Positions 1-64,000 of a stretch of 64,000 nt of DNA are shown one piece after another. The stretch comes from a virus. Taxonomy: Duplodnaviria; Caudoviricetes. How positions within the stretch are numbered: the stretch's first letter is position 1; each line of letters begins with the position of its first letter. The DNA lies in IMG/VR virus record IMGVR_UViG_3300006045_001036; one strand, 5' to 3'. The notes beneath the pieces are model-generated. The model saw nothing but the letters and a program-made list of their open reading frames with translations, did not search any database and was not told the DNA's origin. The position numbers and the translations under genes are program-made.

Positions 1-66
1 ACGGAGGGACAAAGCCTTATTGCATAACAACCTCTATCCGCACTCTTAACAAGGTTAACGCCGATT

Positions 67-333
67 TTAAGGATGACTGCGAGTTTCTGTCGGATTACTT
101 CCGGCACCATTCTTCTCAACCCGCACATCTTCGGGTTTTATTCCTTCGCCTATAACCTCAATACGTCCGATGTCAAACCAGTGAGAGTCCTGTATTTTGC
201 CATCTTTGTCGAGCGATGGAGATAAACCAACCGTGTCACAGCCGTATAGGTGAGTGGCTACACCTGTAACAATTCCTGTAAAGCCTGTTATCTTGTCTTT
301 GCCTTGTTTTCCAAGTAATTCCTTAGTATCCAT
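67..333 (-). CDS. Conserved phage hypothetical protein
   Basis: AAAGGAG RBS; KDKITGFTGIVTG...LYGC...WFD pattern familiar from phage hypotheticals. Confidence 0.75.
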   Translation of the reverse strand: MDTKELLGKQGKDKITGFTGIVTGVATHLYGCDTVGLSPSLDKDGKIQDSHWFDIGRIEVIGEGIKPEDVRVEKNGAGSNPTETRSHP

Positions 334-371
334 GTTTGGGCTCCTTTCAATTCATGTAAGAATAAATGCGT

Positions 372-590
372 TTATTTCGCTCTCCACGAAATACGCCCTT
401 TAGTCAAATCATACGGCGACATCTCCACCGTAACCTTATCACCCCGAATAACCTTAATGTGGTTCATTCGAAGTCGTCCCGAGATATTACAGCGAACCTT
501 GTGACCGTTGCCGAAAATTACGTTAAAGAATCCGCTCGGCAGTACCTCGTCAACTACACCGTCAACCTCAATTACATCGTCTTTAGCCAT
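372..590 (-). CDS. infA: Translation initiation factor IF-1
   Basis: 72 aa, MAKDDVIEVDGVV..VLP...ISGRLRMNHIKV..GDKVTVEMSPYDLTKGRI matches IF-1 throughout; GGAGG RBS. Confidence 0.97.
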   Translation of the reverse strand: MAKDDVIEVDGVVDEVLPSGFFNVIFGNGHKVRCNISGRLRMNHIKVIRGDKVTVEMSPYDLTKGRISWRAK

Positions 591-1092
591 TTAACCCTCC
601 CCATCTTTCGCCGTCGTGCTTAAAAAGCCACTCGGCAGCTTCATTAACCCCTCGGAATTCAATAGGATATCCTTTATCGTTGGTTTCAAACACCCCTGTA
701 TCAGGATTGCGTAGAGCATATCCATACTTGCCTAAGCTTTTCAACCGCCCACCTTTCACAGCCGATGCGGTGAGCATCGCTCTGTAAAGATTTCGTTTTG
801 AATCCGTTTTAGAAATCACCTGAGCTTTCTTGAAATTGACGTCAGGTTTCGGGTTTGATTTCGCAGACGGTTGCGGAGAACCCTTAGACTTCGGCGGTCG
901 GTTCAAATTCATCGACTTACGATAAGTTTTTGGCTTTTCCACAGTGTTATCAGGCAGTTCAGTGTTAGGTAACTGCCTGAATTCCATAACTTCGATGTCT
1001 TTAAATTTGTCAGGATAACGTCGCTCGTAGTCCATAGCTTTCTGGCGAGCTTCTTGATACAGCTCACTTTCGCTCTTGTATTTGTATTTCAT
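583..1092 (-). CDS. Hypothetical basic protein
   Basis: ORF coupled to infA; ATG at 1092 after GGTGGAG. Confidence 0.7.
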   Translation of the reverse strand: MKYKYKSESELYQEARQKAMDYERRYPDKFKDIEVMEFRQLPNTELPDNTVEKPKTYRKSMNLNRPPKSKGSPQPSAKSNPKPDVNFKKAQVISKTDSKRNLYRAMLTASAVKGGRLKSLGKYGYALRNPDTGVFETNDKGYPIEFRGVNEAAEWLFKHDGERWGGLNG

Positions 1093-1120
1093 ATTCTCCA
1101 CCAAAGTACGGAAGGCTTGG

Positions 1121-1837
1121 TTAGCCGTCCAAAGTATCAGTTTCTGTTGTGCCGATACACGGAACAGAAACCGCTTGACCGCCGATTAAAGCGTTCGGAT
1201 TCTTCAAAATTTCGCCTTGAGCCAGCGATATGATACGGTTCTGAGTAAATGCTTCAATCTCTGACTTTGCTTGTGTTGTGGTCTTATCCATTGCCTGATT
1301 GAACTGTTTAGACAGAAACGGTATCGAATCCTGATAGGATTTCTGTGCCTTGTGAAGCAACTCAATAACTTGGGATTTCTCGGATTTGTTTAAAGCCTTT
1401 CCGCTAACGAACAGTGCTTCGACTTTCTCGAGAGCATCGTTAATTGCCTGAGTGCCTTCCTCGCAATCCGTCCTGAAATCTTCAGCAAACTTATTTCTTT
1501 GGTCTTCAAACGGACACCGTTCTGTAATCTTACCTTGGAATCGAGTTAACGTAACAGGTACTCCGTCTCCGCAATTCATCGAGGTGATTGCTTCAGCAAA
1601 CTGAGCTTGAGACATCTCGACCTCAATGAGTTGTTCGCCGCCAAAATACCACTCTCTGGAGAGGTCTCGTTGAAGTTCACTGCGACAAATCCGCATAGTG
1701 ATAGTGTTTATATGTTCTATAGAAGACCCATACAAATGAACCCCGCTACTGCGTTGATTACGACTGAAAGATAACTGTGCGTAGCTCTCATGTGTTGATT
1801 TAGATTCATTCCATTTACTCGTATCTACACTTGGCAT
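1121..1837 (-). CDS. Conserved phage hypothetical protein
   Basis: Start reassigned to ATG 1837 after AAGGAG; LYGSSIEH...LIEVEMSQAQFAEAITSMN pattern. Confidence 0.75.
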   Translation of the reverse strand: MPSVDTSKWNESKSTHESYAQLSFSRNQRSSGVHLYGSSIEHINTITMRICRSELQRDLSREWYFGGEQLIEVEMSQAQFAEAITSMNCGDGVPVTLTRFQGKITERCPFEDQRNKFAEDFRTDCEEGTQAINDALEKVEALFVSGKALNKSEKSQVIELLHKAQKSYQDSIPFLSKQFNQAMDKTTTQAKSEIEAFTQNRIISLAQGEILKNPNALIGGQAVSVPCIGTTETDTLDG

Positions 1838-1856
1838 ATTAAAAATACTCCTTACA

Positions 1857-2837
1857 TCAAAATTCCCAGCAACCAATCCACTCGGCTTGTGTTGTTCGTA
1901 GGTTACGGTGGTGGCGGTCAACAGCGTCTTGGGATGCTCTTTTAGCACCACCGACTCCCCAGCCGTTTGCTGCCAAAAGCTTTGCTTGACTCCAACCATA
2001 ATATTCCCCGACAGCTTGGTACCTTGTTAGATAGTACTCAGTCAATTGTTGTACATTAAATGGGTCGAGTCCGTCGGGATAATAAAGCAATGCGAGTTTT
2101 GCTTGAGATTCTGTTGGATAAGCAATCGTCTGCTCACGATATATTGCAACAGGCTTAAATCCTGTAATTTCTGTGTTATTGTTTGTATACCAGAGTGTGT
2201 TATCGTAGTTATTGCATTGAATAAGACCTGCCGACAAGAAGCCGTTGGTGTCCCTCCCATATAGATTTGGGTCTCCGCCAGTCTCTCGAATGAAGATAGA
2301 TAGTAAATTATCAAAATCAGGTTTGATGACATATTTCTCTTTAGACCACTCGGCATAAACAGTATCGAGAACATCCACAGTGAAGGGAATGCCGTTGTAT
2401 AATCCTGTGTACCGTGAATTTTCCAACGTGTTGTATATAAATGAGAACTTGCCGTCTGACGAAACCCAAATTCCGTTTTCTGTATCGGTAGTCGGTATAT
2501 CCACTGCCTCGGGTTCTGCTTCAAGTTCCGCCTCGGTAATTAGCTCCACTCTCTCAATCGGTTCTCTTTTAAGTTTGGTCGTCGGTGTTACTTCAGGCGG
2601 GTTTTCGATTTGTATTAGTTCTTGTTCAATTGTCATTTCTGTTTCAATCGTAGACGTATTATCACCAAAAATCATTCCGACGATAATAAGGACAAAAGCA
2701 ACAGGGATGGCTAAAGCTCCTGACTTCTCAATGATTCTCGATTTCCAGAGCCACCTCCCAAACATCCAAATTACTATTCCCGCAACCTGAAGAGTGGATA
2801 ATACTGCTGTGGTTACTTTCCTTGTAAGACTTCGCAT
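1857..2837 (-). CDS. Membrane-anchored lytic transglycosylase/lysozyme-fold protein
   Basis: Two N-terminal hydrophobic segments; IFIRETGGDPN...SAGLIQ resembles the SLT catalytic Glu and GLMQ motifs. Confidence 0.6.
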   Translation of the reverse strand: MRSLTRKVTTAVLSTLQVAGIVIWMFGRWLWKSRIIEKSGALAIPVAFVLIIVGMIFGDNTSTIETEMTIEQELIQIENPPEVTPTTKLKREPIERVELITEAELEAEPEAVDIPTTDTENGIWVSSDGKFSFIYNTLENSRYTGLYNGIPFTVDVLDTVYAEWSKEKYVIKPDFDNLLSIFIRETGGDPNLYGRDTNGFLSAGLIQCNNYDNTLWYTNNNTEITGFKPVAIYREQTIAYPTESQAKLALLYYPDGLDPFNVQQLTEYYLTRYQAVGEYYGWSQAKLLAANGWGVGGAKRASQDAVDRHHRNLRTTQAEWIGCWEF

Positions 2838-2947
2838 ATAAATACCTTTTCCCTTTCCGACCCATTCAAATAATATCAGACACGTATTCAGACTGTTGGC
2901 AGTATGTATACGTGTCTAAATAAGTTTGTCGGGCGGGTCATTGGCTG

Positions 2948-3589
2948 TTACCCGACGTATTCTTTGTAGTTGGCTTCCTGCTCTTTCTTCAAAATCTCAA
3001 TGAACTCTGTCATTGCAACACTGAGATTGAATACAACAACCTCTTCGCCGTACTTCGGAGACGACATGGATTTAACAACTTTAGTCTCTGCTGTTGAGCA
3101 GTAGTCTGTTAAAAACTTTACCAAGTCTATACCACAGAGCTTGTGTCGATAGTGGTTTCCGTAAACCTTGGCAATAATCTCACTGCAAACAGGAAACGGC
3201 GAGTTCGGGTCATCTGATGTCCCGATGGTTACATAGACTGTGCCGTTAGCGAGTTCAGACCAGATGTTACCGCCGACAATATCCTTGTAACCTGCGACAG
3301 CAAGTTCTAAGAAATAGCGGATAACACCGAGAAAATTGAATCGTCTGGAAAATATGTTGTCTCTAACTGATGTGGGAAATCCCGAGTAATACAGGTCGCC
3401 GTACCAGTCTTGGCACTGGTCGATAATGTGAAGGGCATCCCATACGTTGTGAACGTACTTCTTACCGAAATTCGGATTACCGTAATTTCCGCTATCACAG
3501 AGTTCCTTAAACCCCTCCAACTCAATTGCTTTTAAAGCTTTGAGTAGCTTGGTATTGAGGGCGGGGTTCATCCAACGCTTATTATCCAT
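2948..3589 (-). CDS. Hypothetical protein, paralogue of 3884..4507
   Basis: AAAGGAG RBS before ATG 3589; shares NF(L/V)G(V/I)IRYFL with 3884..4507. Confidence 0.75.
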   Translation of the reverse strand: MDNKRWMNPALNTKLLKALKAIELEGFKELCDSGNYGNPNFGKKYVHNVWDALHIIDQCQDWYGDLYYSGFPTSVRDNIFSRRFNFLGVIRYFLELAVAGYKDIVGGNIWSELANGTVYVTIGTSDDPNSPFPVCSEIIAKVYGNHYRHKLCGIDLVKFLTDYCSTAETKVVKSMSSPKYGEEVVVFNLSVAMTEFIEILKKEQEANYKEYVG

Positions 3590-3659
3590 TCTCAAACTCC
3601 TTTCCAGTCGAGCAGATTCGACCAACTCGTAAATAAATGCTGATTACATTAACCGCATA

Positions 3660-3887
3660 CTACGAGTTCTTCGCTTTCAAAATTCGTACAATCTCTTTGG
3701 AAGAGACCAATTTCGCACCTCGGCGAACTGCCAACGCTCGCATCCGAGCTGTCGTTAAATCGTAATGCGGATACTTCTTGTCTTGAAACCACTCATATTT
3801 CAGGGTTAGAGTACCGACAGCGAACTTATGAAGCTCGTGGATTTCGCCATCGGTAATCAAATGCCCGACTTTATCTACGTATATTAT
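3660..3887 (-). CDS. DUF4031-like protein (probable ATA start)
   Basis: IYVD..GHLITD..ELHKFA...WFQ...PHYDLT...R..AV..GA pattern; the frame extends upstream of the called TTG to an ATA overlapping the upstream TAA. Confidence 0.75.
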   Translation of the reverse strand: MIYVDKVGHLITDGEIHELHKFAVGTLTLKYEWFQDKKYPHYDLTTARMRALAVRRGAKLVSSKEIVRILKAKNS

Positions 3888-4507
3888 CCTAACCCGCTTT
3901 CGTGTCGTTGTTCATGAGTGACAACGTGAAGGAAAGCTGCGACAGCGTTCACAAGGTTGATGTAACGGCGATTATCGGAAGGGTCGTCTTCGTTCTCGTA
4001 CAGCGTGTAAATAACGGGTTCATAGTCGGCGAGATACTTGATAAAGCGGTCTTCGCAAACCTTCATAACTACCGTATTGACATCTATACCGAAACACTCT
4101 TTGTATATAGGACAACCTGGATTGATATAGTTAGTAGGGTCGATAATTATCCAAGCATCGGGGTTTGGACGTTTGAGTAGATTTGAAGGAAGCTGCTCTT
4201 TCGGCACAAAATCATTATCCACTGTTAACTCACCTTCTTGGAGCATTTGTCGAAGAAAATAACGTATAATACCGACAAAATTCTTTCTCAGCACAGCCCT
4301 CTCCCGATGACTCTCGCTACGAATAACACCCATATCGTTAAATAATTCGCTGCTCCAGTCGTAGGTCTGCAACAACCACAAGGCTTTAAGCATTTCGGTA
4401 GCGAACGGTGATGGGAGTTCCTTCGCTCCCGCCGACCGTTTACCCGCATGACGAGCGATGTTCTTCATTACACGATTAAGAGTCTGTTCTTGGTCTTTAG
4501 TTATCAT
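3884..4507 (-). CDS. Hypothetical protein, paralogue of 2948..3589
   Basis: 207 aa ORF in operon; shared motifs with 2948..3589. Confidence 0.75.
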   Translation of the reverse strand: MITKDQEQTLNRVMKNIARHAGKRSAGAKELPSPFATEMLKALWLLQTYDWSSELFNDMGVIRSESHRERAVLRKNFVGIIRYFLRQMLQEGELTVDNDFVPKEQLPSNLLKRPNPDAWIIIDPTNYINPGCPIYKECFGIDVNTVVMKVCEDRFIKYLADYEPVIYTLYENEDDPSDNRRYINLVNAVAAFLHVVTHEQRHESGLG

Positions 4508-4901
4508 TGTTCTTCTCCATTTCTTCCCAGTAATCCTCTATCAGCATCAGCTCACTTGTCGTGTACTTATAGAGATTGTCGTTGTGTCGGTTCTCTTCCA
4601 CAGCGTTGTCTCTATAATTCAACTCATCAGCAACTTCGGCAAGAGTGACACCACTGTTCTTTAGCGATTGAATCCAGTGAGGGATGGCATATTGCTTAAT
4701 TTGGTAAAACTGACTTTCCCTGACTCGCTCCGTCTCAAAAACCAACCCACCGTCAATAAGTTTCTTTGCTATATTATAGCTTGTCGGTCGAGGGAATTTG
4801 CCGTAGATAAACGCTGACTCCTTGTCGTGCCACACTTGAAGATTACCACGCTTTCCACCGCTCTTAATGTCATCAAAAGCCTTCTGTAAAAACTTATTCA
4901 T
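4497..4901 (-). CDS. Hypothetical protein
   Basis: GGAGG RBS, ATGA overlap with upstream gene. Confidence 0.7.
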   Translation of the reverse strand: MNKFLQKAFDDIKSGGKRGNLQVWHDKESAFIYGKFPRPTSYNIAKKLIDGGLVFETERVRESQFYQIKQYAIPHWIQSLKNSGVTLAEVADELNYRDNAVEENRHNDNLYKYTTSELMLIEDYWEEMEKNNDN

Positions 4902-5131
4902 ACCAAAACATCCTCCTTGTACGTTCCAATGGTTTCCCCGCCAGTCAAAATAGCTAATGCGTCTTTGGCAACAATCAAATCCGCTCGAAGAAAAATTACG
5001 CTCATCTTGCTGTTGCGGGTTCTCTTGTCAGTTCTCTTAATCTTTCCTTCGAGTTCGGCGATATTTGACCGTACCCATGCTTCACCCTTAGCGATTCTAC
5101 ATTTCAAAGAAATATCTTGCCATCCTGCCAT
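4898..5131 (-). CDS. Hypothetical protein
   Basis: AAAGGAG RBS; GCATT promoter motif upstream. Confidence 0.7.
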   Translation of the reverse strand: MAGWQDISLKCRIAKGEAWVRSNIAELEGKIKRTDKRTRNSKMSVIFLRADLIVAKDALAILTGGETIGTYKEDVLV

Positions 5132-5190
5132 AATCTTTCTCCTTTCACATCATAACACTTATCGCTCTATAGAAAGTAATGCTAAAGTTT

Positions 5191-5212
5191 TAACCGCTCC
5201 GTAGAGCGGTTA
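5191..5212. terminator. Hairpin TAACCGCTC-CGTA-GAGCGGTTA
   Basis: Perfect 9 bp inverted repeat just downstream of 5217..5876. Confidence 0.6.
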
Positions 5213-5216
5213 GAAT

Positions 5217-5876
5217 TTATTTGTCTTTTAGTGTGTTTATCAAATCCGATTTGATTATCAGTGCGACTCCGAGCGGAATAAGCAACGCTGCCTCCAGTAT
5301 CCATACAATCAAACTGTCTTGAATATCAAATGTCGCCGTCATACTGCCAACCATGCCGTGTTCGAGTAAAGCAAACAAAGCACAAAGAGATATAAAACCC
5401 AGTATAAAGTACACAATTTTTCGGGTCTTGTTTTTCCCTTTGGTAAATAAGTACATGACCCACAACACCATTGCTGCAAATCCGACCCCCGCTCCTATAC
5501 AATGAACTATCGTCGATATCTTTGGAGTTAACCCGAATAGTCCTAATTTGTCAAGTTCTTCTGTCCATCGACTTTCTACAGGCTGAACGACTGTGAAGAA
5601 CATCCCGATACCGATTACATTTGTTATCCAGTTGTCGAGGTTGCTGTACCCTTTGTAAACGATACAAAACAGAAGGACTATACCCAGTCCGAGCGGCAGT
5701 ATCATACTTGTTGTCGCTGTGGTTGTTGCTGAGGCAGATATCGAAGGAAACAAACCGTAATCCTTATAAAACAACAAGGTCTGTATCTGCGGCACAATCC
5801 CAACCAGTATTGAAACAATCCCCATAACAAACAGAGAAATACGGTCTTGTTTAGTAATCATAACTTCAACCTCCAT
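5217..5876 (-). CDS. Multi-pass membrane protein (DUF998-like)
   Basis: About six hydrophobic segments; SISA and conserved His (IVHCIGA) pattern. Confidence 0.65.
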   Translation of the reverse strand: MEVEVMITKQDRISLFVMGIVSILVGIVPQIQTLLFYKDYGLFPSISASATTTATTSMILPLGLGIVLLFCIVYKGYSNLDNWITNVIGIGMFFTVVQPVESRWTEELDKLGLFGLTPKISTIVHCIGAGVGFAAMVLWVMYLFTKGKNKTRKIVYFILGFISLCALFALLEHGMVGSMTATFDIQDSLIVWILEAALLIPLGVALIIKSDLINTLKDK

Positions 5877-5949
5877 ATAAATTCAACTGACTTAAAGTTT
5901 ATCGCTTCAAGTCAGTTGAGAATATGAAGGTCGTCCGTAATTGTTGAAT

Positions 5950-6219
5950 TTAAGTACCGCTTTTCTTATCTGCACCAGTGGTTTTTGCAGACGGTTTTCT
6001 TGACGGCGGTTTCTTTGTCGGAGGTTTCGGAGGTTCATCGTTGTTGAGTAACCTTTGCAAAGTTTCGATAGAACCTTGTTTTCTTGTCAATTCAGCACTG
6101 ATTGCTACCATCTGTTCTTGGATTCTCTGTGCCTCGGTAGCTAAAGCATTGTACTGCTTGCCTAATTCCGCATAAGCCTTGGTTTCGGTTTCCAATTGTT
6201 TTTTAATATTTGCTTCCAT
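5950..6219 (-). CDS. Small coiled-coil protein
   Basis: AGGAGG RBS before ATG 6219; heptad pattern followed by Pro/Lys tail. Confidence 0.7.
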   Translation of the reverse strand: MEANIKKQLETETKAYAELGKQYNALATEAQRIQEQMVAISAELTRKQGSIETLQRLLNNDEPPKPPTKKPPSRKPSAKTTGADKKSGT

Positions 6220-6227
6220 AATTCCTC

Positions 6228-6509
6228 CTACTGCGGAGCAGCGACAAGAGCGTAGATGAAATCCGCTCTCTTTGCCGTAGCTCTCGCCCACTCAACTAAC
6301 TGCCAGTCTTTAGGACATTCACGACACAGATAATTACAAGCAATCTCTTGCATCCGAGCATGGGTTATTTCAAGTTTTTCGCCGACCTCCATGTCTTCCT
6401 TTTTCATTACCTCAAGTACAGAATTGTGTACATGAACGTCGTCGAGCCAGCACTGAACATCATCGTGTTCGTGAGCACCGACCACATACAATTTCGCTTT
6501 GTAGTTCAT
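6228..6509 (-). CDS. Hypothetical protein
   Basis: AAGGAG RBS; GCATT motif at 6544-6548. Confidence 0.7.
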   Translation of the reverse strand: MNYKAKLYVVGAHEHDDVQCWLDDVHVHNSVLEVMKKEDMEVGEKLEITHARMQEIACNYLCRECPKDWQLVEWARATAKRADFIYALVAAPQ

Positions 6510-6536
6510 AATTTTCTCCTTATTACTATTACTTTG

Positions 6537-7355
6537 TTAAGAAAATGCGTTTTGTGACGCATTGTATATTTGCATTTCGACTTCCCGCTCTCGGTTTTTG
6601 AGGTAACGACGCCAATCTCTGTCTATCCAAAGCTCTTGACCCACAACATTAGAACAAAGCGGACAAGGTTTTCGAAACTTAGGCGGACTCATTTTCCAAA
6701 CTTTCGCACCTCGGTCATCAGGATGTAAGTCTAAATCCCCTTCCACGTTATACTTCTTACACATCGTACACTGGTTGATATCGCCATTAGAGTATACCAA
6801 CGTCCATGATTTGAAAAAAGAAACAGGTTTTCCTTGCAGTTTCCCGTAAATCTTACCTTTATCTTTACCGTGAAATATTTGGTATTCTCCGAGTTTGTAA
6901 GGAATTCCGTTTTCTTCGCAGTACTTTACTTTGGCGAGCCAGTCCTGTTGAGGATTCTGGAGAATCAAAATCCAATCGTAATTATTTGGGTCGGGAACGA
7001 AAGAAATGTCTCGATGCCAAGCACAGATACGGATAAACCCTTTTGTCTTTGGGATGTGAACGATTCCATTGGTTTTTATCAAGCCATTATAGCCAACGGA
7101 TTCCATCCAAGCCAACCATTTCTCTAACCACCACGCCAGTGAAGGTTCTCCCCCCCGCACTTCAACAACAGTTTTATGTGCGGGAAAATATTCAATCATC
7201 CACGGCTTCAGCATCTCAAAATTAAGCTTGTTCCACGGATGGTTAATTGGAATTTGCCCCTCCGTTGCAGGACACTGTACACAACGGAGGTTGCAAGATT
7301 GAATTGGATATATTGTAAGCAGTCGTTGAGCCATGTTAATGCCCCAATAACTCAT
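6537..7355 (-). CDS. Radical SAM enzyme with C-terminal Cys cluster
   Basis: CNLRCVQC (CxxxCxxC), GGEP motif, C-terminal NGDINQCTMC...CPLC (twitch/SPASM-like). Confidence 0.85.
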   Translation of the reverse strand: MSYWGINMAQRLLTIYPIQSCNLRCVQCPATEGQIPINHPWNKLNFEMLKPWMIEYFPAHKTVVEVRGGEPSLAWWLEKWLAWMESVGYNGLIKTNGIVHIPKTKGFIRICAWHRDISFVPDPNNYDWILILQNPQQDWLAKVKYCEENGIPYKLGEYQIFHGKDKGKIYGKLQGKPVSFFKSWTLVYSNGDINQCTMCKKYNVEGDLDLHPDDRGAKVWKMSPPKFRKPCPLCSNVVGQELWIDRDWRRYLKNREREVEMQIYNASQNAFS

Positions 7356-7857
7356 CTACGGTTGCTTGAACCACCGCTTGTTCAGATTCGGGTATATCAC
7401 GAATATCAAGCTCTTCTTTGATAATCAATTCCGCTTGAATCGCTGACACAGGAACAGGCTCGACATTTCCGCCAAGACGTTCTACTTCTTGCATGAGATT
7501 TGCCACAACTAATTGGAGTTGTGTTATCTGGTCAGCTTGCGAAGAACTGGATGTAATTTCTTCGGGTGTTTGGGCTTTAATAGCTTCTGCTATCGTTTCT
7601 TGTTCTTTCTTTGACGCTCCCTCAATCCAAGTGCCGTCAGCTTTGCGTTTAGCAATCCTGAACCCTTGAATCTTTAAAAGCTCTTCTTGATTTACTTCAA
7701 CAATTTCATGTCCTTTAGGAGTACATCCACCTCCTTCGTAACAGGTATACTCAATTTGACCGATAAAGTAATCAATTTCAGACGAATCAAAACTATTTCT
7801 CAGTCTCTGAGTTTTAGTGTTTAAAAACAAGCAGGTCGTAACTTCAATATTATTCAT
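7336..7857 (-). CDS. Tail-fibre-associated assembly/chaperone-like protein
   Basis: Directly follows fibre-like gene; DGTWIEGA then helical C-terminus typical of Bacillota fibre chaperones. Confidence 0.45.
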   Translation of the reverse strand: MNNIEVTTCLFLNTKTQRLRNSFDSSEIDYFIGQIEYTCYEGGGCTPKGHEIVEVNQEELLKIQGFRIAKRKADGTWIEGASKKEQETIAEAIKAQTPEEITSSSSQADQITQLQLVVANLMQEVERLGGNVEPVPVSAIQAELIIKEELDIRDIPESEQAVVQATVDELLGH

Positions 7858-7879
7858 TGTTCATTCTCCTTTCTCCTTT

Positions 7880-8758
7880 CTAAGAACCGGATTGACGTTG
7901 ATTTCCGTATGAAAACCAAAAAGCGGTGATGTGAATGTCTGAAGGTAGAATTACCGTTGCTCCACTGCTACCTCTTCCCAAAGTAACATAGACTACTCCA
8001 TTCCCATCAATAGTCAACCCCATCGGAAAGTCGTTGGTAAGCGGATTGCCGCACGTTGCAACTTGTGAAAAAACACCTTGCTGCCAAAACGGAAGTAAAT
8101 AAGACGGAATTTTTGCGATTAAAGTTGACTGTCCAGAACCCTCTGAATGGGTTAATCTTGCGTGCCATACAACTAATTTCAAATGCCCAAAATCTAACAC
8201 TTGATATGTGTTTCTGTTTGCAGGATAACCTTGAGCTTGCCAACCGCTAAGAAGTTCAAAAGATAGCTTACTTACTTCGGCATCCGTAGACACCCCACTG
8301 AATTTCATCTTAGTCCATCCCCAGTTACCCTCCAGGTCCTTCATATAAGCTCGCATATGTTTTTGACCTGCTTGAGGTTTTAACCCCAAACCACCGCCTT
8401 CAGATTCATATACCGTATTCGTGGTGAAGGTCTGAACTGTCACCTCTTTGTCCTCAAACACCAGAACATCAATTTCAAGATTAAAAGGAGAAGAAACTAA
8501 CCCATCTTCTGAATTTGTTGGACCCAAAACAGAAAGGTCACTTCCACGATGCCCGAAACTGTATTTTCCTTCCCACTCTCTTCCACGCATATTGTCAATG
8601 TTGTAAGAGCCTTCTGTGATGACTTTTGTGCTACCATCTGCGGCACCGAGAAGCTCATCAATCAACGCCATATCAGCGTTGTAATCGCCCAAAAACGTCG
8701 GTTTATCCGAGCCAACAAACTGACTTAAACCTTTTGCGGTTTTATGGGTACTTGCCAT
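7880..8758 (-). CDS. Putative tail fibre / receptor-binding protein
   Basis: N-terminus MASTHKT..LSQFVGSDKPTFLGDYNADMALID is a familiar phage fibre anchor; C-terminal beta-rich domain. Confidence 0.6.
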   Translation of the reverse strand: MASTHKTAKGLSQFVGSDKPTFLGDYNADMALIDELLGAADGSTKVITEGSYNIDNMRGREWEGKYSFGHRGSDLSVLGPTNSEDGLVSSPFNLEIDVLVFEDKEVTVQTFTTNTVYESEGGGLGLKPQAGQKHMRAYMKDLEGNWGWTKMKFSGVSTDAEVSKLSFELLSGWQAQGYPANRNTYQVLDFGHLKLVVWHARLTHSEGSGQSTLIAKIPSYLLPFWQQGVFSQVATCGNPLTNDFPMGLTIDGNGVVYVTLGRGSSGATVILPSDIHITAFWFSYGNQRQSGS

Positions 8759-8906
8759 TATAATACCTCCAAACTTTATTCTAAATTACCTTAATTCAAT
8801 AAAAATTTTAATCGAATTATTCCGAAAGAACAGAGCTGTTAAATTGGTTAGCGAGAATTTTCCGAGCATAAAAATGAGTTATTGTCATATACATACCGTC
8901 AAATTG

Positions 8907-11507
8907 TTATGCCGTGATACTCTCAAAATCAGGGTGGTTAAAATCTTCAGCTCTTACTTCAATGTTATCGAATTGCTCTGCTGTCAAACGTATGTCATCG
9001 AATTGTTGAGCAGTTATCGGATTAAAACAATACTCAGGTAAAGGATTTTTGATTTCTTTGTAGAAAGTATCTACAACCCTAAACACACCTGGAGCAACTT
9101 CCTGTTTTTTATCGTGAATTGTTATGTGATACCCCTCGGGAACTGATTCGAATTGTTCGGGTACCCATCCTTGTCCTCCGAGGTCAACAGGGTCTCCCCA
9201 GTTGAAACCATCTGCGGTTATGTCAAAATTCCTGAAATTTGAAGCAGTCAAACCAAGGTCATCAAACTCCTGAGCAGTAATCGGATTAAACTGCGAAGAA
9301 TACGCAAGCGGGAAAGAAATTATATTTCCGTCCCCAGCCCCTTCGCTACACTCACAAGGCTCTGTACATACTTTTTCTCCGTTGTAGAATAATCCTTCAT
9401 CGCCGTGTGCTTGTAAATCTGAATCACCGACCATAAGGAAGTAGGGGTCTCCGTCAACTTTCTTTGGAATATTATTTGGTGTGCCTTGACTTAAATCAGT
9501 CGCATTATAATCATGGAAAATCTCATCACTTCTCCGCATAATAAAGCGAGAAGAGTTTTGAATATCTACTATAGAGCTGTCAAGAACAGACAGGAACGGA
9601 CTTCCTTTGGTATAATGTTGCCAATGTCTTGAAGGCAAACGATGCTCAAAATTGTTAATAGGAGAATATTCGCCGTCCATTATGAATTTAGCGTTACAGT
9701 GCATAACTGACTGAGTGTTGTCGCCATGCAGTAACCGTGTATTTCCGCCGAGTGATACAAGTGTGTTTTCGTGGAAGAAAACCCTTGCCTCGTTGTGAAG
9801 TGCTAATATTGAAGCTCCTGTCAAATGCAGATTTGAAATATCGTGCATGGAAAATTTCGATTGTCCCGACATACTCAATATCGCACTATTGTTGAGATTT
9901 AATTTCGCACCATCTGTCATAGCAAACTGAGTAGAATTATTCATGGCGAAATGTGCAGAATCCGTCATGTGTAGTTGTGAACTTCCCATCAGGGTTTGGC
10001 GAGCGTAGTTACCCATATGGAATTCTGACCAGTCAATCATAGACTTTCGTGCGTAATGAGACATATAGGATGAAGACCGTCCGTACATCTCCATCTTTGT
10101 CTCAGTATATGAGTGACCGCTTCCACCAGCCATCAAGTCTGAACGCATGATAATTCGTGCATCTCCGACCATTGCCTGATAAGGACTATTACCGCTCGGC
10201 AACGGAAGCGAAAAAGGATAATCAGAATCCATACTCCTTCCCCGCATAACAAACCGTGAATAGTCGTGCATTTCCGAATGTGAATTTCCTGTCATTTGCA
10301 GAAAAGCATGGTTCTGCATATAAGTTCTTGACCACTCTTCAAGGTGGAGACGAGAGAAACCGCTAATATTAACAACTACTCGACCAGCTCCGCCGTTTCC
10401 GTCTCCGTCCCAGCCACCGCCGATTTTAACACTGGTTGCCCCTCTTAAATGTAATCGTGTCTTTCCCTGACCCCCGTGTTCGTCTGTTGTTCCGTTAAGG
10501 TAATCAACCTCGTTTCCAATAACTATATCGGCATCCGCATTAATCGCCATCTTTGCGTTTCTTGTCATGGTGAAATCTATTGTGTCGTGTAGGTGCATTT
10601 TTGCCGCACCTGTCATAACAAAGTCGATAATATCGTGTAAGTTGATGTAAGGACTGCCTGTGATGTTAAGTGTTGGAGAGCCGTGGAAACTGAATTTACC
10701 GCTTCCACTTGCTTGCCAATTTACTTCATCTGCAAACACCAGCTTTGCTCTGCCGTTAAGAGTTAAGGAAGTATCATCCCATGAAATGTTGTCCCAATCC
10801 CCATATCCTCCCGCTATTACAACGTGCAGGGGAGCGAGATGTAGCATCCCGCCTTTTAACATGATTTCGCCTGTTGTTGCGTGGAATCGAGACTCTCCGT
10901 GCATAAACATTTCTGCACCGCCCGACATAGCGAACCGTGCATTGTATTTAGGTATTTGCGGTTTTCCCCAGTCTTCGATACTTGACGGTGGAGTTGTTTC
11001 AAAAGCTTCAATGTTAATACTTCCCGCTTGACCAAAAATCATTAAATCGTCAAGCGTGGAATATTCGCCGTACATTCCGGCTTTAGGGCTGTAAGACCAG
11101 TATCCCGAATTGTATACAAGGGTTTCGGCAGGGCGGATTTTTCCCCATACTCCGCTGTCTTTTACCTGACCTTTATCGTCGAAGGTTGCAATAATATTTT
11201 CCCGAGCCGACGGAACGAGCTTCATAAATAATAAATCGTTCAGCTTGGCAAGCCGACGAAGCAGAATAATATTGAAATTTGTATCATCAATATCATACCT
11301 GTCTTCTTGGAATGGTGCGAGAAGAAGGTCTAAGTATTGACTCTGCCATTCTAATATCTGCTCAAACTGTTCTGCAGAAAACGGAGGTTCAGGCAGCTCG
11401 GGCAGTTTCGCATCAATATCATCATGACGTGAAACTATGGTACTTTCGATATTAGTCGGGTCGAGCGGTTTATTAATCGCTTTATGGCGGATTATATTCC
11501 TGTTCAT
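8907..11507 (-). CDS. Beta-helical tail spike/fibre protein with octapeptide repeats
   Basis: About 17 consecutive 8-residue units (MTDSAHFA MNNSTQFA MTDGAKLN ...); duplicated C-terminal FNPITAQxFDD motif. Confidence 0.6.
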   Translation of the reverse strand: MNRNIIRHKAINKPLDPTNIESTIVSRHDDIDAKLPELPEPPFSAEQFEQILEWQSQYLDLLLAPFQEDRYDIDDTNFNIILLRRLAKLNDLLFMKLVPSARENIIATFDDKGQVKDSGVWGKIRPAETLVYNSGYWSYSPKAGMYGEYSTLDDLMIFGQAGSINIEAFETTPPSSIEDWGKPQIPKYNARFAMSGGAEMFMHGESRFHATTGEIMLKGGMLHLAPLHVVIAGGYGDWDNISWDDTSLTLNGRAKLVFADEVNWQASGSGKFSFHGSPTLNITGSPYINLHDIIDFVMTGAAKMHLHDTIDFTMTRNAKMAINADADIVIGNEVDYLNGTTDEHGGQGKTRLHLRGATSVKIGGGWDGDGNGGAGRVVVNISGFSRLHLEEWSRTYMQNHAFLQMTGNSHSEMHDYSRFVMRGRSMDSDYPFSLPLPSGNSPYQAMVGDARIIMRSDLMAGGSGHSYTETKMEMYGRSSSYMSHYARKSMIDWSEFHMGNYARQTLMGSSQLHMTDSAHFAMNNSTQFAMTDGAKLNLNNSAILSMSGQSKFSMHDISNLHLTGASILALHNEARVFFHENTLVSLGGNTRLLHGDNTQSVMHCNAKFIMDGEYSPINNFEHRLPSRHWQHYTKGSPFLSVLDSSIVDIQNSSRFIMRRSDEIFHDYNATDLSQGTPNNIPKKVDGDPYFLMVGDSDLQAHGDEGLFYNGEKVCTEPCECSEGAGDGNIISFPLAYSSQFNPITAQEFDDLGLTASNFRNFDITADGFNWGDPVDLGGQGWVPEQFESVPEGYHITIHDKKQEVAPGVFRVVDTFYKEIKNPLPEYCFNPITAQQFDDIRLTAEQFDNIEVRAEDFNHPDFESITA

Positions 11508-11527
11508 AATTACTCCTTAAACAAAAA

Positions 11528-11558
11528 TGAAGAACTGTATCGAGTTTACAGTTCTTCA
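11528..11558 (-). terminator. Intrinsic terminator of the Fic gene
   Basis: 12 bp inverted repeat TGAAGAACTGTA/TACAGTTCTTCA followed by a T-run on the minus strand. Confidence 0.75.
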
Positions 11559-11598
11559 CGAGTTTTGTTAGAGTTAAGAGGGTGTCTTAATAAAAACT

Positions 11599-12768
11599 TC
11601 AATCGAGATAATCAAGATTCAGAGAGTAGTAGTTAACCCGATTAAGTGTCTTCTTAATTATTAAATCAGGGGAAACAGACGACAATTCTTTCAACCTTTT
11701 TGATACGGTAGAGTCGCTGATTCCACAATCCTTTGCTATATCATATCGTGAAACTCCGTCGTCTGAAAACAATGTTGCTTGTAGCAACGTATAACACAAT
11801 TGATTGTCGCTGAAAAGATTCTCTATCCGCTCTGCATACGCTTTTAACTTAGACAATCGAGTTTCTAATGCCTCTATTAAATTCAATGTCGAGGTTTCAA
11901 CGATATCCAAGAACATACAGATAAACGGCGTCAAATCACCCTTGCTTTTTGCATCGTTACAAATTTCAAAAGACTTGTAGTATTTGTTAATGTTCTCTTT
12001 AATTGCATAAGACAGTCGATATCCTACAATGCTCTCCAGCTCGTTGGCAAGAATATAACTGCTGATAAATCGGCTCGTTCTTCCGTTACCGTCATAGAAT
12101 GGATGAATATATCCAAACAAATAATGAAATACTGCAATGCGAAATAAGATGTTAATGCTTTTGTTATCAAGAATTTCTATTGCCTTTGTCATGTATTCGC
12201 ATATCTTAGTTTCAGGCGAAACTCCTGTGTGGATTTCTTTGTCGGTGACTGTGTGAACGCTAACACTTTCTTTTCTGAAAATCTTTCCGTCAGGTTTATC
12301 GGTTACTTCGTCTCCGACAAGTTCATCATATACTTGCCGAACATCGTCACAAGATTCGAGAAATAACATCTCTTCTTCCATCATGTTATATCGGTTTACA
12401 AGACCTTGAAATCTTTGTTTCTTTTTCGGATTTTTCAAAACCTTGTCGATTTCTTTCCTTGTACTGCGAATACCCTCAATATTATTAGTAAGCATCACTT
12501 CATCGAACAAACACTTATTCAGATATTGTTTCAATGCCGATTCGGGGAGTTCTGCACGCAAAGAAGCTATTGTTTTGTCATTTTTTCGTATACGGTCAAC
12601 CTTTTCATATAGAGTAGGTTCACGCATGAAGAACGCTTCGTTTGTGCCGATGTTTACCCCTAACTTAACAGCATAATCGCTGTTGAATCTATCTTCATAT
12701 AATTGGCGATAGCGTTCAGTATCTTTGTAAAACAGCTTGTTTAACTGTTCATAAGACATAAATTTCAC
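11599..12768 (-). CDS. Fic-domain protein with C-terminal HTH
   Basis: Canonical HPFYDGNGRTSR motif; inhibitory TNNIEG motif; terminal HTH. Confidence 0.93.
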   Translation of the reverse strand: MKFMSYEQLNKLFYKDTERYRQLYEDRFNSDYAVKLGVNIGTNEAFFMREPTLYEKVDRIRKNDKTIASLRAELPESALKQYLNKCLFDEVMLTNNIEGIRSTRKEIDKVLKNPKKKQRFQGLVNRYNMMEEEMLFLESCDDVRQVYDELVGDEVTDKPDGKIFRKESVSVHTVTDKEIHTGVSPETKICEYMTKAIEILDNKSINILFRIAVFHYLFGYIHPFYDGNGRTSRFISSYILANELESIVGYRLSYAIKENINKYYKSFEICNDAKSKGDLTPFICMFLDIVETSTLNLIEALETRLSKLKAYAERIENLFSDNQLCYTLLQATLFSDDGVSRYDIAKDCGISDSTVSKRLKELSSVSPDLIIKKTLNRVNYYSLNLDYLD

Positions 12769-12847
12769 CTCTTTGGTTAAAAACGATATTTATTAGTTTG
12801 TTTTGTCGATTATTGCAATGTCTTTTGCAAAAACGCTTGTTTTTACT

Positions 12848-12876
12848 ATCATAACACAATAAATGCCGAATGTCAA
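12848..12876 (-). promoter_or_regulatory. sigmaA promoter of the Fic gene
   Basis: TTGACA-17 nt-TATGAT. Confidence 0.8.
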
Positions 12877-12892
12877 GATGTTTTCGCACCTG

Positions 12893-14218
12893 TTAAATAT
12901 CATCCTCTGTCGCAGGAAAACGCTGAATATAATTAGGTATTTCATCCTCTGCCGAGCCGTTAACGTAAACCGCTTGTTGAAATTCGTAGGTGTTTCCTCT
13001 GTATCGCCATGTCAGATATACCGCTATTCGGTCTCCTGCTTCACGAAGCTTATCACCGTAAATCCGTATTGCTTTCGAGCCGTCAGGGTTTGTTGATACT
13101 GCTGACACAGCGAGACAGGAAGTCATCTGTGTTGCAATACCGTCACCGCCTGACTGTCTGCCCGATTTAACGTCTGATTGAGAGCGGTTTTCTTGCATTA
13201 CTCCGATAAGAGCGAGATGATGCTTAGTACACAACTGCTTGAGCTTTATCCCGAGTTCACGCTGTTCACCCCAGTCTTTTTGGTCTTTAACCATGAGATA
13301 AATACCGTCTATGAAGAGAACACCGATATTGTTGTCAAGACAAAATTGTTCTACGGTTTCTACACTTGTTCCGTGTTCAAGGAAGCTCACGAAAATGTCA
13401 CCCATTTCTCCTGTCGGGTCTTCAAAAGGGTTATCGTCACCGATATTAAACCGTGCTTCTTTCTCCTGTGTCAGTATGCGGAGAGCCATACGGCGGATAG
13501 ACAACTCGGGAGACATCACTGCCACATTCCGCTTGTCTAACGCTCGCTGTTGTGCCGAGCGGATTGCTGCCTGTATCATCTTCATCAGGAGGAATGTTTT
13601 ACCGTCTCCTGTGCGTCCTTGGATAATGAGAAATTCTTCTTCTGAGAAATACCCGCATTCTGGGTTATCTTCAGTCCACCACAGAGCGTCTACAGCCAAA
13701 ATACCTGTACTCTGGCGGGGAGGGTCTTCGTATTCTAACAGTTTGTTTACAGCGTCTGTATCTCTGAGATTGACGGTTTCCATCTGTACCGCCGTCTTCT
13801 CTTGCTTATTTATAACTTCTTGAACCCGCTCAAATTCTTTCTTCGGGTCTTTGGAAAAATCAATAGATAGTTCGCCGAGTCGATTATAGTAGAATTCTGT
13901 TTCGAGGTCTTGCGTGATTTTGCCAAGAAGCTCAGGGTTTGCGATAGCAGGGCTGAGATTGATTTCATAGGTTTGGTTTAATTCGTCAAGATTTAGCGGA
14001 GTTTTGCTTTTGTGTGAGTTAATGATAACACTACCGACCGCTTGTAGTTTCGGGTCAATTAAATTTGCATATTGTGAAATATCAATATCAGCGTTGACCG
14101 CCAAAGCGAGAAGTGCAAGGGTTTTAGCGTATCGGGGAGTGTCTTTAACAATCGGTGTTTCTTGAGTAGGATTGGTTTGAACAGAGTTAGCTTGAACAGG
14201 GGCGGTTTGGTTATCCAT
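12893..14218 (-). CDS. DnaB-like (SF4) replicative helicase
   Basis: STGI...D, Walker A GRTGDGKT, SPE, Walker B LFIDGIYLM, QENR, KLRE motifs. Confidence 0.85.
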   Translation of the reverse strand: MDNQTAPVQANSVQTNPTQETPIVKDTPRYAKTLALLALAVNADIDISQYANLIDPKLQAVGSVIINSHKSKTPLNLDELNQTYEINLSPAIANPELLGKITQDLETEFYYNRLGELSIDFSKDPKKEFERVQEVINKQEKTAVQMETVNLRDTDAVNKLLEYEDPPRQSTGILAVDALWWTEDNPECGYFSEEEFLIIQGRTGDGKTFLLMKMIQAAIRSAQQRALDKRNVAVMSPELSIRRMALRILTQEKEARFNIGDDNPFEDPTGEMGDIFVSFLEHGTSVETVEQFCLDNNIGVLFIDGIYLMVKDQKDWGEQRELGIKLKQLCTKHHLALIGVMQENRSQSDVKSGRQSGGDGIATQMTSCLAVSAVSTNPDGSKAIRIYGDKLREAGDRIAVYLTWRYRGNTYEFQQAVYVNGSAEDEIPNYIQRFPATEDDI

Positions 14219-15641
14219 TTCGATTACCTCCTTCCCTTGTTAGAACTATTGTCCTTCTATGCGAAAACGCTCGTGAGGTTGCCGCACTACGTACAGTAGA
14301 AAGCTGGTTTTCAGTGCTTGCTCCGTAGACAATCAATACAGGAGTTTCGGCAAGTGTGTCTGCATTACTTCGACGTATGATTTCTGAAATTCCTAAAACC
14401 TCGGTTCTCTGTTTCCACACCCGACTCAAGAAATGAGCGAGAGCAGTAATTGTTTCAGCGTTCTGAGGTTCGGGAACATAAACAGCCGTGTCATCGTTCA
14501 TAAGGATATTTTGAACAAGCGGGGAAAGTTCTTTGTCATTGTACCGCTTGGGGTTGCTTAAATTTGCATAACCGAGAGAAGGACAAGTTCGACATTCAAA
14601 GTATGTGGGATTTAGTACAGGACAATTTGGGCATTTCATCTGTATTCCCTCGGTGAATGGCGGTTTACCCGCTCTCTGGTAAAGAAGCAATCTACCTGTT
14701 TGCGGTTTTACCGATTCGGTGTATGCTTTACGAGCGGTTAAAAACTGCGAAGGTGTGCCTTTGTGCGGGTGGAGTAATGCCATATAGGGTTTGATTACCG
14801 CTCCTAAAACCACGTGTTTTTCGACCCATTGAGCGACTTCGGGGACAAGACGCAGATTTAAGTCTTGACACTGGTTAATCGCCCAAAGAAAGAAAAAGAA
14901 CTGGTCTGACGGAGAGTTTGAAGAGAACTCCATGTCAATATCCACAACACTCGGTTTTCCTGTCGCTGTTGAAACAGTTTGTTTTAGAGCGTTGTGTTTG
15001 TTTAAAACGTATACGTTGTACCCGAGGAATGGGTAGCGATAAGCGACTTTCTCTAAATCTTCAACACCATAGTCGAGGCATTCGTTGATATCGGGAAGCC
15101 ATATATCTCCGATTTGAACAGCGTTGTCCTTACCCAGTGCCGAATACGGCGGTTGCGGTGTTTTAGGAATAAGCCGTTGCACATATGTAACACTTTCCGT
15201 ACCTGTGAAATTACATTGATGTGTCGGGTTAGGTGAAAACGGTACTGTACCAAACAACTCGGGCGGTGTGATTTTCTGCACCTTAGTTGTTTTAGACAGC
15301 AGAGTTTTAGGCGGGGTTGATACAACTGTGTAAGATGGTTGTGGTTTAGCGTTCGGGGTTATTGAAACCGATTGAACTTTTTTCGGAGTTAGGGGTTTTT
15401 CGAAAGCCTCTTCGTCTATTTCGCCGTCTTGCCGCTCTTCCCACACATCTAACATCAGTCTGAGGTTGTCGCCGTCTATTTCTTTGTTTTCGACCATTTC
15501 AAAGAAATTACCACACTCGTCTTCTGACATAGCGAGGAATCGTTTTAACACCATACCGTCAGCCGACCGATGAAGAGAGTCTCTTACTTTCCTATGAACA
15601 TTGAGTGCGGTTATTCGCTTTTTCAAATCTTTTGCATTCAT
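14211..15641 (-). CDS. Replication-associated protein, possibly degenerate primase-polymerase/loader
   Basis: Coupled to the helicase gene; TATGKPSVVDID resembles the Prim-Pol motif; CPNC..CRTC Zn site. Confidence 0.4.
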   Translation of the reverse strand: MNAKDLKKRITALNVHRKVRDSLHRSADGMVLKRFLAMSEDECGNFFEMVENKEIDGDNLRLMLDVWEERQDGEIDEEAFEKPLTPKKVQSVSITPNAKPQPSYTVVSTPPKTLLSKTTKVQKITPPELFGTVPFSPNPTHQCNFTGTESVTYVQRLIPKTPQPPYSALGKDNAVQIGDIWLPDINECLDYGVEDLEKVAYRYPFLGYNVYVLNKHNALKQTVSTATGKPSVVDIDMEFSSNSPSDQFFFFLWAINQCQDLNLRLVPEVAQWVEKHVVLGAVIKPYMALLHPHKGTPSQFLTARKAYTESVKPQTGRLLLYQRAGKPPFTEGIQMKCPNCPVLNPTYFECRTCPSLGYANLSNPKRYNDKELSPLVQNILMNDDTAVYVPEPQNAETITALAHFLSRVWKQRTEVLGISEIIRRSNADTLAETPVLIVYGASTENQLSTVRSAATSRAFSHRRTIVLTREGGNRNG

Positions 15642-15712
15642 TAAGACACTCCTTTCATTCATTGTTAGAGCGGGAGAAGCAGATTCTCCCGCTAATAAAA
15701 TAATGCGTTTGT

Positions 15713-17176
15713 CTATGAAACCAACCCTTGTCCGCTTGCCATCTTTCTATAGTCGTCGTTCGAGAATTTCGCCAGTTGTTGCTTACCCTCAACAGCTCTG
15801 AAAACAGCGTAATCGACTGACTTCTCGACAAGTAAGTAATAATACGTACACTTTTCTTTCTGTCCGTTTCGGTGCGTTCTACATTTTGCTTGGTCGAACG
15901 ACACATAGGAGTAGTCGAAAGAGTAGAAGATAGTGATATGAGCTTGGGTAAGCGTTATACACTCTGACGCTGCTTTGATTTGCCCGATAAACAGTAACAT
16001 ATCATCGTCTTGCTGCATACCGTCTTCAATCCTTGTCCTCTCTTCTGCGGATACTCCGCCGTGGATAACTCCGTATTTCACTTTCATTTTCTTCGCAAGC
16101 TCTTCTATTGCCGCAATCTCGGCTCGGAATCGGACGAAAACACAAACCTTTTGCCGAGAGGAAAACGCTTCTTCGAGCAATCCTTCGAGAGCTTCTAATT
16201 TCGCTGTACTGGCTTGATGCTCAAATTTAACGTCGTTTTCGTCTTTACCGACGTGAAAACCTCCACATAACTGTGACAGTCGGAGCAGACGCTCAAGAAC
16301 ATTCTGTGATACTTGCGTATTTACGGTCTGAAGCTCTGCCGTATCTTGTTTAACGAGCTTTTCATACAGTCGTCGAGCAGAGGGTTCGAGTGCGATAGGG
16401 ACAATATTATGTGACACATCAGGCAAGTCGAGGGCTTCGTCTTTTGTGACCCGCATACAAGCTGAGTGCATTTTGGCAAGTATCTTAGACATGGTTAGTT
16501 TGTTCTTGACTTTCCACGTATATCCGCCGTAACCGACCTGCATAAAGTTGGCTTTTCTCCAAGCATAGAACTTGTCGCCATAGATAGACGAATCCATGTA
16601 CTGATACTGGGAAAAGATATCCATGACCGAGTTCGTTATAGCAGTCCCCGTCAACAGAAGATTAAAACGGCTTGCTGCCCCAATCACGTGCATTCGCTTA
16701 CTCTGTTGTGTTGTCGGGGTCTTCATCTTATGACCTTCGTCAGCGATAACCGCATCGTACTTCAATCCCCACTTCTCAATATTCTTGAGAATATCATAGT
16801 TGATTACGTAGATGACAAGTTTTCCGTTATAACAAGTCTGCGGATAAATCGTTGACTTGCTGTCGAGAACTTGAACATGAACAGGAACATTCAAGAATTT
16901 TGCTATCTCACGTTTCCATACCCCGAGAGCAGTTTTCGGACATACGACCAACCCAGTTTTAATAAGCCCTGCTTTATATAACACAGCCCACGTATAAATT
17001 GCCGTCAAACTTTTCCCTGTCCCCATCTCAAATAAATATGCAAACCCCCGATAGTTTTGGAAACGCTGTAAAGCCTTTTCCACTCCTTCAAGCTGGTGAG
17101 TCATCATCTTGCCGTCTGTAAGGTTCTCAACTTTGATAAGGTCGGTGTAAGGGAAAGCGTCTATGATTCTTGCCAT
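15713..17176 (-). CDS. SNF2-family (SF2) helicase
   Basis: EMGTGKS, DEGH, LLTGT, QAKCRTHRNGQ motifs. Confidence 0.93.
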   Translation of the reverse strand: MARIIDAFPYTDLIKVENLTDGKMMTHQLEGVEKALQRFQNYRGFAYLFEMGTGKSLTAIYTWAVLYKAGLIKTGLVVCPKTALGVWKREIAKFLNVPVHVQVLDSKSTIYPQTCYNGKLVIYVINYDILKNIEKWGLKYDAVIADEGHKMKTPTTQQSKRMHVIGAASRFNLLLTGTAITNSVMDIFSQYQYMDSSIYGDKFYAWRKANFMQVGYGGYTWKVKNKLTMSKILAKMHSACMRVTKDEALDLPDVSHNIVPIALEPSARRLYEKLVKQDTAELQTVNTQVSQNVLERLLRLSQLCGGFHVGKDENDVKFEHQASTAKLEALEGLLEEAFSSRQKVCVFVRFRAEIAAIEELAKKMKVKYGVIHGGVSAEERTRIEDGMQQDDDMLLFIGQIKAASECITLTQAHITIFYSFDYSYVSFDQAKCRTHRNGQKEKCTYYYLLVEKSVDYAVFRAVEGKQQLAKFSNDDYRKMASGQGLVS

Positions 17177-17187
17177 AGCTATTCTCC

Positions 17188-18627
17188 CTATTTTCTCGGT
17201 TTCTTCTTGGACACGAGTTTCATTTGATTTTCAGGTTTCTCAATAGGAACTGCTTCCGAGTTTTCAGCAACATCGTTTACTCCGAGCGGTTCTTGTAGCT
17301 CCATATCCGTATCTGTAATGGGTTTCCCTGTAATGTATTCCATCTGCTCACGAGTCAAAGCGTCTATAACACAACCGTTGTTTTCGAGTATTGACCGAGC
17401 GACCGCAGCATCCACTTGCTGAGGAACTTGTAGAATTCCCGCTATCCGAGCTTCAGGCGGTGCGTTCGGAGGTAATTGAGCTTTGAAATCATTCTTGGCA
17501 ATAAACTGAGCGGAAAGGGTTTGGAGAGTGAAAGACACGTCCATGATTTCGGCGGGGTGTCCGTCTCCCGAAGCCAAGTTCACTAACCGTCCGTCTGCCA
17601 GAATATCAATCCGCTTGTTTGTTCCATCGGCGTCCTCGATAACGTAACCGTGTACATTAGGACGAAGTTCATCGTGTTCAATACACATATCTTTAAGACC
17701 TGCGACATCAACCTCACAATCAAAATGACCTGCGTTACAACAGACTGCTCCGTGTTTCATAAGTATAAAGTGTTCGGGCGTAATAACGTCCTTGCACCCT
17801 GTTACCGTGATGAAGAAGTCACCGTACTTCGCTGCTTGGTTCATAGACATAACCGTAAAACCGTCCATCATTGCTTCAAGAGCGGGAAGGTGTTGAACCT
17901 CGGTCACAATAACTTGCATTCCGAGACCTTTAGCTCTCATAGCGACACCTTTACCGCAGTTGCCGTAACCAGCAACAACCGCCGTCTTACCCACAAGCGA
18001 TAAGTTTGTAGTCGCAGTAATCGCAGTCCACACCGACTGACCTGTTCCGTATCGGTTATCACAGAGATTTTTACACACGGCATCATTAACAGCGACCATA
18101 GGGAACATCAGTTTCTTTGCTTGTTGCAAAGCAATAAGCCGAGTTATTCCTGTGGTTGTTTCTTCGCAACCACCTTTGACATTTGCGGCGATTTCGGTAA
18201 AAGCTTCGTCATTGTGAAGAATATCGAGCAAATCCCCTCCATCGTCAATTACAATGTCGGGAGCGTGTTTTAAGACGGCTTTTAAGTCCTCGACATATTG
18301 TTCTCCAGAACAGTTGTGTGAGGCATAAACCGTCATTCCCTGAGCAACCAACGCTGCCGCAACATCATCTTGAGTTGACAAGGGGTTAGAGCCTGCAATG
18401 TACATATCCGCCCCGCCAGCTTTCAGGACTTCGCACAGTCGGGCAGTCTTGGCTTCAAGATGAATACAAAGGGCTATTTTCATCCCTTTGAACGACATAT
18501 CTTGCATTAAACCGACTTCGGTTTCTTTGAGTAAGGGCATATGCTCCCCAACCCACCGTATTTTCTTCGTCCCATCTTGGACGGCTTGAGCGTACTTCTC
18601 GTGGTCTTGACCGTAAGTGATTCTCAT
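17188..18627 (-). CDS. ahcY: S-adenosylhomocysteine hydrolase
   Basis: HMP, HLEAKTA, SNPLSTQDDVAAAL, DDGGDL, EETTTG, DNRYGTGQS, GYGNCGKG, GRLVNL..GDGHPAEIMD; ATG 18627 after AAGGAG. Confidence 0.97.
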   Translation of the reverse strand: MRITYGQDHEKYAQAVQDGTKKIRWVGEHMPLLKETEVGLMQDMSFKGMKIALCIHLEAKTARLCEVLKAGGADMYIAGSNPLSTQDDVAAALVAQGMTVYASHNCSGEQYVEDLKAVLKHAPDIVIDDGGDLLDILHNDEAFTEIAANVKGGCEETTTGITRLIALQQAKKLMFPMVAVNDAVCKNLCDNRYGTGQSVWTAITATTNLSLVGKTAVVAGYGNCGKGVAMRAKGLGMQVIVTEVQHLPALEAMMDGFTVMSMNQAAKYGDFFITVTGCKDVITPEHFILMKHGAVCCNAGHFDCEVDVAGLKDMCIEHDELRPNVHGYVIEDADGTNKRIDILADGRLVNLASGDGHPAEIMDVSFTLQTLSAQFIAKNDFKAQLPPNAPPEARIAGILQVPQQVDAAVARSILENNGCVIDALTREQMEYITGKPITDTDMELQEPLGVNDVAENSEAVPIEKPENQMKLVSKKKPRK

Positions 18628-18638
18628 TCGGATTCTCC

Positions 18639-19118
18639 TTAGTTTTGTGGTTTTATACAGACTGGTTTGATTTCTGACTGGACGGCTTTCGAAATCGCAT
18701 TGTTCTTCGGTGTACGACATTTGATATTAAACTCGGGGTGGTCTTCCCAACGCAATGATTTCTTTTCCTCCCGCTCAATACGAAAGAGTTCTTCCGCAGG
18801 TATCCACTTAACACCTCTGTCGGTGTAACCAAAGACTACAACGCCAAACACATTGTTTTCAGATGATTTCGGCGTTAATGTATCAAGCTGACAGTTTCGT
18901 TGGTGTTGGGTTAAGGCGGAAAAATCGAGGCGGTCTTTAGTCGTACACTTGACCTCGATAAGATAGACTTCACCCTTGATGACGGCGAGAAAATCACCGT
19001 CATTGACCGACCCTGCGTATCCGCTCTGCTGGTCGTGGAACCGAAATACCGTGTATCCCTTCTTTTCAAGATACTTCTTGAGATAATTCTGCATTTGAGT
19101 ACCGTGGTCTTGTTTCAT
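18639..19118 (-). CDS. PD-(D/E)XK nuclease, RecU/Hjc-like Holliday junction resolvase
   Basis: GDFLAV...LIEVKCT..RLDFSALTQHQ. Confidence 0.8.
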   Translation of the reverse strand: MKQDHGTQMQNYLKKYLEKKGYTVFRFHDQQSGYAGSVNDGDFLAVIKGEVYLIEVKCTTKDRLDFSALTQHQRNCQLDTLTPKSSENNVFGVVVFGYTDRGVKWIPAEELFRIEREEKKSLRWEDHPEFNIKCRTPKNNAISKAVQSEIKPVCIKPQN

Positions 19119-19149
19119 AATCAGACTCCTGTAGGTCTTAAATAAATGC

Positions 19150-19575
19150 GGGAATGGCTAACCTATATCCGTTGGCAGCGGAGGTTATCGCCGTAGCTTT
19201 GTTACTCGGTCTCTTCGTTTCTTTGTATTCGATGTTTGCTTCCCACAGCGAGTTGTTCCCTTGTCCGCAGACGAGCTATACAAGGTGGGTATTACAACCT
19301 GAGCTTTTACCTGAAATCCAACAGTGTCATATACCTCTGCGTCAGCTAATTGACATTGCTCTGTTGTTTCCAATCCCCAGTCGGTGTACTTATCGGGCGG
19401 TTGTGCTTATCGGTCGGACGAGAATTCCGACTTCTCGTCCACGGACTTCTCAGGAATTTCACCTGAACCATAGCGTGAGTATTGTGTCAACAGGGAAGAG
19501 TCGGCACTCCGCCTATATGACCCGCAAACAACGACAACCGAGTTACCAATTCGGCAGTTCGTTGCGTCCGTAACG
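19150..19575 (-). ncRNA. Candidate structured RNA domain
   Basis: No convincing ORF; several stems, e.g. GGACGAGAA/TTCTCGTCC and GCAACGA/TCGTTGT with G-U pairs on the minus strand. Confidence 0.35.
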
Positions 19576-19605
19576 GTTTCTCAAATTATCACACCAACCG
19601 AATCA

Positions 19606-19790
19606 GGGAGAGGGGGTAAGGGGGAGAGGGTAATCACGTTTTTAATTTTCTTTTAAACAGACGATAGTCTGTTCGTAAACGAAAATTTTGTTTGATTGAT
19701 TATTTGATTGATTTAATTGGTTAGTTAAATTTGAGAATTTTCTCAAATCTCATGAAGGAAATTCGTAGCTTGCTTCGCTTGCTTCTTTTT
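19606..19790. other. Candidate replication origin (purine mirror repeat plus AT-rich repeats)
   Basis: GGGAGAGGGGG-TAA-GGGGGAGAGGG; TTTGATTGATT twice; GCTTGCTTC twice; located where transcription diverges, next to replication genes. Confidence 0.4.
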
Positions 19791-19794
19791 GGGT

Positions 19795-20197
19795 TTCGAA
19801 GTCGGGTGATACATCTCTCTGTTTATTACTCACGGTCGGATAATCCCGCCGACCCGCTTTCAAAGGTCATTTTCCAAGTTATCTGTCCGGTCTTCCGACA
19901 CTAACTCACGACTGTCTGTTCTTGGACACGCTGTTAGTACCCTAACTAACACTCGGTAACGTTTCTTCTTACCAGAACCACCATTTCATGGTAAGTGGGT
20001 CTCACCTAAATAATTTCGGATATGTGTTAGTATACCGTCACTAAGCGTGGAGTTGGTAATTCAGGTCTTAGGACACTTTTGGGAAGCTTACTGTCTGCCT
20101 GTACTACCACTTTCTATTACCTGCTTGTTCTTTGATACTCCTTACCCGCTCCCGAAGTTGCTACGGCTTCGGGGTAGCAATAGCGTATAAGGACTCG
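19795..20197 (-). ncRNA. Candidate large structured ncRNA
   Basis: GCATT promoter motif at 20205-20209 points into an ORF-free region with many short stems. Confidence 0.45.
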
Positions 20198-20220
20198 TTA
20201 AAGAAATGCTCAAGATATAA

Positions 20221-20310
20221 ATATCCTCCAAGACACCTACCCCGCATACTCCGCATAATCTCTCAACCACGAATTACACAGAGAAAGTAGGCATCTCAGA
20301 GGATACTCCA
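20221..20310 (-). ncRNA. Candidate small RNA of about 90-100 nt
   Basis: 21 bp terminal helix that pairs fully only on the minus strand (6 G-U pairs); GCATT motif at 20330-20334. Confidence 0.5.
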
Positions 20311-20430
20311 TTCTCATAGTTAAGAAAATAATGCGAAGTACGCTGCGGGTCGCACTTCCTGTTATTTATTTTACCAAAACACATACAACTCGCATTGTGT
20401 GTTTTTGAAATATAGTGAAAGAGGTTAAAC

Positions 20431-22038
20431 ATGAAATTACCCGAAGAGTATTACCCCACGCCAACGGAGTTGGCGACAAAGATGCGAAGTAAGGTTGATA
20501 TGAAAACCGTAGCTTCCGTTCTCGAACCGTCTGCAGGTGACGGCGGTCTCATCGCAGTTTTTGCGAAATCACAGTATAATTTAGATTATTCCGCTGTTGA
20601 CGCAATCGAGATTGATGGCGACTTGCAAGCGATTCTGAAGAGTAAAGGAATTCGAGTTGTTTATAACGATTTTCTCACTTACCACTCTTACAAACAGTAT
20701 GACCTAATTGCAATGAACCCGCCGTTCTCCGAAGGAGATAAACACCTGCTTAAAGCTCTCGACATACAAAAGCACGGCGGTCAAATCGTCTGTTTACTTA
20801 ACGCTGAAACCCTACGTAACCCTTACACCAATACCCGCAAGGATTTGGTTAAGCAGTTGGAGAAATACGAAGCCGATATTGAGTATATCGAAGGAGCTTT
20901 TTCCACTGCTGACCGCTCTACCGATGTAGAAATCGCTCTTGTTTACGTCAATATCTCGAGTTCGTTTGATGATTGCGATATCTTGAAGAATTTAGAGAAA
21001 GCTCGGGAAGTCGCTTCGGAAACCGTTGAAGAAACACAACTGACAGACAGGCTTGAGAGTTATCTAAACGCTATCGTCAAACAATACGAAGCTGAAACTG
21101 CCGCAGGTGTCAGGCTAATTCGTGAGTATATGGCTTTTGCTCCACAGTGTTTGAATTCATTCGATGAGCAGTACACAAGCACTATCCTTGAGATGAAAAT
21201 TTACGATGGGAGTAGTGACCGCAGTCTTGTCAATGATTTCTTAGAGAAAGTTCGGTATAAATACTGGGCGGTGTTGTTTGGTCGTAAGGAGTTCTACGAG
21301 CTGATGACCGAGAACCAACGCAGTCAGTATTTTAAACGGTTATATGAGTTGGCTCACTACGAGTTCAACCTCTCAAACATCAAGCAAATACAGCTTGATT
21401 TGTCGAAAAGCAGTATTAAGAGTATCGAAGACACCATCCTCGACCTGTTTGACGACTTCGCCATCAAGTACACATGGTACAAGGAGTGCGACAATAACAT
21501 CCATTACTACAACGGTTGGGCGACAAACAAAGTAGGGAAAGTGAACAAGAAGGTAATTATTCGGTTGGATGCTTTCGAGCGTTACGACAAAACATTTGAA
21601 CCTCGATACACAACCAGAGGAAAAGTAACTGATATTGAGAAAGTCTTCAATTTCCTTGATTGTAACCATACTCCGCCGTTCGACAGTGTCGAAGATGTGT
21701 TAGATTACGCTACTCGGTGCGGTCAAACAGCGAAAATCGAGTTCAAGTACTTCTATATAACTTTCTACAAGAAAGGCACAGCACATATCACATTCAAAGA
21801 CATGGAGCTTATTAAACGGTTCAACATCTTTGTCGGGTTGCGAAAAAGCGGATTACCGCCGTCATACGGCAAGAAATCGTATTCCGATATGACGAATGCC
21901 GAGCAGCAAGTTGTCAACGAGTTTGACGGCGGAGAGAAAGAGTACACCAAGGTGTACAACAACCCAAGCAAGTACATTATTGAGTCCGAGAGTATGTTAA
22001 TGCTTGAGAGCAAAGAAGATTCGGGGGAGGTGTTGTAG
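20431..22038 (+). CDS. N6-adenine DNA methyltransferase (DUF4942-type)
   Basis: YYPTP, motif I LEPSAGDG, motif IV MNPPF, C-terminal FYKKGTAHITF. Confidence 0.88.
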   Translation: MKLPEEYYPTPTELATKMRSKVDMKTVASVLEPSAGDGGLIAVFAKSQYNLDYSAVDAIEIDGDLQAILKSKGIRVVYNDFLTYHSYKQYDLIAMNPPFSEGDKHLLKALDIQKHGGQIVCLLNAETLRNPYTNTRKDLVKQLEKYEADIEYIEGAFSTADRSTDVEIALVYVNISSSFDDCDILKNLEKAREVASETVEETQLTDRLESYLNAIVKQYEAETAAGVRLIREYMAFAPQCLNSFDEQYTSTILEMKIYDGSSDRSLVNDFLEKVRYKYWAVLFGRKEFYELMTENQRSQYFKRLYELAHYEFNLSNIKQIQLDLSKSSIKSIEDTILDLFDDFAIKYTWYKECDNNIHYYNGWATNKVGKVNKKVIIRLDAFERYDKTFEPRYTTRGKVTDIEKVFNFLDCNHTPPFDSVEDVLDYATRCGQTAKIEFKYFYITFYKKGTAHITFKDMELIKRFNIFVGLRKSGLPPSYGKKSYSDMTNAEQQVVNEFDGGEKEYTKVYNNPSKYIIESESMLMLESKEDSGEVL

Positions 22039-22040
22039 TC

Positions 22041-22997
22041 ATAGCACGTAATAGAGTTGTAATCAAACAAGGGCAGGAACACCGCCGTGAATTCGTAAAT
22101 CTGTTCAAGAAATTTGACAACGGCGGACACAGTGACTGGCGAGTATGGCAGGATTTTGTTTACATGGCGTCGTCGGCACTCGCCCAACCCGCCGACTTTC
22201 GGCAAAGCCGTGAAGACGAATATATGCAGATTATCAGCAGATATAACAAAGAAGAACAAGACAGATTCCCGAAAATGTTCTTAGAGATTGTCGAAGCGTT
22301 TGAGGAAGAGAAGTTCGCTGACATACTTGGCGACCTATATATGCAGTTGGATATGGGAAGTAAGTGGAGAGGTCAATTCTTCACCCCATATAATGTTTGC
22401 GTAATGATGGCGAAAATGTCAGCAACCAATGTTCAGGAAGAAATCGACAAAAGCGGTTATATGTCTGTGTGTGACCCTTGCTGCGGAGGCGGTGCAATGT
22501 TAATAGGTTTTGCTCAACACTGCATGGAGCAGAAAGTGAATTATCACAACAACGTACTGTTTGTCGGACAAGACATCGACCCAATTGTAGCAAGAATGTG
22601 TTATATTCAGATGTCGTTACTCGGCTGTCCCGGATACGTAGTAATCGGTAATTCGCTGACTCAGCCGATTGTCGGAAACCCTCTGTTTCCCCAAACAGAC
22701 AAAGTTAATCCTGATTTGCCTGATGCCGACATCTGGTATACTCCGTTCTGGTTTACCGAAGCATGGCATTACCGCCGAGCGTTGTATCAAGTCACATCTC
22801 TGGTGCAGTCTTGTGTTTCTTCTGAAAAACAAGACGAACCTACCCCACCTGTCGTACCACCAGTTGAACCGCTTTCTCCGCCAGCCAAAGGGATTTTGTT
22901 TGACGAAGAAACCAAGAAAGCGGCATTCCAGCAGATGAATTTGTTTGAGGATTCCGAAGACCTTGACCCTAATGACATTGACGAGTTGGACGGATAA
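22041..22997 (+). CDS. N-6 DNA methylase-like protein (probable ATA start)
   Basis: GQFFTPYNV and DPCCGGGAM motifs; frame open 41 codons upstream of the called ATG, to an ATA after GGGGGAGG. Confidence 0.8.
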   Translation: MARNRVVIKQGQEHRREFVNLFKKFDNGGHSDWRVWQDFVYMASSALAQPADFRQSREDEYMQIISRYNKEEQDRFPKMFLEIVEAFEEEKFADILGDLYMQLDMGSKWRGQFFTPYNVCVMMAKMSATNVQEEIDKSGYMSVCDPCCGGGAMLIGFAQHCMEQKVNYHNNVLFVGQDIDPIVARMCYIQMSLLGCPGYVVIGNSLTQPIVGNPLFPQTDKVNPDLPDADIWYTPFWFTEAWHYRRALYQVTSLVQSCVSSEKQDEPTPPVVPPVEPLSPPAKGILFDEETKKAAFQQMNLFEDSEDLDPNDIDELDG

Positions 22998-23020
22998 TTT
23001 TTAAGAAAGTGAGATTATTA

Positions 23021-23998
23021 ATGAAAGAAAATAAACCAATAAAAGCGGTTAACCCTATTGTTGTCGGAACTAAAGAGGACGGCGGTTTCGTCGGATTCGA
23101 TGCTTGCGACGAATTGTGCAGTCATTGTATGTGTGAAACCTACAACATACCTGTTGACGCAGTCAGTTTATGTTCACATTGCGGAGCCGAGTTACTTCCT
23201 TGTGCCACTTGTGAAGACTCTTATTGTGACTTTGACATGGCTAAAGGCGGTTGTCACCGATTCCAATATTCCGACAACTACATTGCCAAGCAAAAAGCGA
23301 GAATGATGGATAAAGAGGTTCCACTGTTTATCGGCGACGATGTTTACGTGAAAACTACGCACTATACTGGGAAGGCAAAAATTGTCGGGACTGCCGACGA
23401 TGAGTACGATAATTTCCCCGACGTAAAAGCAGGAGCTTACGACGATTGTTTCATAGTTGACTGCGGGGAAGATGTCGGGACTATGACAGTTCATAAGAGC
23501 GAGATGGAAACATTCTATATCCATGTTGAGAACAACGGATTTCCTATTCAACCAAGCGAATTAATACTTGAAGTCCCTTTTGTGTCTGTTTGGGACGGCG
23601 GAGTTGAAGTCGAAACACAGTGCCGTGTCAACATCAAAACAGGCGAGGTTCATGCTATCGAGAAATCAGGCTTGCGTGGGATGGCATATGTGCGGGGATT
23701 AGATGTTTGTGAAGAGCAGTATATCGTTATGAACGATGAGAAGGTTATCGTTTACGAAGACGAAAACGGCTTTGATTACTGGGCGGATTTGAAAGGAATA
23801 GACGTAACGGCTAATCCCTCTATAGATTTCACAAACAAGGATAACAGCAGTTCTGTTGTCAATATCAGCATTACCGTTGATGGTGTTAATCATCGAGTCA
23901 CCGCCAACAGCGTCAACGAAGCAATCGGCGGGTTTCTTGTCGATAATCCCGATTTGTGTTACAATGAATTACAGGTAGATTTGGGGGAAGACGAATGA
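23021..23998 (+). CDS. Mosaic hypothetical protein with N-terminal Cys-rich domain
   Basis: CSHC/CATC clusters; FVSVWDGG module. Confidence 0.7.
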   Translation: MKENKPIKAVNPIVVGTKEDGGFVGFDACDELCSHCMCETYNIPVDAVSLCSHCGAELLPCATCEDSYCDFDMAKGGCHRFQYSDNYIAKQKARMMDKEVPLFIGDDVYVKTTHYTGKAKIVGTADDEYDNFPDVKAGAYDDCFIVDCGEDVGTMTVHKSEMETFYIHVENNGFPIQPSELILEVPFVSVWDGGVEVETQCRVNIKTGEVHAIEKSGLRGMAYVRGLDVCEEQYIVMNDEKVIVYEDENGFDYWADLKGIDVTANPSIDFTNKDNSSSVVNISITVDGVNHRVTANSVNEAIGGFLVDNPDLCYNELQVDLGEDE

Positions 23999-24252
23999 GA
24001 TTATTACAGTTTTTGTTTGAAACAGGCGAGACCTCCTGTCCGTATTGGCAAGAATGGGTTGTGGTTAAGTCGGAAAATCCCATTGATTACGATGAACTCA
24101 AAGACTCTATAACTTCGTACATGGAGAGTAATTGCGGAGAAGAAAGCGATTTCAAAGACTATGTTGCGGATATCATGGATGCCTCGGGACTGTCGTGGTC
24201 GTGCTTCAGTGGCGGGGTCGTGATAAATCAGATTCACACGTTTTGGGTTTGA
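23995..24252 (+). CDS. Hypothetical acidic protein
   Basis: ATGA overlap with upstream gene. Confidence 0.65.
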   Translation: MRLLQFLFETGETSCPYWQEWVVVKSENPIDYDELKDSITSYMESNCGEESDFKDYVADIMDASGLSWSCFSGGVVINQIHTFWV

Positions 24253-24267
24253 TAAAACCGTGAAATT

Positions 24268-24299
24268 GACTCCGTCCCCTCGAATTCGGGGACGGAGTC
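24268..24299. terminator. Hairpin bounding convergent cassette 1
   Basis: 12 bp inverted repeat GACTCCGTCCCC/GGGGACGGAGTC. Confidence 0.7.
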
Positions 24300-24333
24300 G
24301 CTGTAAATGAATCCGATGTTTTGCAATTAGCCC

Positions 24334-24362
24334 TTGACAAATGTATGTTTCTATGATAGAAT
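24334..24362 (+). promoter_or_regulatory. sigmaA promoter
   Basis: TTGACA-17 nt-TAGAAT. Confidence 0.8.
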
Positions 24363-24397
24363 GATAATTGTGAAAATATTACTGCAAGGAGAGTCGA

Positions 24398-24769
24398 ATG
24401 TTTCTTTTTAAGTGCGAATGTGGTTGCTGCTTTACGGTTAAGGAAGAGACGTTGAAAAACATCACCAAAAACTATCATTGCCAAAACTGTAATACAGAAA
24501 TGTGTCATGTTATCGAAAACTATGACAAGCTCGACTTTAATAATTCAAACTCTGTTAAGCCAATAGGAGTGAAGATAGAATCCATGTCTGAGCCTAATGC
24601 AGATGAGATAAATAAGAAACTACGGACTGCTCCGATGTTAAAGTCGTCTTCACGATTATGGACAAAACACGTTCAGGACGACTTATTGTCTAAGTTCTTA
24701 TCCTCACTGTTAGCTCTGTGTTGTCTGGTATCTGTACAACCGATAAACCCGATACAGGTAATTGCATAA
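24398..24769 (+). CDS. Zn-finger protein A (paralogue of 55484..55762)
   Basis: AAGGAG RBS; MFLFKCECGC...KNYHCQNC. Confidence 0.8.
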   Translation: MFLFKCECGCCFTVKEETLKNITKNYHCQNCNTEMCHVIENYDKLDFNNSNSVKPIGVKIESMSEPNADEINKKLRTAPMLKSSSRLWTKHVQDDLLSKFLSSLLALCCLVSVQPINPIQVIA

Positions 24770-25022
24770 CGGACAGTCCTGAAGCTAATAAATGTGTTGT
24801 AGTTGAATTCAAGCTAAGCAAAACTTCGCTTTTTCCGCCCATTATCACCCTGCTGTCACTCGAAAACAAATCTCGGAATGACTCTAACTCATTTATCAAA
24901 ATATTTATACCGCAATTCTTACAAAAAGCGAAATCTTTGTACTCAGCGACACAACCGCAGATGGTGCAAATTGATGAAATTTCTTCTTTTAATTCATTAT
25001 TTTCCGTTGTTTTATTGTCCAT
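24690..25022 (-). CDS. Zn-finger protein B (paralogue of 55171..55572)
   Basis: CTICG...CKNCG; GCATT motif at 25058-25062. Confidence 0.7.
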   Translation of the reverse strand: MDNKTTENNELKEEISSICTICGCVAEYKDFAFCKNCGINILINELESFRDLFSSDSRVIMGGKSEVLLSLNSTTTHLLASGLSVMQLPVSGLSVVQIPDNTELTVRIRT

Positions 25023-25067
25023 TTATTTAGTTTTGCCTTTCATGTATTTAAGAAATAAATGCTATCC

Positions 25068-25096
25068 TTGACAAATCCGCATTTCTGTAGTAGAAT
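25068..25096 (+). promoter_or_regulatory. sigmaA promoter of the PIN operon
   Basis: TTGACA-17 nt-TAGAAT. Confidence 0.8.
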
Positions 25097-25130
25097 ATAA
25101 AAGATGAAATCATAGAATGGGGGTAACTCA

Positions 25131-25625
25131 ATGAAACCCAGTTTGTATCTGGAAACTACGATACCGAGTTATTTGGCAGCTCGCACAAGCAATGACCTCA
25201 TCATTGCAGGAAGACAGGCTGTAACGCATGAGTTTTATGAAGCTGAGAGGTATAGATATGAACTCTGTATATCAGATTATGTCTTACAAGAATGTAGCGG
25301 TGGCGATTCCGAAGCGTCCAAACGACGTTTGAATTGGTTGAAAGGTGTCACTGTGTTAGAGAATATTCCGGAAATTGCACCTTTGGCGGAAACCTATCTG
25401 CAATTACTCTCAATTCCTCAGAAATCCAAAATTGATGCTTTTCATCTTGCGGTCTGTTGTGTGTATAGAGTCAATATTTTGTTAAGTTGGAACTGTACAC
25501 ATTTGGGTGTTGAGAGTATGCAAATTATTCAAAAATACAACGATACGCACGGTTTATCAACACCACAGATGATAACACCCGACTCACTTGTCGGCAAGTA
25601 TAAGGAGGTGGATTTTAATGGTTGA
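25131..25625 (+). CDS. PIN-domain (VapC-like) ribonuclease toxin
   Basis: YLETTIPSYL, DAFHLA, LLSWNCTHL motifs. Confidence 0.88.
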   Translation: MKPSLYLETTIPSYLAARTSNDLIIAGRQAVTHEFYEAERYRYELCISDYVLQECSGGDSEASKRRLNWLKGVTVLENIPEIAPLAETYLQLLSIPQKSKIDAFHLAVCCVYRVNILLSWNCTHLGVESMQIIQKYNDTHGLSTPQMITPDSLVGKYKEVDFNG

Positions 25626-25791
25626 CCCTATCGTTACAGAAGTGCGAAAAAACCGTGAGAAACTTCTTGAAAAGTTTGATGGAGATATAAACAAGCTTCG
25701 CACACATCTTGACGAACAGCGTCCCAAATGGGAGGATTTGGGATTTCGTTACGAAACCGTGGCAGAGCGGCAATCACGTTTTGCACAGTGA
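25618..25791 (+). CDS. Small partner of the PIN protein (putative antitoxin)
   Basis: AAGGAGGTG RBS; overlaps PIN stop; DPIVTEVRKNRE pattern. Confidence 0.7.
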   Translation: MVDPIVTEVRKNREKLLEKFDGDINKLRTHLDEQRPKWEDLGFRYETVAERQSRFAQ

Positions 25792-25815
25792 TTCACAAAA
25801 GTAAGGTTAAGTTAT

Positions 25816-25839
25816 GCCGTCACCTCTCGGGGTGACGGC
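25816..25839. terminator. Hairpin between convergent PIN operon and holin gene
   Basis: GCCGTCACC/GGTGACGGC inverted repeat. Confidence 0.7.
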
Positions 25840-25890
25840 TATTGCTTGACAAAGTGGCGGGAGTAACGATACTATCGAAGAGCGGAAAAA

Positions 25891-26148
25891 TTATCCATCC
25901 AACTCATCTATATCATCGGGATTCATCGGTTTCGGAGGTTGAGGCGGTTTAGGCGGTGTCCAACCCTTATACTGACTCTCTGTCTGGTGTTTAGCAAAGA
26001 AATACGTAATCACTGAGAAAAATATGTTGCCGAGCAGTTCACTTGATATCGACACATTCTGAGCTACTGCCAGATAACAAAATGTAACGGTTATCATGAT
26101 TGTAACAACGCTCTTTATAGTGCCTACATGGTTTTTCGGTGGTTTCAT
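25891..26148 (-). CDS. Holin-like two-TM protein
   Basis: ATG 26148 after AAGGAG; KSVVT...two TM segments...VITYFF; charged tail. Confidence 0.65.
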   Translation of the reverse strand: MKPPKNHVGTIKSVVTIMITVTFCYLAVAQNVSISSELLGNIFFSVITYFFAKHQTESQYKGWTPPKPPQPPKPMNPDDIDELDG

Positions 26149-26168
26149 ATTCTTCTCCTTTCGAGAAG

Positions 26169-26546
26169 CTACCCGCCGAACCCGAATTTTGATATAACGA
26201 ACCCGACGACTGCTGCGACTACGAGTGTGATAATCTGAGCTGTAACACTCTCCCATTTCTTGGCAGGTTTCTGCTCAATGTCTGTGACACGCTTGGAAAC
26301 TTCGGCAAGGTCTTTGGCGTTTTTCTCACCCTGCTTTTCAATCTTGTCATAAATACGTTGAATATGCTCGTTGAAGCGAGTGTTCATCTCCTTTATCTGT
26401 TGTACCATAGTCTCAACATTACTCGAGATTTTCCACACGGCTTCATGTATTTCTTCTATCTTGTCAACTCTTTTTTCGAGTGCGTCGTCCCTCTTTTTAA
26501 GGTCTTCGACGTCACGTCCTAAGAGTGCAAATTCCTTTTCGTTCAT
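26169..26546 (-). CDS. XhlA/BhlA-like lysis protein
   Basis: Coiled coil, EQKPAKKWE, single C-terminal TM; adjacent to holin-like gene. Confidence 0.65.
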   Translation of the reverse strand: MNEKEFALLGRDVEDLKKRDDALEKRVDKIEEIHEAVWKISSNVETMVQQIKEMNTRFNEHIQRIYDKIEKQGEKNAKDLAEVSKRVTDIEQKPAKKWESVTAQIITLVVAAVVGFVISKFGFGG

Positions 26547-26686
26547 AGCGAACCCCTCTTTTCTTCGCAAATTAATGTAACAGATGTCTACAGTTGATTT
26601 TAACTCTTCAACAAAATTTTAAACAATCCCCCGATTTCCGAAGGATTGTTCGTCAAAATTCGATTATTTGAGAGGGTTGAGGTTCT

Positions 26687-26875
26687 CTAAGTCGGAGTCG
26701 GCGAAGAAATATCAACTCGGTCGAGAGGACAAGTATTGTTAGCAACCCCGCACAATCCTGTACAATCTCTGCCATCGTAATCACAAGCGACGATAACCTT
26801 GTCATCAATCGCTTTCTTAGTCTTGTGCACGACTTCGGCAGTTACTGTTTCAGGAATCTTAGCCTTGTATATCAT
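26687..26875 (-). CDS. Small Cys-containing hypothetical protein
   Basis: GGAGG RBS, ATGA overlap. Confidence 0.6.
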   Translation of the reverse strand: MIYKAKIPETVTAEVVHKTKKAIDDKVIVACDYDGRDCTGLCGVANNTCPLDRVDISSPTPT

Positions 26876-27339
26876 GCTATTTCCTCCATTTCAAAATATT
26901 GTTCCCGAAGCCAATGCTCTAACGAGTTATATAGCGTTGCTCCTAAACTCCGAGCGTGTGAAAGACCTTGCTCTAACATTGATTTCACCGTATCGTATTC
27001 GAGGTCGTAGGCGATGCCGTCGTGGGTGACTACTCTTCCGCCATAGTGCTTATTTCCGACCGATTTAGACACTTCACAAGAACAGCCTGTTCCCAAACCT
27101 GATTTAAATTGCTTTCTCGTATATAACAGAGTGAACCGATAACCGCCAAAATATTCGTTAGAGATTGACAAAATTGGAGTGGATGAGGATTCACCTCCGT
27201 CATCCGAGGTCGGTAACACTACACAACCCCACGATATTGAATTGTTGGGACGCTCGTCGTTCTCGTATATAAACGCTTTGCAACCGTGGTTGTGAACGAG
27301 ATTCTCAAGAGCAGCCCTCAATTTCTGTGCTTTGGTCAT
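26872..27339 (-). CDS. Hypothetical protein
   Basis: AAAGGAG RBS before ATG 27339. Confidence 0.7.
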   Translation of the reverse strand: MTKAQKLRAALENLVHNHGCKAFIYENDERPNNSISWGCVVLPTSDDGGESSSTPILSISNEYFGGYRFTLLYTRKQFKSGLGTGCSCEVSKSVGNKHYGGRVVTHDGIAYDLEYDTVKSMLEQGLSHARSLGATLYNSLEHWLREQYFEMEEIA

Positions 27340-27399
27340 AGCCTTCTCCTTTCTCAATAAACAAGGACGGCGAGCGACTCCCACCGTCCTGTGACTTTC

Positions 27400-28485
27400 T
27401 TATGCCGCAATCTTAACAGGTCTTTCGTAGGTCTTCGCACTGGTGTTGTGGAGGATTCTCCACCCGAGCTGTTGCAGTTCAATGTTGCGGTCGTAATCCT
27501 TCGCCGTGTGTGCTGCTTTCGTAACAGCGTTCATTACCGAGTAAACGGAGGTCGGTCCCGCTACGTCAGATTCGTCAATGTGACTTGCGATGAGGTCAGC
27601 TTCTTTGTCGGTGAGAACGATTTCTTTGCGGAGGTTTGCAACAATCTGGATGGTCGGAGCATCAATAATTTGTTCCGCTTTCTCCTTGATTTGAGCCATA
27701 ATCTTCTCAATCTTATCTTGAGACAGGAGTTCGGCAACTTTCTCACGAATGACCTTAGGGCTAAGTCTGCGTTCTTCGGTCGCTACTTCGCAAGCGGGAA
27801 GGAGTTCGCCGAGTTCCTGTTTCTTGCCGATGTGGAAACGGCGGTAAACCCCGAGACCGTCCGAAGAGGCGGCAACCATGCCGTTAGAGCAAACAAGTCG
27901 GTATACGAAAGGCACAATGCGGAAAGACGAAAGCCCGACTTCACTGTTGTGGATTGACACGCCGAATTGGAGTTCGTCGCCGACTGTTACGGATTCGGTG
28001 AGTTTCTCCGACACAAAGCTCATTTGGAGATAGTCATCGGTAATATTCGCCGACTTCATTGTAAGCCCGAAGTCGCCGAGCTTGGAATCCTCGATTGCTT
28101 CAATGACTTCCATGTTGTCAAGTCTTTCGTAGCTGTTTGACAGGAAGGCACGAGCGATAGGATTGCCGTCTTTGTCTGTCGTATAGCGTATCATTCTCGG
28201 AGTGTCGGGGATTTCTTTCGAGATGTCGCTGATGGTGTTCATGAGGGTTGTTGAGCCGAGACCGAGCTTCTCAAGCTTTGAAGCAAACCCGCAGGGGATG
28301 CCGTGGTGAGCAAGGATTTGTCTGTATGCGTTGTCTGAAACCCGCTCTTTACCCCCGCCGAGTGCCGTGCCTAAAACGTAGTCGGCGATGTATTCACGGT
28401 TGTTGACGATAACGTCTTTGCAAGTCTTAGCGTAGTCAGTTGCTTTCGCTTTGAGGTCAGCGTATTTGTCCAATGCAATAATCAT
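27400..28485 (-). CDS. DUF932-like protein
   Basis: RAFLSNSYERLDN, NSEVGLSS, RLVCSNGM motifs. Confidence 0.8.
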   Translation of the reverse strand: MIIALDKYADLKAKATDYAKTCKDVIVNNREYIADYVLGTALGGGKERVSDNAYRQILAHHGIPCGFASKLEKLGLGSTTLMNTISDISKEIPDTPRMIRYTTDKDGNPIARAFLSNSYERLDNMEVIEAIEDSKLGDFGLTMKSANITDDYLQMSFVSEKLTESVTVGDELQFGVSIHNSEVGLSSFRIVPFVYRLVCSNGMVAASSDGLGVYRRFHIGKKQELGELLPACEVATEERRLSPKVIREKVAELLSQDKIEKIMAQIKEKAEQIIDAPTIQIVANLRKEIVLTDKEADLIASHIDESDVAGPTSVYSVMNAVTKAAHTAKDYDRNIELQQLGWRILHNTSAKTYERPVKIAA

Positions 28486-28549
28486 AATTCATTCTCCTTT
28501 ATTATTGGTTGTTAATCTTACTGGGGAATCTCTGCTTGAGTAATGCGAA

Positions 28550-29314
28550 TTAGAAAGGGTAATCTTCACAGGTAAATTCTTGCTCGATTTCACCTTTGCT
28601 GTTGAGGACTGTTAAAGATTTGTACGGAGCAATATTATATGAGTTTCCGACAAACTTACAAACCCGCTCAATATCTCTTGTACAGAAGTAGGTTGGTTTG
28701 CGGGGTTCGCAAGAAATGGTCTTGATTGCCCGAGTGGACGAAGACGTTACGTAAGCGGTGTTGCCGTCCCGAGTAACAACTTTCAAGGTTCTCTTGCGAA
28801 GTTTGAATTGTGCAACGTGGTGTTCAACCAATCCAGTGAACTCCGCCATCTCTTCGTCAGTAGGGTTGCGGTAAACACGACAATCATCCCAACCCATGTC
28901 GTGAAGTTCCTTCCACGACATCGCTTTGAACTTATCAACGCTTAACCCACACTCTTTGCAGTAAGCATCAATAGCTCTGTCGTTAACCACTTTCGCCCAG
29001 TTACCTGCGAGTTCTACTGCCGTCTTGTGTTTCTCTTCGTAGTATTTGTCACCGCAATAAGCCGAAGTCAGCATCCACTTCGCATATAGTTGAATGTCAC
29101 TCATGCCGTAGTAAATGTTGTCGAAGTCTTCCCCCGACGAATTCTTGCGTGTTATGTCATTGACACAGAAATCGTGCGTGTGACGATTAAATATCAGACT
29201 CTCATGCTGTCTTCCATTACGGTCGTAGCTGACATTGAATAAGTTCGATTCCGCATCGAGCATCGTTGCTTTGCCGTTCTTGATGTTGAAAGCTTTGTAA
29301 ATGTTGTAACTCAT
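28550..29314 (-). CDS. Hypothetical protein
   Basis: AGGAG RBS; own GCATTAC promoter. Confidence 0.75.
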   Translation of the reverse strand: MSYNIYKAFNIKNGKATMLDAESNLFNVSYDRNGRQHESLIFNRHTHDFCVNDITRKNSSGEDFDNIYYGMSDIQLYAKWMLTSAYCGDKYYEEKHKTAVELAGNWAKVVNDRAIDAYCKECGLSVDKFKAMSWKELHDMGWDDCRVYRNPTDEEMAEFTGLVEHHVAQFKLRKRTLKVVTRDGNTAYVTSSSTRAIKTISCEPRKPTYFCTRDIERVCKFVGNSYNIAPYKSLTVLNSKGEIEQEFTCEDYPF

Positions 29315-29387
29315 TTCATTCTCCTATCTCATTCGGTTTGGGGAGTTCCCCCGCTCACACTTAAAGTAATGCTAACAATGTAAGGAG

Positions 29388-29567
29388 TTAGCACTCCAAA
29401 AATAAAACGAGGTCAACAGCGTCCCCGAAGTTCTGTGTTTCCAGCACAGCGAATATCTTGTCTTGTGCATCAGGGTCAGCATTCTCGATTGATTCCAGCA
29501 TTCTGCCGTAACTCCCTTGGGATTGTGCGAGGTTGCGAATAGCGTTCATAATTTGTTCTCTGTTCAT
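29388..29567 (-). CDS. Small hypothetical protein (59 aa, not in ORF track)
   Basis: MNREQIMNAIRNLAQSQGSYGR...DLVLFLEC; RBS and ATGA overlap. Confidence 0.7.
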   Translation of the reverse strand: MNREQIMNAIRNLAQSQGSYGRMLESIENADPDAQDKIFAVLETQNFGDAVDLVLFLEC

Positions 29568-29743
29568 GATGACATCCTTTCTCCTACAGCGAACTCACGA
29601 AGGAGTTCTATGGCTTTATCTAATTCCGCATCAGCGGTAGCTTGGGAACCGTAATTAGCGTGTTCGTAGAAAAGTCTGGTCGATTCGGCTTTAGCATCTA
29701 ACACGTTATCCAACAATTTCTCAAATTTATCGTTTCTGTTCAT
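29564..29743 (-). CDS. Small hypothetical protein
   Basis: AAAGGAG RBS before ATG 29743. Confidence 0.65.
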   Translation of the reverse strand: MNRNDKFEKLLDNVLDAKAESTRLFYEHANYGSQATADAELDKAIELLREFAVGERMSS

Positions 29744-29756
29744 GGTTAGCTCCTTT

Positions 29757-30044
29757 CTAAGCCAGTGCGGGGTTATTCTTCGTGATTGATTTATACAGGT
29801 CGTAAGCAGCTTGGAATTCAATGCGGTAATCATCGTTGCGAACTTTGCCGTCCCGAGTTCCTTGTCCGATAAGACCGTTCATAATGCCCTTAATAGCAGA
29901 TACGGCTTCCTGAGGGTCGCAAGACATTGTGCAGTCGATGATACAGTCCGTGTGTGTTTGGTAAGTCGGAGCAGTGCGGAGAGTTGCCGAAACCCCTCTG
30001 TCTTCGAAAGACTGACCGATTCTTCTGAAATCAAATTTGTTCAT
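29757..30044 (-). CDS. Hypothetical protein
   Basis: AAAGGAG RBS before ATG 30044. Confidence 0.65.
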   Translation of the reverse strand: MNKFDFRRIGQSFEDRGVSATLRTAPTYQTHTDCIIDCTMSCDPQEAVSAIKGIMNGLIGQGTRDGKVRNDDYRIEFQAAYDLYKSITKNNPALA

Positions 30045-30057
30045 GCTGAACTCCTTT

Positions 30058-30249
30058 CTAAACCGTGAATTCTTTATACTCTTCGTCAGCCGAAGTGCGA
30101 ACTCGCACACTAACTGAAACCGTTGCTTCAATGTCGTTAACCCCTGTGTAAATACTTTCATTATTCGCCACTATCGTGATTAATCCTTCATCCATGCAAG
30201 AAGCAAACATATCGGCAAATTGTTGATTAGTCATACCCAAATCATCCAT
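30058..30249 (-). CDS. Small hypothetical protein
   Basis: First gene after the GCATTAC promoter at 30287. Confidence 0.6.
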   Translation of the reverse strand: MDDLGMTNQQFADMFASCMDEGLITIVANNESIYTGVNDIEATVSVSVRVRTSADEEYKEFTV

Positions 30250-30304
30250 TCTCTTTGTCGGGATTACTCCCGCTCACAATTAAAGTAATGCTATATGTGC
30301 TACA

Positions 30305-30607
30305 CTATGAAACATAGACGAGGATTTCGTAGGGATTGTCAAGACCACGGAGGAAGTATTTGGTTGCCGAGAGGTAGCCGACTGTTCTTTCGTCCTCTTC
30401 TTCGAAGTTCTCGACAACACGGTAGTGGTATTCCTTGCGGGACATATCGTCGGTGTAATCAACTTTGCCGTCAACGAGAGCCATTCCCGAACCGTAACCG
30501 TAGATAGTCTTCATCATTGCGGTGAAGTGGTAATCTTCCTTGTTGTAACCGTTAAACACGTCAATCGCTTTGTTGAGTTGCTTTCTTATATTAGTTAATG
30601 TAATCAT
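30305..30607 (-). CDS. Hypothetical protein
   Basis: GGAGG RBS before ATG 30607. Confidence 0.65.
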   Translation of the reverse strand: MITLTNIRKQLNKAIDVFNGYNKEDYHFTAMMKTIYGYGSGMALVDGKVDYTDDMSRKEYHYRVVENFEEEDERTVGYLSATKYFLRGLDNPYEILVYVS

Positions 30608-30635
30608 ATCTTTCCTCCGTTCTACAGGCGGTCGA

Positions 30636-30809
30636 TTATTCCGACCACGTTCCATTCGCCTTATCTGCGTTAACAAGATTTCTCAGCACCGTTTGTCTTT
30701 CAGTGTCGCTTGCATTGAGTAACCAATACACCGCTTTCTTTACATCGGATTTCTTTACCGTCTTGGCAGTGCCGTTCAACACCTTTTGCAAGTCTTCGTA
30801 TTTACCCAT
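30636..30809 (-). CDS. Small hypothetical protein
   Basis: GGAGGTG RBS before ATG 30809. Confidence 0.65.
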   Translation of the reverse strand: MGKYEDLQKVLNGTAKTVKKSDVKKAVYWLLNASDTERQTVLRNLVNADKANGTWSE

Positions 30810-30911
30810 CTCTATCACCTCCATTCTTACTGTCGAGGTCGCCCTCTCGCTCTCTGAGAAAAGTAATGCGACTTCCAACAAAGTTAGAAGTCGCTGTTTG
30901 TGTTATTTAAT

Positions 30912-31088
30912 TTAGAAAGGGCAGTACTCGACAACTTCATATTCATTGTCGGGAAACAACTTTCGTCGTTGACTTGCATGAGTACGAGCTGCTTTCTCGC
31001 TGTGAAACGTCATAACGGAACTTGAAAGCTCTTCTGTTACAAACCGTCCTTCAGGAAATAACTTTGACACACATTTAATAGCGAACAT
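30912..31088 (-). CDS. Small hypothetical protein (58 aa, not in ORF track)
   Basis: AAGGAGGT RBS; MFAIKCVSKL...VVEYCPF. Confidence 0.65.
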   Translation of the reverse strand: MFAIKCVSKLFPEGRFVTEELSSSVMTFHSEKAARTHASQRRKLFPDNEYEVVEYCPF

Positions 31089-31100
31089 CTAAATACCTCC

Positions 31101-31634
31101 TTAATTTTTCGGAGCAGGGATTTCAAGAAATTCATAACTGTCGGCGATGTAGGTTATTCTTTCCCTGCGTTTCTTGCCGACCGAGCTTGCAATATTGAGT
31201 CCCATTAAACCCCTGACATCGGTCTGCTTTACCTCATTTCCTGTGTTAAGACGAACATCGGCATACTTGTGAAACTCGTTCTCGGTTACGTCTTTAGCCC
31301 AGTGAAACAGATAGTCTTGCTGACTACTTCTTAAATTAAAGCACTGGATTGACCACAAATCGTTTCGAGGAATGTAGCGAATCCGAATCCACCCTCGCTT
31401 CAACAGGTCGGTCATAATTTCTTCACGAGCCTTGCCCTCGACCCCGAGCCGTTCGCCGTGCTTCTCGTAGATTGCTTCGAGTTGTTCTCGGCGAAAACTG
31501 TAGGATTCGGGGTTTGCTAAGACTTCGGTTATATGCAGGGTTGATACAGGTAAGACTTTTCCTGTCGGTGAAATCCAGTATGCGTCTGCTTTGGGGAAGT
31601 TACCCGAACCCGCAGAACTAATCAATCTAATCAT
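31101..31634 (-). CDS. Hypothetical protein with putative head-targeting N-terminus
   Basis: MIRLISSAG start; AYWISPTG...GWIRIR pattern. Confidence 0.75.
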   Translation of the reverse strand: MIRLISSAGSGNFPKADAYWISPTGKVLPVSTLHITEVLANPESYSFRREQLEAIYEKHGERLGVEGKAREEIMTDLLKRGWIRIRYIPRNDLWSIQCFNLRSSQQDYLFHWAKDVTENEFHKYADVRLNTGNEVKQTDVRGLMGLNIASSVGKKRRERITYIADSYEFLEIPAPKN

Positions 31635-31647
31635 AGTGTTCTCCTTA

Positions 31648-31818
31648 TTAATAAGTATTGATAGGTATCAAATCCCCACATTTCGGGCAAGGACATGAAC
31701 CGCCTTTACCGCCGTGTTTATCAATATCGGCTTGAAAATTTGTATTACACTGCTTACAATGAAATTGGCGGTCTCGTGGAAATCCTTCGTTGTGAATTGT
31801 TCCATCAGAATTATACAT
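31648..31818 (-). CDS. Small zinc-ribbon protein (56 aa, not in ORF track)
   Basis: AAAGGAG RBS; CKQC...CPKCG. Confidence 0.7.
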   Translation of the reverse strand: MYNSDGTIHNEGFPRDRQFHCKQCNTNFQADIDKHGGKGGSCPCPKCGDLIPINTY

Positions 31819-31833
31819 CTTGGTTTCTCCTTT

Positions 31834-32157
31834 CTATTTCGGCACTCCGTAATCCCCGCTCTCGTACCGAGCCATAATCATTTGCATATCGGGGTTAGAA
31901 TACATAGGCTCATTCGGACGTTTACGCAGAGCAACGATATCTTCGATTAAAGCCGTCCGCCTTGCTGAGTTATCGGGGTGAAAGAACTCGTTCCCCAATC
32001 CCCACACACCGTAGCAGAAACCGTTCTCGGGTGTCCATATGCGTTCTGCTATGTTGTCTATAAACGGAAGATACTCTTTGAGGTCTTCCATTGTGTACTT
32101 CTTTCCAGTATATTGTCCTGTCCGCAAAATACGGAGAATAACACCTTTAATATTCAA
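31834..32157 (-). CDS. Hypothetical protein
   Basis: GGAGGTG RBS, TTG start overlapping the upstream stop. Confidence 0.65.
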   Translation of the reverse strand: MNIKGVILRILRTGQYTGKKYTMEDLKEYLPFIDNIAERIWTPENGFCYGVWGLGNEFFHPDNSARRTALIEDIVALRKRPNEPMYSNPDMQMIMARYESGDYGVPK

Positions 32158-32369
32158 TACGCACCTCCGATACCAACAGAGGAAACTCCGAATACTTCGC
32201 CGATTGCCATTACGTTGTTTTTACGGTCAACATCAAGATTAAGTTTCTTGAGGTCAGAGACAGCGTCTTTGCGTTTCTCCCAACTCCGAGGGCAACCATG
32301 GCAGTTAACGATTTCTTCGCCGTATACTACGAACCAGCGTTGGTTTGCAGGTAAAAATACAAGTTTCAC
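32154..32369 (-). CDS. Hypothetical protein
   Basis: AAGGAG RBS, GTG start. Confidence 0.65.
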   Translation of the reverse strand: MKLVFLPANQRWFVVYGEEIVNCHGCPRSWEKRKDAVSDLKKLNLDVDRKNNVMAIGEVFGVSSVGIGGAY

Positions 32370-32482
32370 TGATTATTTCTCCTTTTTCGCTCTTTCTCAT
32401 CTTCTCTCCGACAAGCCCATGCTGCTAAAAACGCCCCGACCAGTCCACCGACAATAACGCCGACAGCGAATGCAAACCACAT
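32366..32482 (-). CDS. Small single-TM protein (38 aa)
   Basis: GAGGT RBS; MWFAFAVGVIVGGLVGAFLAAW then charged tail. Confidence 0.55.
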   Translation of the reverse strand: MWFAFAVGVIVGGLVGAFLAAWACRREDEKERKRRNNQ

Positions 32483-32497
32483 AATCTACCTCATTTC

Positions 32498-33211
32498 TCA
32501 TCGTTTACCTTTCTTCTTAGGTTTCTTCTCTTGTCGAGTGCCTTGCTTCGTCCACTCGGATTTCGCAAAAAGTTGCTTACCCTGCTCGACAAGCCATTCA
32601 ATCATATAACTGTCAATCTTGACGTTGGCAACTCTAAGAGAGTTAATGCGTTCCTCGGCAACAATGTTCCCCGAGAAATCCAAGAGTTGAAAAACAATCC
32701 ATGCTTGATTCTGACCGTCCTCGAAGTCAATATTCCATTCGAGTTGCTTGGATACGTGCTTATTTAAGCGGTATTCGACCTCCGCTATTATCGAAGGTTT
32801 CAGCGGGTGAACAGCCATGTTGTAAGTGCTGCCGACATTGCCGATTCCGTGACTACTCTGTATGCGTGGTAAAGCGACAACTTTCAGCTTCATTACTTTC
32901 TGAATAAGAGCGGAGTACCCTTCTTCGTCGGTCGCTTCAATATATCGCTCCTTATTACGAGCAATTTCTTGAACCATCCACCCTTGGTGAGCCACGGCTT
33001 CGTTGCCGTCGATGAACGTGATATAGCTGTCTTTCGATAATCGCAATACATCCGAAGTGTCTAACCCGCTAAACACTTCGTTTCCGTTGTCATCGAAAGA
33101 ACGCCGTTTATACGTCGGCAGTCCGTTCGGTGAAAACGTATCAAGATAATAGCCTTTCCGTGATTGCAAAACAATGTCACATTGTTTCGAGGACGAGCAT
33201 AGTTTAATCAT
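32498..33211 (-). CDS. Hypothetical protein with putative head-targeting N-terminus
   Basis: AAAGGA RBS; MIKLCSSS start; internal RIQSS. Confidence 0.7.
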   Translation of the reverse strand: MIKLCSSSKQCDIVLQSRKGYYLDTFSPNGLPTYKRRSFDDNGNEVFSGLDTSDVLRLSKDSYITFIDGNEAVAHQGWMVQEIARNKERYIEATDEEGYSALIQKVMKLKVVALPRIQSSHGIGNVGSTYNMAVHPLKPSIIAEVEYRLNKHVSKQLEWNIDFEDGQNQAWIVFQLLDFSGNIVAEERINSLRVANVKIDSYMIEWLVEQGKQLFAKSEWTKQGTRQEKKPKKKGKR

Positions 33212-33225
33212 AGAAATTCCTTTCA

Positions 33226-33546
33226 TTACACCGCATGACGGCGGGTGTGTATCCAGTCGGTAGCTTTCCGCTCTTCGTAAAAACCCTTGACTTCCTTGTA
33301 AGCGGTCTTTGTCTTCTTGTCGGAAAAGAACGCTTTACCGAACGCTTCTTTCAAAGCTTTGTAGTCAGATTCGGAGCAGCGTTGTCTTAAACCGTCTACA
33401 TATACGAAGTATTTAGCGTCCCACTTCTTGAAATTGTTGCCCCCAATGTTGTAGGTTTCGGAATGAAATTTCTCAAACTGCGTCACGCTGTCGAGGTTGA
33501 TTTCTCTGGATTCATAACCGTTATTAGTTCTGATATTCATTAACAT
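33226..33546 (-). CDS. Hypothetical protein
   Basis: Follows the GCATTAC promoter at 33601. Confidence 0.65.
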   Translation of the reverse strand: MLMNIRTNNGYESREINLDSVTQFEKFHSETYNIGGNNFKKWDAKYFVYVDGLRQRCSESDYKALKEAFGKAFFSDKKTKTAYKEVKGFYEERKATDWIHTRRHAV

Positions 33547-33617
33547 TTCGCACTCTCTTTCTCGGCGAATCGCCGTACAACTTTCTCGTTCACAAGAAGT
33601 AATGCTAACTATGAAAC

Positions 33618-33652
33618 GCACTACCGCCAGTCGGCGGTACTGGCGGTAGTGC
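33618..33652. terminator. Hairpin ending the nucleotide operon
   Basis: Perfect 14 bp inverted repeat GCACTACCGCCAGT/ACTGGCGGTAGTGC. Confidence 0.7.
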
Positions 33653-33684
33653 AAAAATATAAATAGAGGATGGTGACATAGCTG

Positions 33685-34707
33685 TTAAGAGTTTACTGTC
33701 GGCGGATTCTGTACAATCCACAGAATATTACGAACCTTCGGCGAAGTGACTGTTGTAAACGGAGCCGCAAGGTGCATGGCAGGGTTTGACGGATAATTAG
33801 CGAATATTTGGTTGATGTATGGGAGATTGAAGTGTTCCTGAGCCAGAGCGGAAAACTCTGCAGGATTGTAGAGGTCGTAGATGTTTGGAATTTTCTTCGC
33901 AAGCTGGTCGAGAAATCCTTTCATAACTGCTTTGCTCGGAGCTTTAACATCCTCAGTTTTTAATTGTGACTTAGAAGCACGGATAGGGAACGCTTGAACC
34001 TTCGCAAATCTCGCTTGTAATCTGCTCTTCAACTCTTCAAACCGCCATTCACGAGTATGGTCTTCCGCTTTACCGTACCGTTCGGAGAAATTCGGTGTCG
34101 AAAGAATACAATAGTCTGACATATAGCGGAAGAAGTCAAGGGCTTCATCGAGGGATTTGAATTCATCGGTCTCGCCGTTAAACAGGTATGGGAGATGTTC
34201 AAGAGCTTCGAGAGATATGAGAGCGTCGTATCGCCGTCCTCCCCGCTCGGCAATAAGTCTGTCGGCGGTCTCTCTCCAGTTAGCCCCACAGAAAGACCCA
34301 GGGACAATCTTAGCCCTGCCCTTATCCACTTGCGACTTAATTCTGTCAGAGACCTCCGCACAAACTTTCTCATCATATTCCAAATTGGTATAATGACCTA
34401 AATACATACCCCGACGTTCAGTGTTAAGTGATTCCCACATAAACGCAGAACCGCCACCGCAGTCGATTACCTCAACTCTCGGGTGAGCAATACCCTCAAC
34501 CCCTTTATTATCCATGCGGGATTTATCGTGTGCTTTGCGGAATGTTGTTACCGAGCCGTCGGCAAGATACAGAGGGGCATCAATAGCTTTCTCTGCTGCA
34601 AACGCATAGCGGAGTTCGTGAGCGATGGTGTCCCAGTGTCCTGGGTCGTGGTGGAGTTGCGAGGAAGAGACCCCGCTCTTGTCATAAATAGCTTTGTTTT
34701 TAGGCAT
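33685..34707 (-). CDS. Class I SAM-dependent methyltransferase
   Basis: AHELRYAFA, VIDCGGG (motif I), YDALISLEALEHL, LSTPN, HTREW. Confidence 0.8.
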   Translation of the reverse strand: MPKNKAIYDKSGVSSSQLHHDPGHWDTIAHELRYAFAAEKAIDAPLYLADGSVTTFRKAHDKSRMDNKGVEGIAHPRVEVIDCGGGSAFMWESLNTERRGMYLGHYTNLEYDEKVCAEVSDRIKSQVDKGRAKIVPGSFCGANWRETADRLIAERGGRRYDALISLEALEHLPYLFNGETDEFKSLDEALDFFRYMSDYCILSTPNFSERYGKAEDHTREWRFEELKSRLQARFAKVQAFPIRASKSQLKTEDVKAPSKAVMKGFLDQLAKKIPNIYDLYNPAEFSALAQEHFNLPYINQIFANYPSNPAMHLAAPFTTVTSPKVRNILWIVQNPPTVNS

Positions 34708-35878
34708 AGTTGTTATATCCTTTCGGGTTTAATATAAGCAAGTCGGGAAACCTTGCAATTGCTTTATCAAGCAAATCTTGATTATCGTCTACGAAGGCAA
34801 CACCTTTTCCTGTTTGGTGTTTTTCTCCAAACTCTTCAATTATTGAGCAGAGTACAGGAAACTTTTCGGATTGGTTTTTTGCCCCAACATAGTCTTTAAA
34901 ACTGAACCCTAACTCAGAAAGGCGGGAAGGTTTTGTTTTCATGTGGTTATTGTAAGGGTTCTCGGTCTCCGCACCGCCTGTAAGAAAAGTAATGTTCCTT
35001 AGGAATCTTGCTAATTCTCCGAAAGGAGTAAGCGGGACATCTGAGTAAAAGTCGTCAGAATTATATATGCTGTATATATCAGATTCTTTTTCCTTTCCGC
35101 ATTTAAGGTAATCGGTCAGTAACCAAGTATCTCTCATACGGATGTCGTTTATGTCGGTCGAAAAATCACCACGAGTTAAACCGTCTTTCGCCCATTGAAA
35201 CCTGTCAACGATTTTCTGGACCCATACAGGAATGATTTCAAGCACGGTTTCATCTACGTCGAAAATAATCTTTTCAAATATTCTATCGGGGTATTCATCA
35301 CATGAGAGTATCTGTTGTGCTGTAAGTATTGGTTTTTGAGTAAACATGACCTCATAACCATTACGCCCATTATCACTGAGACCGAGGTACGCTTGGTAGT
35401 ATTTCTCGCAGTCTTTGTCTAATTGCTCATAGGTACAGCGAATATTGTTTGTTCCGCTCTCACGATTTTGAATTCTGTCCCAGCACTCCCAAGCCTCGGT
35501 TTTCATAAACACGTAAAACGGCTTGATAAATTTACTGTAATCGTAATCCTTAGAGGTTTTGCGGTAACAGAGTTCGCTTGCGAGCCAACGGTCAAATATT
35601 ACGAAAATTCCTTCGTCAATTAGCATTTGTGCTTTCTGGTTCGCTTCGGCAAGGTTTTCGTAAATAAGGTCGGACAGCTCAGTTTCTTCGGTTTCTGAAA
35701 GCTCTTGTTGAGCAAGGAGCTTCTTGATTTTCTCTCCGCTCTTGGACAGATAATTGGGAGTTTTAACGATTGCGACAGGGATGTTGAACGCTAATAACAG
35801 TTGTTCTAACCCTTCGACAAGCGTAGATTTCCCGGAACCATTAACGCCTTCAACCGCTATCGGTGTATGTTTTTTCAT
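34700..35878 (-). CDS. dTMP kinase fused to HAD-family 5'(3')-deoxyribonucleotidase-like domain
   Basis: EGVNGSGKST P-loop and FDRW..S..Y; C-terminal FDVDETV, FLT and FVDD HAD motifs. Confidence 0.85.
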   Translation of the reverse strand: MKKHTPIAVEGVNGSGKSTLVEGLEQLLLAFNIPVAIVKTPNYLSKSGEKIKKLLAQQELSETEETELSDLIYENLAEANQKAQMLIDEGIFVIFDRWLASELCYRKTSKDYDYSKFIKPFYVFMKTEAWECWDRIQNRESGTNNIRCTYEQLDKDCEKYYQAYLGLSDNGRNGYEVMFTQKPILTAQQILSCDEYPDRIFEKIIFDVDETVLEIIPVWVQKIVDRFQWAKDGLTRGDFSTDINDIRMRDTWLLTDYLKCGKEKESDIYSIYNSDDFYSDVPLTPFGELARFLRNITFLTGGAETENPYNNHMKTKPSRLSELGFSFKDYVGAKNQSEKFPVLCSIIEEFGEKHQTGKGVAFVDDNQDLLDKAIARFPDLLILNPKGYNNYA

Positions 35879-35892
35879 AAGTAATTCCTTTC

Positions 35893-36783
35893 TTATTCCC
35901 AGCGATTAAGATAACTGGATACTGCGATTGTAGCCTCAGGAGTGATAACACGGTCGATATCGTTTTCGAGAAGGAGTTTCTTGCACATCTCACAAGGTTC
36001 GGATTTTCGAGGCTTACCCTCGGTGTCAAGAGACCAAAGATATACGTATGCACCTTTAAGGTCAACAGGGTGTTTGTTTGTAGTGGCGTGAAGATATCGA
36101 AGAGCGTCATAAATTGCTGTTGGCTCGGCATGAACACATCGACAAGCGTCATAGTACCGTGCTTCAGTTCCTTCTCCAAGAGCGTCCCGCCGACAAGTTT
36201 TTCCTTCCGCATTACAAGCAACGTATCCTTTCGGCACACGATTTTGACCTCTGCCGATGATTTTTCCGTCTTTGACAATAATTGCACCGTGTTTTGTTTT
36301 TCGGCAAGTAGAGTCTTGAGCAGCGTCCCAAACATCTTTGGCAAAGTCATGGAAAGCGGTATTGATAACCGTCTCCAAAGCGTTTTCGAAGTTGATGGTA
36401 TTTGGCTTTTTCATTCGGGATTTCATCCTTTCAATATAATCATCTGATAAACGACCAAATTTAAGAAGCTTTTGCTCGTTCTTGTCGTTAACTCGTTTGA
36501 TTGCTTCAAGGTATGCGGTAGAGTCGTTTTTACCGATAGAACGCAGCATCGTCGCCATTGTAAAGATTACATCTCCTGCTTCGTCTATTAAGTCGTCAAT
36601 CGCTTTTTCGTTCGTGGTTCTGCAGGTTTCTTCCTTGACCTGAGTGCGTTGGTACTTCATTAAGCTGGCAAGATACTCCGCTGTCTCTTCCACCACGATA
36701 TCTATTGATAAATAGTGTTTAGGGTCGGGGTTAAACGCTGTAGCCAGCTCGTAGGTACGCTGTAATTCTTGTTCTATGTTCAT
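35893..36783 (-). CDS. MazG-like NTP pyrophosphatase fused to dCMP deaminase
   Basis: EETAEY...DEAGDV...KN (all-alpha NTP-PPase); STC...GAII, VHAE and PCEMC zinc deaminase motifs. Confidence 0.87.
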   Translation of the reverse strand: MNIEQELQRTYELATAFNPDPKHYLSIDIVVEETAEYLASLMKYQRTQVKEETCRTTNEKAIDDLIDEAGDVIFTMATMLRSIGKNDSTAYLEAIKRVNDKNEQKLLKFGRLSDDYIERMKSRMKKPNTINFENALETVINTAFHDFAKDVWDAAQDSTCRKTKHGAIIVKDGKIIGRGQNRVPKGYVACNAEGKTCRRDALGEGTEARYYDACRCVHAEPTAIYDALRYLHATTNKHPVDLKGAYVYLWSLDTEGKPRKSEPCEMCKKLLLENDIDRVITPEATIAVSSYLNRWE

Positions 36784-36843
36784 TATTAAATTCCTCCGAT
36801 TATTTGGTTATTTAAGAAATGCAAAAACGGCAGTTTTCACAAT

Positions 36844-38241
36844 TCAGATGTTGCGTAATACGTGACTCATGTCGGATTTTGATAATCCGACGGCTGTCAT
36901 CAAGTCTTTAATTTTGAATTTGGGGTCGGCTTTAAGAGATTCAAGACCTACCGACACTGCGAGGGGAAGGTGTCTGATGTACTCGTCAACTTCAAGTTGT
37001 CGGACAAAGATTTCACCGTTCACGTCTTCAACGTCTGGTTCCACTTCGTTGTCGTTTTTGTCGGTCTGTTTATCGCTGTCTGTTCCTTTGTAATACTCTG
37101 TCTCGTTACGCAGAAAGTGTATGACCTGAGACACAATTACCTTGTGAGCGAATGTCGAAAATTGAAAGCCTTTCCTCGGTGCAAAGTTAGCTACTGCTTT
37201 CCACAATCCGAACTCGGCAGCTTGTTTTGTCTCTTCGAGAATTGCCGCATCCTTGATTTCGTGAAATTCCTTGCTCTTACGCAGGTACATATGTGCCAGT
37301 TGCCAAGCTAATTGACGATACTGCTCGAAAAGAGCGAGTTCTTCCTCTCGGGATAATTTTGCAGGCATTTCAACGATTGAGATTAGAGAATTGCTGTCTT
37401 TGGCAACAACAGTTCGGGGAAGATGAAGACGTACAGATATTTCGTCTTGAAGGTCTTCGTTGCTCTCGTTAGCGAGTTCTCGTTCGATTAGGTTGTGAGC
37501 AATTTCAGGAACTGAGCGAAGTCGTTTATCAGTGGCGGTTAAGAAATGGGGGATTCGGATTTCGTCGAATAATTTTTCCAGAGGGCGGTCTCCGTAGTAT
37601 CGAGCATAAAGGCGGGTAATTTCAGAATTAAGTAGCAGATACGCTCTGACTTGCCGCTTTTCTTCTGCGAAACACAGCTTAGTGCAACCTTCAAACGGAC
37701 TATAATGAGCAGTTATATACCCTAATCCCTGTTCATCGAATCTATGTTGTACGTAAATCTCAAATCCCTTATTGACAAACCACGAGGAAATAGGTTTTTT
37801 CGTCTTCAAATTTTGCCAAAAATCCGCACTGGCTTCGTTCCAACATTCGAAACGGTCGGCGTCCATCTTGGAATTAGTGAGAAATAAATCAAGTTTCTCA
37901 ACCAATAACGGTAATCCTTTTTCATCGGTAACGAGTTCCCCCGCCATTTTGCGAATAGGTTTGTTATCTTCCATTTCGTGACTTAACACAAACATTGCGG
38001 TAGGTTCTTCGTCCGCAAAATTCCATGTAAATCCTTTGACACAACTATGTTGGAGAATCGCAACACGTGTGTCTTCATATGCGGAATCGAATAAAGCATT
38101 TAATGAACAGACTAATAAAATTCTGTTGTTCGGGTCGTCGAAGCAGTGGAAAGCTTTACGAGATTTTGCGTTTAGTTTCACCATTGAAGTACAATCGTAC
38201 TTCTCGGAAACTAATTCAATTGCTTTTTGAGTTAATCTCAT
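36844..38241 (-). CDS. Phage sigma-70 family factor with long N-terminal extension
   Basis: Region 2 GLWKAVANFAPRKGFQFSTFAHKVI; terminal HTH IKDLMTAVGLSKSDMSHVL. Confidence 0.75.
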   Translation of the reverse strand: MRLTQKAIELVSEKYDCTSMVKLNAKSRKAFHCFDDPNNRILLVCSLNALFDSAYEDTRVAILQHSCVKGFTWNFADEEPTAMFVLSHEMEDNKPIRKMAGELVTDEKGLPLLVEKLDLFLTNSKMDADRFECWNEASADFWQNLKTKKPISSWFVNKGFEIYVQHRFDEQGLGYITAHYSPFEGCTKLCFAEEKRQVRAYLLLNSEITRLYARYYGDRPLEKLFDEIRIPHFLTATDKRLRSVPEIAHNLIERELANESNEDLQDEISVRLHLPRTVVAKDSNSLISIVEMPAKLSREEELALFEQYRQLAWQLAHMYLRKSKEFHEIKDAAILEETKQAAEFGLWKAVANFAPRKGFQFSTFAHKVIVSQVIHFLRNETEYYKGTDSDKQTDKNDNEVEPDVEDVNGEIFVRQLEVDEYIRHLPLAVSVGLESLKADPKFKIKDLMTAVGLSKSDMSHVLRNI

Positions 38242-38334
38242 AAAGTTTACTCACTATCTATAATTTCTACTTATAATACAATGCTATTTGCATAGCGAAA
38301 CACCGCTTTTCTTTCGAATAGCGGTGTAAAAGTA

Positions 38335-38787
38335 TCACATTTGATTGCGACGTAGACTTGGGTCACGGTCAGTTGGGTCATATCCACCTTGATTTTTTCC
38401 TCGGTACAAATGACTTTTATCGTGTTGATAACTGTTTTCATAAAACAGTGAACCGAAGAAACTTACTCCGTTCTCAAAATCAAGCCGTATAGTCTGTAAC
38501 CCGAACTGCTGTTCCTTCAATTGACTGAGCAACGACGTGTTGAATAATATCGTTCCTCTCGTACCATCCCGCCGTACCATTTCATCGTTATAGGTCAGAG
38601 CTTGCGGAGGGGCGGGGAGTATTCGCACAATCCTCTCCAGTATTGATGGGAAGACTGAAAACCCATCCAGACCGAGGGCGATAATTTTCGGCGGTTGGTC
38701 TGCCAGTATGTTAATACTTGGAAGCTGACCGACCGCCGTTACATCACGTACACACCTTACGAGAGGGTATTCAGTAGAAAGTATTAT
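38335..38787 (-). CDS. Hypothetical virion-module protein (probable ATA start)
   Basis: Frame open 53 codons upstream of the called GTG, to an ATA overlapping the upstream TAA. Confidence 0.55.
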   Translation of the reverse strand: MILSTEYPLVRCVRDVTAVGQLPSINILADQPPKIIALGLDGFSVFPSILERIVRILPAPPQALTYNDEMVRRDGTRGTILFNTSLLSQLKEQQFGLQTIRLDFENGVSFFGSLFYENSYQHDKSHLYRGKNQGGYDPTDRDPSLRRNQM

Positions 38788-39284
38788 TTCGGTTTCCTTG
38801 CTTTTCCTTTACCGAGGCTCTTTGCCGAGCTTTCGATGGGAGCTTCCGAAGGAGCGGCAGTAACCACGTTGTCAGGAATGTTTTCAATATCAGTCTTAGC
38901 GATTTCGGCACCGTCTTCATCGGTGGTGATTACAGAGAGAACCTCGCCGTCTTCAACGATGTCGGTGTTGGTGTCTTCACCCATTGCCTGTGAAACTTGG
39001 TCGGCTACGATTTGAGCAACGTCTTCGGGAGCGAAGAAAGTTTCTTCTACGCCAATTTCTCCTGCATCGTCCGCCGAACTTGTCAATGCACCGCCGACAA
39101 CACCTGCGACTGCAGGGGCAGCTAAACCAGCGAGAGCAGGGAGTACAGAGTCAACCTTGGCTCTTTGACTTCCTGAACGCACAGGACTTCTTTTTGGAGC
39201 TGTTTTGCTGCTTTTTACAGGGGTTCTTTTCCTACCTGCGGGAGCGGTTGCAGGGGCTTTAGTTGAACTAATAATTTTCATCAT
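38784..39284 (-). CDS. Putative head core/internal protein
   Basis: MKIISS start; repeated VKSS, LTSSA, IESSA; located in head cluster. Confidence 0.6.
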   Translation of the reverse strand: MMKIISSTKAPATAPAGRKRTPVKSSKTAPKRSPVRSGSQRAKVDSVLPALAGLAAPAVAGVVGGALTSSADDAGEIGVEETFFAPEDVAQIVADQVSQAMGEDTNTDIVEDGEVLSVITTDEDGAEIAKTDIENIPDNVVTAAPSEAPIESSAKSLGKGKARKPK

Positions 39285-39296
39285 TGTATTCTCCTT

Positions 39297-40025
39297 TTAA
39301 TTAATAAATAGTAAGTCTTCGGCAGAGTCTGCGACTTCTGACCTGATTTCGGCGAATTCCTCTTTCGCTTCCTGTATCAGTCGTTCGCCACCTAACTGTA
39401 CAGACCCTGGAAGATTGACTTTGCCTCGTACCTGCCCTACAGCCATTTTGAGGTAAGCCACTGAAAGACGAAGTAAGTACGTAGACCAACGTTCGTCATC
39501 AATTTCCTCGACGCTTTGATAGTCGGGGACATACCGCACTGTTATATGTGTCGGTAATGGAACTGCGTGAGTGATATACAAATAGCGGTCACCACGGTGG
39601 AAACTGAAATTCAAATCGGTTTGTAAGGTATTCCTTATTTGCCGAGATAACAGCCTCCGAGCAACAGGGGAAATATCGGTGACACCGTTCCCCAGCCCGT
39701 AGTAGTTGCTGTTTAACGAGACCGCCAGTGAGAATACATCTGTACCACCTGCACCAATCGCAGTTCCTTCCAAAGGTTGAGCACGTATGATTTCACTAAC
39801 ACTCTTCGCTTTAATATTAACACTCGGATGTGCTAAATCTATCCGTCTGGCGAAACGTACAGTTCGTTCAACTTCCAGAGAGTCCCACCCTTTCATTTCC
39901 CGAAAAGCCAGTTTAATAGCCGTTACTGTCGGTTTGTTCTCGACATCTCGTATTCTTGGTACAAGAAATTCAACCGATTGAACGAGTTCGGGTAGAGTGA
40001 AAAAGCTCATAGAATTTGCTGACAT
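39297..40025 (-). CDS. Neck/head completion protein (T4 gp13-like)
   Basis: W..YL....AYLKMAVGQVRGKVNLPGSVQLGGERLIQEAKEE. Confidence 0.75.
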   Translation of the reverse strand: MSANSMSFFTLPELVQSVEFLVPRIRDVENKPTVTAIKLAFREMKGWDSLEVERTVRFARRIDLAHPSVNIKAKSVSEIIRAQPLEGTAIGAGGTDVFSLAVSLNSNYYGLGNGVTDISPVARRLLSRQIRNTLQTDLNFSFHRGDRYLYITHAVPLPTHITVRYVPDYQSVEEIDDERWSTYLLRLSVAYLKMAVGQVRGKVNLPGSVQLGGERLIQEAKEEFAEIRSEVADSAEDLLFIN

Positions 40026-40034
40026 ACGTTTCTC

Positions 40035-40298
40035 CTATTCCCCTCTTTTCACCGATTTGGCAGATGCAAGTATTCGAGATTTACCCTGCGTCTGTACCGA
40101 ACTTAAAATCCTGTTCATCTTAGCAACATTCACTCTATCGGAAGAAGATAAGGCGGCTTTTGCTGTTTCCACTGCTCCAGCATCTTTCTGCAAGTCTTTA
40201 AGAGAGTCTGCTAACTGCGGAAGAAGTTTTAGAAGTTCGGGGAGTAACGGTAGTAATTGAGGAAGTATTTTTGCCAATGCTGCCATAGGGTTCCTCAT
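40035..40298 (-). CDS. Small head-cluster protein
   Basis: Leu/Pro repeat N-terminus; ILSS and ILASA motifs. Confidence 0.6.
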   Translation of the reverse strand: MRNPMAALAKILPQLLPLLPELLKLLPQLADSLKDLQKDAGAVETAKAALSSSDRVNVAKMNRILSSVQTQGKSRILASAKSVKRGE

Positions 40299-40348
40299 TT
40301 CTCTTGTCCCTCGTCCTCCGAAGAAGACGAGGGTTACAAGTCATTTAA

Positions 40349-41041
40349 TTAGGCTACAATCTCAAAGTCAAGCGGAGCCAAAGCACCCTTATAAGCACCG
40401 ATACCCGCAACAGTCACCTTACCTGTTCCGACAGCGTCATTGTCAGCCCAACGGAGAACATAATCTCTACCGACTGTAAGAGTGTTTCCGAAGCGGTCTG
40501 TTACTTCAATGTTGCGAGGTTGAACACCGTTTGTTCCGCCGTCCACAGACAGAGAAAGCTCAGGAGCGTCACCATCAGGAGTTAACCATGCTGCTTTTGC
40601 GTTCGCTACTGTAGTCGAGCCTACAGGCGAAGTACCGCCGATATCAATCAACGGAAGAATGTCAGAAGCACCATCGCCGATAATCTCGATTACGAAGCCC
40701 GAGCCAGCGAGTTGGTCTTGCAGAGTGCGGTAGAATGCCGCATCCTTGGACGACACGTCTGTGAGCGTAATAACCTGTCCGGGAGTGGTGAAGTTGAACT
40801 TGTGGAGAATATTCGCCACAGGCACACCGAATTCGTTGTACGGAGGTACAAGGTCGGGATTACCGAATCCGAATACGTTTTTGTTGTATACAGATTCGCT
40901 GAGTTGTGCGGAGTCTGCGTATGAGTTTGAGGGGTAAGCGATACCCGAAGCAATCGGGTATTGACCGTTCTTGGTGATTCTGGATATAATGTTGTCTAAT
41001 GTCGCTTGAGTTCCCTCAAATCTGATAATTACCTTAAACAT
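40349..41041 (-). CDS. Putative capsid decoration protein with C-terminal Ig-like domain
   Basis: Directly after the capsid gene; GRDYVLRWADNDAVGTGKVTVAGIGAYKG resembles clostridial surface Ig-like repeats. Confidence 0.55.
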   Translation of the reverse strand: MFKVIIRFEGTQATLDNIISRITKNGQYPIASGIAYPSNSYADSAQLSESVYNKNVFGFGNPDLVPPYNEFGVPVANILHKFNFTTPGQVITLTDVSSKDAAFYRTLQDQLAGSGFVIEIIGDGASDILPLIDIGGTSPVGSTTVANAKAAWLTPDGDAPELSLSVDGGTNGVQPRNIEVTDRFGNTLTVGRDYVLRWADNDAVGTGKVTVAGIGAYKGALAPLDFEIVA

Positions 41042-41059
41042 ATTATTCCTCTCCTTTCT

Positions 41060-42598
41060 TTAGTAAGAACCAGCGATAGAACCTTTGACCATAGTCATCG
41101 GGTTCACTGTGTTGATTGCGTATGCACCGACGTAACCTTGTTCAACGTCCATGTTCGCACGTTCGAGTCTTTGAGTTGCGGCAATCGGCAAGAAACAGCC
41201 GACCATCATCGAAGCTTTAAGTTTGTCGTTACCTTTGAAGAGCTGTACAAAGTCGTTTGCACCGAGGTTCGGGTCAACGTACACTTTGTAAGCACCGAGC
41301 GAACCTGCGTAGCAAGCTCCGCTGATGTCTTCGGAAATCGTTTCTTCTTGGAATTTCGCCATGTTCTGGAATACACCGAGAACATTTGTGCCGCAGCAGA
41401 TACGGTTTGTTCCCCATTGACGGGTTACTTGACGTACTGCCAAAGAACCTTTATCGAGAACGGTTTTGAAGTTGTTAAAGTAACTAAACTCTCCACCGCC
41501 GTCAACGCTGTTGAATTTACCCGAAGAATTCCACGTCAAGCCTTTCATAGCTGAAGCGTCTCTCCACGCTTGAAGAACAGCGCGGCTGTTGATTTCTGCC
41601 ATTATTTCGCCCATCATCTGAGTTTTTTCAACGTCAGAAAGTTCAGCACCGTATTCCATCTTAGCAGCGTAGTTAGCGAGGTAAGAGCTGTGTGCTTCAA
41701 TTGCGTAAGCTTCTGCTCTGAGTAAGATTCTGTCGAGCTGTAAGTAGGCTTTAACGATATTCGCACCGTAAGTGCCGTCTTCGTGAGCACCGACATTTTC
41801 GTTGTCAAAACGGTAGTTGGCATAAATAGTCAAACCGTCAGAACCGTCCGTCATCGTGATAACACCACGTTCGTAGTCGATTTGTCCCCATTCAGTTGCA
41901 TTCGGGTTGCCGTTCGGGTAGAGATTACCCGCAGCGTCGTCTTTGACTGCGATGGTAGTTCCGTTTGCCTCGTTACGAACTTGGAGTTCAACGTGTCCCG
42001 GAATAATCGCACCACGACCTTCGATACCGAGATAAACAACGTCTCCGGACTCGTCGGGAGTTCTCGCCAATTCCTTCGTCACGAAACTTGAAGCCCAAGT
42101 CGGGTCAGAACCAGACTGAGAGCCGTAAGGCGTGTGCAAAATTTTCTTAGCAGGGGTAGCACCACGTCCTGTTTCGGTAACAACCTTGAAGAAAGGATGC
42201 AAGCTTTCACGACTGTCCATCTCTTGGAAAGAAGCGATTTGGTCAAGGATAGAGTTAGCGACACCAAGAGGAATCAACTCTTTGAATTTCGGAGCAACAG
42301 CAATATTAGTTGTGTTGGTAGCCGATTGAATCCTTGTACCTGCTGCAACAGGAATACGAAGCAATGCAGGGTTTTCTACGCAAGCGGCATCATGAATATC
42401 CATCATTCTTGCGGAGGTGATTGCTTGAGAGTCTCTCAACGCCTTCTGACCACTGGCTTTCAGTGCTATATTCGCTGAAGACAGTATCTTAGCATGACGT
42501 TTGACCGCAGCTTGGTCGGCGGACTGTATCTTGGTCATACCAGCTTTTTGACCTTTGTGTAAGGGCTTCTGTGAAGTCCCACTGTTAATAATAACCAT
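41060..42598 (-). CDS. Major capsid protein (T4 gp23-like)
   Basis: QEM, insertion DDAAGNL..GQIDYERG, EIMAEINSR, AGSLGAYKVYVDPNL; follows the protease gene. Confidence 0.9.
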   Translation of the reverse strand: MVIINSGTSQKPLHKGQKAGMTKIQSADQAAVKRHAKILSSANIALKASGQKALRDSQAITSARMMDIHDAACVENPALLRIPVAAGTRIQSATNTTNIAVAPKFKELIPLGVANSILDQIASFQEMDSRESLHPFFKVVTETGRGATPAKKILHTPYGSQSGSDPTWASSFVTKELARTPDESGDVVYLGIEGRGAIIPGHVELQVRNEANGTTIAVKDDAAGNLYPNGNPNATEWGQIDYERGVITMTDGSDGLTIYANYRFDNENVGAHEDGTYGANIVKAYLQLDRILLRAEAYAIEAHSSYLANYAAKMEYGAELSDVEKTQMMGEIMAEINSRAVLQAWRDASAMKGLTWNSSGKFNSVDGGGEFSYFNNFKTVLDKGSLAVRQVTRQWGTNRICCGTNVLGVFQNMAKFQEETISEDISGACYAGSLGAYKVYVDPNLGANDFVQLFKGNDKLKASMMVGCFLPIAATQRLERANMDVEQGYVGAYAINTVNPMTMVKGSIAGSY

Positions 42599-42628
42599 AG
42601 TAATTCTCCTTATAATTATTGGTTGGCT

Positions 42629-44167
42629 TTAGCCTTTGAAGTTGGTGTAATACTCTTCATCGGTTTCATCAATTTCTTTCACAGCTTGTGGTTGGATAAC
42701 CATGCTCGGAACGACAGCACTGTTAATTTTCGTAATAGAGGCTTGTCGTCTTTGCTGTGTAGAAGCTGTGTCTACGGCAGAACGAATTTGAGCGGGGGTC
42801 GCTGAACTTTCGATTTTGACGCTCGCTACATCGACACCGTAAGCATCTCCGAGAAGTTGCAAATAAGCTTTTTTGAATTCGTCGCTTGTTTGCGGTTGTG
42901 TCTTCGCAGTCCTCGGGGTTGTCCTTGTAGATGACGAAGACTGAATACGTTGGGATTGTTTGCTTTGACGTTTTATTTCGCCTTGAGCCGTCAACAGGTT
43001 TTGACGTGTCTCATTTAATTCAGTGGTTACGGTCTCAAGACGACTCGACAGGTTTCGATTGTCTCGAGCAGACGCCGCTATTTTTGTTCTCGACTTCTGT
43101 TGTGTCTCTTGTAACTCTTGAATTTGTTTGATTAATTCTTCATTCTGAGCCAGAAGTTCAGCGTTGTACGCAGCCACTTCATCAATCTCGGCTTCAGACT
43201 TACGTCGGAATTTATCAAAAACCCCGCTATCGACATTTGCCTGTCTATTTGCACGTAACGCAGTTCGGAGTTCTGATGTTAACTTTACATTCTGTGAACT
43301 AAGTTGTTCTACTTCGGAATTAAGTGCTGCTATTTGTGCTTCTGCGTTCGCTGTTTGATTAGCGGAAGAAGTAATTCGCCGTTGCAATCTTTCATTCTCT
43401 TGTCGTGAAGACCTGAGTTGAGTTGTCTTCCGAGCCAGTGCAGCACTCACTGCCGTTAATCTATCGTCGTCAATTGTGGAGTTTTCAACAATTGTTTGTG
43501 CCGCAGACTCAATTCTTACCTCTGCTAATCGTGTGTCAATTAAGTCGTTGATTAATTTACTGTTAGGGAGTTTGCGGAGTGCGGTAAGAGCTGCCGAGCT
43601 TTCTATCTTCGGTATTTCAGTTTTTGCACTTGCTAACAGTCTGCGGTAGTTCGGATTTTCCGAACTTGCTATTGCTACGATATCGGGAATAGCGTTAGGG
43701 AACGCAGGAAATTGAACAACGTCAAAACCGTTGCATATGAATGTTTCGGGGTCAACCTCTCCAATTGGTTCGCCTGTAGGAGTATCACCCCACCCACGTT
43801 CAGATACACCGAAGCGGGTTCCGCCTTTACAGTAATTGGCTATTAACCGCCCTGTCGGGCAATCAATTATGTCGAACTGAGCCCAGACTTCGCCGTCATC
43901 TAATACCTTAGCATCGTTCAACCGTCCACAGGAATTGGCGGGGTTCGGCTCATCTTCTTCTGGATGTCCAAACCACATTAAGTGACATTTCCGTTTAAGA
44001 CCGTCAATAAACCGTTCAGACCTAAAAGCATTTAACCAAGCACCTTTAGCGAGATAAACACCATTCACGTTATCGACATCGGAATCACCTGAGGTTCCTT
44101 CAATACGCATAACCACTCCGGGCGGTAAATTATCGGTAATTGTCTTAAATTCCGCTCTCTTGCTCAT
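42629..44167 (-). CDS. Prohead protease (T4 gp21-like) fused to scaffold coiled coil
   Basis: NVNGVY, GHPE, PTGR, GVSERGWG, FDVVQFPAFPNA; long C-terminal coiled coil. Confidence 0.88.
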   Translation of the reverse strand: MSKRAEFKTITDNLPPGVVMRIEGTSGDSDVDNVNGVYLAKGAWLNAFRSERFIDGLKRKCHLMWFGHPEEDEPNPANSCGRLNDAKVLDDGEVWAQFDIIDCPTGRLIANYCKGGTRFGVSERGWGDTPTGEPIGEVDPETFICNGFDVVQFPAFPNAIPDIVAIASSENPNYRRLLASAKTEIPKIESSAALTALRKLPNSKLINDLIDTRLAEVRIESAAQTIVENSTIDDDRLTAVSAALARKTTQLRSSRQENERLQRRITSSANQTANAEAQIAALNSEVEQLSSQNVKLTSELRTALRANRQANVDSGVFDKFRRKSEAEIDEVAAYNAELLAQNEELIKQIQELQETQQKSRTKIAASARDNRNLSSRLETVTTELNETRQNLLTAQGEIKRQSKQSQRIQSSSSTRTTPRTAKTQPQTSDEFKKAYLQLLGDAYGVDVASVKIESSATPAQIRSAVDTASTQQRRQASITKINSAVVPSMVIQPQAVKEIDETDEEYYTNFKG

Positions 44168-44489
44168 CTAATAACACCTCATTTATAATCGGTAGTAGTT
44201 GCTCTTGCAAACTGCGATAATCCTCATCTTTACATCGAGGGTACGTTGCTATAAGTTTACCGATTCTATCTATACCAAGGATATAATACAACATATGGCG
44301 GTCACTTTCCGACATAGCAGGATTTTTCTCGACAAACAACCAATATCGAGTAACTAAAGAAGATAACGCTTTCCAAGTCGGTTGGTTTAGAGAAGGAGCT
44401 TCATCCTTGATTGCGGTGACAAGTTTTCGCCAGTTCGTCGAATTATAGCCACGTATCATATTGAAAAACATTTTACAGTGGTCGTTCAT
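44145..44489 (-). CDS. Hypothetical protein between portal and protease
   Basis: AAAGGAG RBS. Confidence 0.7.
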   Translation of the reverse strand: MNDHCKMFFNMIRGYNSTNWRKLVTAIKDEAPSLNQPTWKALSSLVTRYWLFVEKNPAMSESDRHMLYYILGIDRIGKLIATYPRCKDEDYRSLQEQLLPIINEVLLDEQESGI

Positions 44490-44504
44490 ATATGCAACTC
44501 CTTT

Positions 44505-46097
44505 CTACATCTCTCCGCCTTCACCGCTCTTTACCTCGACTGTCTTCATAGACGCCATCTGAGCAGTGAAGATAGGCAATATGCGTTCGGTTATTTCTTT
44601 AACAGCTTTAACTCTTTCGTCATGCTCTCCGATACCCAGTTTGTCGCACAAATCAAGTAACGCTTTGGCGTTTTCGATTGCCTGTTGTACCTTGTCTATG
44701 AGGAACGTATCAAGCAACGACAGTGGAGCATTCATGCAGAGTTCGTACTTGCCGATATAATCCTTGTACCCATTTCGTTCCAACATCAAATCAATACCAC
44801 GAGTAATTCCTGTCAGGTATGCCACTTGACCTCGTTGTACACGGCGGTTGAATCTGGACGACATTTGTGTCAGCGTTGTTCCCGAAGCACCAAGACCGCC
44901 CTCCCCACTGTAGTTCATCTGTTGTTTGGGGATAGCAAGAGCAGCAAGTTTCTTGTTAAGGTTGTACTCTACGTCAGCTATATCACGAACATTGACATCG
45001 CCTCCGAGCGTTTTGACATCAATCACACCTTTACCATCACGAGTAAGCGAGTATATTGTGTTTTCAAGAGACTGTGGATTTGCAGTACTCTCAGCAGTAC
45101 CGAGCGTTGTAGACAGAGTCATGTCTTGCTCCATCTTGTTTTTCAACGCCATGAGAGCTTTTTGAGCAGCGTCTTTACGCATGGTTTTGACTTCGAGGGA
45201 CACAAGACGTATAACAAGACTTTTCGTCAGTTTGTTAAGGAGCAGCGAGTCTTGCATCAAGTTGTCTATAACAGTCGGTGTGTATGCTGCCTCAAGAGGC
45301 GGCACATCGACCTCGACACCGTATTCGATTTCGTTGCCGTCTTGGTCTTTGAGATACACCGATAATCCCGAGCTAAGTGATTTCAATTGAACATGAAGGT
45401 AACTTGCTGGCGGGTATTTGTTAGCCACACCTTTGTTTGTCGAGTGTAAAAACAGCATAGAACCGAGCTGAGAGCTTTCGACTTGAGAGCGTTTATCAGG
45501 TCCCAGTGAATAGAAACAAGCGGTTTCTCCTGTTTCTTTGAAGGTCAGCTCTACCACACTGTTTTGAAGTTTGATGTCTCGTGTATTCCATGAGAAGTAT
45601 TTTGTTCGCTCTCCACGGTTATCAAGTCGAACCAACCCGCCGACGCTCATGCGGTCACGAAACACCTCCGTCGATGGAAAACAAAATCCTCCGTGAGTAA
45701 ATAAGACTCTCATATGCCCCCAGCCATATTCTTGAAGGCGTAATTCATAATCAACGATATCTTGAATATGCTTCTGAATAATTTCGTTATCAGATGAAGC
45801 CCATACAATCTGACCTTTCTCGTTAGGAGATGTAGACTCGTCCGCATACATATCAAGAGCCGTGGAAACGTCAGGGTCGGACGCCATTTGCTCAATAGCG
45901 AGATAACGAGATGTGAAATTGCTCATCAGAGCTGACAGAGGCTGAAACCCTGCTAAACTGGCGATACTGCCGTTAAGTAAGTCTTCAGGGACACTCGAAC
46001 TCTCAGGCTTCCCGTATTTTTGTTCCCTCATATTACGGCGATTTTCAGCCGACCGTCTGTACCAATCACCTATATTACTTAAGATAGGAATTTTCAT
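44505..46097 (-). CDS. Portal protein (T4 gp20-like)
   Basis: MASDPDVSTALDMYADE, TLGG...DIADVEY...KL.AL.IPK, RFNRRVQRGQ. Confidence 0.88.
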   Translation of the reverse strand: MKIPILSNIGDWYRRSAENRRNMREQKYGKPESSSVPEDLLNGSIASLAGFQPLSALMSNFTSRYLAIEQMASDPDVSTALDMYADESTSPNEKGQIVWASSDNEIIQKHIQDIVDYELRLQEYGWGHMRVLFTHGGFCFPSTEVFRDRMSVGGLVRLDNRGERTKYFSWNTRDIKLQNSVVELTFKETGETACFYSLGPDKRSQVESSQLGSMLFLHSTNKGVANKYPPASYLHVQLKSLSSGLSVYLKDQDGNEIEYGVEVDVPPLEAAYTPTVIDNLMQDSLLLNKLTKSLVIRLVSLEVKTMRKDAAQKALMALKNKMEQDMTLSTTLGTAESTANPQSLENTIYSLTRDGKGVIDVKTLGGDVNVRDIADVEYNLNKKLAALAIPKQQMNYSGEGGLGASGTTLTQMSSRFNRRVQRGQVAYLTGITRGIDLMLERNGYKDYIGKYELCMNAPLSLLDTFLIDKVQQAIENAKALLDLCDKLGIGEHDERVKAVKEITERILPIFTAQMASMKTVEVKSGEGGEM

Positions 46098-47686
46098 AAC
46101 AATACTCCGTTATCTGCCAAAAACTTGTCTTCTGATACCATAGGGATTTTGAACGCTTTCGCTTTTCTCATCTCAGAGCCTATTTGCCCCGACATCAAAC
46201 CGCCGACAACAAAAACTTTCGTTTGTTCTGTCACGTTTTCGTGAATTACTCCGCCGTGGTCGGTGATTAAAGCTTTTACCTTTTCAGGTTTGCCGCAACG
46301 GAAGTTTCCTGAAAGATACACCGACACACCAACAAGCGTATGAGGTTTTTCTTCCTTGTTTTTTACTACGTCGGTAACTTCGATAAGCTCTGATAAAGTT
46401 TTCCACTCGGCAATATTCTCGGGTGTAATCGCCCAGTTGACAAAAGCGTTTTGTGCCGCAGACGAAAGACCCGCAGAATTGTGGAAAGCTCTTGGCTTAT
46501 TAATGAGATAATCGTTGAATATTTTTACACTTCCCCTGCTTGCGTCTACAATTGTGTTTACATCACTGTTGGATAATCCGGGGATTTCCAAACTCCATAA
46601 GAGCTTGAGAAGAGACACCTCAAGTTTCTCGGGGAAATTACGAACATATTCTTTTAACCAAGCAGGGGTGAAATTGTTTATACTCGTTTCTTGACCGAGC
46701 TTGATAGCATCGGATAACGATTTCACTTTGTTTTTCGCAGTCATGCCGAGAATAGTTTCCGAAGTAAACGCTATTCCTAACTGGGTAAGAAAAACGTCAA
46801 GACGTTGGTATAGCTGCGATGTGCAGTTGTAATTACCGCATATCGTTGCTCCGTGACCGACTGTCAGTTTGTCACCACACAGAGGGCATTCTCTTTTCAG
46901 AGGCTCGGCGGGAGAGCCAACAGTACGAACAACATTGTCAAGTGTATCTACGATAAACATTTGGTTGACACCGAGGTTATTACGCAGAATATACGAATAG
47001 CTCTTAGTCAGCACAACATCTTTAGTCGAAGTAATCAACTTGCCTATGAGCTGTCCGTTCGCTTTATAATCCAGTTCGATTTTCTGTATACGAAGCAAAC
47101 GGTAAGGGATTCGAGAAGTTAAGAATTGCTCTTTTCCTGTATTGGATTGCATTACGGTTGTAATCCGACCAGGGTATTGAGATAATTCTTTCGATATACC
47201 GAACTCGGCTATAGTAGCGTTGTAATACTCAAACACACCTTGTTGTTCGGTGGTATCGTTACAAGTAACGAATGACAGGGTTTTGAACCCCATTAAGTTA
47301 AGCAGTTCAATGTGGTCGGTTTGTCGGTTTAATATTGTTGGACACATCAAGAACTTGTGCGGGAAGAATACCCGAGACACGTCTTCTTGCAAGCTCATTG
47401 TCTGAGCTTGCTCGTTCATGTCGCCGAATCCGATATGCGACTTCGGTGTGAGTACCCCCAGCACTTTTGAAGTCCCGCCAGTCAACCCGATTGCATGAGG
47501 GATATTTTCAATCGTATCAAGATTGATAATCTTTTCGCCGTATTTTTCGTGGTTCTGTTCTCCTACAGTTACTCCGATAAGCAACCCTTCTTCAGAATAC
47601 TCGGCAACAACGTCTATGCCGAAAGGGTGATAGTAAGCGGTCATTCCTGTACGGAACACCATTTTCTTTACAGGTGTTTTAGTCAT
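46094..47686 (-). CDS. Degenerate NAD-dependent DNA ligase homologue (Zn finger, HhH and BRCT retained)
   Basis: CPLC..C..C Zn finger, LEIPGL HhH, C-terminal BRCT; KxDG site appears replaced by HPFG. Confidence 0.75.
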   Translation of the reverse strand: MTKTPVKKMVFRTGMTAYYHPFGIDVVAEYSEEGLLIGVTVGEQNHEKYGEKIINLDTIENIPHAIGLTGGTSKVLGVLTPKSHIGFGDMNEQAQTMSLQEDVSRVFFPHKFLMCPTILNRQTDHIELLNLMGFKTLSFVTCNDTTEQQGVFEYYNATIAEFGISKELSQYPGRITTVMQSNTGKEQFLTSRIPYRLLRIQKIELDYKANGQLIGKLITSTKDVVLTKSYSYILRNNLGVNQMFIVDTLDNVVRTVGSPAEPLKRECPLCGDKLTVGHGATICGNYNCTSQLYQRLDVFLTQLGIAFTSETILGMTAKNKVKSLSDAIKLGQETSINNFTPAWLKEYVRNFPEKLEVSLLKLLWSLEIPGLSNSDVNTIVDASRGSVKIFNDYLINKPRAFHNSAGLSSAAQNAFVNWAITPENIAEWKTLSELIEVTDVVKNKEEKPHTLVGVSVYLSGNFRCGKPEKVKALITDHGGVIHENVTEQTKVFVVGGLMSGQIGSEMRKAKAFKIPMVSEDKFLADNGVLL

Positions 47687-47752
47687 TGGATAGGTTTCCT
47701 TTCAACTATTAATACTTAGAGAGCTGTGTATAGCTCTGTTTTATAAATGCTA

Positions 47753-49885
47753 TTACATAACGAATGTATCATCCGAGCCGACTGTAACACCCATATTACG
47801 CCATACATCATTCCTTGGGTCTCTGTCAAACTGGTCTTCATCCAACGCTCCGATTATGCAATCAAGTCCACTTTCATTGATGAGAAAATCATCATACCCG
47901 AAGAAACTGTCTGCCATTTCTTCCATTGTTTCAGGTGTACCCCAAGCCTGAGGATTGTGTTCAAAGTTGACCGTGTGATAATCCGCCACGTCCATCTGCA
48001 GTGTCTCAATCATTTCATCTGCCCCGATTGATATGCCCGACAGCTCCGATAACACCGCACCCCAAGTCGCTCCGACAACAGCGTCCGCAATATCCTTGGA
48101 TGAACCGTGTCCATGGTCTACTTTTCTTCCCCCGCTTACTGTACGTAACCCTTGAAGTTCACGTTTCAAAAGTATAGATGACAATAATAAAATACGGCGG
48201 TCGGCAAGGAGCCCTTTGAAAATCTTGTGTCCGTCAATTGTTCGGTCTACAGAACGGTAAGTAACCTTAAAACCGTTCTTCATCAATGTTTGCCGCATAT
48301 CTTCCGACAGATGGGCGTTGTCGGCGGAAATCTCTTCTATATGAAATCCTCCATCCCGCAATGCGTAGATGAATTTTCGAATTTTCTCAAAATCTATACG
48401 GTCTTTCTTAGGAGCTGCGATATCGACTGCGAAAACTTCCTCGTACAATGTCTCGTTATACCAGTCTCCTTCTACGTTCTGTACCTCACGCTCTCCCGCA
48501 ATAACTATACCCGCTATCCCAAAACGGTCTCCGCCTTTACCTTTCTTATCACCCTTGATTGCTGCGTCAAGGTGAATGAACATAGGACAGTCACGGATTT
48601 CCCGAGGAATTCCCCGCCAGTTGAAATAATCAATGATTTCACCCTGAGATGTAATTCCCATTTCTACAACATCCTCAGGGAACGGATTTCCTCTCTGGGT
48701 ATGCCAGCAAGTTTCTAACAACTCCATGCTGTAATAAGCGTATTCGCCTTGTACAGCTATTCCGGCAACGTCCATCAGTGTTTGTTCGTAGTTACTCTCA
48801 AACTCTATACGGAGGGCTTCGGGCGGGTAAACAAGTCTGTAACCTTCGACAAATTCAAGTTGGTTACGATATTCGGGGGTATCAAGCTCTTTCGGAACCA
48901 CAAATCCTTTACGAGATAAATCACCTACTGCTACGGTGCAAGTTGCTTTGTTGCCCGAAGTGTCCCATTTATCCCAAGGAATTACTTCCCATTGAGCTTT
49001 ATCAATTATTTTTGCATAGTCTTTCTCGTTCTTTATCGCTTCTTCCATCTTTGCTTCCATAAAGTCCATGTCAGCGTTGTTTTTAGAAGAAATCGCCCAA
49101 ATACAACCTTCGACAATACCGTTGTATCGGATAGTACCACGGATACGAGTGTTAATTGTGTCAAAGGCATCGGACATTTTGGTTTTCTCAGTCCTGACAT
49201 CACGGTTGCCCTCTGTCCCAAAGTTCATCTCGTCGCACAAAGCACAAAAGACTTGCATACCGAGAGCGTGACGTCCACCTACTGCTGCCGAACCAGTTCT
49301 AAGTCTTATAGCACGGTTATTGGGGATATATTTTGGATTTGCTTCGGATTTTGTGAATTTCCCTTTTTTGTTGAACCACGGCGAAGTTATCAGCATATCG
49401 TTGAATTGGCGGAACGCAACACCCTCTGCCATATCTTTTGTCACGTTGAAAAATAAAAATGTAATGACCGAAAAGCTTGAAATTTTGTATCGTCTCTGCG
49501 GTTTATCCATACAGATAAGAATGTGCAGCATATACGCAATACCATAACAGGCGAGTGTGGTTTTACCTATTCTCGTCGCCCCAGTCACATAAATCTCGGA
49601 GTACTTACACCGTGTTGCACCTCTGCCGCTGAATATCTCTTTGAGTTGCTCCCACCATTCTTCGTATATCTCGTTTCCGTAGTCGGAATAGATTCCAAGA
49701 TATCGTTCGTCGGTTAGGAAGGTTTTAAGGTCAGCAGGTTGTTCTTTGAATCCAACACGTTTTAGCTGTTCGAGGGTAAAGCTTTTACCACCGACAGCTA
49801 TTTCATCCAAAATCGCCTGAAGAATCTTTGCTTCTTCAGGCGAAAGGTTTTGTAATAATGGATTTTTATTCGATAACTTCGCCAT
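47753..49885 (-). CDS. Terminase large subunit
   Basis: GATRIGKT Walker A, LCDE Walker B, HLD..., KVDH...SKDIADAV nuclease motifs. Confidence 0.92.
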   Translation of the reverse strand: MAKLSNKNPLLQNLSPEEAKILQAILDEIAVGGKSFTLEQLKRVGFKEQPADLKTFLTDERYLGIYSDYGNEIYEEWWEQLKEIFSGRGATRCKYSEIYVTGATRIGKTTLACYGIAYMLHILICMDKPQRRYKISSFSVITFLFFNVTKDMAEGVAFRQFNDMLITSPWFNKKGKFTKSEANPKYIPNNRAIRLRTGSAAVGGRHALGMQVFCALCDEMNFGTEGNRDVRTEKTKMSDAFDTINTRIRGTIRYNGIVEGCIWAISSKNNADMDFMEAKMEEAIKNEKDYAKIIDKAQWEVIPWDKWDTSGNKATCTVAVGDLSRKGFVVPKELDTPEYRNQLEFVEGYRLVYPPEALRIEFESNYEQTLMDVAGIAVQGEYAYYSMELLETCWHTQRGNPFPEDVVEMGITSQGEIIDYFNWRGIPREIRDCPMFIHLDAAIKGDKKGKGGDRFGIAGIVIAGEREVQNVEGDWYNETLYEEVFAVDIAAPKKDRIDFEKIRKFIYALRDGGFHIEEISADNAHLSEDMRQTLMKNGFKVTYRSVDRTIDGHKIFKGLLADRRILLLSSILLKRELQGLRTVSGGRKVDHGHGSSKDIADAVVGATWGAVLSELSGISIGADEMIETLQMDVADYHTVNFEHNPQAWGTPETMEEMADSFFGYDDFLINESGLDCIIGALDEDQFDRDPRNDVWRNMGVTVGSDDTFVM

Positions 49886-50333
49886 TCTCGTCTACCTCGA
49901 TTCCTTCAACAACCTGCGTTGCTTCACCGAGTATTGCAGAAGCAGCGTCGATTATCTTGCCTCGCTGTCCTTCTTCCATAGTTTCAAACTCATTTGTCGA
50001 ACCCTCGATTTCAATCGGCTCGTTGGGGTTGAATCCCATACATTCGAAAGTAGTTTTCAGCGTTTTATCCGTTACAGTCACCGCCTTGTTTAACTCACCT
50101 TGAGCAGCAAGGCAGACTTGTAAAGCTTGCGGAGCATCCTCGACAGTGTCGAGGTTTGCCATAACGCTCTGTGTACTTTCTACGAGTTTTGTCTCCACCA
50201 GTTCTCGGGCTTGGTCGAGCCGTTCCACACGCTGTATTTCGTTAAGCACACGCTGTTTTTGAAAATTCTGAATGGTTGTCAGAAAATCAGCGTTGCTCAT
50301 GTGGTTTGCATTTTTCACAAATGTATTACTCAT
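49866..50333 (-). CDS. Helical protein overlapping TerL, candidate terminase small subunit
   Basis: Position only. Confidence 0.4.
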   Translation of the reverse strand: MSNTFVKNANHMSNADFLTTIQNFQKQRVLNEIQRVERLDQARELVETKLVESTQSVMANLDTVEDAPQALQVCLAAQGELNKAVTVTDKTLKTTFECMGFNPNEPIEIEGSTNEFETMEEGQRGKIIDAASAILGEATQVVEGIEVDENGEVIE

Positions 50334-50655
50334 CGTCTTCTCCTTCTGGCTCGGGAGCGGGGTTCATCTCTTCGAGCAGACTCTCCGCCGACACAGCGAT
50401 TGAGAATAAATCGGCGACAAGTTTCGCAGCCTGTTCCTCAAAACTCGAAAACTGCTTACCCGCAATCGCCAAACTTAGCTTTTCACCAAGTTCGTCACAA
50501 CTTCCCGAAATTAACCCTAATGCAGCAGTTGCTGACATTGTGTTATCGCCGTCCGCCGATTGGATAGCGACTTGAGAATCGACAGGAGCGGTAACTTCTG
50601 CCAAAACCTTGGTTTTTCTTCTCGGAGCTTTTGTTCCACTGTTGATAATTTTCAT
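50326..50655 (-). CDS. Putative head core/internal protein
   Basis: MKIINSGT start nearly identical to capsid MVIINSGT; IQSAD also shared. Confidence 0.6.
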   Translation of the reverse strand: MKIINSGTKAPRRKTKVLAEVTAPVDSQVAIQSADGDNTMSATAALGLISGSCDELGEKLSLAIAGKQFSSFEEQAAKLVADLFSIAVSAESLLEEMNPAPEPEGEDDE

Positions 50656-50659
50656 AATA

Positions 50660-50998
50660 TTATCCTCTCTTATTTCCTGTATTAGACAGTAATATTGTAT
50701 TGTTTTCCATTGTCATTTCCTCGATAGCAGTGTAGAGATTTTCTACCGCATATCGTAAATTTTGTGTTCTACGGTGTCCATCGGTGAAAAATCCTCCTGA
50801 CTCGACAAGAGCGTCAAGAGCTTTTGTCATCTTCTCTTGGTCGGGGAAAGTTTTGCGAATTAACCGTTCAAGTTTTCCGAGTGCTCGAACAGAATCCTCC
50901 GACCACAGATAATCAAGCATTTCATCATATAGGAGAACATACGCAAAATTCAACTTTCGCCGGACTTCGTTCTGCCACATACTTGTATTCTCTTTCAC
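50660..50998 (-). CDS. Hypothetical protein
   Basis: ORF in operon; exact start uncertain. Confidence 0.65.
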   Translation of the reverse strand: MKENTSMWQNEVRRKLNFAYVLLYDEMLDYLWSEDSVRALGKLERLIRKTFPDQEKMTKALDALVESGGFFTDGHRRTQNLRYAVENLYTAIEEMTMENNTILLSNTGNKRG

Positions 50999-50999
50999 A

Positions 51000-51218
51000 T
51001 TAACCTCCTAAGCTTCGGAGTGCGTTGTTAATACGTTTATTAGCACCACGCAACTGCGAATTTAATCGCACACACCATGAAACTCCACGATGCTTGAACT
51101 CTGTTAAAGATTTTTCAAACCGCTCTCGGTCATACTCTCGAATACAACAGAAGTACACTTCGTCATAAGAAACAGTATCTCGCCGTACTTCGTGGAGTCT
51201 TTTGATTAAATCAACCAT
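51000..51218 (-). CDS. Hypothetical protein
   Basis: Overlaps upstream stop. Confidence 0.6.
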   Translation of the reverse strand: MVDLIKRLHEVRRDTVSYDEVYFCCIREYDRERFEKSLTEFKHRGVSWCVRLNSQLRGANKRINNALRSLGG

Positions 51219-51573
51219 TCTCTTCTATCTCGTTGTATAGTTTAGTGATTTGCTTATACGTTTCATAAACATCGGCGGGTATTTCGCCAACATCACGCAA
51301 TAGCTTCTCAATAGCTTTATCTTCGGAAATCCCTTTCATTTGAACCTTAGTGTATAGTTCCATTCCAAGCAGTAAACTGTTCAAATCTTCGAGGGTTGGT
51401 ATCTTGATTTGATGACCGCCGAAGTATTTACATAGATTGAATAAACCGTCAATTCCTACGAAAGGTAACAACTCGGGAATAGCCGAATATTCAGGTTCGT
51501 TCTTGAGCGGGTATAGAAACTGCAATGCAAAAATCAAATCCTTATAATCTCGACTATTTTTATTTTCCGTCAC
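51211..51573 (-). CDS. Mor-like DNA-binding protein
   Basis: VGIDGLFNLCKYFGGHQIKIP resembles the Mor/C family dimerisation motif. Confidence 0.55.
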   Translation of the reverse strand: MTENKNSRDYKDLIFALQFLYPLKNEPEYSAIPELLPFVGIDGLFNLCKYFGGHQIKIPTLEDLNSLLLGMELYTKVQMKGISEDKAIEKLLRDVGEIPADVYETYKQITKLYNEIEENG

Positions 51574-51832
51574 ACCGTAAATACCTCACTTCCCGAGAAA
51601 ATCAATTTGCTATAGAATGGATAAACGAAGAAGTTTTGCCGTTTCATTGCAATCGTTATGTCTTACAAGCCATTCGGGACAGTATTGAGTATTCCGTGCA
51701 ACACAGTCGGTATCTTGTCCGCTATCCGCCTGAATTGGAGCGTGGGGCGAAAACTCGCTGTGCTGTTTTAACGAAACTGCTTCTTGTTGCATTAGCACAG
51801 AAATTTGAGTGGGACTGGCGGTATTATCCTAA

Positions 51833-52786
51833 TTAGTCCTTGTTGTTTTTGAGTTCTTGTTTTGCCGTAGCGGAAATGATGTCTTTAATCGCAACATGGA
51901 AATTATCGACATTTTCGTTTTTCGTAGTAATCGTTGTTTCTTCTGAAGAATTGCCGACAACACAGCGGAAATCTGCTGAGAACCCGCCTTTGTCATCCAT
52001 GGCAGTTATAGACGGTATTGTGAGAACTAAATCGTAATCTACCGACGTGCTGTTGATTTGACGAACATCCGCCTCTATCCTAATCGTGTTCCCGATTGCT
52101 TGTTTGGTTACATTCTTCAGCGTTATCCCCCGAGGGCGGAATTTGTCGATATCAAGCTTTGTCTCAAGCCATTCGATTGTGTCTTTCTTCGATTTTGATT
52201 TATTTTCAGCAGAAGAATTGATTTGAGCAGGATTCGGGTCAGCGGGATTTGTCGGCTCAGGTGGCGGAGTTTCATCGGAGTCAACCTTGTTCGTACTGTC
52301 TTTCATTCCGCTTGGCTTCATGGACGGTGCAGCGTGGTTATTGGTATCACCAACACGCTGAACATATACGAGAGCGTTTTCTCCTTCGTCAATCCGCTCG
52401 AAAGCCAGCATAGTGAAATTCCATGCCTGTATCCCTCTCCACATAGGATTAATAACCTTGCGTAAATCGGTGTCTGCCGAGAACACTGCGTAAAGTTCGC
52501 CGTCTTGCTCGTATACTCTTTCGAGTCCACGCAAATCATTATCGTTTTTAAGTTGATGGTATATCGAGTTAACCCAGTCGCTGTCAAACACAACAGGACT
52601 TTTCGACGTGCGGACGTTCACCGACGCATTCCCTGACATTGCCGAACTTTTGACCTCGACACCAAGACGCTGCAGAGCCGTCGCACGTTTAGACGAAGCA
52701 AGCAGCTTTGTAGTCTTATCCTCGCTCTTAATCGAAGAATAAATCTTAGATTTTGACATGAAATCAGCAGTAGATACTATTTTCAT
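51833..52786 (-). CDS. Putative head-associated protein
   Basis: MKIVST start; IYSS, LASS, VKSSA, INSSA motifs. Confidence 0.6.
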   Translation of the reverse strand: MKIVSTADFMSKSKIYSSIKSEDKTTKLLASSKRATALQRLGVEVKSSAMSGNASVNVRTSKSPVVFDSDWVNSIYHQLKNDNDLRGLERVYEQDGELYAVFSADTDLRKVINPMWRGIQAWNFTMLAFERIDEGENALVYVQRVGDTNNHAAPSMKPSGMKDSTNKVDSDETPPPEPTNPADPNPAQINSSAENKSKSKKDTIEWLETKLDIDKFRPRGITLKNVTKQAIGNTIRIEADVRQINSTSVDYDLVLTIPSITAMDDKGGFSADFRCVVGNSSEETTITTKNENVDNFHVAIKDIISATAKQELKNNKD

Positions 52787-52788
52787 CG

Positions 52789-53067
52789 TTAATCCTCCTG
52801 TACTTCAGGTAATCTTATTTCCACCAAACCACCAGCTTTCGGAATGATGATATACTTCATATTTTCTAACAGTTTTATCGTAGACGACATCAACGGTGTT
52901 GTCGGAGTCCACTCACTTCCACCATCGTTTGCCATAGTATTTAATCGTAAGGCAATTGCCTCTCTTTCCACACGTTCGGAAGCGTCTTTAGCAATTTTCG
53001 CTAATTCTTGTGCGGGTTTAAGAACATTCAATTGTTCTTGCGGTATAGCGGGTTGTAATTTATCCAT
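52789..53067 (-). CDS. Hypothetical protein, first gene of the packaging operon
   Basis: AAGGAGGT RBS; GCATT motif at 53120-53124. Confidence 0.75.
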   Translation of the reverse strand: MDKLQPAIPQEQLNVLKPAQELAKIAKDASERVEREAIALRLNTMANDGGSEWTPTTPLMSSTIKLLENMKYIIIPKAGGLVEIRLPEVQED

Positions 53068-53168
53068 AGTTATAATACCTCCTTAGAGCTTTATAGAGAG
53101 TTTATAGTTTCATTTAATAAATGCTATAATTAAGTCACCAATCTGTAAGAATGATGGCAAACTATGCC

Positions 53169-53197
53169 TTGACAAAACTTTAAATTTGTGTTACACT
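53169..53197 (+). promoter_or_regulatory. sigmaA promoter
   Basis: TTGACA-17 nt-TACACT. Confidence 0.75.
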
Positions 53198-53226
53198 GAT
53201 GCAAAACCTTGAAAGGATGTACACAA

Positions 53227-53499
53227 ATGTCTATTATATCTAAAGACCCCACCCGCTCTGAGGAACTAATTCGAGAGATTCAAAGAACCGAGATAGAACC
53301 TGATTTTTCCAAGAATTTACACTTGCAAGAACTCAAAGAGCGAGCCGAGAACGGCAATGAGTTAGACGAGATAGCATATAGAGACGAGCTTCACCGTCAA
53401 ACAGAAGAATTCTTCAAAGAAATCGAAACCACCCCCGAATACCAAGAAACCGACACAAAACTTCAAGAGCTATGTGAGCAGTTTGCTGACGAGTGCTAA
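53227..53499 (+). CDS. Small acidic helical protein (moron)
   Basis: AAAGGA RBS; own promoter; terminator hairpin at 53509-53538. Confidence 0.7.
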   Translation: MSIISKDPTRSEELIREIQRTEIEPDFSKNLHLQELKERAENGNELDEIAYRDELHRQTEEFFKEIETTPEYQETDTKLQELCEQFADEC

Positions 53500-53642
53500 T
53501 ACACAAAATTGCCGCTACTCCTGGTTGAATAGCGGCAACTTTATTTTCAAAACCCCTTGCTTTTCCCCAAATTCTATGTTAAACTAAGCAATAGCATTTG
53601 GTCAATTATGAACCAACGAAACTAAGAAACGAGGTAAATACT

Positions 53643-54503
53643 TTGAAACGATTTTTATCAATCCTATTATCAATCGCTGTATTCACTACAAGTACAGCGT
53701 ATAAATCGCACGAGGTTGAAGCAGACTCTGACATTGAACTTGGTGGGTTTGAGCCTATGAGTGAACCTGTTGAAGAAGGTATTGGGCTTGAAATTAAATT
53801 GAAAACAGTCAGTGGAAACGAGGTTATTGAAATCTCCAATCCGACTGATACTGCAATCTCGTGTAAGGGTCTATACTTGTCTAACGATGTCGAAGAACCT
53901 TTTATGTGGCAAATGCCGAGCGTGATTGTTCGCCCAGGGGAATCGGCTATTTTTGCGGGGGAGGGCGATAACGATACAGCGTTTCTAAAGAGATGTAAGG
54001 TTGATTTTAAGATTGCGGTTAATTATACGGTTCCTGTGTATAATCATATTTTGTTGAGTACGGCTAATGGGGAATATTTGAACTGTAGTGAGGTTAATTG
54101 GTGTAAAGAGTGCAACACCGACGATTGGTTTTACAAAAAAGTATCTATAACTTTAAGGAACAACCAATGGGGGGATGTCTATGAAGACGCACTCTACGCA
54201 ATTATTGATGAACACGAACAAACTATAACCTACTACACGAGATACCCTTTATCTTCGTGGAGAACTTATGAATTTAACGTGTCTGGAGATGGTGTTGAAT
54301 TCGGATATACGTACCTCGTTATACAACATTCTATTCAGCCTCCGCAGGTTTCCATGTCAAACAACAATAAGACGTCTACTATATCGCTGTATCACAATAT
54401 TCCGGGTATTTCTTTACCTGTTACTATCGCCCGACAGAGCTTTAGTGGTAATCCTCATGCAATCGTAATTGATGATGCGTGGGAGGCTTCCATTACCCAG
54501 TAG
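53643..54503 (+). CDS. Secreted lamin-tail-domain protein (moron)
   Basis: GAGGT RBS, TTG start, signal peptide; IEISNPTDTAISCKGLYLSND...W.MP...PGE; TTGCTT-17-TAAACT promoter. Confidence 0.7.
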   Translation: MKRFLSILLSIAVFTTSTAYKSHEVEADSDIELGGFEPMSEPVEEGIGLEIKLKTVSGNEVIEISNPTDTAISCKGLYLSNDVEEPFMWQMPSVIVRPGESAIFAGEGDNDTAFLKRCKVDFKIAVNYTVPVYNHILLSTANGEYLNCSEVNWCKECNTDDWFYKKVSITLRNNQWGDVYEDALYAIIDEHEQTITYYTRYPLSSWRTYEFNVSGDGVEFGYTYLVIQHSIQPPQVSMSNNNKTSTISLYHNIPGISLPVTIARQSFSGNPHAIVIDDAWEASITQ

Positions 54504-54665
54504 AGAGTAATGGCAGAGTTGTAATTACAAGAGTGGAGTGAATACTTAAATAATTTAGCCGTTACTTCCACAGGTAACGGCTTTAAACACATCCAACGAC
54601 AAAATCAATTGATGGCAAGCTGTGTAAAGTATTGTATATACTTATTACCGAAAGGAGAAAATTTC

Positions 54666-55056
54666 ATGATTAAGATTAAGAGTTCAAGCGGTGTCGGGGG
54701 GGGGGCGAATTTGTTCGTCTGCCAACAACGAGTTCAACGACATAAAGGCATTTCTTGAAGATATTCGCAGTCAACAAGGTTCGGAGGACAGATACGTAGC
54801 AGAGACCAAAGGAAATCATACTGTGAATATTCCTGCGAATGCACTCGCACAAGTTGTAGATAAGTTCTTCGGAGCGATGTTAGTTGTTGCTGAGGAAACA
54901 GGGGCAACCTACGATGCTTATGTCAACGGTTTCAACTATTGGTTGAAACTCTCCGAGAAACGTATCAACGACACACACGGTGAAAGTTTGGGAAACGCTT
55001 CAACAGGATTTATCAAATCGGCATTGAAACAGCAAGTGGCTTATGAAATGAGATAG
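54666..55056 (+). pseudogene. Gene frameshifted at a G10 tract (phase-variable or sequencing error)
   Basis: AAAGGAG RBS and ATG at 54666; removing one G from 54696-54705 gives MIKIKSSSGVGGGRICSSANNEF... Confidence 0.7.
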
Positions 55057-55170
55057 CGAAAATGGCATGGTTGGATGCCGAGAATTAATACACAGCTTAG
55101 CCGTTGCCTACGGAAGGTAACGGCTAATTTATAATATTAAGCATTTATTTTGCAGGAGGTGATAAATTTC

Positions 55171-55572
55171 ATGGAAAACGAAGAAAACTCAAAAATTCCC
55201 GAACCAGTCGATGTGCCTGTTCAAGAGTATTTGAAAAGTATTGATACCAATTTAAAGCAACTTGTTATTATACTTGAATCCATTACCAACGACAAAAACG
55301 AAAACAGAGAGCAACAATGTGAGGAAGATGAAGATGAAGAAACTCCATTGGTTTGTTCTGTCTGCGGACACACTACATTAACGTACCATGACATTGAGCT
55401 TTGTGGGATATGTGGAGTAAATTGCATGGCTCGAGGACTTCTCAAACTCCAAGATTTTTTCGAATCGCTTGGTAACGGTGAAATTAATCTTGGCAATAAA
55501 TTTGAATTTGCGAATTGGCAGGTAGAGACTCGACCGTCAGGCTGGAGGTTTGCCCAACAGAAGCAGGGGTGA
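55171..55572 (+). CDS. Zn-finger protein B' (paralogue of 24690..25022)
   Basis: AGGAGGTG RBS; CSVCG...CGICG; GCATT motif at 55141. Confidence 0.8.
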   Translation: MENEENSKIPEPVDVPVQEYLKSIDTNLKQLVIILESITNDKNENREQQCEEDEDEETPLVCSVCGHTTLTYHDIELCGICGVNCMARGLLKLQDFFESLGNGEINLGNKFEFANWQVETRPSGWRFAQQKQG

Positions 55573-55762
55573 CAATTTTGCCGTTTTTATTAATGTACAC
55601 ACCTGGGTAATAAACATTACTCGATTCTACTGGATTTTCATTTTCAGCAACAAAGCACTTTTTCGTAATGCAGTTTTGACAGAAGTAGTTTTTGTGGTGG
55701 TTTGTTATTGTCTCTTTCTTAACCGTAAACATACACCCGCATTCGCAAGTGAATAAAAACAT
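55484..55762 (-). CDS. Zn-finger protein A' (paralogue of 24398..24769)
   Basis: AAAGGA RBS; MFLFTCECGC...KNYFCQNC. Confidence 0.8.
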   Translation of the reverse strand: MFLFTCECGCMFTVKKETITNHHKNYFCQNCITKKCFVAENENPVESSNVYYPGVYINKNGKIVTPASVGQTSSLTVESLPANSQIQIYCQD

Positions 55763-55794
55763 ATGCAATTCCTTTCTTGGTAGATAATACCCGC

Positions 55795-55823
55795 ATTATA
55801 CCACATTTTGATGAACCTGTCAA
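55795..55823 (-). promoter_or_regulatory. Consensus sigmaA promoter
   Basis: TTGACA-17 nt-TATAAT. Confidence 0.88.
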
Positions 55824-55916
55824 GTAAACCGCCGTTACCTAACGAGGTAACGGCAAAACTGTGTAAAAGAGCATTTATTTAAGTGTGAAATAAAACGTGG
55901 AAAGGAGGAATGTTTA

Positions 55917-56075
55917 ATGACTTTTAGTGAAAGAGTAGACACTCTAACCCAACCATTAACACCCGAGCAACAAGAACAACACGACAGAGATTTTAATAAG
56001 TGTGTGGAAGCTTTAGCGTCAATCTTTCGGGCAATCCACACCCAAATCCACAGGCAAGAAACCCAGTTTTCTTAA
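55917..56075 (+). CDS. Small protein (52 aa, not in ORF track)
   Basis: AAAGGAGG RBS; MTFSERVDTL...QETQFS; GCATT motif at 55871. Confidence 0.65.
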   Translation: MTFSERVDTLTQPLTPEQQEQHDRDFNKCVEALASIFRAIHTQIHRQETQFS

Positions 56076-56288
56076 TGAAACTATTGTACTGGCGGTGTTT
56101 AACTCAACGAGCGGTTGAAGTATGTTTGACATGAGTTGTTTTATGGTGTCATCGTTAAAAGCACCACTTTGAATTTTTGCGGAGGTTTCAAAGAAATTTT
56201 CACTTAATGCCGTAGTAAACGCAGGATAGTTTGCAATAGTTTCGGCGACAGTGTCGGGAATGATTTTGTTAATCTCTTCTTTTGACAT
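56019..56288 (-). CDS. Small helical hypothetical protein
   Basis: AAAGGAG RBS; consensus sigmaA promoter. Confidence 0.75.
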   Translation of the reverse strand: MSKEEINKIIPDTVAETIANYPAFTTALSENFFETSAKIQSGAFNDDTIKQLMSNILQPLVELNTASTIVSLRKLGFLPVDLGVDCPKD

Positions 56289-56324
56289 GGTTTAGGCTCC
56301 TTTGTAAATTTTCAGAATACCTAT

Positions 56325-56353
56325 ATTATAGCATGATTTACCAAGTCTGTCAA
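56325..56353 (-). promoter_or_regulatory. Consensus sigmaA promoter
   Basis: TTGACA-17 nt-TATAAT. Confidence 0.88.
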
Positions 56354-56369
56354 CCCGCAACTAAAACAA

Positions 56370-56394
56370 AAGTATGGGCGAAAAGCCCATACTT
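56370..56394. terminator. Hairpin ending the tail operon and bounding cassette 3
   Basis: AAGTATGGGC-GAAAA-GCCCATACTT, T-run on the minus strand. Confidence 0.75.
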
Positions 56395-56507
56395 AAATAA
56401 ATAATTAAGGAGATAAACACATGAAAACACTTATATTAGAAATATCTGAGGAACACGCCTCAAAATAGATGAGAATTGCCAAGCTACGTTGTAGCTTGGC
56501 AAAACAA

Positions 56508-57005
56508 CTACCCGTTGAGTTCTTCATCGCTGCAACAAGGGTCAGTGGTCGATATAATTTCGGGGTCAGACTTGGAGGAAGTTTTAGGTTTCTTTTTGGG
56601 TTTTGAAACAGGCTTTGTAGAAGATTGCTCGACATATTCATTACAGCCGTCATCATGGTGTTGCTCGTCTGTACAACCACAACTACATTCCATTGAATCG
56701 TCTGTTGGCGGTTGCCAAGCATCGGGATTTTCGTGTAAATCAATACAAGGAGCATCTCCCCACATTCTGAATATGGCGGTTTCATAGCAACACTTGTTTG
56801 TGCTTCTCAAAAAATATTCAAGCTTTTTTCGTCCTAATGGAGAGTTTCGATATATGTGTTTATCTGTCGGTATTGGAACAGACAAAATTTCTCCTTTATA
56901 CGCTATGATTTCCACTGCCGAAAATTCCACTGAGAACGGAGACAACTTGATTTCAATTTGTTTCGCTGTCGTAGGTGTGTCGGGAGATAAAGGTTGAATC
57001 GTCAT
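56508..57005 (-). CDS. Hypothetical protein after the fibre gene
   Basis: AAAGGA RBS; Cys/His-rich C-terminal half. Confidence 0.7.
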   Translation of the reverse strand: MTIQPLSPDTPTTAKQIEIKLSPFSVEFSAVEIIAYKGEILSVPIPTDKHIYRNSPLGRKKLEYFLRSTNKCCYETAIFRMWGDAPCIDLHENPDAWQPPTDDSMECSCGCTDEQHHDDGCNEYVEQSSTKPVSKPKKKPKTSSKSDPEIISTTDPCCSDEELNG

Positions 57006-57024
57006 AGTTTTATTCCTTTCTTAA

Positions 57025-60000
57025 TTAGGTTAATTTCTTCGTTATTATTACTTTGCCATGACCGTAGTTACGTGGTTTCGATAATCCAGGGTCAGTTATT
57101 GATGAAATTGGATTACTTCCTGTGATATATCCGTTTTGCCTTGTTGCATCGGTGTCTATAGAGCTACGTCCTGCATTTCCACCAGCATTGATGTTTACTG
57201 CACCTGCACCTCCTAAGTTGCCCGAGCCACCACCGCCCCAGTCCGAACTTAAGCTGTGCCCTCCTGCTCCATAGCTATCTGCGTTCGTTGTATTTCCCTC
57301 GTGGTCTGTAGATGTAAGATTAGTAGGACGCCCATTAGTAATCATACTTGCACCACCTCCACCGCCAGCACATAGAATAGGTTCTCCTTTACCAGAGATA
57401 GGCGAGTTAGGGTTGTAGAATAGTTGGAAAGGTTTGAAGTCTTCGATAATATTCTGCGTTCGAGCGACGATTTTAAATATCATCAAATCTCCCGACACAC
57501 CTCCGAGGTCGGTGGAATGACTTGTTGAGTTTCGAGTGCAACGAATTTGGAATGTCCCGCTACTGCCATTTGGAATGTTTTTGATAAGAACACGAACCGC
57601 CGTTGTCCCTGCTAATTCTTCTGTAGTGAAGTCTGAACCGTTGGATTTTCGAAGTAGATGTCCGATTGAATATTTCCAATCTATATTTGAGCCAACGGCA
57701 GGTAGATTGCTTGGCTCGGTGGTAGGTACGGTTGCTTCGGATTGCAAAATTCGAGTAACCCCTGTTTCGGTGTCGTATGCTGAAACTTCATAACGAAGCC
57801 CCGAAGCAGACAAGTCAACAAGGCTGTTATTTCGAGTGATTGACTGTATGATACAACGAGACGAAAAGTGATTCCACCCCGAGCGGTTTAAGTGCGATGC
57901 AGGGGTATATTCTAATTCAAGCGTAACTGTGGAAGCATTAGTGGAGTCGCCGATAGGATAGCTGTAATTTTGTCCTACAGCGTCACCTATGTTTTTCTCA
58001 TCTTTAACGAAAGTACCTCCTATGCGGGTTATGGAACTGACATCACGACAAGGGTATACACGTACATATGAACAACCGCCCCCACCGTATCCTCTCGGTA
58101 AGTTCAAAGTTGCGTGACGACTTCCATCACCTGCATCGCCACCTTGTGGGAATCCACCGACTCCATTATTACTTGGTTTCTCACCAACACCAATATAAAA
58201 AGTGCATGGTGCAGAAAGCCTAACTTCGGCAGATTTGTACATCCCCATACCGCCTTGATTTCTACCATCCAAACCCGACCTGTCGCTTCTATCCCCTCCG
58301 CCCTCTGCACCCCAACACTCCATTAGGTATTTTCCCGCAGATAAGGTAATTTGCTGCTCACCCTTTGTGCAATGAAACTCCCAACCCTCATCAAGTTTGT
58401 CTCGGGTAATCTCTCCAGGCGGTATCATATCATTCGTCAATTTTCCCCATTCCGAGTTACGGTCATTATTACTCGCTTTATTAAGACTACGCATCAGCAT
58501 ATCACCGCTTGACGCAGGTGAGTTGTTTCTGTTGTGCGGCAGAATTTTGTTAGGGGTTACAGCTTTATCTTTAATCGCTACAGGGATAACAACTTCATTA
58601 TTTGTAGAGTTGTTATCGAGTTTGCGGTTGGCTTCCTCGGCAGATGTTAAAGCACGATAACTTGTGTCTGTTGTGGGTAAACGACTTGGCAACATCACAT
58701 CACCGTCATCAGTTCTAAACGATTTTTCACCGAATTTAAGAATTTGCCCCCAAGTCTTTTTAAGTATTACATACAACGAGTCACTCTCACCCCAAGTATC
58801 ATCGTCGGGAGTATCGTTGCCGACTACAATATTTGCAAGTCGTTTTTGAGTAACAGCGATTGAAGTGTTTTCGGGGAATTTGTGTCCTGTTCTGTTAGCA
58901 GCGTTGTAAGTTCTTACAGTTTGTGTTACAGGGTCGTAATCAACGTCCCAAGCAGCAATGTATTGACGAAAATCGAGTGGATATATAGCGTTAACCGTGT
59001 CTCTTACACGGAATACAAAAACATTGCCGCTACCTGTTTCGGGTATTCTCGGCAATCCCCAACGGGGACCGAAACTCGAAGAGTGTCCTCCCGCACCAAC
59101 TCCAGTTGGAGTAATCCTACTTGGACTCGTAGTACTGCCCCAGTTAACACATCTAATGGCGAGGCGGTCTCCATTCTGCACTTGATTATCGCCAGTACCG
59201 TAAGGTATTTTCAACCGAAAACTTCCTGAAATCCTTTCAGTAAGACTTTCAGACACATCACTAAACGATACAGCTAATCTTGCCATAGTAGCGAAATCAC
59301 TGTCAGTATTAGCGGGGTTGAATGTTTTGAACGTCGGGTTTGGATTGTTTGAAGACCAGTCATATTCTTCGCTGTCGTTGTAAGCACCTTGCAACGAAGT
59401 AAATGTACGTTTTTCGCTTCCCCTAATCCTTACCAAGTGCATTGTTGTGCAACCATTAGTGTTTTCGGTTCTTGACAAAGTAGATACCATGTGCATTGCT
59501 GACGGAACATCAAGAGTGAGAAATACATCTTTATCTGCTTCCATAACTCTACCGAACTCAATGTTAAAATCTCGTGACTCTCCGTCTTCAGCAAATACTA
59601 CACCACCATCACTTGTAAGCCCTGTGCCATTAGACTGAACTGTGCCTTGCATAGTCAAAGGCGACGGTGATGTCGAACCCCTAACCCCTGTTATATTACC
59701 TGTACTTGGGTTTATTAATACTGTAGAATATCTTGTTACAGGAGCATTTCGACCACTCACATACGCACTGTGAGATGGGTCAGGGAATAAACCCTTGTCT
59801 ATCGCATTTACCCCCGAGCGACTCAAATTTCTCAGTATCTTACCCCATGTAACAGGGTCGTCAACACTGAAATATCGAGGGTCTCTCTCAGTCGCTGTAC
59901 CGCCGACATTTGCGTTGCCTGAGGGATAAGGGGCATCCTCATAATAATTAGCTTTATCTTCGACATTACGTATTGCAGGTACGCTGAATTTCTCGAACGG

Positions 60001-60975
60001 TGTTTCTACAAATACTATGGATTTGTCACTGGCTGTACCGCTTATTTTTGTCGAAACATCTTCACGGTTTACTTTGACATTGGCTCCACCGCTTGTCGCA
60101 AGTATACATTGTCCGTAACCCATTCCCCATTCGTTGGGGATTGTTGCTCCTGTTCCTATGGTGTCGCCAAGGTCTGCAAGCATATCGGGGATTCCCGCCG
60201 TACCCGCATCGTTAGTTGTTAGTATGCTCCCTGCAGAGTTAGTTGCTTTGTAGAGTGCTTCAAGGCTTAGTCCTTTGACAACGAGACGGAGGGGGAAACC
60301 ATTGAATCTTGCGGCATAGGTGTTATTACTCGCTGTTGTTATTGGAGTTGTATCCTGCGAACCGCCTTTCGGCACGATTATAAATGAGATATACCCTGCT
60401 GTCCGTAATCCTGTAACCATGTTAGAGCTGTTTTTGAAATATCCCGCCCTGTTGCCTTTGTCATCAGAGATGTATGCGTCAATGATGTGGCTGAATGCTT
60501 CGAGGGATTTACGATTGGCTTCACGGTCATTAGTCGAATGACTGTCAGGAAGCACGGAGTCAGCCGTTGTCGGCTGTGCCGTGGTATTTGTCGGAGCGTT
60601 CGGGTGTGGTGTGCCGTTGCTTTGTGATTGATTAGGAGTTGTACCGCTACGTATGGGCGGTGTCTCCACACCAGAAGTGTGTTGTCTCGGTAGCAACGGA
60701 GTAATAACAGGCATATAACCGAAATCTGCACCATAACAACGCACTGTTACTCTCCAGCGATTTGAACCAAGATTAACCCACTGTCCTACTCCGTTACCCG
60801 AAGCGAACGCAGGTATGGTTATTCTTGACGAAATCCCTTGCATCATTAACTGCTGCCAACGCCATTCAGGGATTTTAACACTGTCAGGTAATTCAGGCGG
60901 TAATTGACGTAAAAAGCTTTCGTAAGCGGATATACCAACATTTCTTCCTAAGTTATGAAGTTGTTTTGTAGACAT
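57025..60975 (-). CDS. Large tail fibre/baseplate-associated protein with glycine-rich domain
   Basis: GISAYE N-terminal motif; LSAGKYLMECWGAEGG...GGGG...AGGGGG...GHGKVIIT glycine-rich domain. Confidence 0.7.
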   Translation of the reverse strand: MSTKQLHNLGRNVGISAYESFLRQLPPELPDSVKIPEWRWQQLMMQGISSRITIPAFASGNGVGQWVNLGSNRWRVTVRCYGADFGYMPVITPLLPRQHTSGVETPPIRSGTTPNQSQSNGTPHPNAPTNTTAQPTTADSVLPDSHSTNDREANRKSLEAFSHIIDAYISDDKGNRAGYFKNSSNMVTGLRTAGYISFIIVPKGGSQDTTPITTASNNTYAARFNGFPLRLVVKGLSLEALYKATNSAGSILTTNDAGTAGIPDMLADLGDTIGTGATIPNEWGMGYGQCILATSGGANVKVNREDVSTKISGTASDKSIVFVETPFEKFSVPAIRNVEDKANYYEDAPYPSGNANVGGTATERDPRYFSVDDPVTWGKILRNLSRSGVNAIDKGLFPDPSHSAYVSGRNAPVTRYSTVLINPSTGNITGVRGSTSPSPLTMQGTVQSNGTGLTSDGGVVFAEDGESRDFNIEFGRVMEADKDVFLTLDVPSAMHMVSTLSRTENTNGCTTMHLVRIRGSEKRTFTSLQGAYNDSEEYDWSSNNPNPTFKTFNPANTDSDFATMARLAVSFSDVSESLTERISGSFRLKIPYGTGDNQVQNGDRLAIRCVNWGSTTSPSRITPTGVGAGGHSSSFGPRWGLPRIPETGSGNVFVFRVRDTVNAIYPLDFRQYIAAWDVDYDPVTQTVRTYNAANRTGHKFPENTSIAVTQKRLANIVVGNDTPDDDTWGESDSLYVILKKTWGQILKFGEKSFRTDDGDVMLPSRLPTTDTSYRALTSAEEANRKLDNNSTNNEVVIPVAIKDKAVTPNKILPHNRNNSPASSGDMLMRSLNKASNNDRNSEWGKLTNDMIPPGEITRDKLDEGWEFHCTKGEQQITLSAGKYLMECWGAEGGGDRSDRSGLDGRNQGGMGMYKSAEVRLSAPCTFYIGVGEKPSNNGVGGFPQGGDAGDGSRHATLNLPRGYGGGGCSYVRVYPCRDVSSITRIGGTFVKDEKNIGDAVGQNYSYPIGDSTNASTVTLELEYTPASHLNRSGWNHFSSRCIIQSITRNNSLVDLSASGLRYEVSAYDTETGVTRILQSEATVPTTEPSNLPAVGSNIDWKYSIGHLLRKSNGSDFTTEELAGTTAVRVLIKNIPNGSSGTFQIRCTRNSTSHSTDLGGVSGDLMIFKIVARTQNIIEDFKPFQLFYNPNSPISGKGEPILCAGGGGGASMITNGRPTNLTSTDHEGNTTNADSYGAGGHSLSSDWGGGGSGNLGGAGAVNINAGGNAGRSSIDTDATRQNGYITGSNPISSITDPGLSKPRNYGHGKVIITKKLT

Positions 60976-60976
60976 A

Positions 60977-62605
60977 TTAATACAAAGTCCTTCCATTCAT
61001 ATTTAACTCGTTGTCAGTGTGTTCTACATAGTCCTGTCGGAATAAATCACGAGACAAGTCAAGTGCAAGAAGCTGTACTTTCCACTCAATCTGCACTACC
61101 TGACCTTTACCGACTCGGGGGATTGAACGTTGAAGCTGACGCATCCTACGTCTGTAGCGTTGAGCAGCCGTGACCAAAATTCGCTCGCCGACATAACTCT
61201 TATCTTCTCCGTTCGGTACATCATAAAAATCATCTGTCAAATCCTGCGGAGACCATTCTTTAGGGAATACACGATAACCAGCAAGCAATTCGGCAGGAGC
61301 TTGGTATCGGTTTCGTAAGATTTCGGGAATATCCGGATTGTTAGGATATTTTTCACCGTTCCACCGAGTTCCCCACAGTCCGCATTCGGGAATGAAGAGA
61401 TAATCTCTATCCCCTCGCATAGATTTCAAAGCACCGAGAGATATCAACGCAGTGTAAACAACGTCGATTGAGCGAACTGTTTCCGCTGTGTTCATACCAT
61501 CGGTACGAGACATAGGGTAGAACGCTCTTCTTGCTTGTATCGGTACACGGTTATGTTGATGAGTCACCAATTCACATTCTAAAGGCAGAGGGGAAGGAAC
61601 TGGCAAACCTGTTGCACTTCCGACATTACAACAACTACAATGACAGTTACAGTCAGGGTTGCCGCAGAGATTGATTCCCTCGACTTGACGGCGGTAATTC
61701 TCTTTTTCATCAATGTAAACAAAAACTCTCGACCCTGCGGGGAGTGTTCCCCCGCCGAAAGCTGATTGTATAAATACCTTGTTTTGATTTGCGGCACGGT
61801 CAATATCAACAATCACCCGAGGACCCACAATATCTGTTTCATTTCGGCGAATATATAGCAAATCTCCTATTCGAAAAGATGAAGCGTCTGCTACCCTTAG
61901 CTCGACAGCCGTGCTGTTTTCTTGAAAACTTAATGTTGTCGGAGCAACGTACTCATAGCCTCGGATATAATCATCGACGTGCTGTGCGTATGGAATTCCT
62001 ATGCCGCTTTTCTTTCTCTCGTTATTATCATACTGCCACATAACATCCTCTGTTCGAATATCGGCGTCAAATCCTGGAGCATGAGTGAAGTAATTTCTTC
62101 TCGGTATTTTTATCGAGCTATTCGAGTCATTAACGCTGATTGAAGTAGTTACAGGATGTGGGTATCGGTAGTGTAGATTATCTCCGATTTGTTTCGTTTC
62201 TACGCCGTTATACCAAAGCTCACCGCCGTCAATAGAACTTAACAGAGGAACTCTTCTGCGTGTCGGGATATCTTGAGGGAAATGTAGCGTATTAATGTCG
62301 TCAACAGGCTCGTTGTCTTCTTCCCACATCTGAGCAAGTTGAATTGCATTTCCTTCAGAATCTTCGCCAACACCGTTTAATCCCATTGTCCCAAGTGAAA
62401 TATACTGCGGCAAGTAGTTTTTCAACAAACCGCCGACATTATCAAACCCATATCCTTGCAAGTAGTGAGCAATCCCCTCTAACAAAGTTGTGGTTACAGA
62501 GTTTTGCCCTTTATGAACTTGGTCTACTCGCCCAGTGGCTTCGTCAATAACTTTTATAGTGACATTATTAATTGCGGTAGCAGTTTTGTGGCTTTTCATT
62601 CGCAC
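60977..62605 (-). CDS. Putative baseplate/tail protein
   Basis: NVTIKVID...HKGQNSVT, YISLGTMG, ECGLW, QIEWKVQL pattern; coupled to the fibre gene. Confidence 0.6.
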   Translation of the reverse strand: MRMKSHKTATAINNVTIKVIDEATGRVDQVHKGQNSVTTTLLEGIAHYLQGYGFDNVGGLLKNYLPQYISLGTMGLNGVGEDSEGNAIQLAQMWEEDNEPVDDINTLHFPQDIPTRRRVPLLSSIDGGELWYNGVETKQIGDNLHYRYPHPVTTSISVNDSNSSIKIPRRNYFTHAPGFDADIRTEDVMWQYDNNERKKSGIGIPYAQHVDDYIRGYEYVAPTTLSFQENSTAVELRVADASSFRIGDLLYIRRNETDIVGPRVIVDIDRAANQNKVFIQSAFGGGTLPAGSRVFVYIDEKENYRRQVEGINLCGNPDCNCHCSCCNVGSATGLPVPSPLPLECELVTHQHNRVPIQARRAFYPMSRTDGMNTAETVRSIDVVYTALISLGALKSMRGDRDYLFIPECGLWGTRWNGEKYPNNPDIPEILRNRYQAPAELLAGYRVFPKEWSPQDLTDDFYDVPNGEDKSYVGERILVTAAQRYRRRMRQLQRSIPRVGKGQVVQIEWKVQLLALDLSRDLFRQDYVEHTDNELNMNGRTLY

Positions 62606-62611
62606 ACTCCT

Positions 62612-63277
62612 TTACGGTATTTCGTCGGCGAAGATAAATTTATCAGAATTATTTTCGTAACTTGAAGGGTCAATTAAAACCACGGCTTGGTTGAGGGAGT
62701 TGAAATTACCTATTTTAATCTCATTCTTATCAATCAAATCTTGGTCTACCCTGACGTGAAGATTATAAGCGGTAAACCCCGCTCGGTCTCGGTCAAGCAT
62801 CTCATTAAAGGTGAAAGCGTCGGGATAAGGCTTTGCGTTTGTTGGTCTGCCGCCTAATGTTTGCCCGTATCGTGTATACTGAGCAGGTAAGTAATTCGCC
62901 CAACGTGGTCGTGTTGTCGGGTTGTCGTTCGTAGGTTTCCACATCCAAATATCATAAGAAGACAGTTGTAACAAGGAAAATGCCGCAGGAGGTGCAAGTG
63001 GGTTTAATCCGCTTGCAGTTCTCAGAATTGGATTACCACCGCTCGTTATCAACTCAGAATATTGTTCTGCCAGAGGGATTCCCAACATCCGATTATCTTG
63101 TGGAACACTCCGACCTTGGAAGATGTTATACTCTGCTGTTGATAGCGTTTCTTGTGCTATTGTTGTTCCGTTTGCTCGGGTGTCTCTTATATAACTCGGT
63201 GTGTTAGGAGAGCGAGGCAGTTTGCCATCCATCATTGCATGAGTATACCCGCTATTGTGATTAGCCAATTTGCTCAC
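62612..63277 (-). CDS. Hypothetical tail-operon protein
   Basis: ORF in operon; start GTG or nearby TTG. Confidence 0.65.
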   Translation of the reverse strand: MSKLANHNSGYTHAMMDGKLPRSPNTPSYIRDTRANGTTIAQETLSTAEYNIFQGRSVPQDNRMLGIPLAEQYSELITSGGNPILRTASGLNPLAPPAAFSLLQLSSYDIWMWKPTNDNPTTRPRWANYLPAQYTRYGQTLGGRPTNAKPYPDAFTFNEMLDRDRAGFTAYNLHVRVDQDLIDKNEIKIGNFNSLNQAVVLIDPSSYENNSDKFIFADEIP

Positions 63278-63330
63278 TCCTTCCCAATTTAACCTACTGT
63301 GAAAGAGTTTATCGAATTACGAACAAAGCA

Positions 63331-63366
63331 CAAAAATACCGAGGATAAGATTCCTCGGTATTTTTG
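63331..63366. terminator. Bidirectional intrinsic terminator
   Basis: CAAAAATACCGAGGA/TCCTCGGTATTTTTG inverted repeat. Confidence 0.8.
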
Positions 63367-63379
63367 AAAGTGGCGAGTG

Positions 63380-63940
63380 TTACAGTTTCCCCAACCATTT
63401 ATCTATGCCATCATAGGCATCATCGTAGTTATTATAAGTAGCTTTTGCACAACCGCTTACTACGATATTATGCAGTTTCCACCTTTGCTTTGGATTTCCT
63501 GTCAATTTTGCTGACTGTGCTTGATGCTTCTTGTTATCTTGTTTCTCCAAAGGAGCTTTCTCTGCGTTTGTTTTTCTTGCATGGCGAAAATGATTAGATA
63601 ATCGAAATATGATTAGACATTTACTCGTGCTGTTGGGCGGGAAAAAGTACCAATAGTGAGACATCCCGCTCTGCTCGCTAATGACATAATCAAGTGGCTC
63701 AATGTTATGAGTATAAAACAACCCCATAACACTTTGTACAAAATCTTCGTATTCGCCTAATACGAAGTTTTCAATGACAGCTCCCGATGCTATCTTAGTC
63801 GTAGGATAGGACGCCGCAATCGGGACAGTTTTGTCTAACCCCTCCAACTCCACATCTACCACGATAACATTTTCCAACGATATGCCGTGTTGTGTAGCCA
63901 GTTGCTGTATTGATTTTGCACTGCTTAATAATCTAATCAT
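63380..63940 (-). CDS. Hypothetical protein with putative head-targeting N-terminus
   Basis: GAGGTG RBS; MIRLLSSAK start; IAAS and IASG motifs. Confidence 0.72.
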   Translation of the reverse strand: MIRLLSSAKSIQQLATQHGISLENVIVVDVELEGLDKTVPIAASYPTTKIASGAVIENFVLGEYEDFVQSVMGLFYTHNIEPLDYVISEQSGMSHYWYFFPPNSTSKCLIIFRLSNHFRHARKTNAEKAPLEKQDNKKHQAQSAKLTGNPKQRWKLHNIVVSGCAKATYNNYDDAYDGIDKWLGKL

Positions 63941-64000
63941 TATCAATCACCTCGCTTTACTTTATTAATGCTACCACGAATTAATGATTTTGTCAAGATT

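Follow-up and report, generated by a model that had tools for sequence, protein, structure and literature searches.

Convergent overlapping gene cassettes with opposed promoter classes in a giant phage: a plausible mutual-antisense early/late switch

Three small two-gene cassettes in a phage genome, each with convergent partner genes sharing 57–89 nt of coding sequence, raise the question of whether tail-to-tail overlap serves regulation or merely reflects the way accessory genes are packed. The cassettes lie in a 64-kb stretch of DNA, hereafter the window. The 219.5-kb contig represents a very divergent giant phage with T4-type portal and capsid genes (Portal_T4, E 1.6e-30; Gp23, E 1.2e-9). 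The phage probably infects a member of the Bacillota and may be lytic. The cassettes are self-contained accessory units of its variable regions, and their genes have no or almost no homologues outside.

Anatomy of the cassettes and coding on both strands

The first-pass annotation had described six ORFs overlapping by 80, 89 and 57 nt, four outer hairpins and two kinds of promoter signal, and every one of these elements was found where it had been placed. Cassette 1 begins with a hairpin (24268–24299; 12-bp perfect stem, 8-nt loop) followed by a sigma-70/sigmaA-type promoter on the plus strand (24334–24362; TTGACA-17-TAGAAT with TG, 11/12 matches). This precedes gene A (24398–24769, +; 123 aa), which encodes a zinc ribbon, CxCGC...CQNC, in residues 1–62 and whose tail is antisense to the end of gene B. 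Gene B (24690–25022, −; 110 aa) encodes a zinc ribbon in residues 19–37 and a C-terminal motif in residues 91–110, within the overlap. The phage promoter-like motif GCATTTATTT of B is located at 25053–25062 (−), 30 nt ahead of its start.

Cassette 2 has the same design in the opposite orientation. An outer hairpin of the GGTAACGGC stem family (55097–55127; T-tail on the plus strand) is followed by GCATTTATTT at 55141–55150 (+), 20 nt ahead of gene B′ (55171–55572, +; 133 aa), a paralogue of B. Gene A′ (55484–55762, −; 92 aa), a paralogue of A with the canonical C-terminal motif within the overlap, is preceded by a perfect TTGACA-17-TATAAT promoter (55795–55823, −). The next hairpin (55831–55854; 10-bp perfect stem, T-tail on the minus strand) is common to cassettes 2 and 3. 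In cassette 3, GCATTTATTT at 55871–55880 (+) lies 36 nt ahead of a 52-aa ORF (55917–56075, +) with a strong Shine-Dalgarno sequence, for which no relatives were found. It converges with an 89-aa ORF (56019–56288, −) whose annotated frame is the best by codon usage and which has no relatives in family libraries or isolated phages. The promoter of the latter (56325–56353, −) is again a perfect TTGACA-17-TATAAT, and the outer hairpin beyond it (56370–56394; 10-bp perfect stem, T-tail on the minus strand) ends the upstream minus-strand operon.

Are both strands coding? All six ORFs are preceded by a Shine-Dalgarno sequence, and codon usage in their non-overlapping parts ranked the annotated frame highest among six models in each case, the weakest score being that of B (0.04 per codon). 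We nevertheless considered that one ORF of each pair might be a chance frame in an antisense RNA with a regulatory function, the situation of type I toxin–antitoxin loci with a 3′ overlap. The convergent geometry does resemble that of bsrG/SR4-type loci, and B and the 52-aa ORF, both of which score weakly as coding, lack detectable outside homologues. The Shine-Dalgarno and codon-usage results speak against it, as do the Cys motif shared by B and B′, the match of these proteins to the family profile in both halves, the C-terminus of B (the best of 712 ORF ends, see below) and the lack of any apparent hydrophobic toxin peptide. Coding on a single strand is thus the least probable of the explanations weighed here.

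The length of the overlaps is, by itself, no more than chance could give: of the frames that run antisense into the 3′ ends of 69 genes of the window, 41% remain free of stops for 57 nt or more, 32% for at least 80 nt and 27% for at least 89 nt. What the overlaps encode is more informative. When 712 ORF ends were ranked by the C-terminal motif V-x3-P-x11-stop, B came first, A′ second and B′ 18th; A ranked 390th, hence it does not carry the family C-terminal motif. The motifs of B and of A′ are located inside the overlap. In both A/B cassettes the V-x3-P cores of the partners face each other with a 2-nt offset, and the distance from V-x3-P to the stop is exactly 11 codons for both ORFs of cassette 2 and for B only in cassette 1. 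The tail of A scores as non-coding by codon usage, and beyond the conserved domain A, A′ and the closest outside homologue have divergent tails.

These last observations are those expected if the arrangement is passive, with independent accessory genes (morons) placed tail to tail by recombination at hairpin/promoter units. Each overlap would then be a run-on to the next available stop, for which the chance frequencies of 27–41% are sufficient, and antisense transcription would be tolerated as a by-product that regulates nothing. The mismatch between the tail of A and the family C-terminus agrees with this explanation, but the identical asymmetric promoter design of three cassettes and the terminator-like hairpins, which consistently lie outside the partners and not between them, do not.

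Promoters, hairpins and predicted transcripts

The assignment of a host-type promoter to one side of each cassette and of a phage motif to the other held up in the statistics of the whole window. Only six sigma-70-type sites in the 64 kb have at least 11 of 12 matches, against an expectation of 1.6 in shuffled sequence; three of them drive the cassettes and a fourth drives a PIN-domain gene adjoining cassette 1. Such strong sites are rare and are found on accessory genes, namely A, A′, the 89-aa gene, the PIN gene and a Fic gene. Across the window, exact GCATTTATTT has five copies, located in the three cassettes (25062–25053, −; 55141, +; 55871, +) and at 3640 (−) and 19149 (−), in all cases 20–41 nt ahead of a same-strand start codon. 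The looser form GCATT[TA][ACT]TT has 19 matches, 17 of which precede a same-strand ORF; shuffled sequences gave 4.7, with a maximum of 11. The phage motif is found ahead of many operons, and GCATT heads the sigma-factor gene, a nucleotide-metabolism operon and an operon running into the portal gene. We regard GCATTTATTT as a candidate for the phage's own genome-wide promoter, a −10-only-like motif that a phage sigma factor may read.

The claim that no terminator separates the partners was likewise sustained, as no convincing one was detected. Folding of the overlaps on both strands gave z-scores from +0.05 to −1.86 with no hairpin inside, and the scan of the cassettes returned only two weak sites (55751–55734, −, and 56240–56259, +). 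With terminators absent between the partners and hairpins outside, each transcript should cover the partner gene. Just one strand of each outer hairpin carries a T-tail, so that termination of the opposing transcript at these hairpins is an assumption. No hairpin follows B on the plus strand in cassette 1, and the A transcript may read on into the PIN gene. Exactly four copies of the stem GGTAACGGC are present in the window, all of them in the three cassette-bounding hairpins at 54557–55856.

The zinc-ribbon family and its relatives in other elements

The paralogy proposed for both gene pairs was confirmed by BLASTP, A and A′ sharing 59% identity over residues 1–49 (E 2e-18) and B and B′ 31% over 52 residues (E 5e-7). 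A and A′ belong to an unnamed zinc-ribbon family of about 70 aa; a profile search with the A domain collected 17 proteins, mostly of this size. Two of 16 A-family members weakly match the NCBIfam model NF047912 (ECs_2282 family; best E 0.0018, below any curated cut-off), and A itself does not match it. The ECs_2282 family, annotated as putative zinc-binding proteins, resides in lambdoid prophages of Enterobacteria, whereas the A family appears to come from Bacillota.

The possibility that A and B represent two unrelated families was ruled out. Among 1485 window ORFs the family profile detected A (E 5.5e-16), A′ (E 9.5e-14) and, as the third best, B (E 2.1e-4). In the reverse comparison a B/B′ profile matched the A family with an hhalign probability of 88% (E 2.8e-6). 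B and B′ are therefore distant paralogues of the A family, and each A/B pair consists of two relatives placed tail to tail. No outside homologues of B or B′ were found.

Ten outside loci with A-family genes were compared, nine with DNA (L001–L009) and one contig without. The mobile elements carrying them appear to come from Bacillota, and those identifiable from flanking genes are early regions of temperate phages or conjugative elements. In 10/10 loci the A-family gene is a lone, reverse-oriented gene with a divergent neighbour upstream and a small convergent gene downstream, the two ends overlapping by 23–91 nt or leaving a gap of 7–36 nt. A recognisable promoter of its own lies about 25–50 nt ahead of the start codon in six of nine loci. 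The convergent arrangement is thus a trait of the A family. To the question whether homologues stay convergently overlapped, which the first-pass annotation had posed, the answer is that convergence holds in all ten loci and that a gap often takes the place of the overlap. A does not depend on B as its partner: the gene opposite the closest outside homologue (L001), like that in most other loci, is a different small helical one, unrelated to B in L001. This partly fulfils the refutation that the first-pass annotation had set for itself, homologues of A and B occurring unlinked in other genomes.

Both facts bear on passive packing. Partners that vary between loci and canonical relatives with a gap instead of an overlap are in its favour; the persistence of a solitary reversed gene opposite a small convergent one in every outside locus, despite protein identities of only 25–43% and differing neighbourhoods, is hard to reconcile with it. 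Altogether, we consider passive packing possible, though clearly less probable than regulation. The convergent order in relatives could also reflect inheritance of a two-gene unit and not selection for antisense control.

Partnership might instead operate at the protein level, the cassette products binding each other as a zinc-ribbon paralogue heterodimer or a toxin/antidote-like pair, with convergent order only preserving linkage. Paralogy of A and B, conservation of the helical partner gene in L002, L005 and L006 (weakly in L003) and the PIN-domain gene with its own promoter next to cassette 1 are compatible with such binding. It is made unlikely by partner identity, which varies by locus (B-type, helical type, unrelated in cassette 3), by the lack of resemblance of any member to a known toxin or antitoxin family, and by the opposed promoters of different classes, which argue against co-expression; we rank it only slightly above coding on one strand.

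The proposed switch and comparison with known systems

The explanation that we favour, at about even odds as a whole, is a phage-borne convergent-excludon cassette in which the gene with the host promoter would come first and the gene with the phage motif later. One cassette gene would be transcribed from the consensus host sigma-70/sigmaA promoter and the opposing gene from GCATTTATTT. Each mRNA would run on to become a near full-length antisense RNA of the partner, and polymerase collision together with double-stranded RNA would render the two genes mutually exclusive. The unit would then be a convergent excludon carried within a mobile cassette of terminator plus promoter. On the predicted signals, such a mutual-antisense early/late switch is plausible.

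A more ambitious version is doubtful, a little less probable than passive packing. It envisages an old tail-to-tail paralogue pair in which one DNA stretch codes the C-terminal motif on both strands, kept by selection on both proteins and by mutual antisense control, as an instance of a general stage-switching module (a small zinc-ribbon gene with its own promoter facing an operon end) in Bacillota phages and conjugative elements. As to protein function, small genes that lie reversed in the early regions of prophages suggest, purely as a guess, that A and B might serve to exclude superinfecting phages or to take over the host. The roles put forward in the first-pass annotation, as a timer, a toxin/antidote pair or a sensor, found no support.

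What is new here is the A/A′ family, its convergence in all outside loci, the A–B paralogy and the C-terminal motifs inside the overlap. Family-wide convergence opens a still uncharacterised zinc-ribbon family to tests, and tail-to-tail paralogues sharing C-terminal DNA would provide one of the rare natural examples of homologous peptides read from opposite strands. Should the antisense switch prove true, it is a compact, portable design with opposed promoters of different classes and no terminator between them, timing or mutually excluding two accessory genes; if it is not, the cassettes are ordinary tight packing of orphan genes.

Several known systems share parts of this design. Type I toxin–antitoxin systems of Bacillus prophages (bsrG/SR4, txpA/RatA) produce convergent RNAs with a 3′ overlap of about 100 nt; two opposed promoters, overlapping RNA 3′ ends and phage-derived DNA are common to them and the cassettes. 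Assignment to this class was rejected: coding signals and conserved Cys motifs are present in both partners, which look soluble, and no short hydrophobic toxin is apparent.

In Pseudomonas phage Fc02, the small accessory genes olg1 and gene 10, which have exclusion activity, overlap in antiparallel orientation, and strand-specific RNA-seq revealed lysogenic-side versus lytic-operon transcription (PMC9936078). There, too, the same DNA serves one phage gene on each strand, but the overlap is not that of a tail-to-tail paralogue pair.

The PeSL (promoter-early stem-loop) cassettes of T4-type phages (PMC2839356, PMC4122927) are similar in pairing a strong sigma-70-like promoter with a neighbouring stem-loop ahead of a Shine-Dalgarno sequence and start codon, as at 24268–24362, 55854–55795 (the shared hairpin with its adjoining promoter) and 56394–56325. 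Here also the composites flank small orphan genes in variable regions, in a phage with T4-type head genes. The stem sequence is repeated in the window, and in the relative L002 the whole terminator-plus-promoter composite recurs three times, 525–557 nt apart (49–82 nt at 74–86% identity), each unit enclosing a convergent pair. PeSL copies conserve about 100 bp, a length that allows homologous recombination, whereas the window repeats only stems of 9–10 bp and its promoters have no more than the hexamers in common. Each cassette also has a second, opposing gene behind the other promoter motif, and published PeSL cassettes are not described so.

A regulatory parallel is the convergent excludon, in which terminators embedded in the neighbouring gene force the mRNAs to overlap, and transcriptional interference and RNase III cleavage are predicted to lead to reciprocal expression (ExcludonFinder, PMC12288877; review, PMC7154746). 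The cassette genes likewise converge on opposite strands at very close range, with terminators within or beyond the neighbour that would yield overlapping transcripts, here by sequence prediction only. They differ in that the coding regions themselves overlap by 57–89 nt, the predicted antisense spans the whole partner, and the unit is phage-borne, present three times and equipped with two promoter classes. The two promoter classes would tie a true switch to the infection programme, and such a switch would link PeSL-type cassette shuffling with excludon-type regulation.

Anatomy and promoters of the three cassettes

All elements that the first-pass annotation had listed for the cassettes (ORFs, overlaps, promoters, motifs, and hairpins) were found in place. 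Codon-by-codon inspection of the six ORFs confirmed overlaps of 80 nt between A (24398-24769, plus strand) and B (24690-25022, minus strand) in cassette 1, 89 nt between B' (55171-55572, plus) and A' (55484-55762, minus) in cassette 2, and 57 nt between a 52-aa ORF (55917-56075, plus) and an 89-aa ORF (56019-56288, minus) in cassette 3. Each of the six is preceded by a Shine-Dalgarno sequence and, in its non-overlapping part, the annotated frame was the best of the six codon models. None of the encoded proteins gave a significant match in Pfam, PHROGs, or NCBIfam, and no tblastn match to the 89-aa protein was found among isolated phages. The overlap length by itself does not exceed chance, as in this genome 41%, 32%, and 27% of the antisense frames that enter a gene 3' end remain open over at least 57, 80, and 89 nt, respectively. 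The unusual feature is a design repeated three times: convergent genes with no spacer or terminator between them, promoters of two different classes, and hairpins on the outside.

Perfect or near-perfect hairpins were located at 24268, 55097, 55831, and 56370, and each outer hairpin carries a T-tail on one strand only. The claim that no terminator separates the partners held, with only two weak terminator-like sites detected inside the cassettes. The overlaps showed no folding advantage over shuffled sequence (z between +0.05 and -1.86); hence, the idea of a bidirectional terminator hidden there as a hairpin or palindrome was dropped. No hairpin follows B on the plus strand, so the A mRNA may read into the neighboring PIN-domain gene.

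The window is a part of a 219.5-kb contig. Besides a T4-type portal (Pfam Portal_T4, E 1.6e-30) and a capsid protein of the Gp23 type (E 1.2e-9), it has genes for a 465-aa protein containing sigma-70 region 2, an S-adenosylhomocysteine hydrolase, a DnaB-like helicase, and DNA methylases. The best relatives of the major capsid protein are only ~22-27% identical, the DNA of both cassette regions had no match in a search against isolated phages, and an Rfam search of the window returned no known RNA family. Most genes occupy the minus strand, and the cassettes lie within or beside two plus-strand islands. A 103-aa plus-strand ORF (51525-51836), reversed in a minus-strand operon and overlapping both neighbors, is perhaps a further reversed gene or else a shadow ORF.

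A, A', and the 89-aa gene each have a near-consensus promoter of the sigma-70 type. Only six sites with at least 11 of 12 promoter matches occur in the 64 kb (1.6 in shuffled sequences); three of them drive the cassettes, and the remaining three comprise the promoters of a Fic/HTH gene and of the PIN-domain gene beside cassette 1, plus one orphan site. On the opposite side, B, B', and the 52-aa ORF are preceded by three of the five exact copies of the GCATT-type 10-mer GCATTTATTT, all five having a same-strand start codon 20-41 nt downstream. The looser form GCATT[TA][ACT]TT had 19 occurrences, compared with 4.7 expected and a maximum of 11 among 200 shuffles, 17 of them upstream of a same-strand ORF, and GCATT-type motifs head the sigma gene (36844-38241), a nucleotide-metabolism operon, and an operon running into the portal gene. 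This excess, together with the placement before ORFs and at operon heads, makes the motif a credible putative phage-specific, -10-only-like promoter, as had been proposed.

Three promoters of the sigma-70 type also contain GCATTT in their 17-nt spacer: the PIN gene promoter (25068-25096), that of the Fic/HTH gene (12848-12876), and that of the A homologue on the outside contig L001 (1087-1115). The motif may serve both to mark phage promoters and as a binding site through which host-type promoters are repressed. Together with a small ORF that overlaps its end, the PIN-domain gene (weak Pfam match, E 0.005) constitutes a separate unit (25131-25839) that has a terminator hairpin and a promoter close to consensus, a candidate toxin-antitoxin-like module beside cassette 1. 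The Fic/DOC and HTH gene (11599-12876; Pfam Fic, E 3.5e-15), situated behind one of the rare near-consensus promoters, is probably another host-directed accessory gene.

One zinc-ribbon family and its convergent partners

Over their first 49 residues, A and A' are 59% identical (E 2e-18); B and B' are 31% identical over 52 residues including the CxxCG...CxxCG.N motif (E 5e-7). A and B had initially been taken for two separate families. When a profile built solely from the canonical ~70-aa relatives of A was run against all 1485 ORFs of the window, the top three were A, A', and B (E 2.1e-4), in that order; the match to B includes, correctly ordered, the zinc ribbon as well as the C-terminal motif. 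The B/B' profile matched the family profile with 88% probability (E 2.8e-6) over 53 columns covering both halves, and MAFFT aligned B and B' with the family end to end, to the stop codon. Altogether, these three comparisons indicate that A and B are distant paralogues of one zinc-ribbon family rather than members of two, so that each A/B cassette holds a tail-to-tail pair of distant relatives.

A word-based search revealed one outside homologue of A (P0002, 73% identity over the domain), encoded on the 1.6-kb JGI contig L001 behind a perfect TTGACA-17-TATAAT promoter. The A-domain profile retrieved 17 proteins out of 1.84 billion, most of them of 67-73 aa, which share a CxCGC...CQNC zinc ribbon at the N-terminus and, at the C-terminus, the motif G..V..IPD..I.V.F, ending two residues short of the stop. 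Two of 16 family members matched NCBIfam NF047912 weakly (E 0.0018); A itself did not. No outside homologue of B or B' was found in a set of 5.8 billion proteins, IMG/VR yielded no hit to the A or B profile, nor did JGI metagenome contigs to the A profile, and a canonical member had no tblastn match in isolated phages.

AlphaFold2 folded a canonical member with confidence (pLDDT 82) as strand-strand-helix-strand-strand-helix-strand. The model had no Foldseek match in the PDB at E <= 0.001 and only unnamed clusters in the ESM Atlas, and the family profile met only generic zinc fingers among PDB sequences (E > 0.04). The model of B (pLDDT 54) was uninformative, and the prediction of an A + B complex scored 0.00, which counts neither for nor against binding.

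The outside loci were surveyed in the DNA of nine of them and, for a tenth contig, in a gene map only. In all ten, the zinc-ribbon gene is single and opposite in orientation to its surroundings, with a divergent upstream neighbor and a small convergent gene downstream. The ends overlap in four cases (91, 35, 23, and 23 nt) and are otherwise 7-36 nt apart; the overlap of 91 nt is that of P0006, encoded on a 4.2-kb ENA contig (sample ERZ27257348). Pairing specifically with B did not hold: the small convergent ORF overlapping P0002 by 35 nt is not B-like. Six of nine family genes have their own recognizable promoter, located 23-48 nt upstream of the start codon and often of the extended -10 type, and in five loci (L003, L004, L005, L007, and L009) the partner is apparently the last gene of the opposing operon.

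At loci whose element can be recognized from its neighboring genes, the family gene lies in the early region of a temperate phage or conjugative element, with Cro/Xre-type HTH proteins, S24 or M78 repressors, integrases, ORF6N, PcfJ/PcfK, and a Tad2-like protein encoded nearby; one locus belongs to a Bacillota genome bin. The partners in L002, L005, L006, and, weakly, L003 form one small helical family. Small helical proteins of ~53-60 aa (L002 1089-1271; L005 1492-1656; L006 1063-1224; L009 2738-2911) are the conserved convergent partners of the canonical zinc-ribbon gene; they are often encoded last after a Cro/Xre-type HTH gene, matched no known family, and in L002, L005, and L006 end in a QP-containing motif. 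Comparison gave no support for including the partners from cassette 3 or L001 in the helical family.

Arrays of alternating convergent pairs were observed in L002, L008, and an ENA contig. In L002 (729-2411), a composite of terminator hairpin and promoter occurs three times, 525-557 nt apart, with one convergent pair per unit; the genes on the minus strand begin immediately next to the hairpin, and no promoter of theirs was evident. In L008 (1091-1459), a divergent Tad2-like (anti-Thoeris) gene adjoins the zinc-ribbon gene, which hints at the arrays being anti-defence or accessory loci.

The conserved C-terminus inside the overlap

The family C-terminus follows the pattern V-x3-P-x11-stop. The corresponding 51-nt register from V to stop is kept in B (24740 to 24690), B' (55522 to 55572), and A' (55534 to 55484); in A, V-x3-P is present and the stop comes three codons early. 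In cassettes 1 and 2, the two V-x3-P cores face each other with an offset of 2 nt, codon position 2 of one gene lying opposite position 3 of the other, and this geometry results in the overlaps of 80 and 89 nt. When the last 20 residues of the 712 ORFs of at least 40 aa were scored, ungapped, against the family C-terminus, B ranked 1, A' 2, B' 18, and A 390. Hence, each of the two cassettes encodes the conserved C-terminus of at least one partner inside the overlap, and cassette 2 perhaps those of both.

Perfect mirror symmetry, with the family motif in both tails of both cassettes, was kept only partly, being clear for B and A', marginal for B', and not upheld for A. The tail of A is non-coding by codon score and looks like run-on sequence; its segment 24680-24740, antisense to the C-terminal motif of B, encodes a hydrophobic stretch of ~14 residues. 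The mirror is also partly automatic, since the G of the Val codon pairs with the C of the Pro codon, so full two-strand conservation is treated as a possibility and not as a result.

Proposed mode of control and known systems

The convergent genes, opposed promoters of two classes, lack of a terminator between partners, hairpins outside, and family-wide convergent arrangement have been shown. On this anatomy, each transcript would cross its partner and end at the far hairpin, and polymerase collision with RNA duplex formation would lead to reciprocal expression, the host-promoter gene being switched on at entry and the phage-motif gene later. The antisense toggle suggested earlier retains its anatomy, promoter classes, and outer hairpins but loses the pairing of two families, B being a paralogue of A. 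We give mutual antisense control about an even chance of being the working principle.

Convergent excludons with terminators embedded in the neighbor are common in E. coli, where 146 of 165 mapped have overlapping terminators (PMC12288877). In phage Fc02, a gene expressed in lysogeny is overlapped by an opposite-strand gene of the lytic operon, both having exclusion activity (PMC9936078). PeSL cassettes, known from T4-type phages, consist of a strong sigma-70-like promoter and a stem-loop terminator; they flank orphan genes and bring about shuffling (PMC2839356, PMC4122927). The hairpin-plus-promoter units of the window match this composite, but without sequence conservation beyond the stems. 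One hairpin family, with the stem GCCGTTACC/GGTAACGGC, occupies 54557-54582, 55097-55127, and 55829-55856, and exactly four copies of GGTAACGGC exist, all in these three cassette-bounding hairpins; a related hairpin with the stem GGTGACGGC lies at 25816-25839. All four bound accessory cassettes, and by analogy with PeSL stems they may be recombination sites. Each cassette can be described as a PeSL-like unit that holds an excludon-like pair of convergent genes, a variant of both known kinds. Two findings are new: across its loci, the A family is conserved as a single reversed gene opposite a convergent partner, and the A and B partners are paralogues sharing the DNA for their C-termini.

Follow-up and report, generated by a model that had tools for sequence, protein, structure and literature searches.

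What does a SAM-dependent methyltransferase do in a phage nucleotide operon, at the place where a thymidylate synthase might be expected? The question was raised by a stretch of 64,000 nucleotides (the window) from a 219.5-kb viral contig, in which three tightly packed minus-strand open reading frames (ORFs) occupy positions 33685-36783 and encode a MazG/dCMP deaminase fusion, a Tmk/HAD fusion and the methyltransferase. The unit and its flanks are laid out as follows.

36844-38241, minus strand: gene of a sigma-70 region-2 protein, upstream and co-directional (Pfam Sigma70_r2, E 7.2e-9)
36784-36843, minus strand: intergenic leader of 60 nt with a GGAGG ribosome-binding site and a putative promoter-like word
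35893-36783, minus strand: P0001, ORF for a MazG-like plus dCMP deaminase protein
36379-36783, minus strand: P0001 residues 1-135, putative MazG-like all-alpha NTP pyrophosphohydrolase domain (weak Pfam and PHROG matches, motifs)
35935-36345, minus strand: P0001 residues 147-283, dCMP deaminase domain (Pfam, PHROG, zinc motifs)
34700-35878, minus strand: P0002, ORF for a Tmk-like plus NT5C-type HAD protein
35327-35878, minus strand: P0002 residues 1-184, thymidylate-kinase-family dNMP kinase domain (Pfam, NCBIfam, motifs)
34703-35296, minus strand: P0002 residues 195-392, HAD phosphatase of the NT5C 5'(3')-deoxyribonucleotidase type (DxDxT, structure)
33685-34707, minus strand: P0003, ORF for a class I SAM methyltransferase
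33617-33653, minus strand: GC-rich hairpin of 15 bp, 31 nt past the P0003 stop codon

The gap between P0001 and P0002 measures 14 nt, and P0002 and P0003 overlap by 8 nt. The hairpin folds at -29.9 kcal/mol (z -6.7), and none of 200 shuffled sequences folded equally well. Its U tail is weak, and it may be terminator-like or RNA-stabilising; the terminator scan missed it because it has no T run. The putative promoter-like word (~36809-36824) occurs as a single copy upstream of P0001, with no enrichment in the window and no call there in the sigma-70 scan. The same order of sigma, MazG, deaminase, Tmk-HAD and methyltransferase, at 49-61% identity, was found in a 12.8-kb relative (L003), which has an orthologue of the sigma-70 region-2 gene (49% identical) in the same position. 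From the sequence we infer that the three genes would form one co-expressed unit of a ~220-kb T4-like phage; T4-like virion genes (Portal_T4, Gp23, gp13) lie on the contig. The preliminary description had read this locus as a three-gene nucleotide operon with a methyltransferase, flanked by a promoter motif and a closing hairpin. The ORF layout and the domain matches confirmed the operon, the calls of MazG-like plus dCMP deaminase, Tmk plus HAD nucleotidase and class I methyltransferase were right, and the hairpin is real. The promoter word is present as described, once, but it is neither enriched nor recognised as a sigma-70 promoter. Elsewhere in the window, DNA methyltransferases (N6_Mtase and DUF4942) are encoded, with an AhcY gene adjoining at 17188-18627. 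Translation genes for bS21 and an IF-1-like protein lie just beyond the window edge.

The N-terminus of P0001 matched Pfam MazG weakly (E 1.1e-3, 19.6 bits, under the cut-off of 22), as it did PHROG 671, an NTP-PPase family (E 3.4e-4), and matched the PDB NTP-PPase 5ie9 at E 0.7 only; the EExxE...ExxD metal motifs can be read by eye. The C-terminal half matched Pfam dCMP_cyt_deam_1 (E 5.5e-15; 55.5 bits, cut-off 25) and PHROG 174 (E 3.4e-20), with the HAE and PCxxC zinc motifs present. In L003 the two halves are encoded by separate genes, a MazG-like protein of 126 aa (60% identical) and a deaminase of 166 aa (54%), and the P0001 fusion is therefore real. P0002 begins with a kinase domain that matched Pfam Thymidylate_kin (E 1.9e-14; 54.2 bits, cut-off 27) and TIGR00041 (E 8.9e-14) and carries P-loop and DRW motifs. 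Its score against the NCBIfam Tmk equivalog, 51.6, is below the cut-off of 83.25, and this match therefore does not settle Tmk orthology or the substrate. The C-terminal half of P0002 gave no significant sequence match in Pfam or PDB; its best structural matches in the Atlas were NT5C clusters (TM 0.63-0.74, 90-100% PF06941), among them viral kinase+NT5C and dUTPase_2+NT5C fusions.

P0003 had no match in Pfam, PHROG or NCBIfam. Its modelled fold and profile comparison nevertheless place it among the class I SAM methyltransferases, as a diverged member of the phage AXL3-gp31-like family. The AF2 model (pLDDT 88, pTM 0.87) has a seven-stranded Rossmann-like fold that aligned with many class I methyltransferases over 176-217 residues (VIA Z 15-17; Foldseek probability 1.00), and the Atlas features for a class I methyltransferase scored 0.96, with an Atlas TM of 0.55. 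Motif I (D82-C-G-G-G86) and the acidic E110 that ends strand 2 are both kept in the clade. Against the AXL3-gp31-like family, P0003 aligned at full length (hhalign 98.8%, E 5.7e-17, 238 columns), and it has the family-wide features, including an N-terminal H-x-D...H..R helix and a C-terminal P...RN..W motif.

This family is phage-only, of the Methyltransf_23 type and HEN1/UbiG-like. In the PDB profile search HEN1 came first (9.6e-10), followed by UbiG, bacterial Hen1 and human HENMT1. The alignment to HEN1 residues 710-840 includes E167-x-x-E170-H171 and S203-T204-P205-N206 of P0003, which correspond to the EhhEH motif IV and the TPN motif VI (here STPN) defined for HEN1 (PMC1397878). Twelve residues are invariant among 70 sequences: D82, E167, E170, H171, S203, T204, P205, H217, E220, P316, R326 and N327. 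Of 43 near-invariant positions, 18 are changed in the P0003 clade (R25W, N216D and GTF241-243PIR, for example). The catalytic core is kept in this clade, but many positions of the pocket have changed. Neither the invariant nor the near-invariant columns contain a family-wide cysteine outside motif I, and none of the three cysteines conserved in the clade (C83, C116, C140) is retained family-wide. The median pI of the family, 6.2, fits a small-molecule substrate.

We found at least 420 relatives of the family in IMG/VR. Across 80 family loci the commonest neighbours were ThyA-family, PRA-PH/MazG-like and Tmk-like genes, followed by PolA, dUTPase, dCMP deaminase and DUF932. At least one such nucleotide gene was present at 52 of the 53 loci that had 3 kb or more of flank on both sides, and 89% of the PRA-PH/MazG-like and Tmk-like neighbours lay within 1 kb of the methyltransferase. 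Gene order around the methyltransferase varied between lineages, in very different phages. P0003 fits this pattern, with P0001 and P0002 directly upstream, and these two accessory genes had no detectable orthology to the partners of the main family. With such non-orthologous partners, a functional link is a better explanation than synteny passed down by descent. The linkage may nevertheless in part be synteny at the level of modules, since small phages cluster all their replication and nucleotide genes.

Of the 43 whole viral records carrying the family, 42 also contained a ThyA-family gene (16 of 16 among those at least 90% complete). All the ThyA homologues of these phages have Asp at the position equivalent to TS Asn177, the cytosine type, and they are closest to the CMP 5-hydroxymethylase MilA (E 3e-23; best thymidylate synthase, 2e-15). 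On the phage studied here the result was different from that in the main family: neither ThyA nor ThyX was found in the 64-kb window or in the gene calls between about -6 kb and +74 kb (in all about 84 kb of the contig), and L003 has no ThyA-family gene in its 12.8 kb. Since no ThyA homologue lies within the searched reach, P0003 may act on a substrate that is not exactly the one used by the main family.

We believe that there is about an even chance that P0003 tailors a modified pyrimidine, as a nucleotide or as a base in DNA, by methylation within a pyrimidine-pool operon; that it acts as a folate-independent thymidylate synthase is most unlikely. P0003 probably helps to make a methylated DNA base not described so far. 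The three-gene unit would then remodel the pyrimidine deoxynucleotide pool. P0001 would cut a canonical pyrimidine dNTP (dCTP being the simplest choice) down to the monophosphate and convert dCMP to dUMP, and P0002 would phosphorylate one pyrimidine dNMP and dephosphorylate an unwanted one. P0003 would methylate a modified pyrimidine nucleotide, for example a 5-hydroxymethyl- or 5-hydroxy-pyrimidine at its hydroxyl, or act on the same base in DNA, giving a methylated non-canonical base as the product. Both 5-hydroxymethyl-dCMP and 5-hydroxy-dCMP are reported as products of ThyA homologues (PMC13326640). Against this reading weigh the lack of a ThyA-family gene in the searched reach, the 18 changed near-invariant positions, the share of the linkage that may be module synteny, and the DNA methyltransferases (N6_Mtase and DUF4942) that the phage encodes as well. 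A bolder version, for which we see a small chance, would make the whole AXL3-gp31-like family the writer of an undescribed methylated base, such as 5-methoxymethyl- or 5-methoxy-cytosine formed by O-methylation of what a cytosine-type ThyA homologue makes. The P0003 clade of T4-like jumbo phages would then have become independent of any ThyA homologue and would methylate a canonical pyrimidine nucleotide before replication.

The substrate of P0003 could instead be unrelated to nucleotides (a metabolite, a protein or a host factor), its position reflecting the habit of phages to cluster enzyme genes, which we consider unlikely, though the leading alternative. The fold matches are indeed generic, with Coq5, ChlM, UbiG and many small-molecule enzymes tied at Z 15-17, and module-level synteny in 40-kb phages inflates the co-occurrence. 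However, the linkage survives the shuffling of gene order and the replacement of partners by non-orthologous ones, from 40-kb phages to a 220-kb T4-like phage, and the short distances to the PRA-PH/MazG-like and Tmk-like neighbours also speak against this reading.

Two further readings are improbable, each to about the same degree. In one, P0003 would act like Hen1 and place a 2'-O-methyl group on the last ribose at the 3' end of an RNA such as a repaired tRNA, with P0002 healing RNA ends. A P-loop kinase joined to a HAD phosphatase is the architecture of T4 Pnkp, and P0002 has that layout. The best PDB profile matches include HEN1, bacterial Hen1 and HENMT1, which also have the top identity among the fold matches (19-20%), the P0003 family and HEN1 have the EhhEH and STPN motifs in common, one GenBank record names a homologue 'capping protein', and bS21 and IF-1-like genes lie nearby. 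On the other hand, the P0002 kinase belongs to the Tmk family (54 bits) rather than to the AAA_33/Pnkp type (E 1.5e-3), and NT5C deoxyribonucleotidases give the best match to its HAD domain. UbiG scored close to HEN1 in the PDB profile search, and no bacterial Hen1 match was found in NCBIfam at E up to 1 for P0003, P0005, P0006 or P0007, the best match of the last two being UbiG. Nor did we find a Hen1 lid domain or a ligase, and the neighbours of the family are ThyA-like, dUTPase, dCMP deaminase and NTP-PPase genes.

In the other, which corresponds to the second option of the preliminary description, the P0003 clade would methylate a canonical nucleotide directly (dCMP or dUMP, for example, at an exocyclic nitrogen or oxygen), with no ThyA partner, and the resulting simple methylated base would be incorporated at replication. 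This would accord with the lack of a ThyA homologue in the searched reach of either lineage member, with the diverged pocket positions, and with the 8-nt overlap that couples the methyltransferase translationally to the kinase gene. The core, however, keeps the HEN1/UbiG-like Glu-Glu-His-His, which suggests O-methylation of a hydroxyl, and the search for ThyA reached about one third of the genome. We know of no precedent for such pre-replicative methylation of a canonical nucleotide.

Many phages rely on the ThyA of the host. That P0003 methylates C5 of dUMP with SAM, giving dTMP independently of folate in place of ThyA or ThyX and creating the SAM demand that AhcY would serve, as the preliminary description had suggested, is highly improbable: a MazG-like domain and a deaminase to supply dUMP, a Tmk-family kinase in the same operon, AhcY in the window, and no ThyA or ThyX in the window or ~10 kb to each side would suit it, but the family co-occurs with ThyA-family genes, AXL3 has ThyX in addition, motif IV is the EhhEH of small-molecule-branch O-methyltransferases and not Pro-Cys, and the lack of a conserved catalytic cysteine makes methylation of dUMP at C5 unlikely, since a cysteine thiolate is used by every known SAM-dependent methyltransferase that acts on C5 of pyrimidines (PMC8989533). 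The anti-correlation with thyA and thyX predicted in that description proved to be the opposite, and AhcY, taken there as a sign of stoichiometric SAM demand, occurred in none of the 43 family-bearing records. The window does lack thyA and thyX, as it had stated. Its broader idea of a methyltransferase acting on nucleotides agrees with the linkage to NTP-PPase, Tmk-like, dUTPase and dCMP deaminase genes, but the SAM route to dTMP is not supported, given the ThyA-family genes, the missing cysteine and the HEN1/UbiG O-methyltransferase relatives.

Whether restriction, CRISPR or type IV defence succeeds is decided by hypermodifications of phage DNA, which are also a source of tools for synthetic biology and sequencing. 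Pyrimidines are known to be tailored by glycosylation, by transfer of amino acids or polyamines, by carbamoylation and by acetylation; SAM-dependent methyl tailoring of phage pyrimidines has, to our knowledge, not been described. The tailoring of a modified pyrimidine, the reading that we prefer, would concern a widespread family whose cultured carrier AXL3 has unexplained restriction-resistant DNA. The window contributes a diverged jumbo-phage variant, in which the same methyltransferase occurs in a large T4-like phage with fused partners and no visible ThyA homologue, and which points either to a wider range of the pathway or to a changed substrate.

In T4, cytosine is replaced through the gp56 dCTPase/dUTPase, the gp42 dCMP hydroxymethylase, the gp1 dNMP kinase and the Cd dCMP deaminase. 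The present unit resembles that pathway in its putative all-alpha NTP pyrophosphatase, its dCMP deaminase and dNMP kinase and in the T4-like virion background. It differs in that no gp42/ThyA-family enzyme was found in the ~84 kb examined, in that the enzymes are fused pairwise with an NT5C nucleotidase domain added, and in the translationally coupled SAM methyltransferase, which has no T4 counterpart. HEN1, bacterial Hen1 and UbiG are the best solved relatives of P0003 and have the EhhEH motif IV in common with it; at motif VI, STPN is found in the P0003 family and HEN1, whereas UbiG has STLN. Unlike Hen1, P0003 lacks a lid, an RNA-binding domain and a match to the Hen1 model of NCBIfam; it has no adjacent ligase and no clear Pnkp-type partner, and its genomic context is deoxynucleotide metabolism. 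Phages RB69 and DLP3, which make glycosylated 5-hydroxycytosine, have a similar pre-replicative core of a MilA-like ThyA, a Tmk-like kinase and a dCTPase, but the tailoring enzymes are glycosyltransferases, and no methyltransferase is described for them (PMC13326640). The closest comparison is with Stenotrophomonas phage AXL3, the one characterised cultured carrier of the family. In its gp27-gp31 module the methyltransferase (gp31) is followed, in this order, by an NTP-PPase, a Tmk, a ThyA-like protein and a dCMP deaminase, with ThyX encoded separately. Its DNA was cut by only 2 of 37 restriction enzymes, those with A/T-only sites (PMC7504290), and thus resists all tested enzymes with G/C in their sites. 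AXL3 has an in-module Asp-type ThyA homologue as well as ThyX, whereas neither was seen here in ~84 kb, and the P0003 clade is 20-25% identical, with two insertions and the 18 changed near-invariant positions. What the two have in common, as does the module of PW916, is a homologous methyltransferase beside an NTP-PPase, a Tmk-like kinase and a dCMP deaminase.

Three genes make up the operon, with a hairpin after the last of them:

35893-36783 (-), ORF of 296 aa, P0001: MazG-like domain fused to dCMP deaminase
34700-35878 (-), ORF of 392 aa, P0002: Tmk-like kinase fused to an NT5C-type HAD domain
33685-34707 (-), ORF of 340 aa, P0003: class I SAM methyltransferase
33617-33653, hairpin after the last stop codon of the operon: 15 bp, –29.9 kcal/mol, z –6.7

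P0001 and P0002 are separated by 14 nt, and P0002 and P0003 overlap by 8 nt. P0001 matched the Pfam model dCMP_cyt_deam_1 (E = 5.5e-15). Its matches to MazG (E = 1.1e-3) and to an NTP pyrophosphohydrolase family of PHROGs (3.4e-4) were weak; the acidic motifs of MazG and the zinc motifs of the deaminase were legible in its translation. Residues 9-184 of P0002 matched Thymidylate_kin (E = 1.9e-14). DxDxT occurs in the C-terminal half of the protein, and the best matches of the Atlas model of this half were NT5C deoxyribonucleotidase clusters (TM 0.63-0.74), which include viral fusions of NT5C to a kinase or to dUTPase_2. The relative contig L003, from another sample, has the same gene order as the window (sigma-like, MazG-like, deaminase, Tmk-HAD, methyltransferase) at 49-61% identity, with the MazG-like and deaminase parts as separate genes. 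These matches and the shared order in L003 show that the domain architecture given for the three genes in the preliminary description was correct, and the closing hairpin was likewise confirmed. The promoter-like word upstream occurred once in the window motif count, without enrichment.

The window lies in a metagenomic contig of 219,530 bp, whose called genes include homologues of Portal_T4, Gp23 and T4 gp13. DNA and tblastn searches of GenBank phages gave no match to P0003 or P0002, and scans of IMG/VR and metagenomes found no relative via P0003, a 3-sequence P0003 alignment or the capsid protein. DNA, methyltransferase, kinase and capsid are all without similar entries in GenBank phages or IMG/VR; the source is, to judge from its sequence, a large, deeply diverged T4-like phage. 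Neighbouring 512-aa genes at 42629-44167 and 41060-42598 (both -) encode a protease/scaffold-like protein and a Gp23-type capsid protein, and beside the portal gene a gene at 46094-47686 (-) codes for 530 aa and matches BRCT weakly. The gene for a 386-aa Fic-domain protein (11599-12768, -) is flanked by that of the DnaB-like helicase and by one for an 866-aa product with no assigned function. The 6 kb preceding the window start hold genes for a bS21 homologue and for IF-1-like (eIF-1a Pfam), zinc-ribbon and cellulase-family proteins.

Sequence searches with P0003 gave zero matches in Pfam, PHROGs, NCBIfam and PDB sequences. Language-model features (0.96) and Atlas structure placed it among Methyltransf_11/12/23 proteins. 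An exhaustive HMMER search with three close sequences as query then yielded one bridging protein, P0007 (E = 1.8e-5), a Methyltransf_23 member with 271 relatives by word search. In profile-profile comparison the P0003 clade joined the P0007 family, which includes AXL3 gp31, along the entire protein (98.8%, E = 5.7e-17, 238 columns). Residues D82, E167, E170, H171, S203, T204, P205, H217, E220, P316, R326 and N327 were invariant in 70 aligned sequences, in which an N-terminal helix, H-x-D...H..R, was near-invariant. Of 43 positions near-invariant in the family, 18 differ from the consensus in the P0003 clade (R25W, N216D, GTF to PIR and others), which also carries two insertions relative to the main family; the catalytic core is kept. 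An AF2 model of P0003 from 3 sequences was not usable (pLDDT 44), and the family alignment was needed to obtain a confident AlphaFold model (pLDDT 88, pTM 0.87). Our literature search found no study of this family, and the MetaGPA paper is silent on it.

Scanning IMG/VR with the family alignment recovered at least 420 relatives. Eighty loci were kept for neighbour counts, in which ORFs were called, clustered and tallied. The top neighbours were a ThyA-family protein, a PRA-PH/MazG-like pyrophosphatase (~131 aa) and a Tmk-like kinase (~330 aa), followed by PolA, DnaB-like helicase, dUTPase, dCMP deaminase and DUF932. Pyrophosphatase and kinase genes were within 1 kb of the methyltransferase in 89% of cases. 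Of the 53 loci flanked by 3 kb or more on each side, 52 held at least one nucleotide gene of this set of neighbours. Gene order around the methyltransferase varied between lineages. Orthology of the window's partner genes to those of the main family was not detectable; for the MazG-like and Tmk-like parts, hhalign gave nothing convincing beyond the P-loop. The association is therefore unlikely to reflect inherited synteny alone. Alternatively, clustering of phage modules could explain these neighbours, the methyltransferase having a substrate unrelated to nucleotides, which we consider rather unlikely. Linkage conserved whatever the gene order lends real support to the general idea of a methyltransferase that works in nucleotide or DNA-base metabolism and might give rise to a methylated non-canonical base. 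This part of the preliminary description stood, but its expected anti-correlation with thyA/thyX failed at family level and its argument from AhcY was not supported.

A DUF932 protein recurred beside the family in 20 of the 80 loci (median gap ~140 bp), directly upstream of the methyltransferase in loci of the L029/L033 type. Examples are:

window 27400-28485 (-): DUF932 protein, 5 kb from the methyltransferase
L003 11615-12682: DUF932 protein, 0.7 kb from the methyltransferase
L005 (a family-bearing locus) 5338-6273: DUF932 protein

Six-frame translation of the window contained no ThyA (profile from 58 phage ThyA homologues) and no ThyX (ThyX query), as the preliminary description had stated, and no ThyA or ThyX Pfam label was borne by the called genes of the window, of the ~6 kb ahead of it or of the ~10 kb that follow. 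These searches covered ~84 kb of the 219.5-kb genome, plus L003. Across the family the association with thyA was strongly positive: 42 of the 43 whole records that reach 20 kb have a ThyA-family gene, as do 16/16 of those at least 90% complete. ThyX was present in 1 of the 43. The P0003 phage either encodes a ThyA-type partner elsewhere in its genome or belongs to a clade that has shifted substrate. All full-length ThyA homologues of the family records have Asp at the position of thymidylate synthase Asn177; in thymidylate synthase and T4 dCMP hydroxymethylase, Asn at this position specifies uracil and Asp cytosine. A representative homologue matched the CMP 5-hydroxymethylase MilA at 3e-23 versus 2e-15 for the best thymidylate synthase, and the catalytic Cys and this Asp both lined up. 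Near the full-length ThyA-like gene, 19 loci have an additional short ORF (80-115 aa) in the cluster of ThyA homologues, mostly directly 3' of that gene (L009 2319-3499, L012, L013, L035, L049) and sometimes 5'; splitting, a frameshift or duplication of the C-terminal part may account for it.

The window's AhcY had been taken as a sign of stoichiometric SAM demand by the operon. It lies among the following genes:

17188-18627 (-): AhcY, adjoining a SNF2-family helicase gene
20431-22038 and 22164-22997 (+): DUF4942 and N6_Mtase, DNA-methyltransferase-type genes 2-4 kb from AhcY

AdoHcyase was found in 0 of the 43 family-bearing records and in none of the 80 loci, which does not bear out the proposed co-occurrence. 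The N6_Mtase and DUF4942 genes close by would account for an SAH hydrolase in a phage more simply than nucleotide methylation does.

Every hit of the fold searches with P0003 was a class I methyltransferase; these were tied at Z 15-17 (among them Coq5, ChlM, UbiG and cap N7 enzymes), with the highest identity to HEN1 and bacterial Hen1 (19-20%). The PDB profile search ranked Arabidopsis HEN1 first (9.6e-10), followed by UbiG (4e-9), bacterial Hen1 and human HENMT1. The HEN1 alignment spans the EhhEH motif IV and STPN motif VI, a signature of HEN1 and its parent small-molecule branch (Tkaczuk et al., PMC1397878). Every SAM-dependent C5-pyrimidine methyltransferase known so far relies on a thiolate (PMC8989533), and the family alignment has no conserved cysteine outside motif I. 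Together with a near-neutral to acidic median pI of 6.2, these features point to a hydroxyl of a small substrate as the predicted methyl acceptor and away from C5 of dUMP. P0003 as a stand-in for thymidylate synthase was rejected on the ThyA-family co-occurrence, the missing cysteine and the HEN1/UbiG-type relatives. That P0003 is a Hen1-like RNA 3'-end methyltransferase and P0002 a Pnkp-like healing enzyme, as these structural neighbours and the kinase-HAD layout might suggest, is improbable, because the kinase is Tmk-type, the HAD domain is NT5C-type, there is no match to the Hen1 model and the family's neighbours are nucleotide enzymes. A homologue in an uncultured Caudoviricetes (GenBank MW202621.1, 17766-18503) is labelled 'capping protein' without evidence, echoing the fold likeness to cap N7 methyltransferases.

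In the cultured Stenotrophomonas phage AXL3, the module runs methyltransferase (gp31), NTP pyrophosphohydrolase (gp30), Tmk-like protein (gp29), Asp-type ThyA homologue (gp28) and dCMP deaminase (gp27); ThyX (gp50) is also present. Of 37 restriction enzymes, only 2, which both recognise A/T-only sites, cut AXL3 DNA, and the authors left the modification unnamed (PMC7504290); we found no later study of its chemistry. In RB69 and DLP3, MilA-like ThyA homologues produce 5-hydroxy-dCMP (2026 paper, PMC13326640), so the partner may supply a 5-hydroxymethyl or 5-hydroxy group. Either would be a plausible acceptor for an O-methyltransferase.

The operon is a variant of known phage pre-replicative pyrimidine modification modules, with a predicted methyl-tailoring enzyme that is so far uncharacterised and open to test. 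By sequence comparison, the window places a far-diverged family member in the genome of a large T4-like phage, where the partner enzymes are fused pairwise and no ThyA homologue is near. A separate UDG-family gene lies near a main-family module in locus L006 (12284-12775). The main-family Tmk-like kinase can bear a UDG-fold C-terminal domain (L005 2932-3921, Pfam UDG), whereas the kinase of the window bears an NT5C HAD domain.
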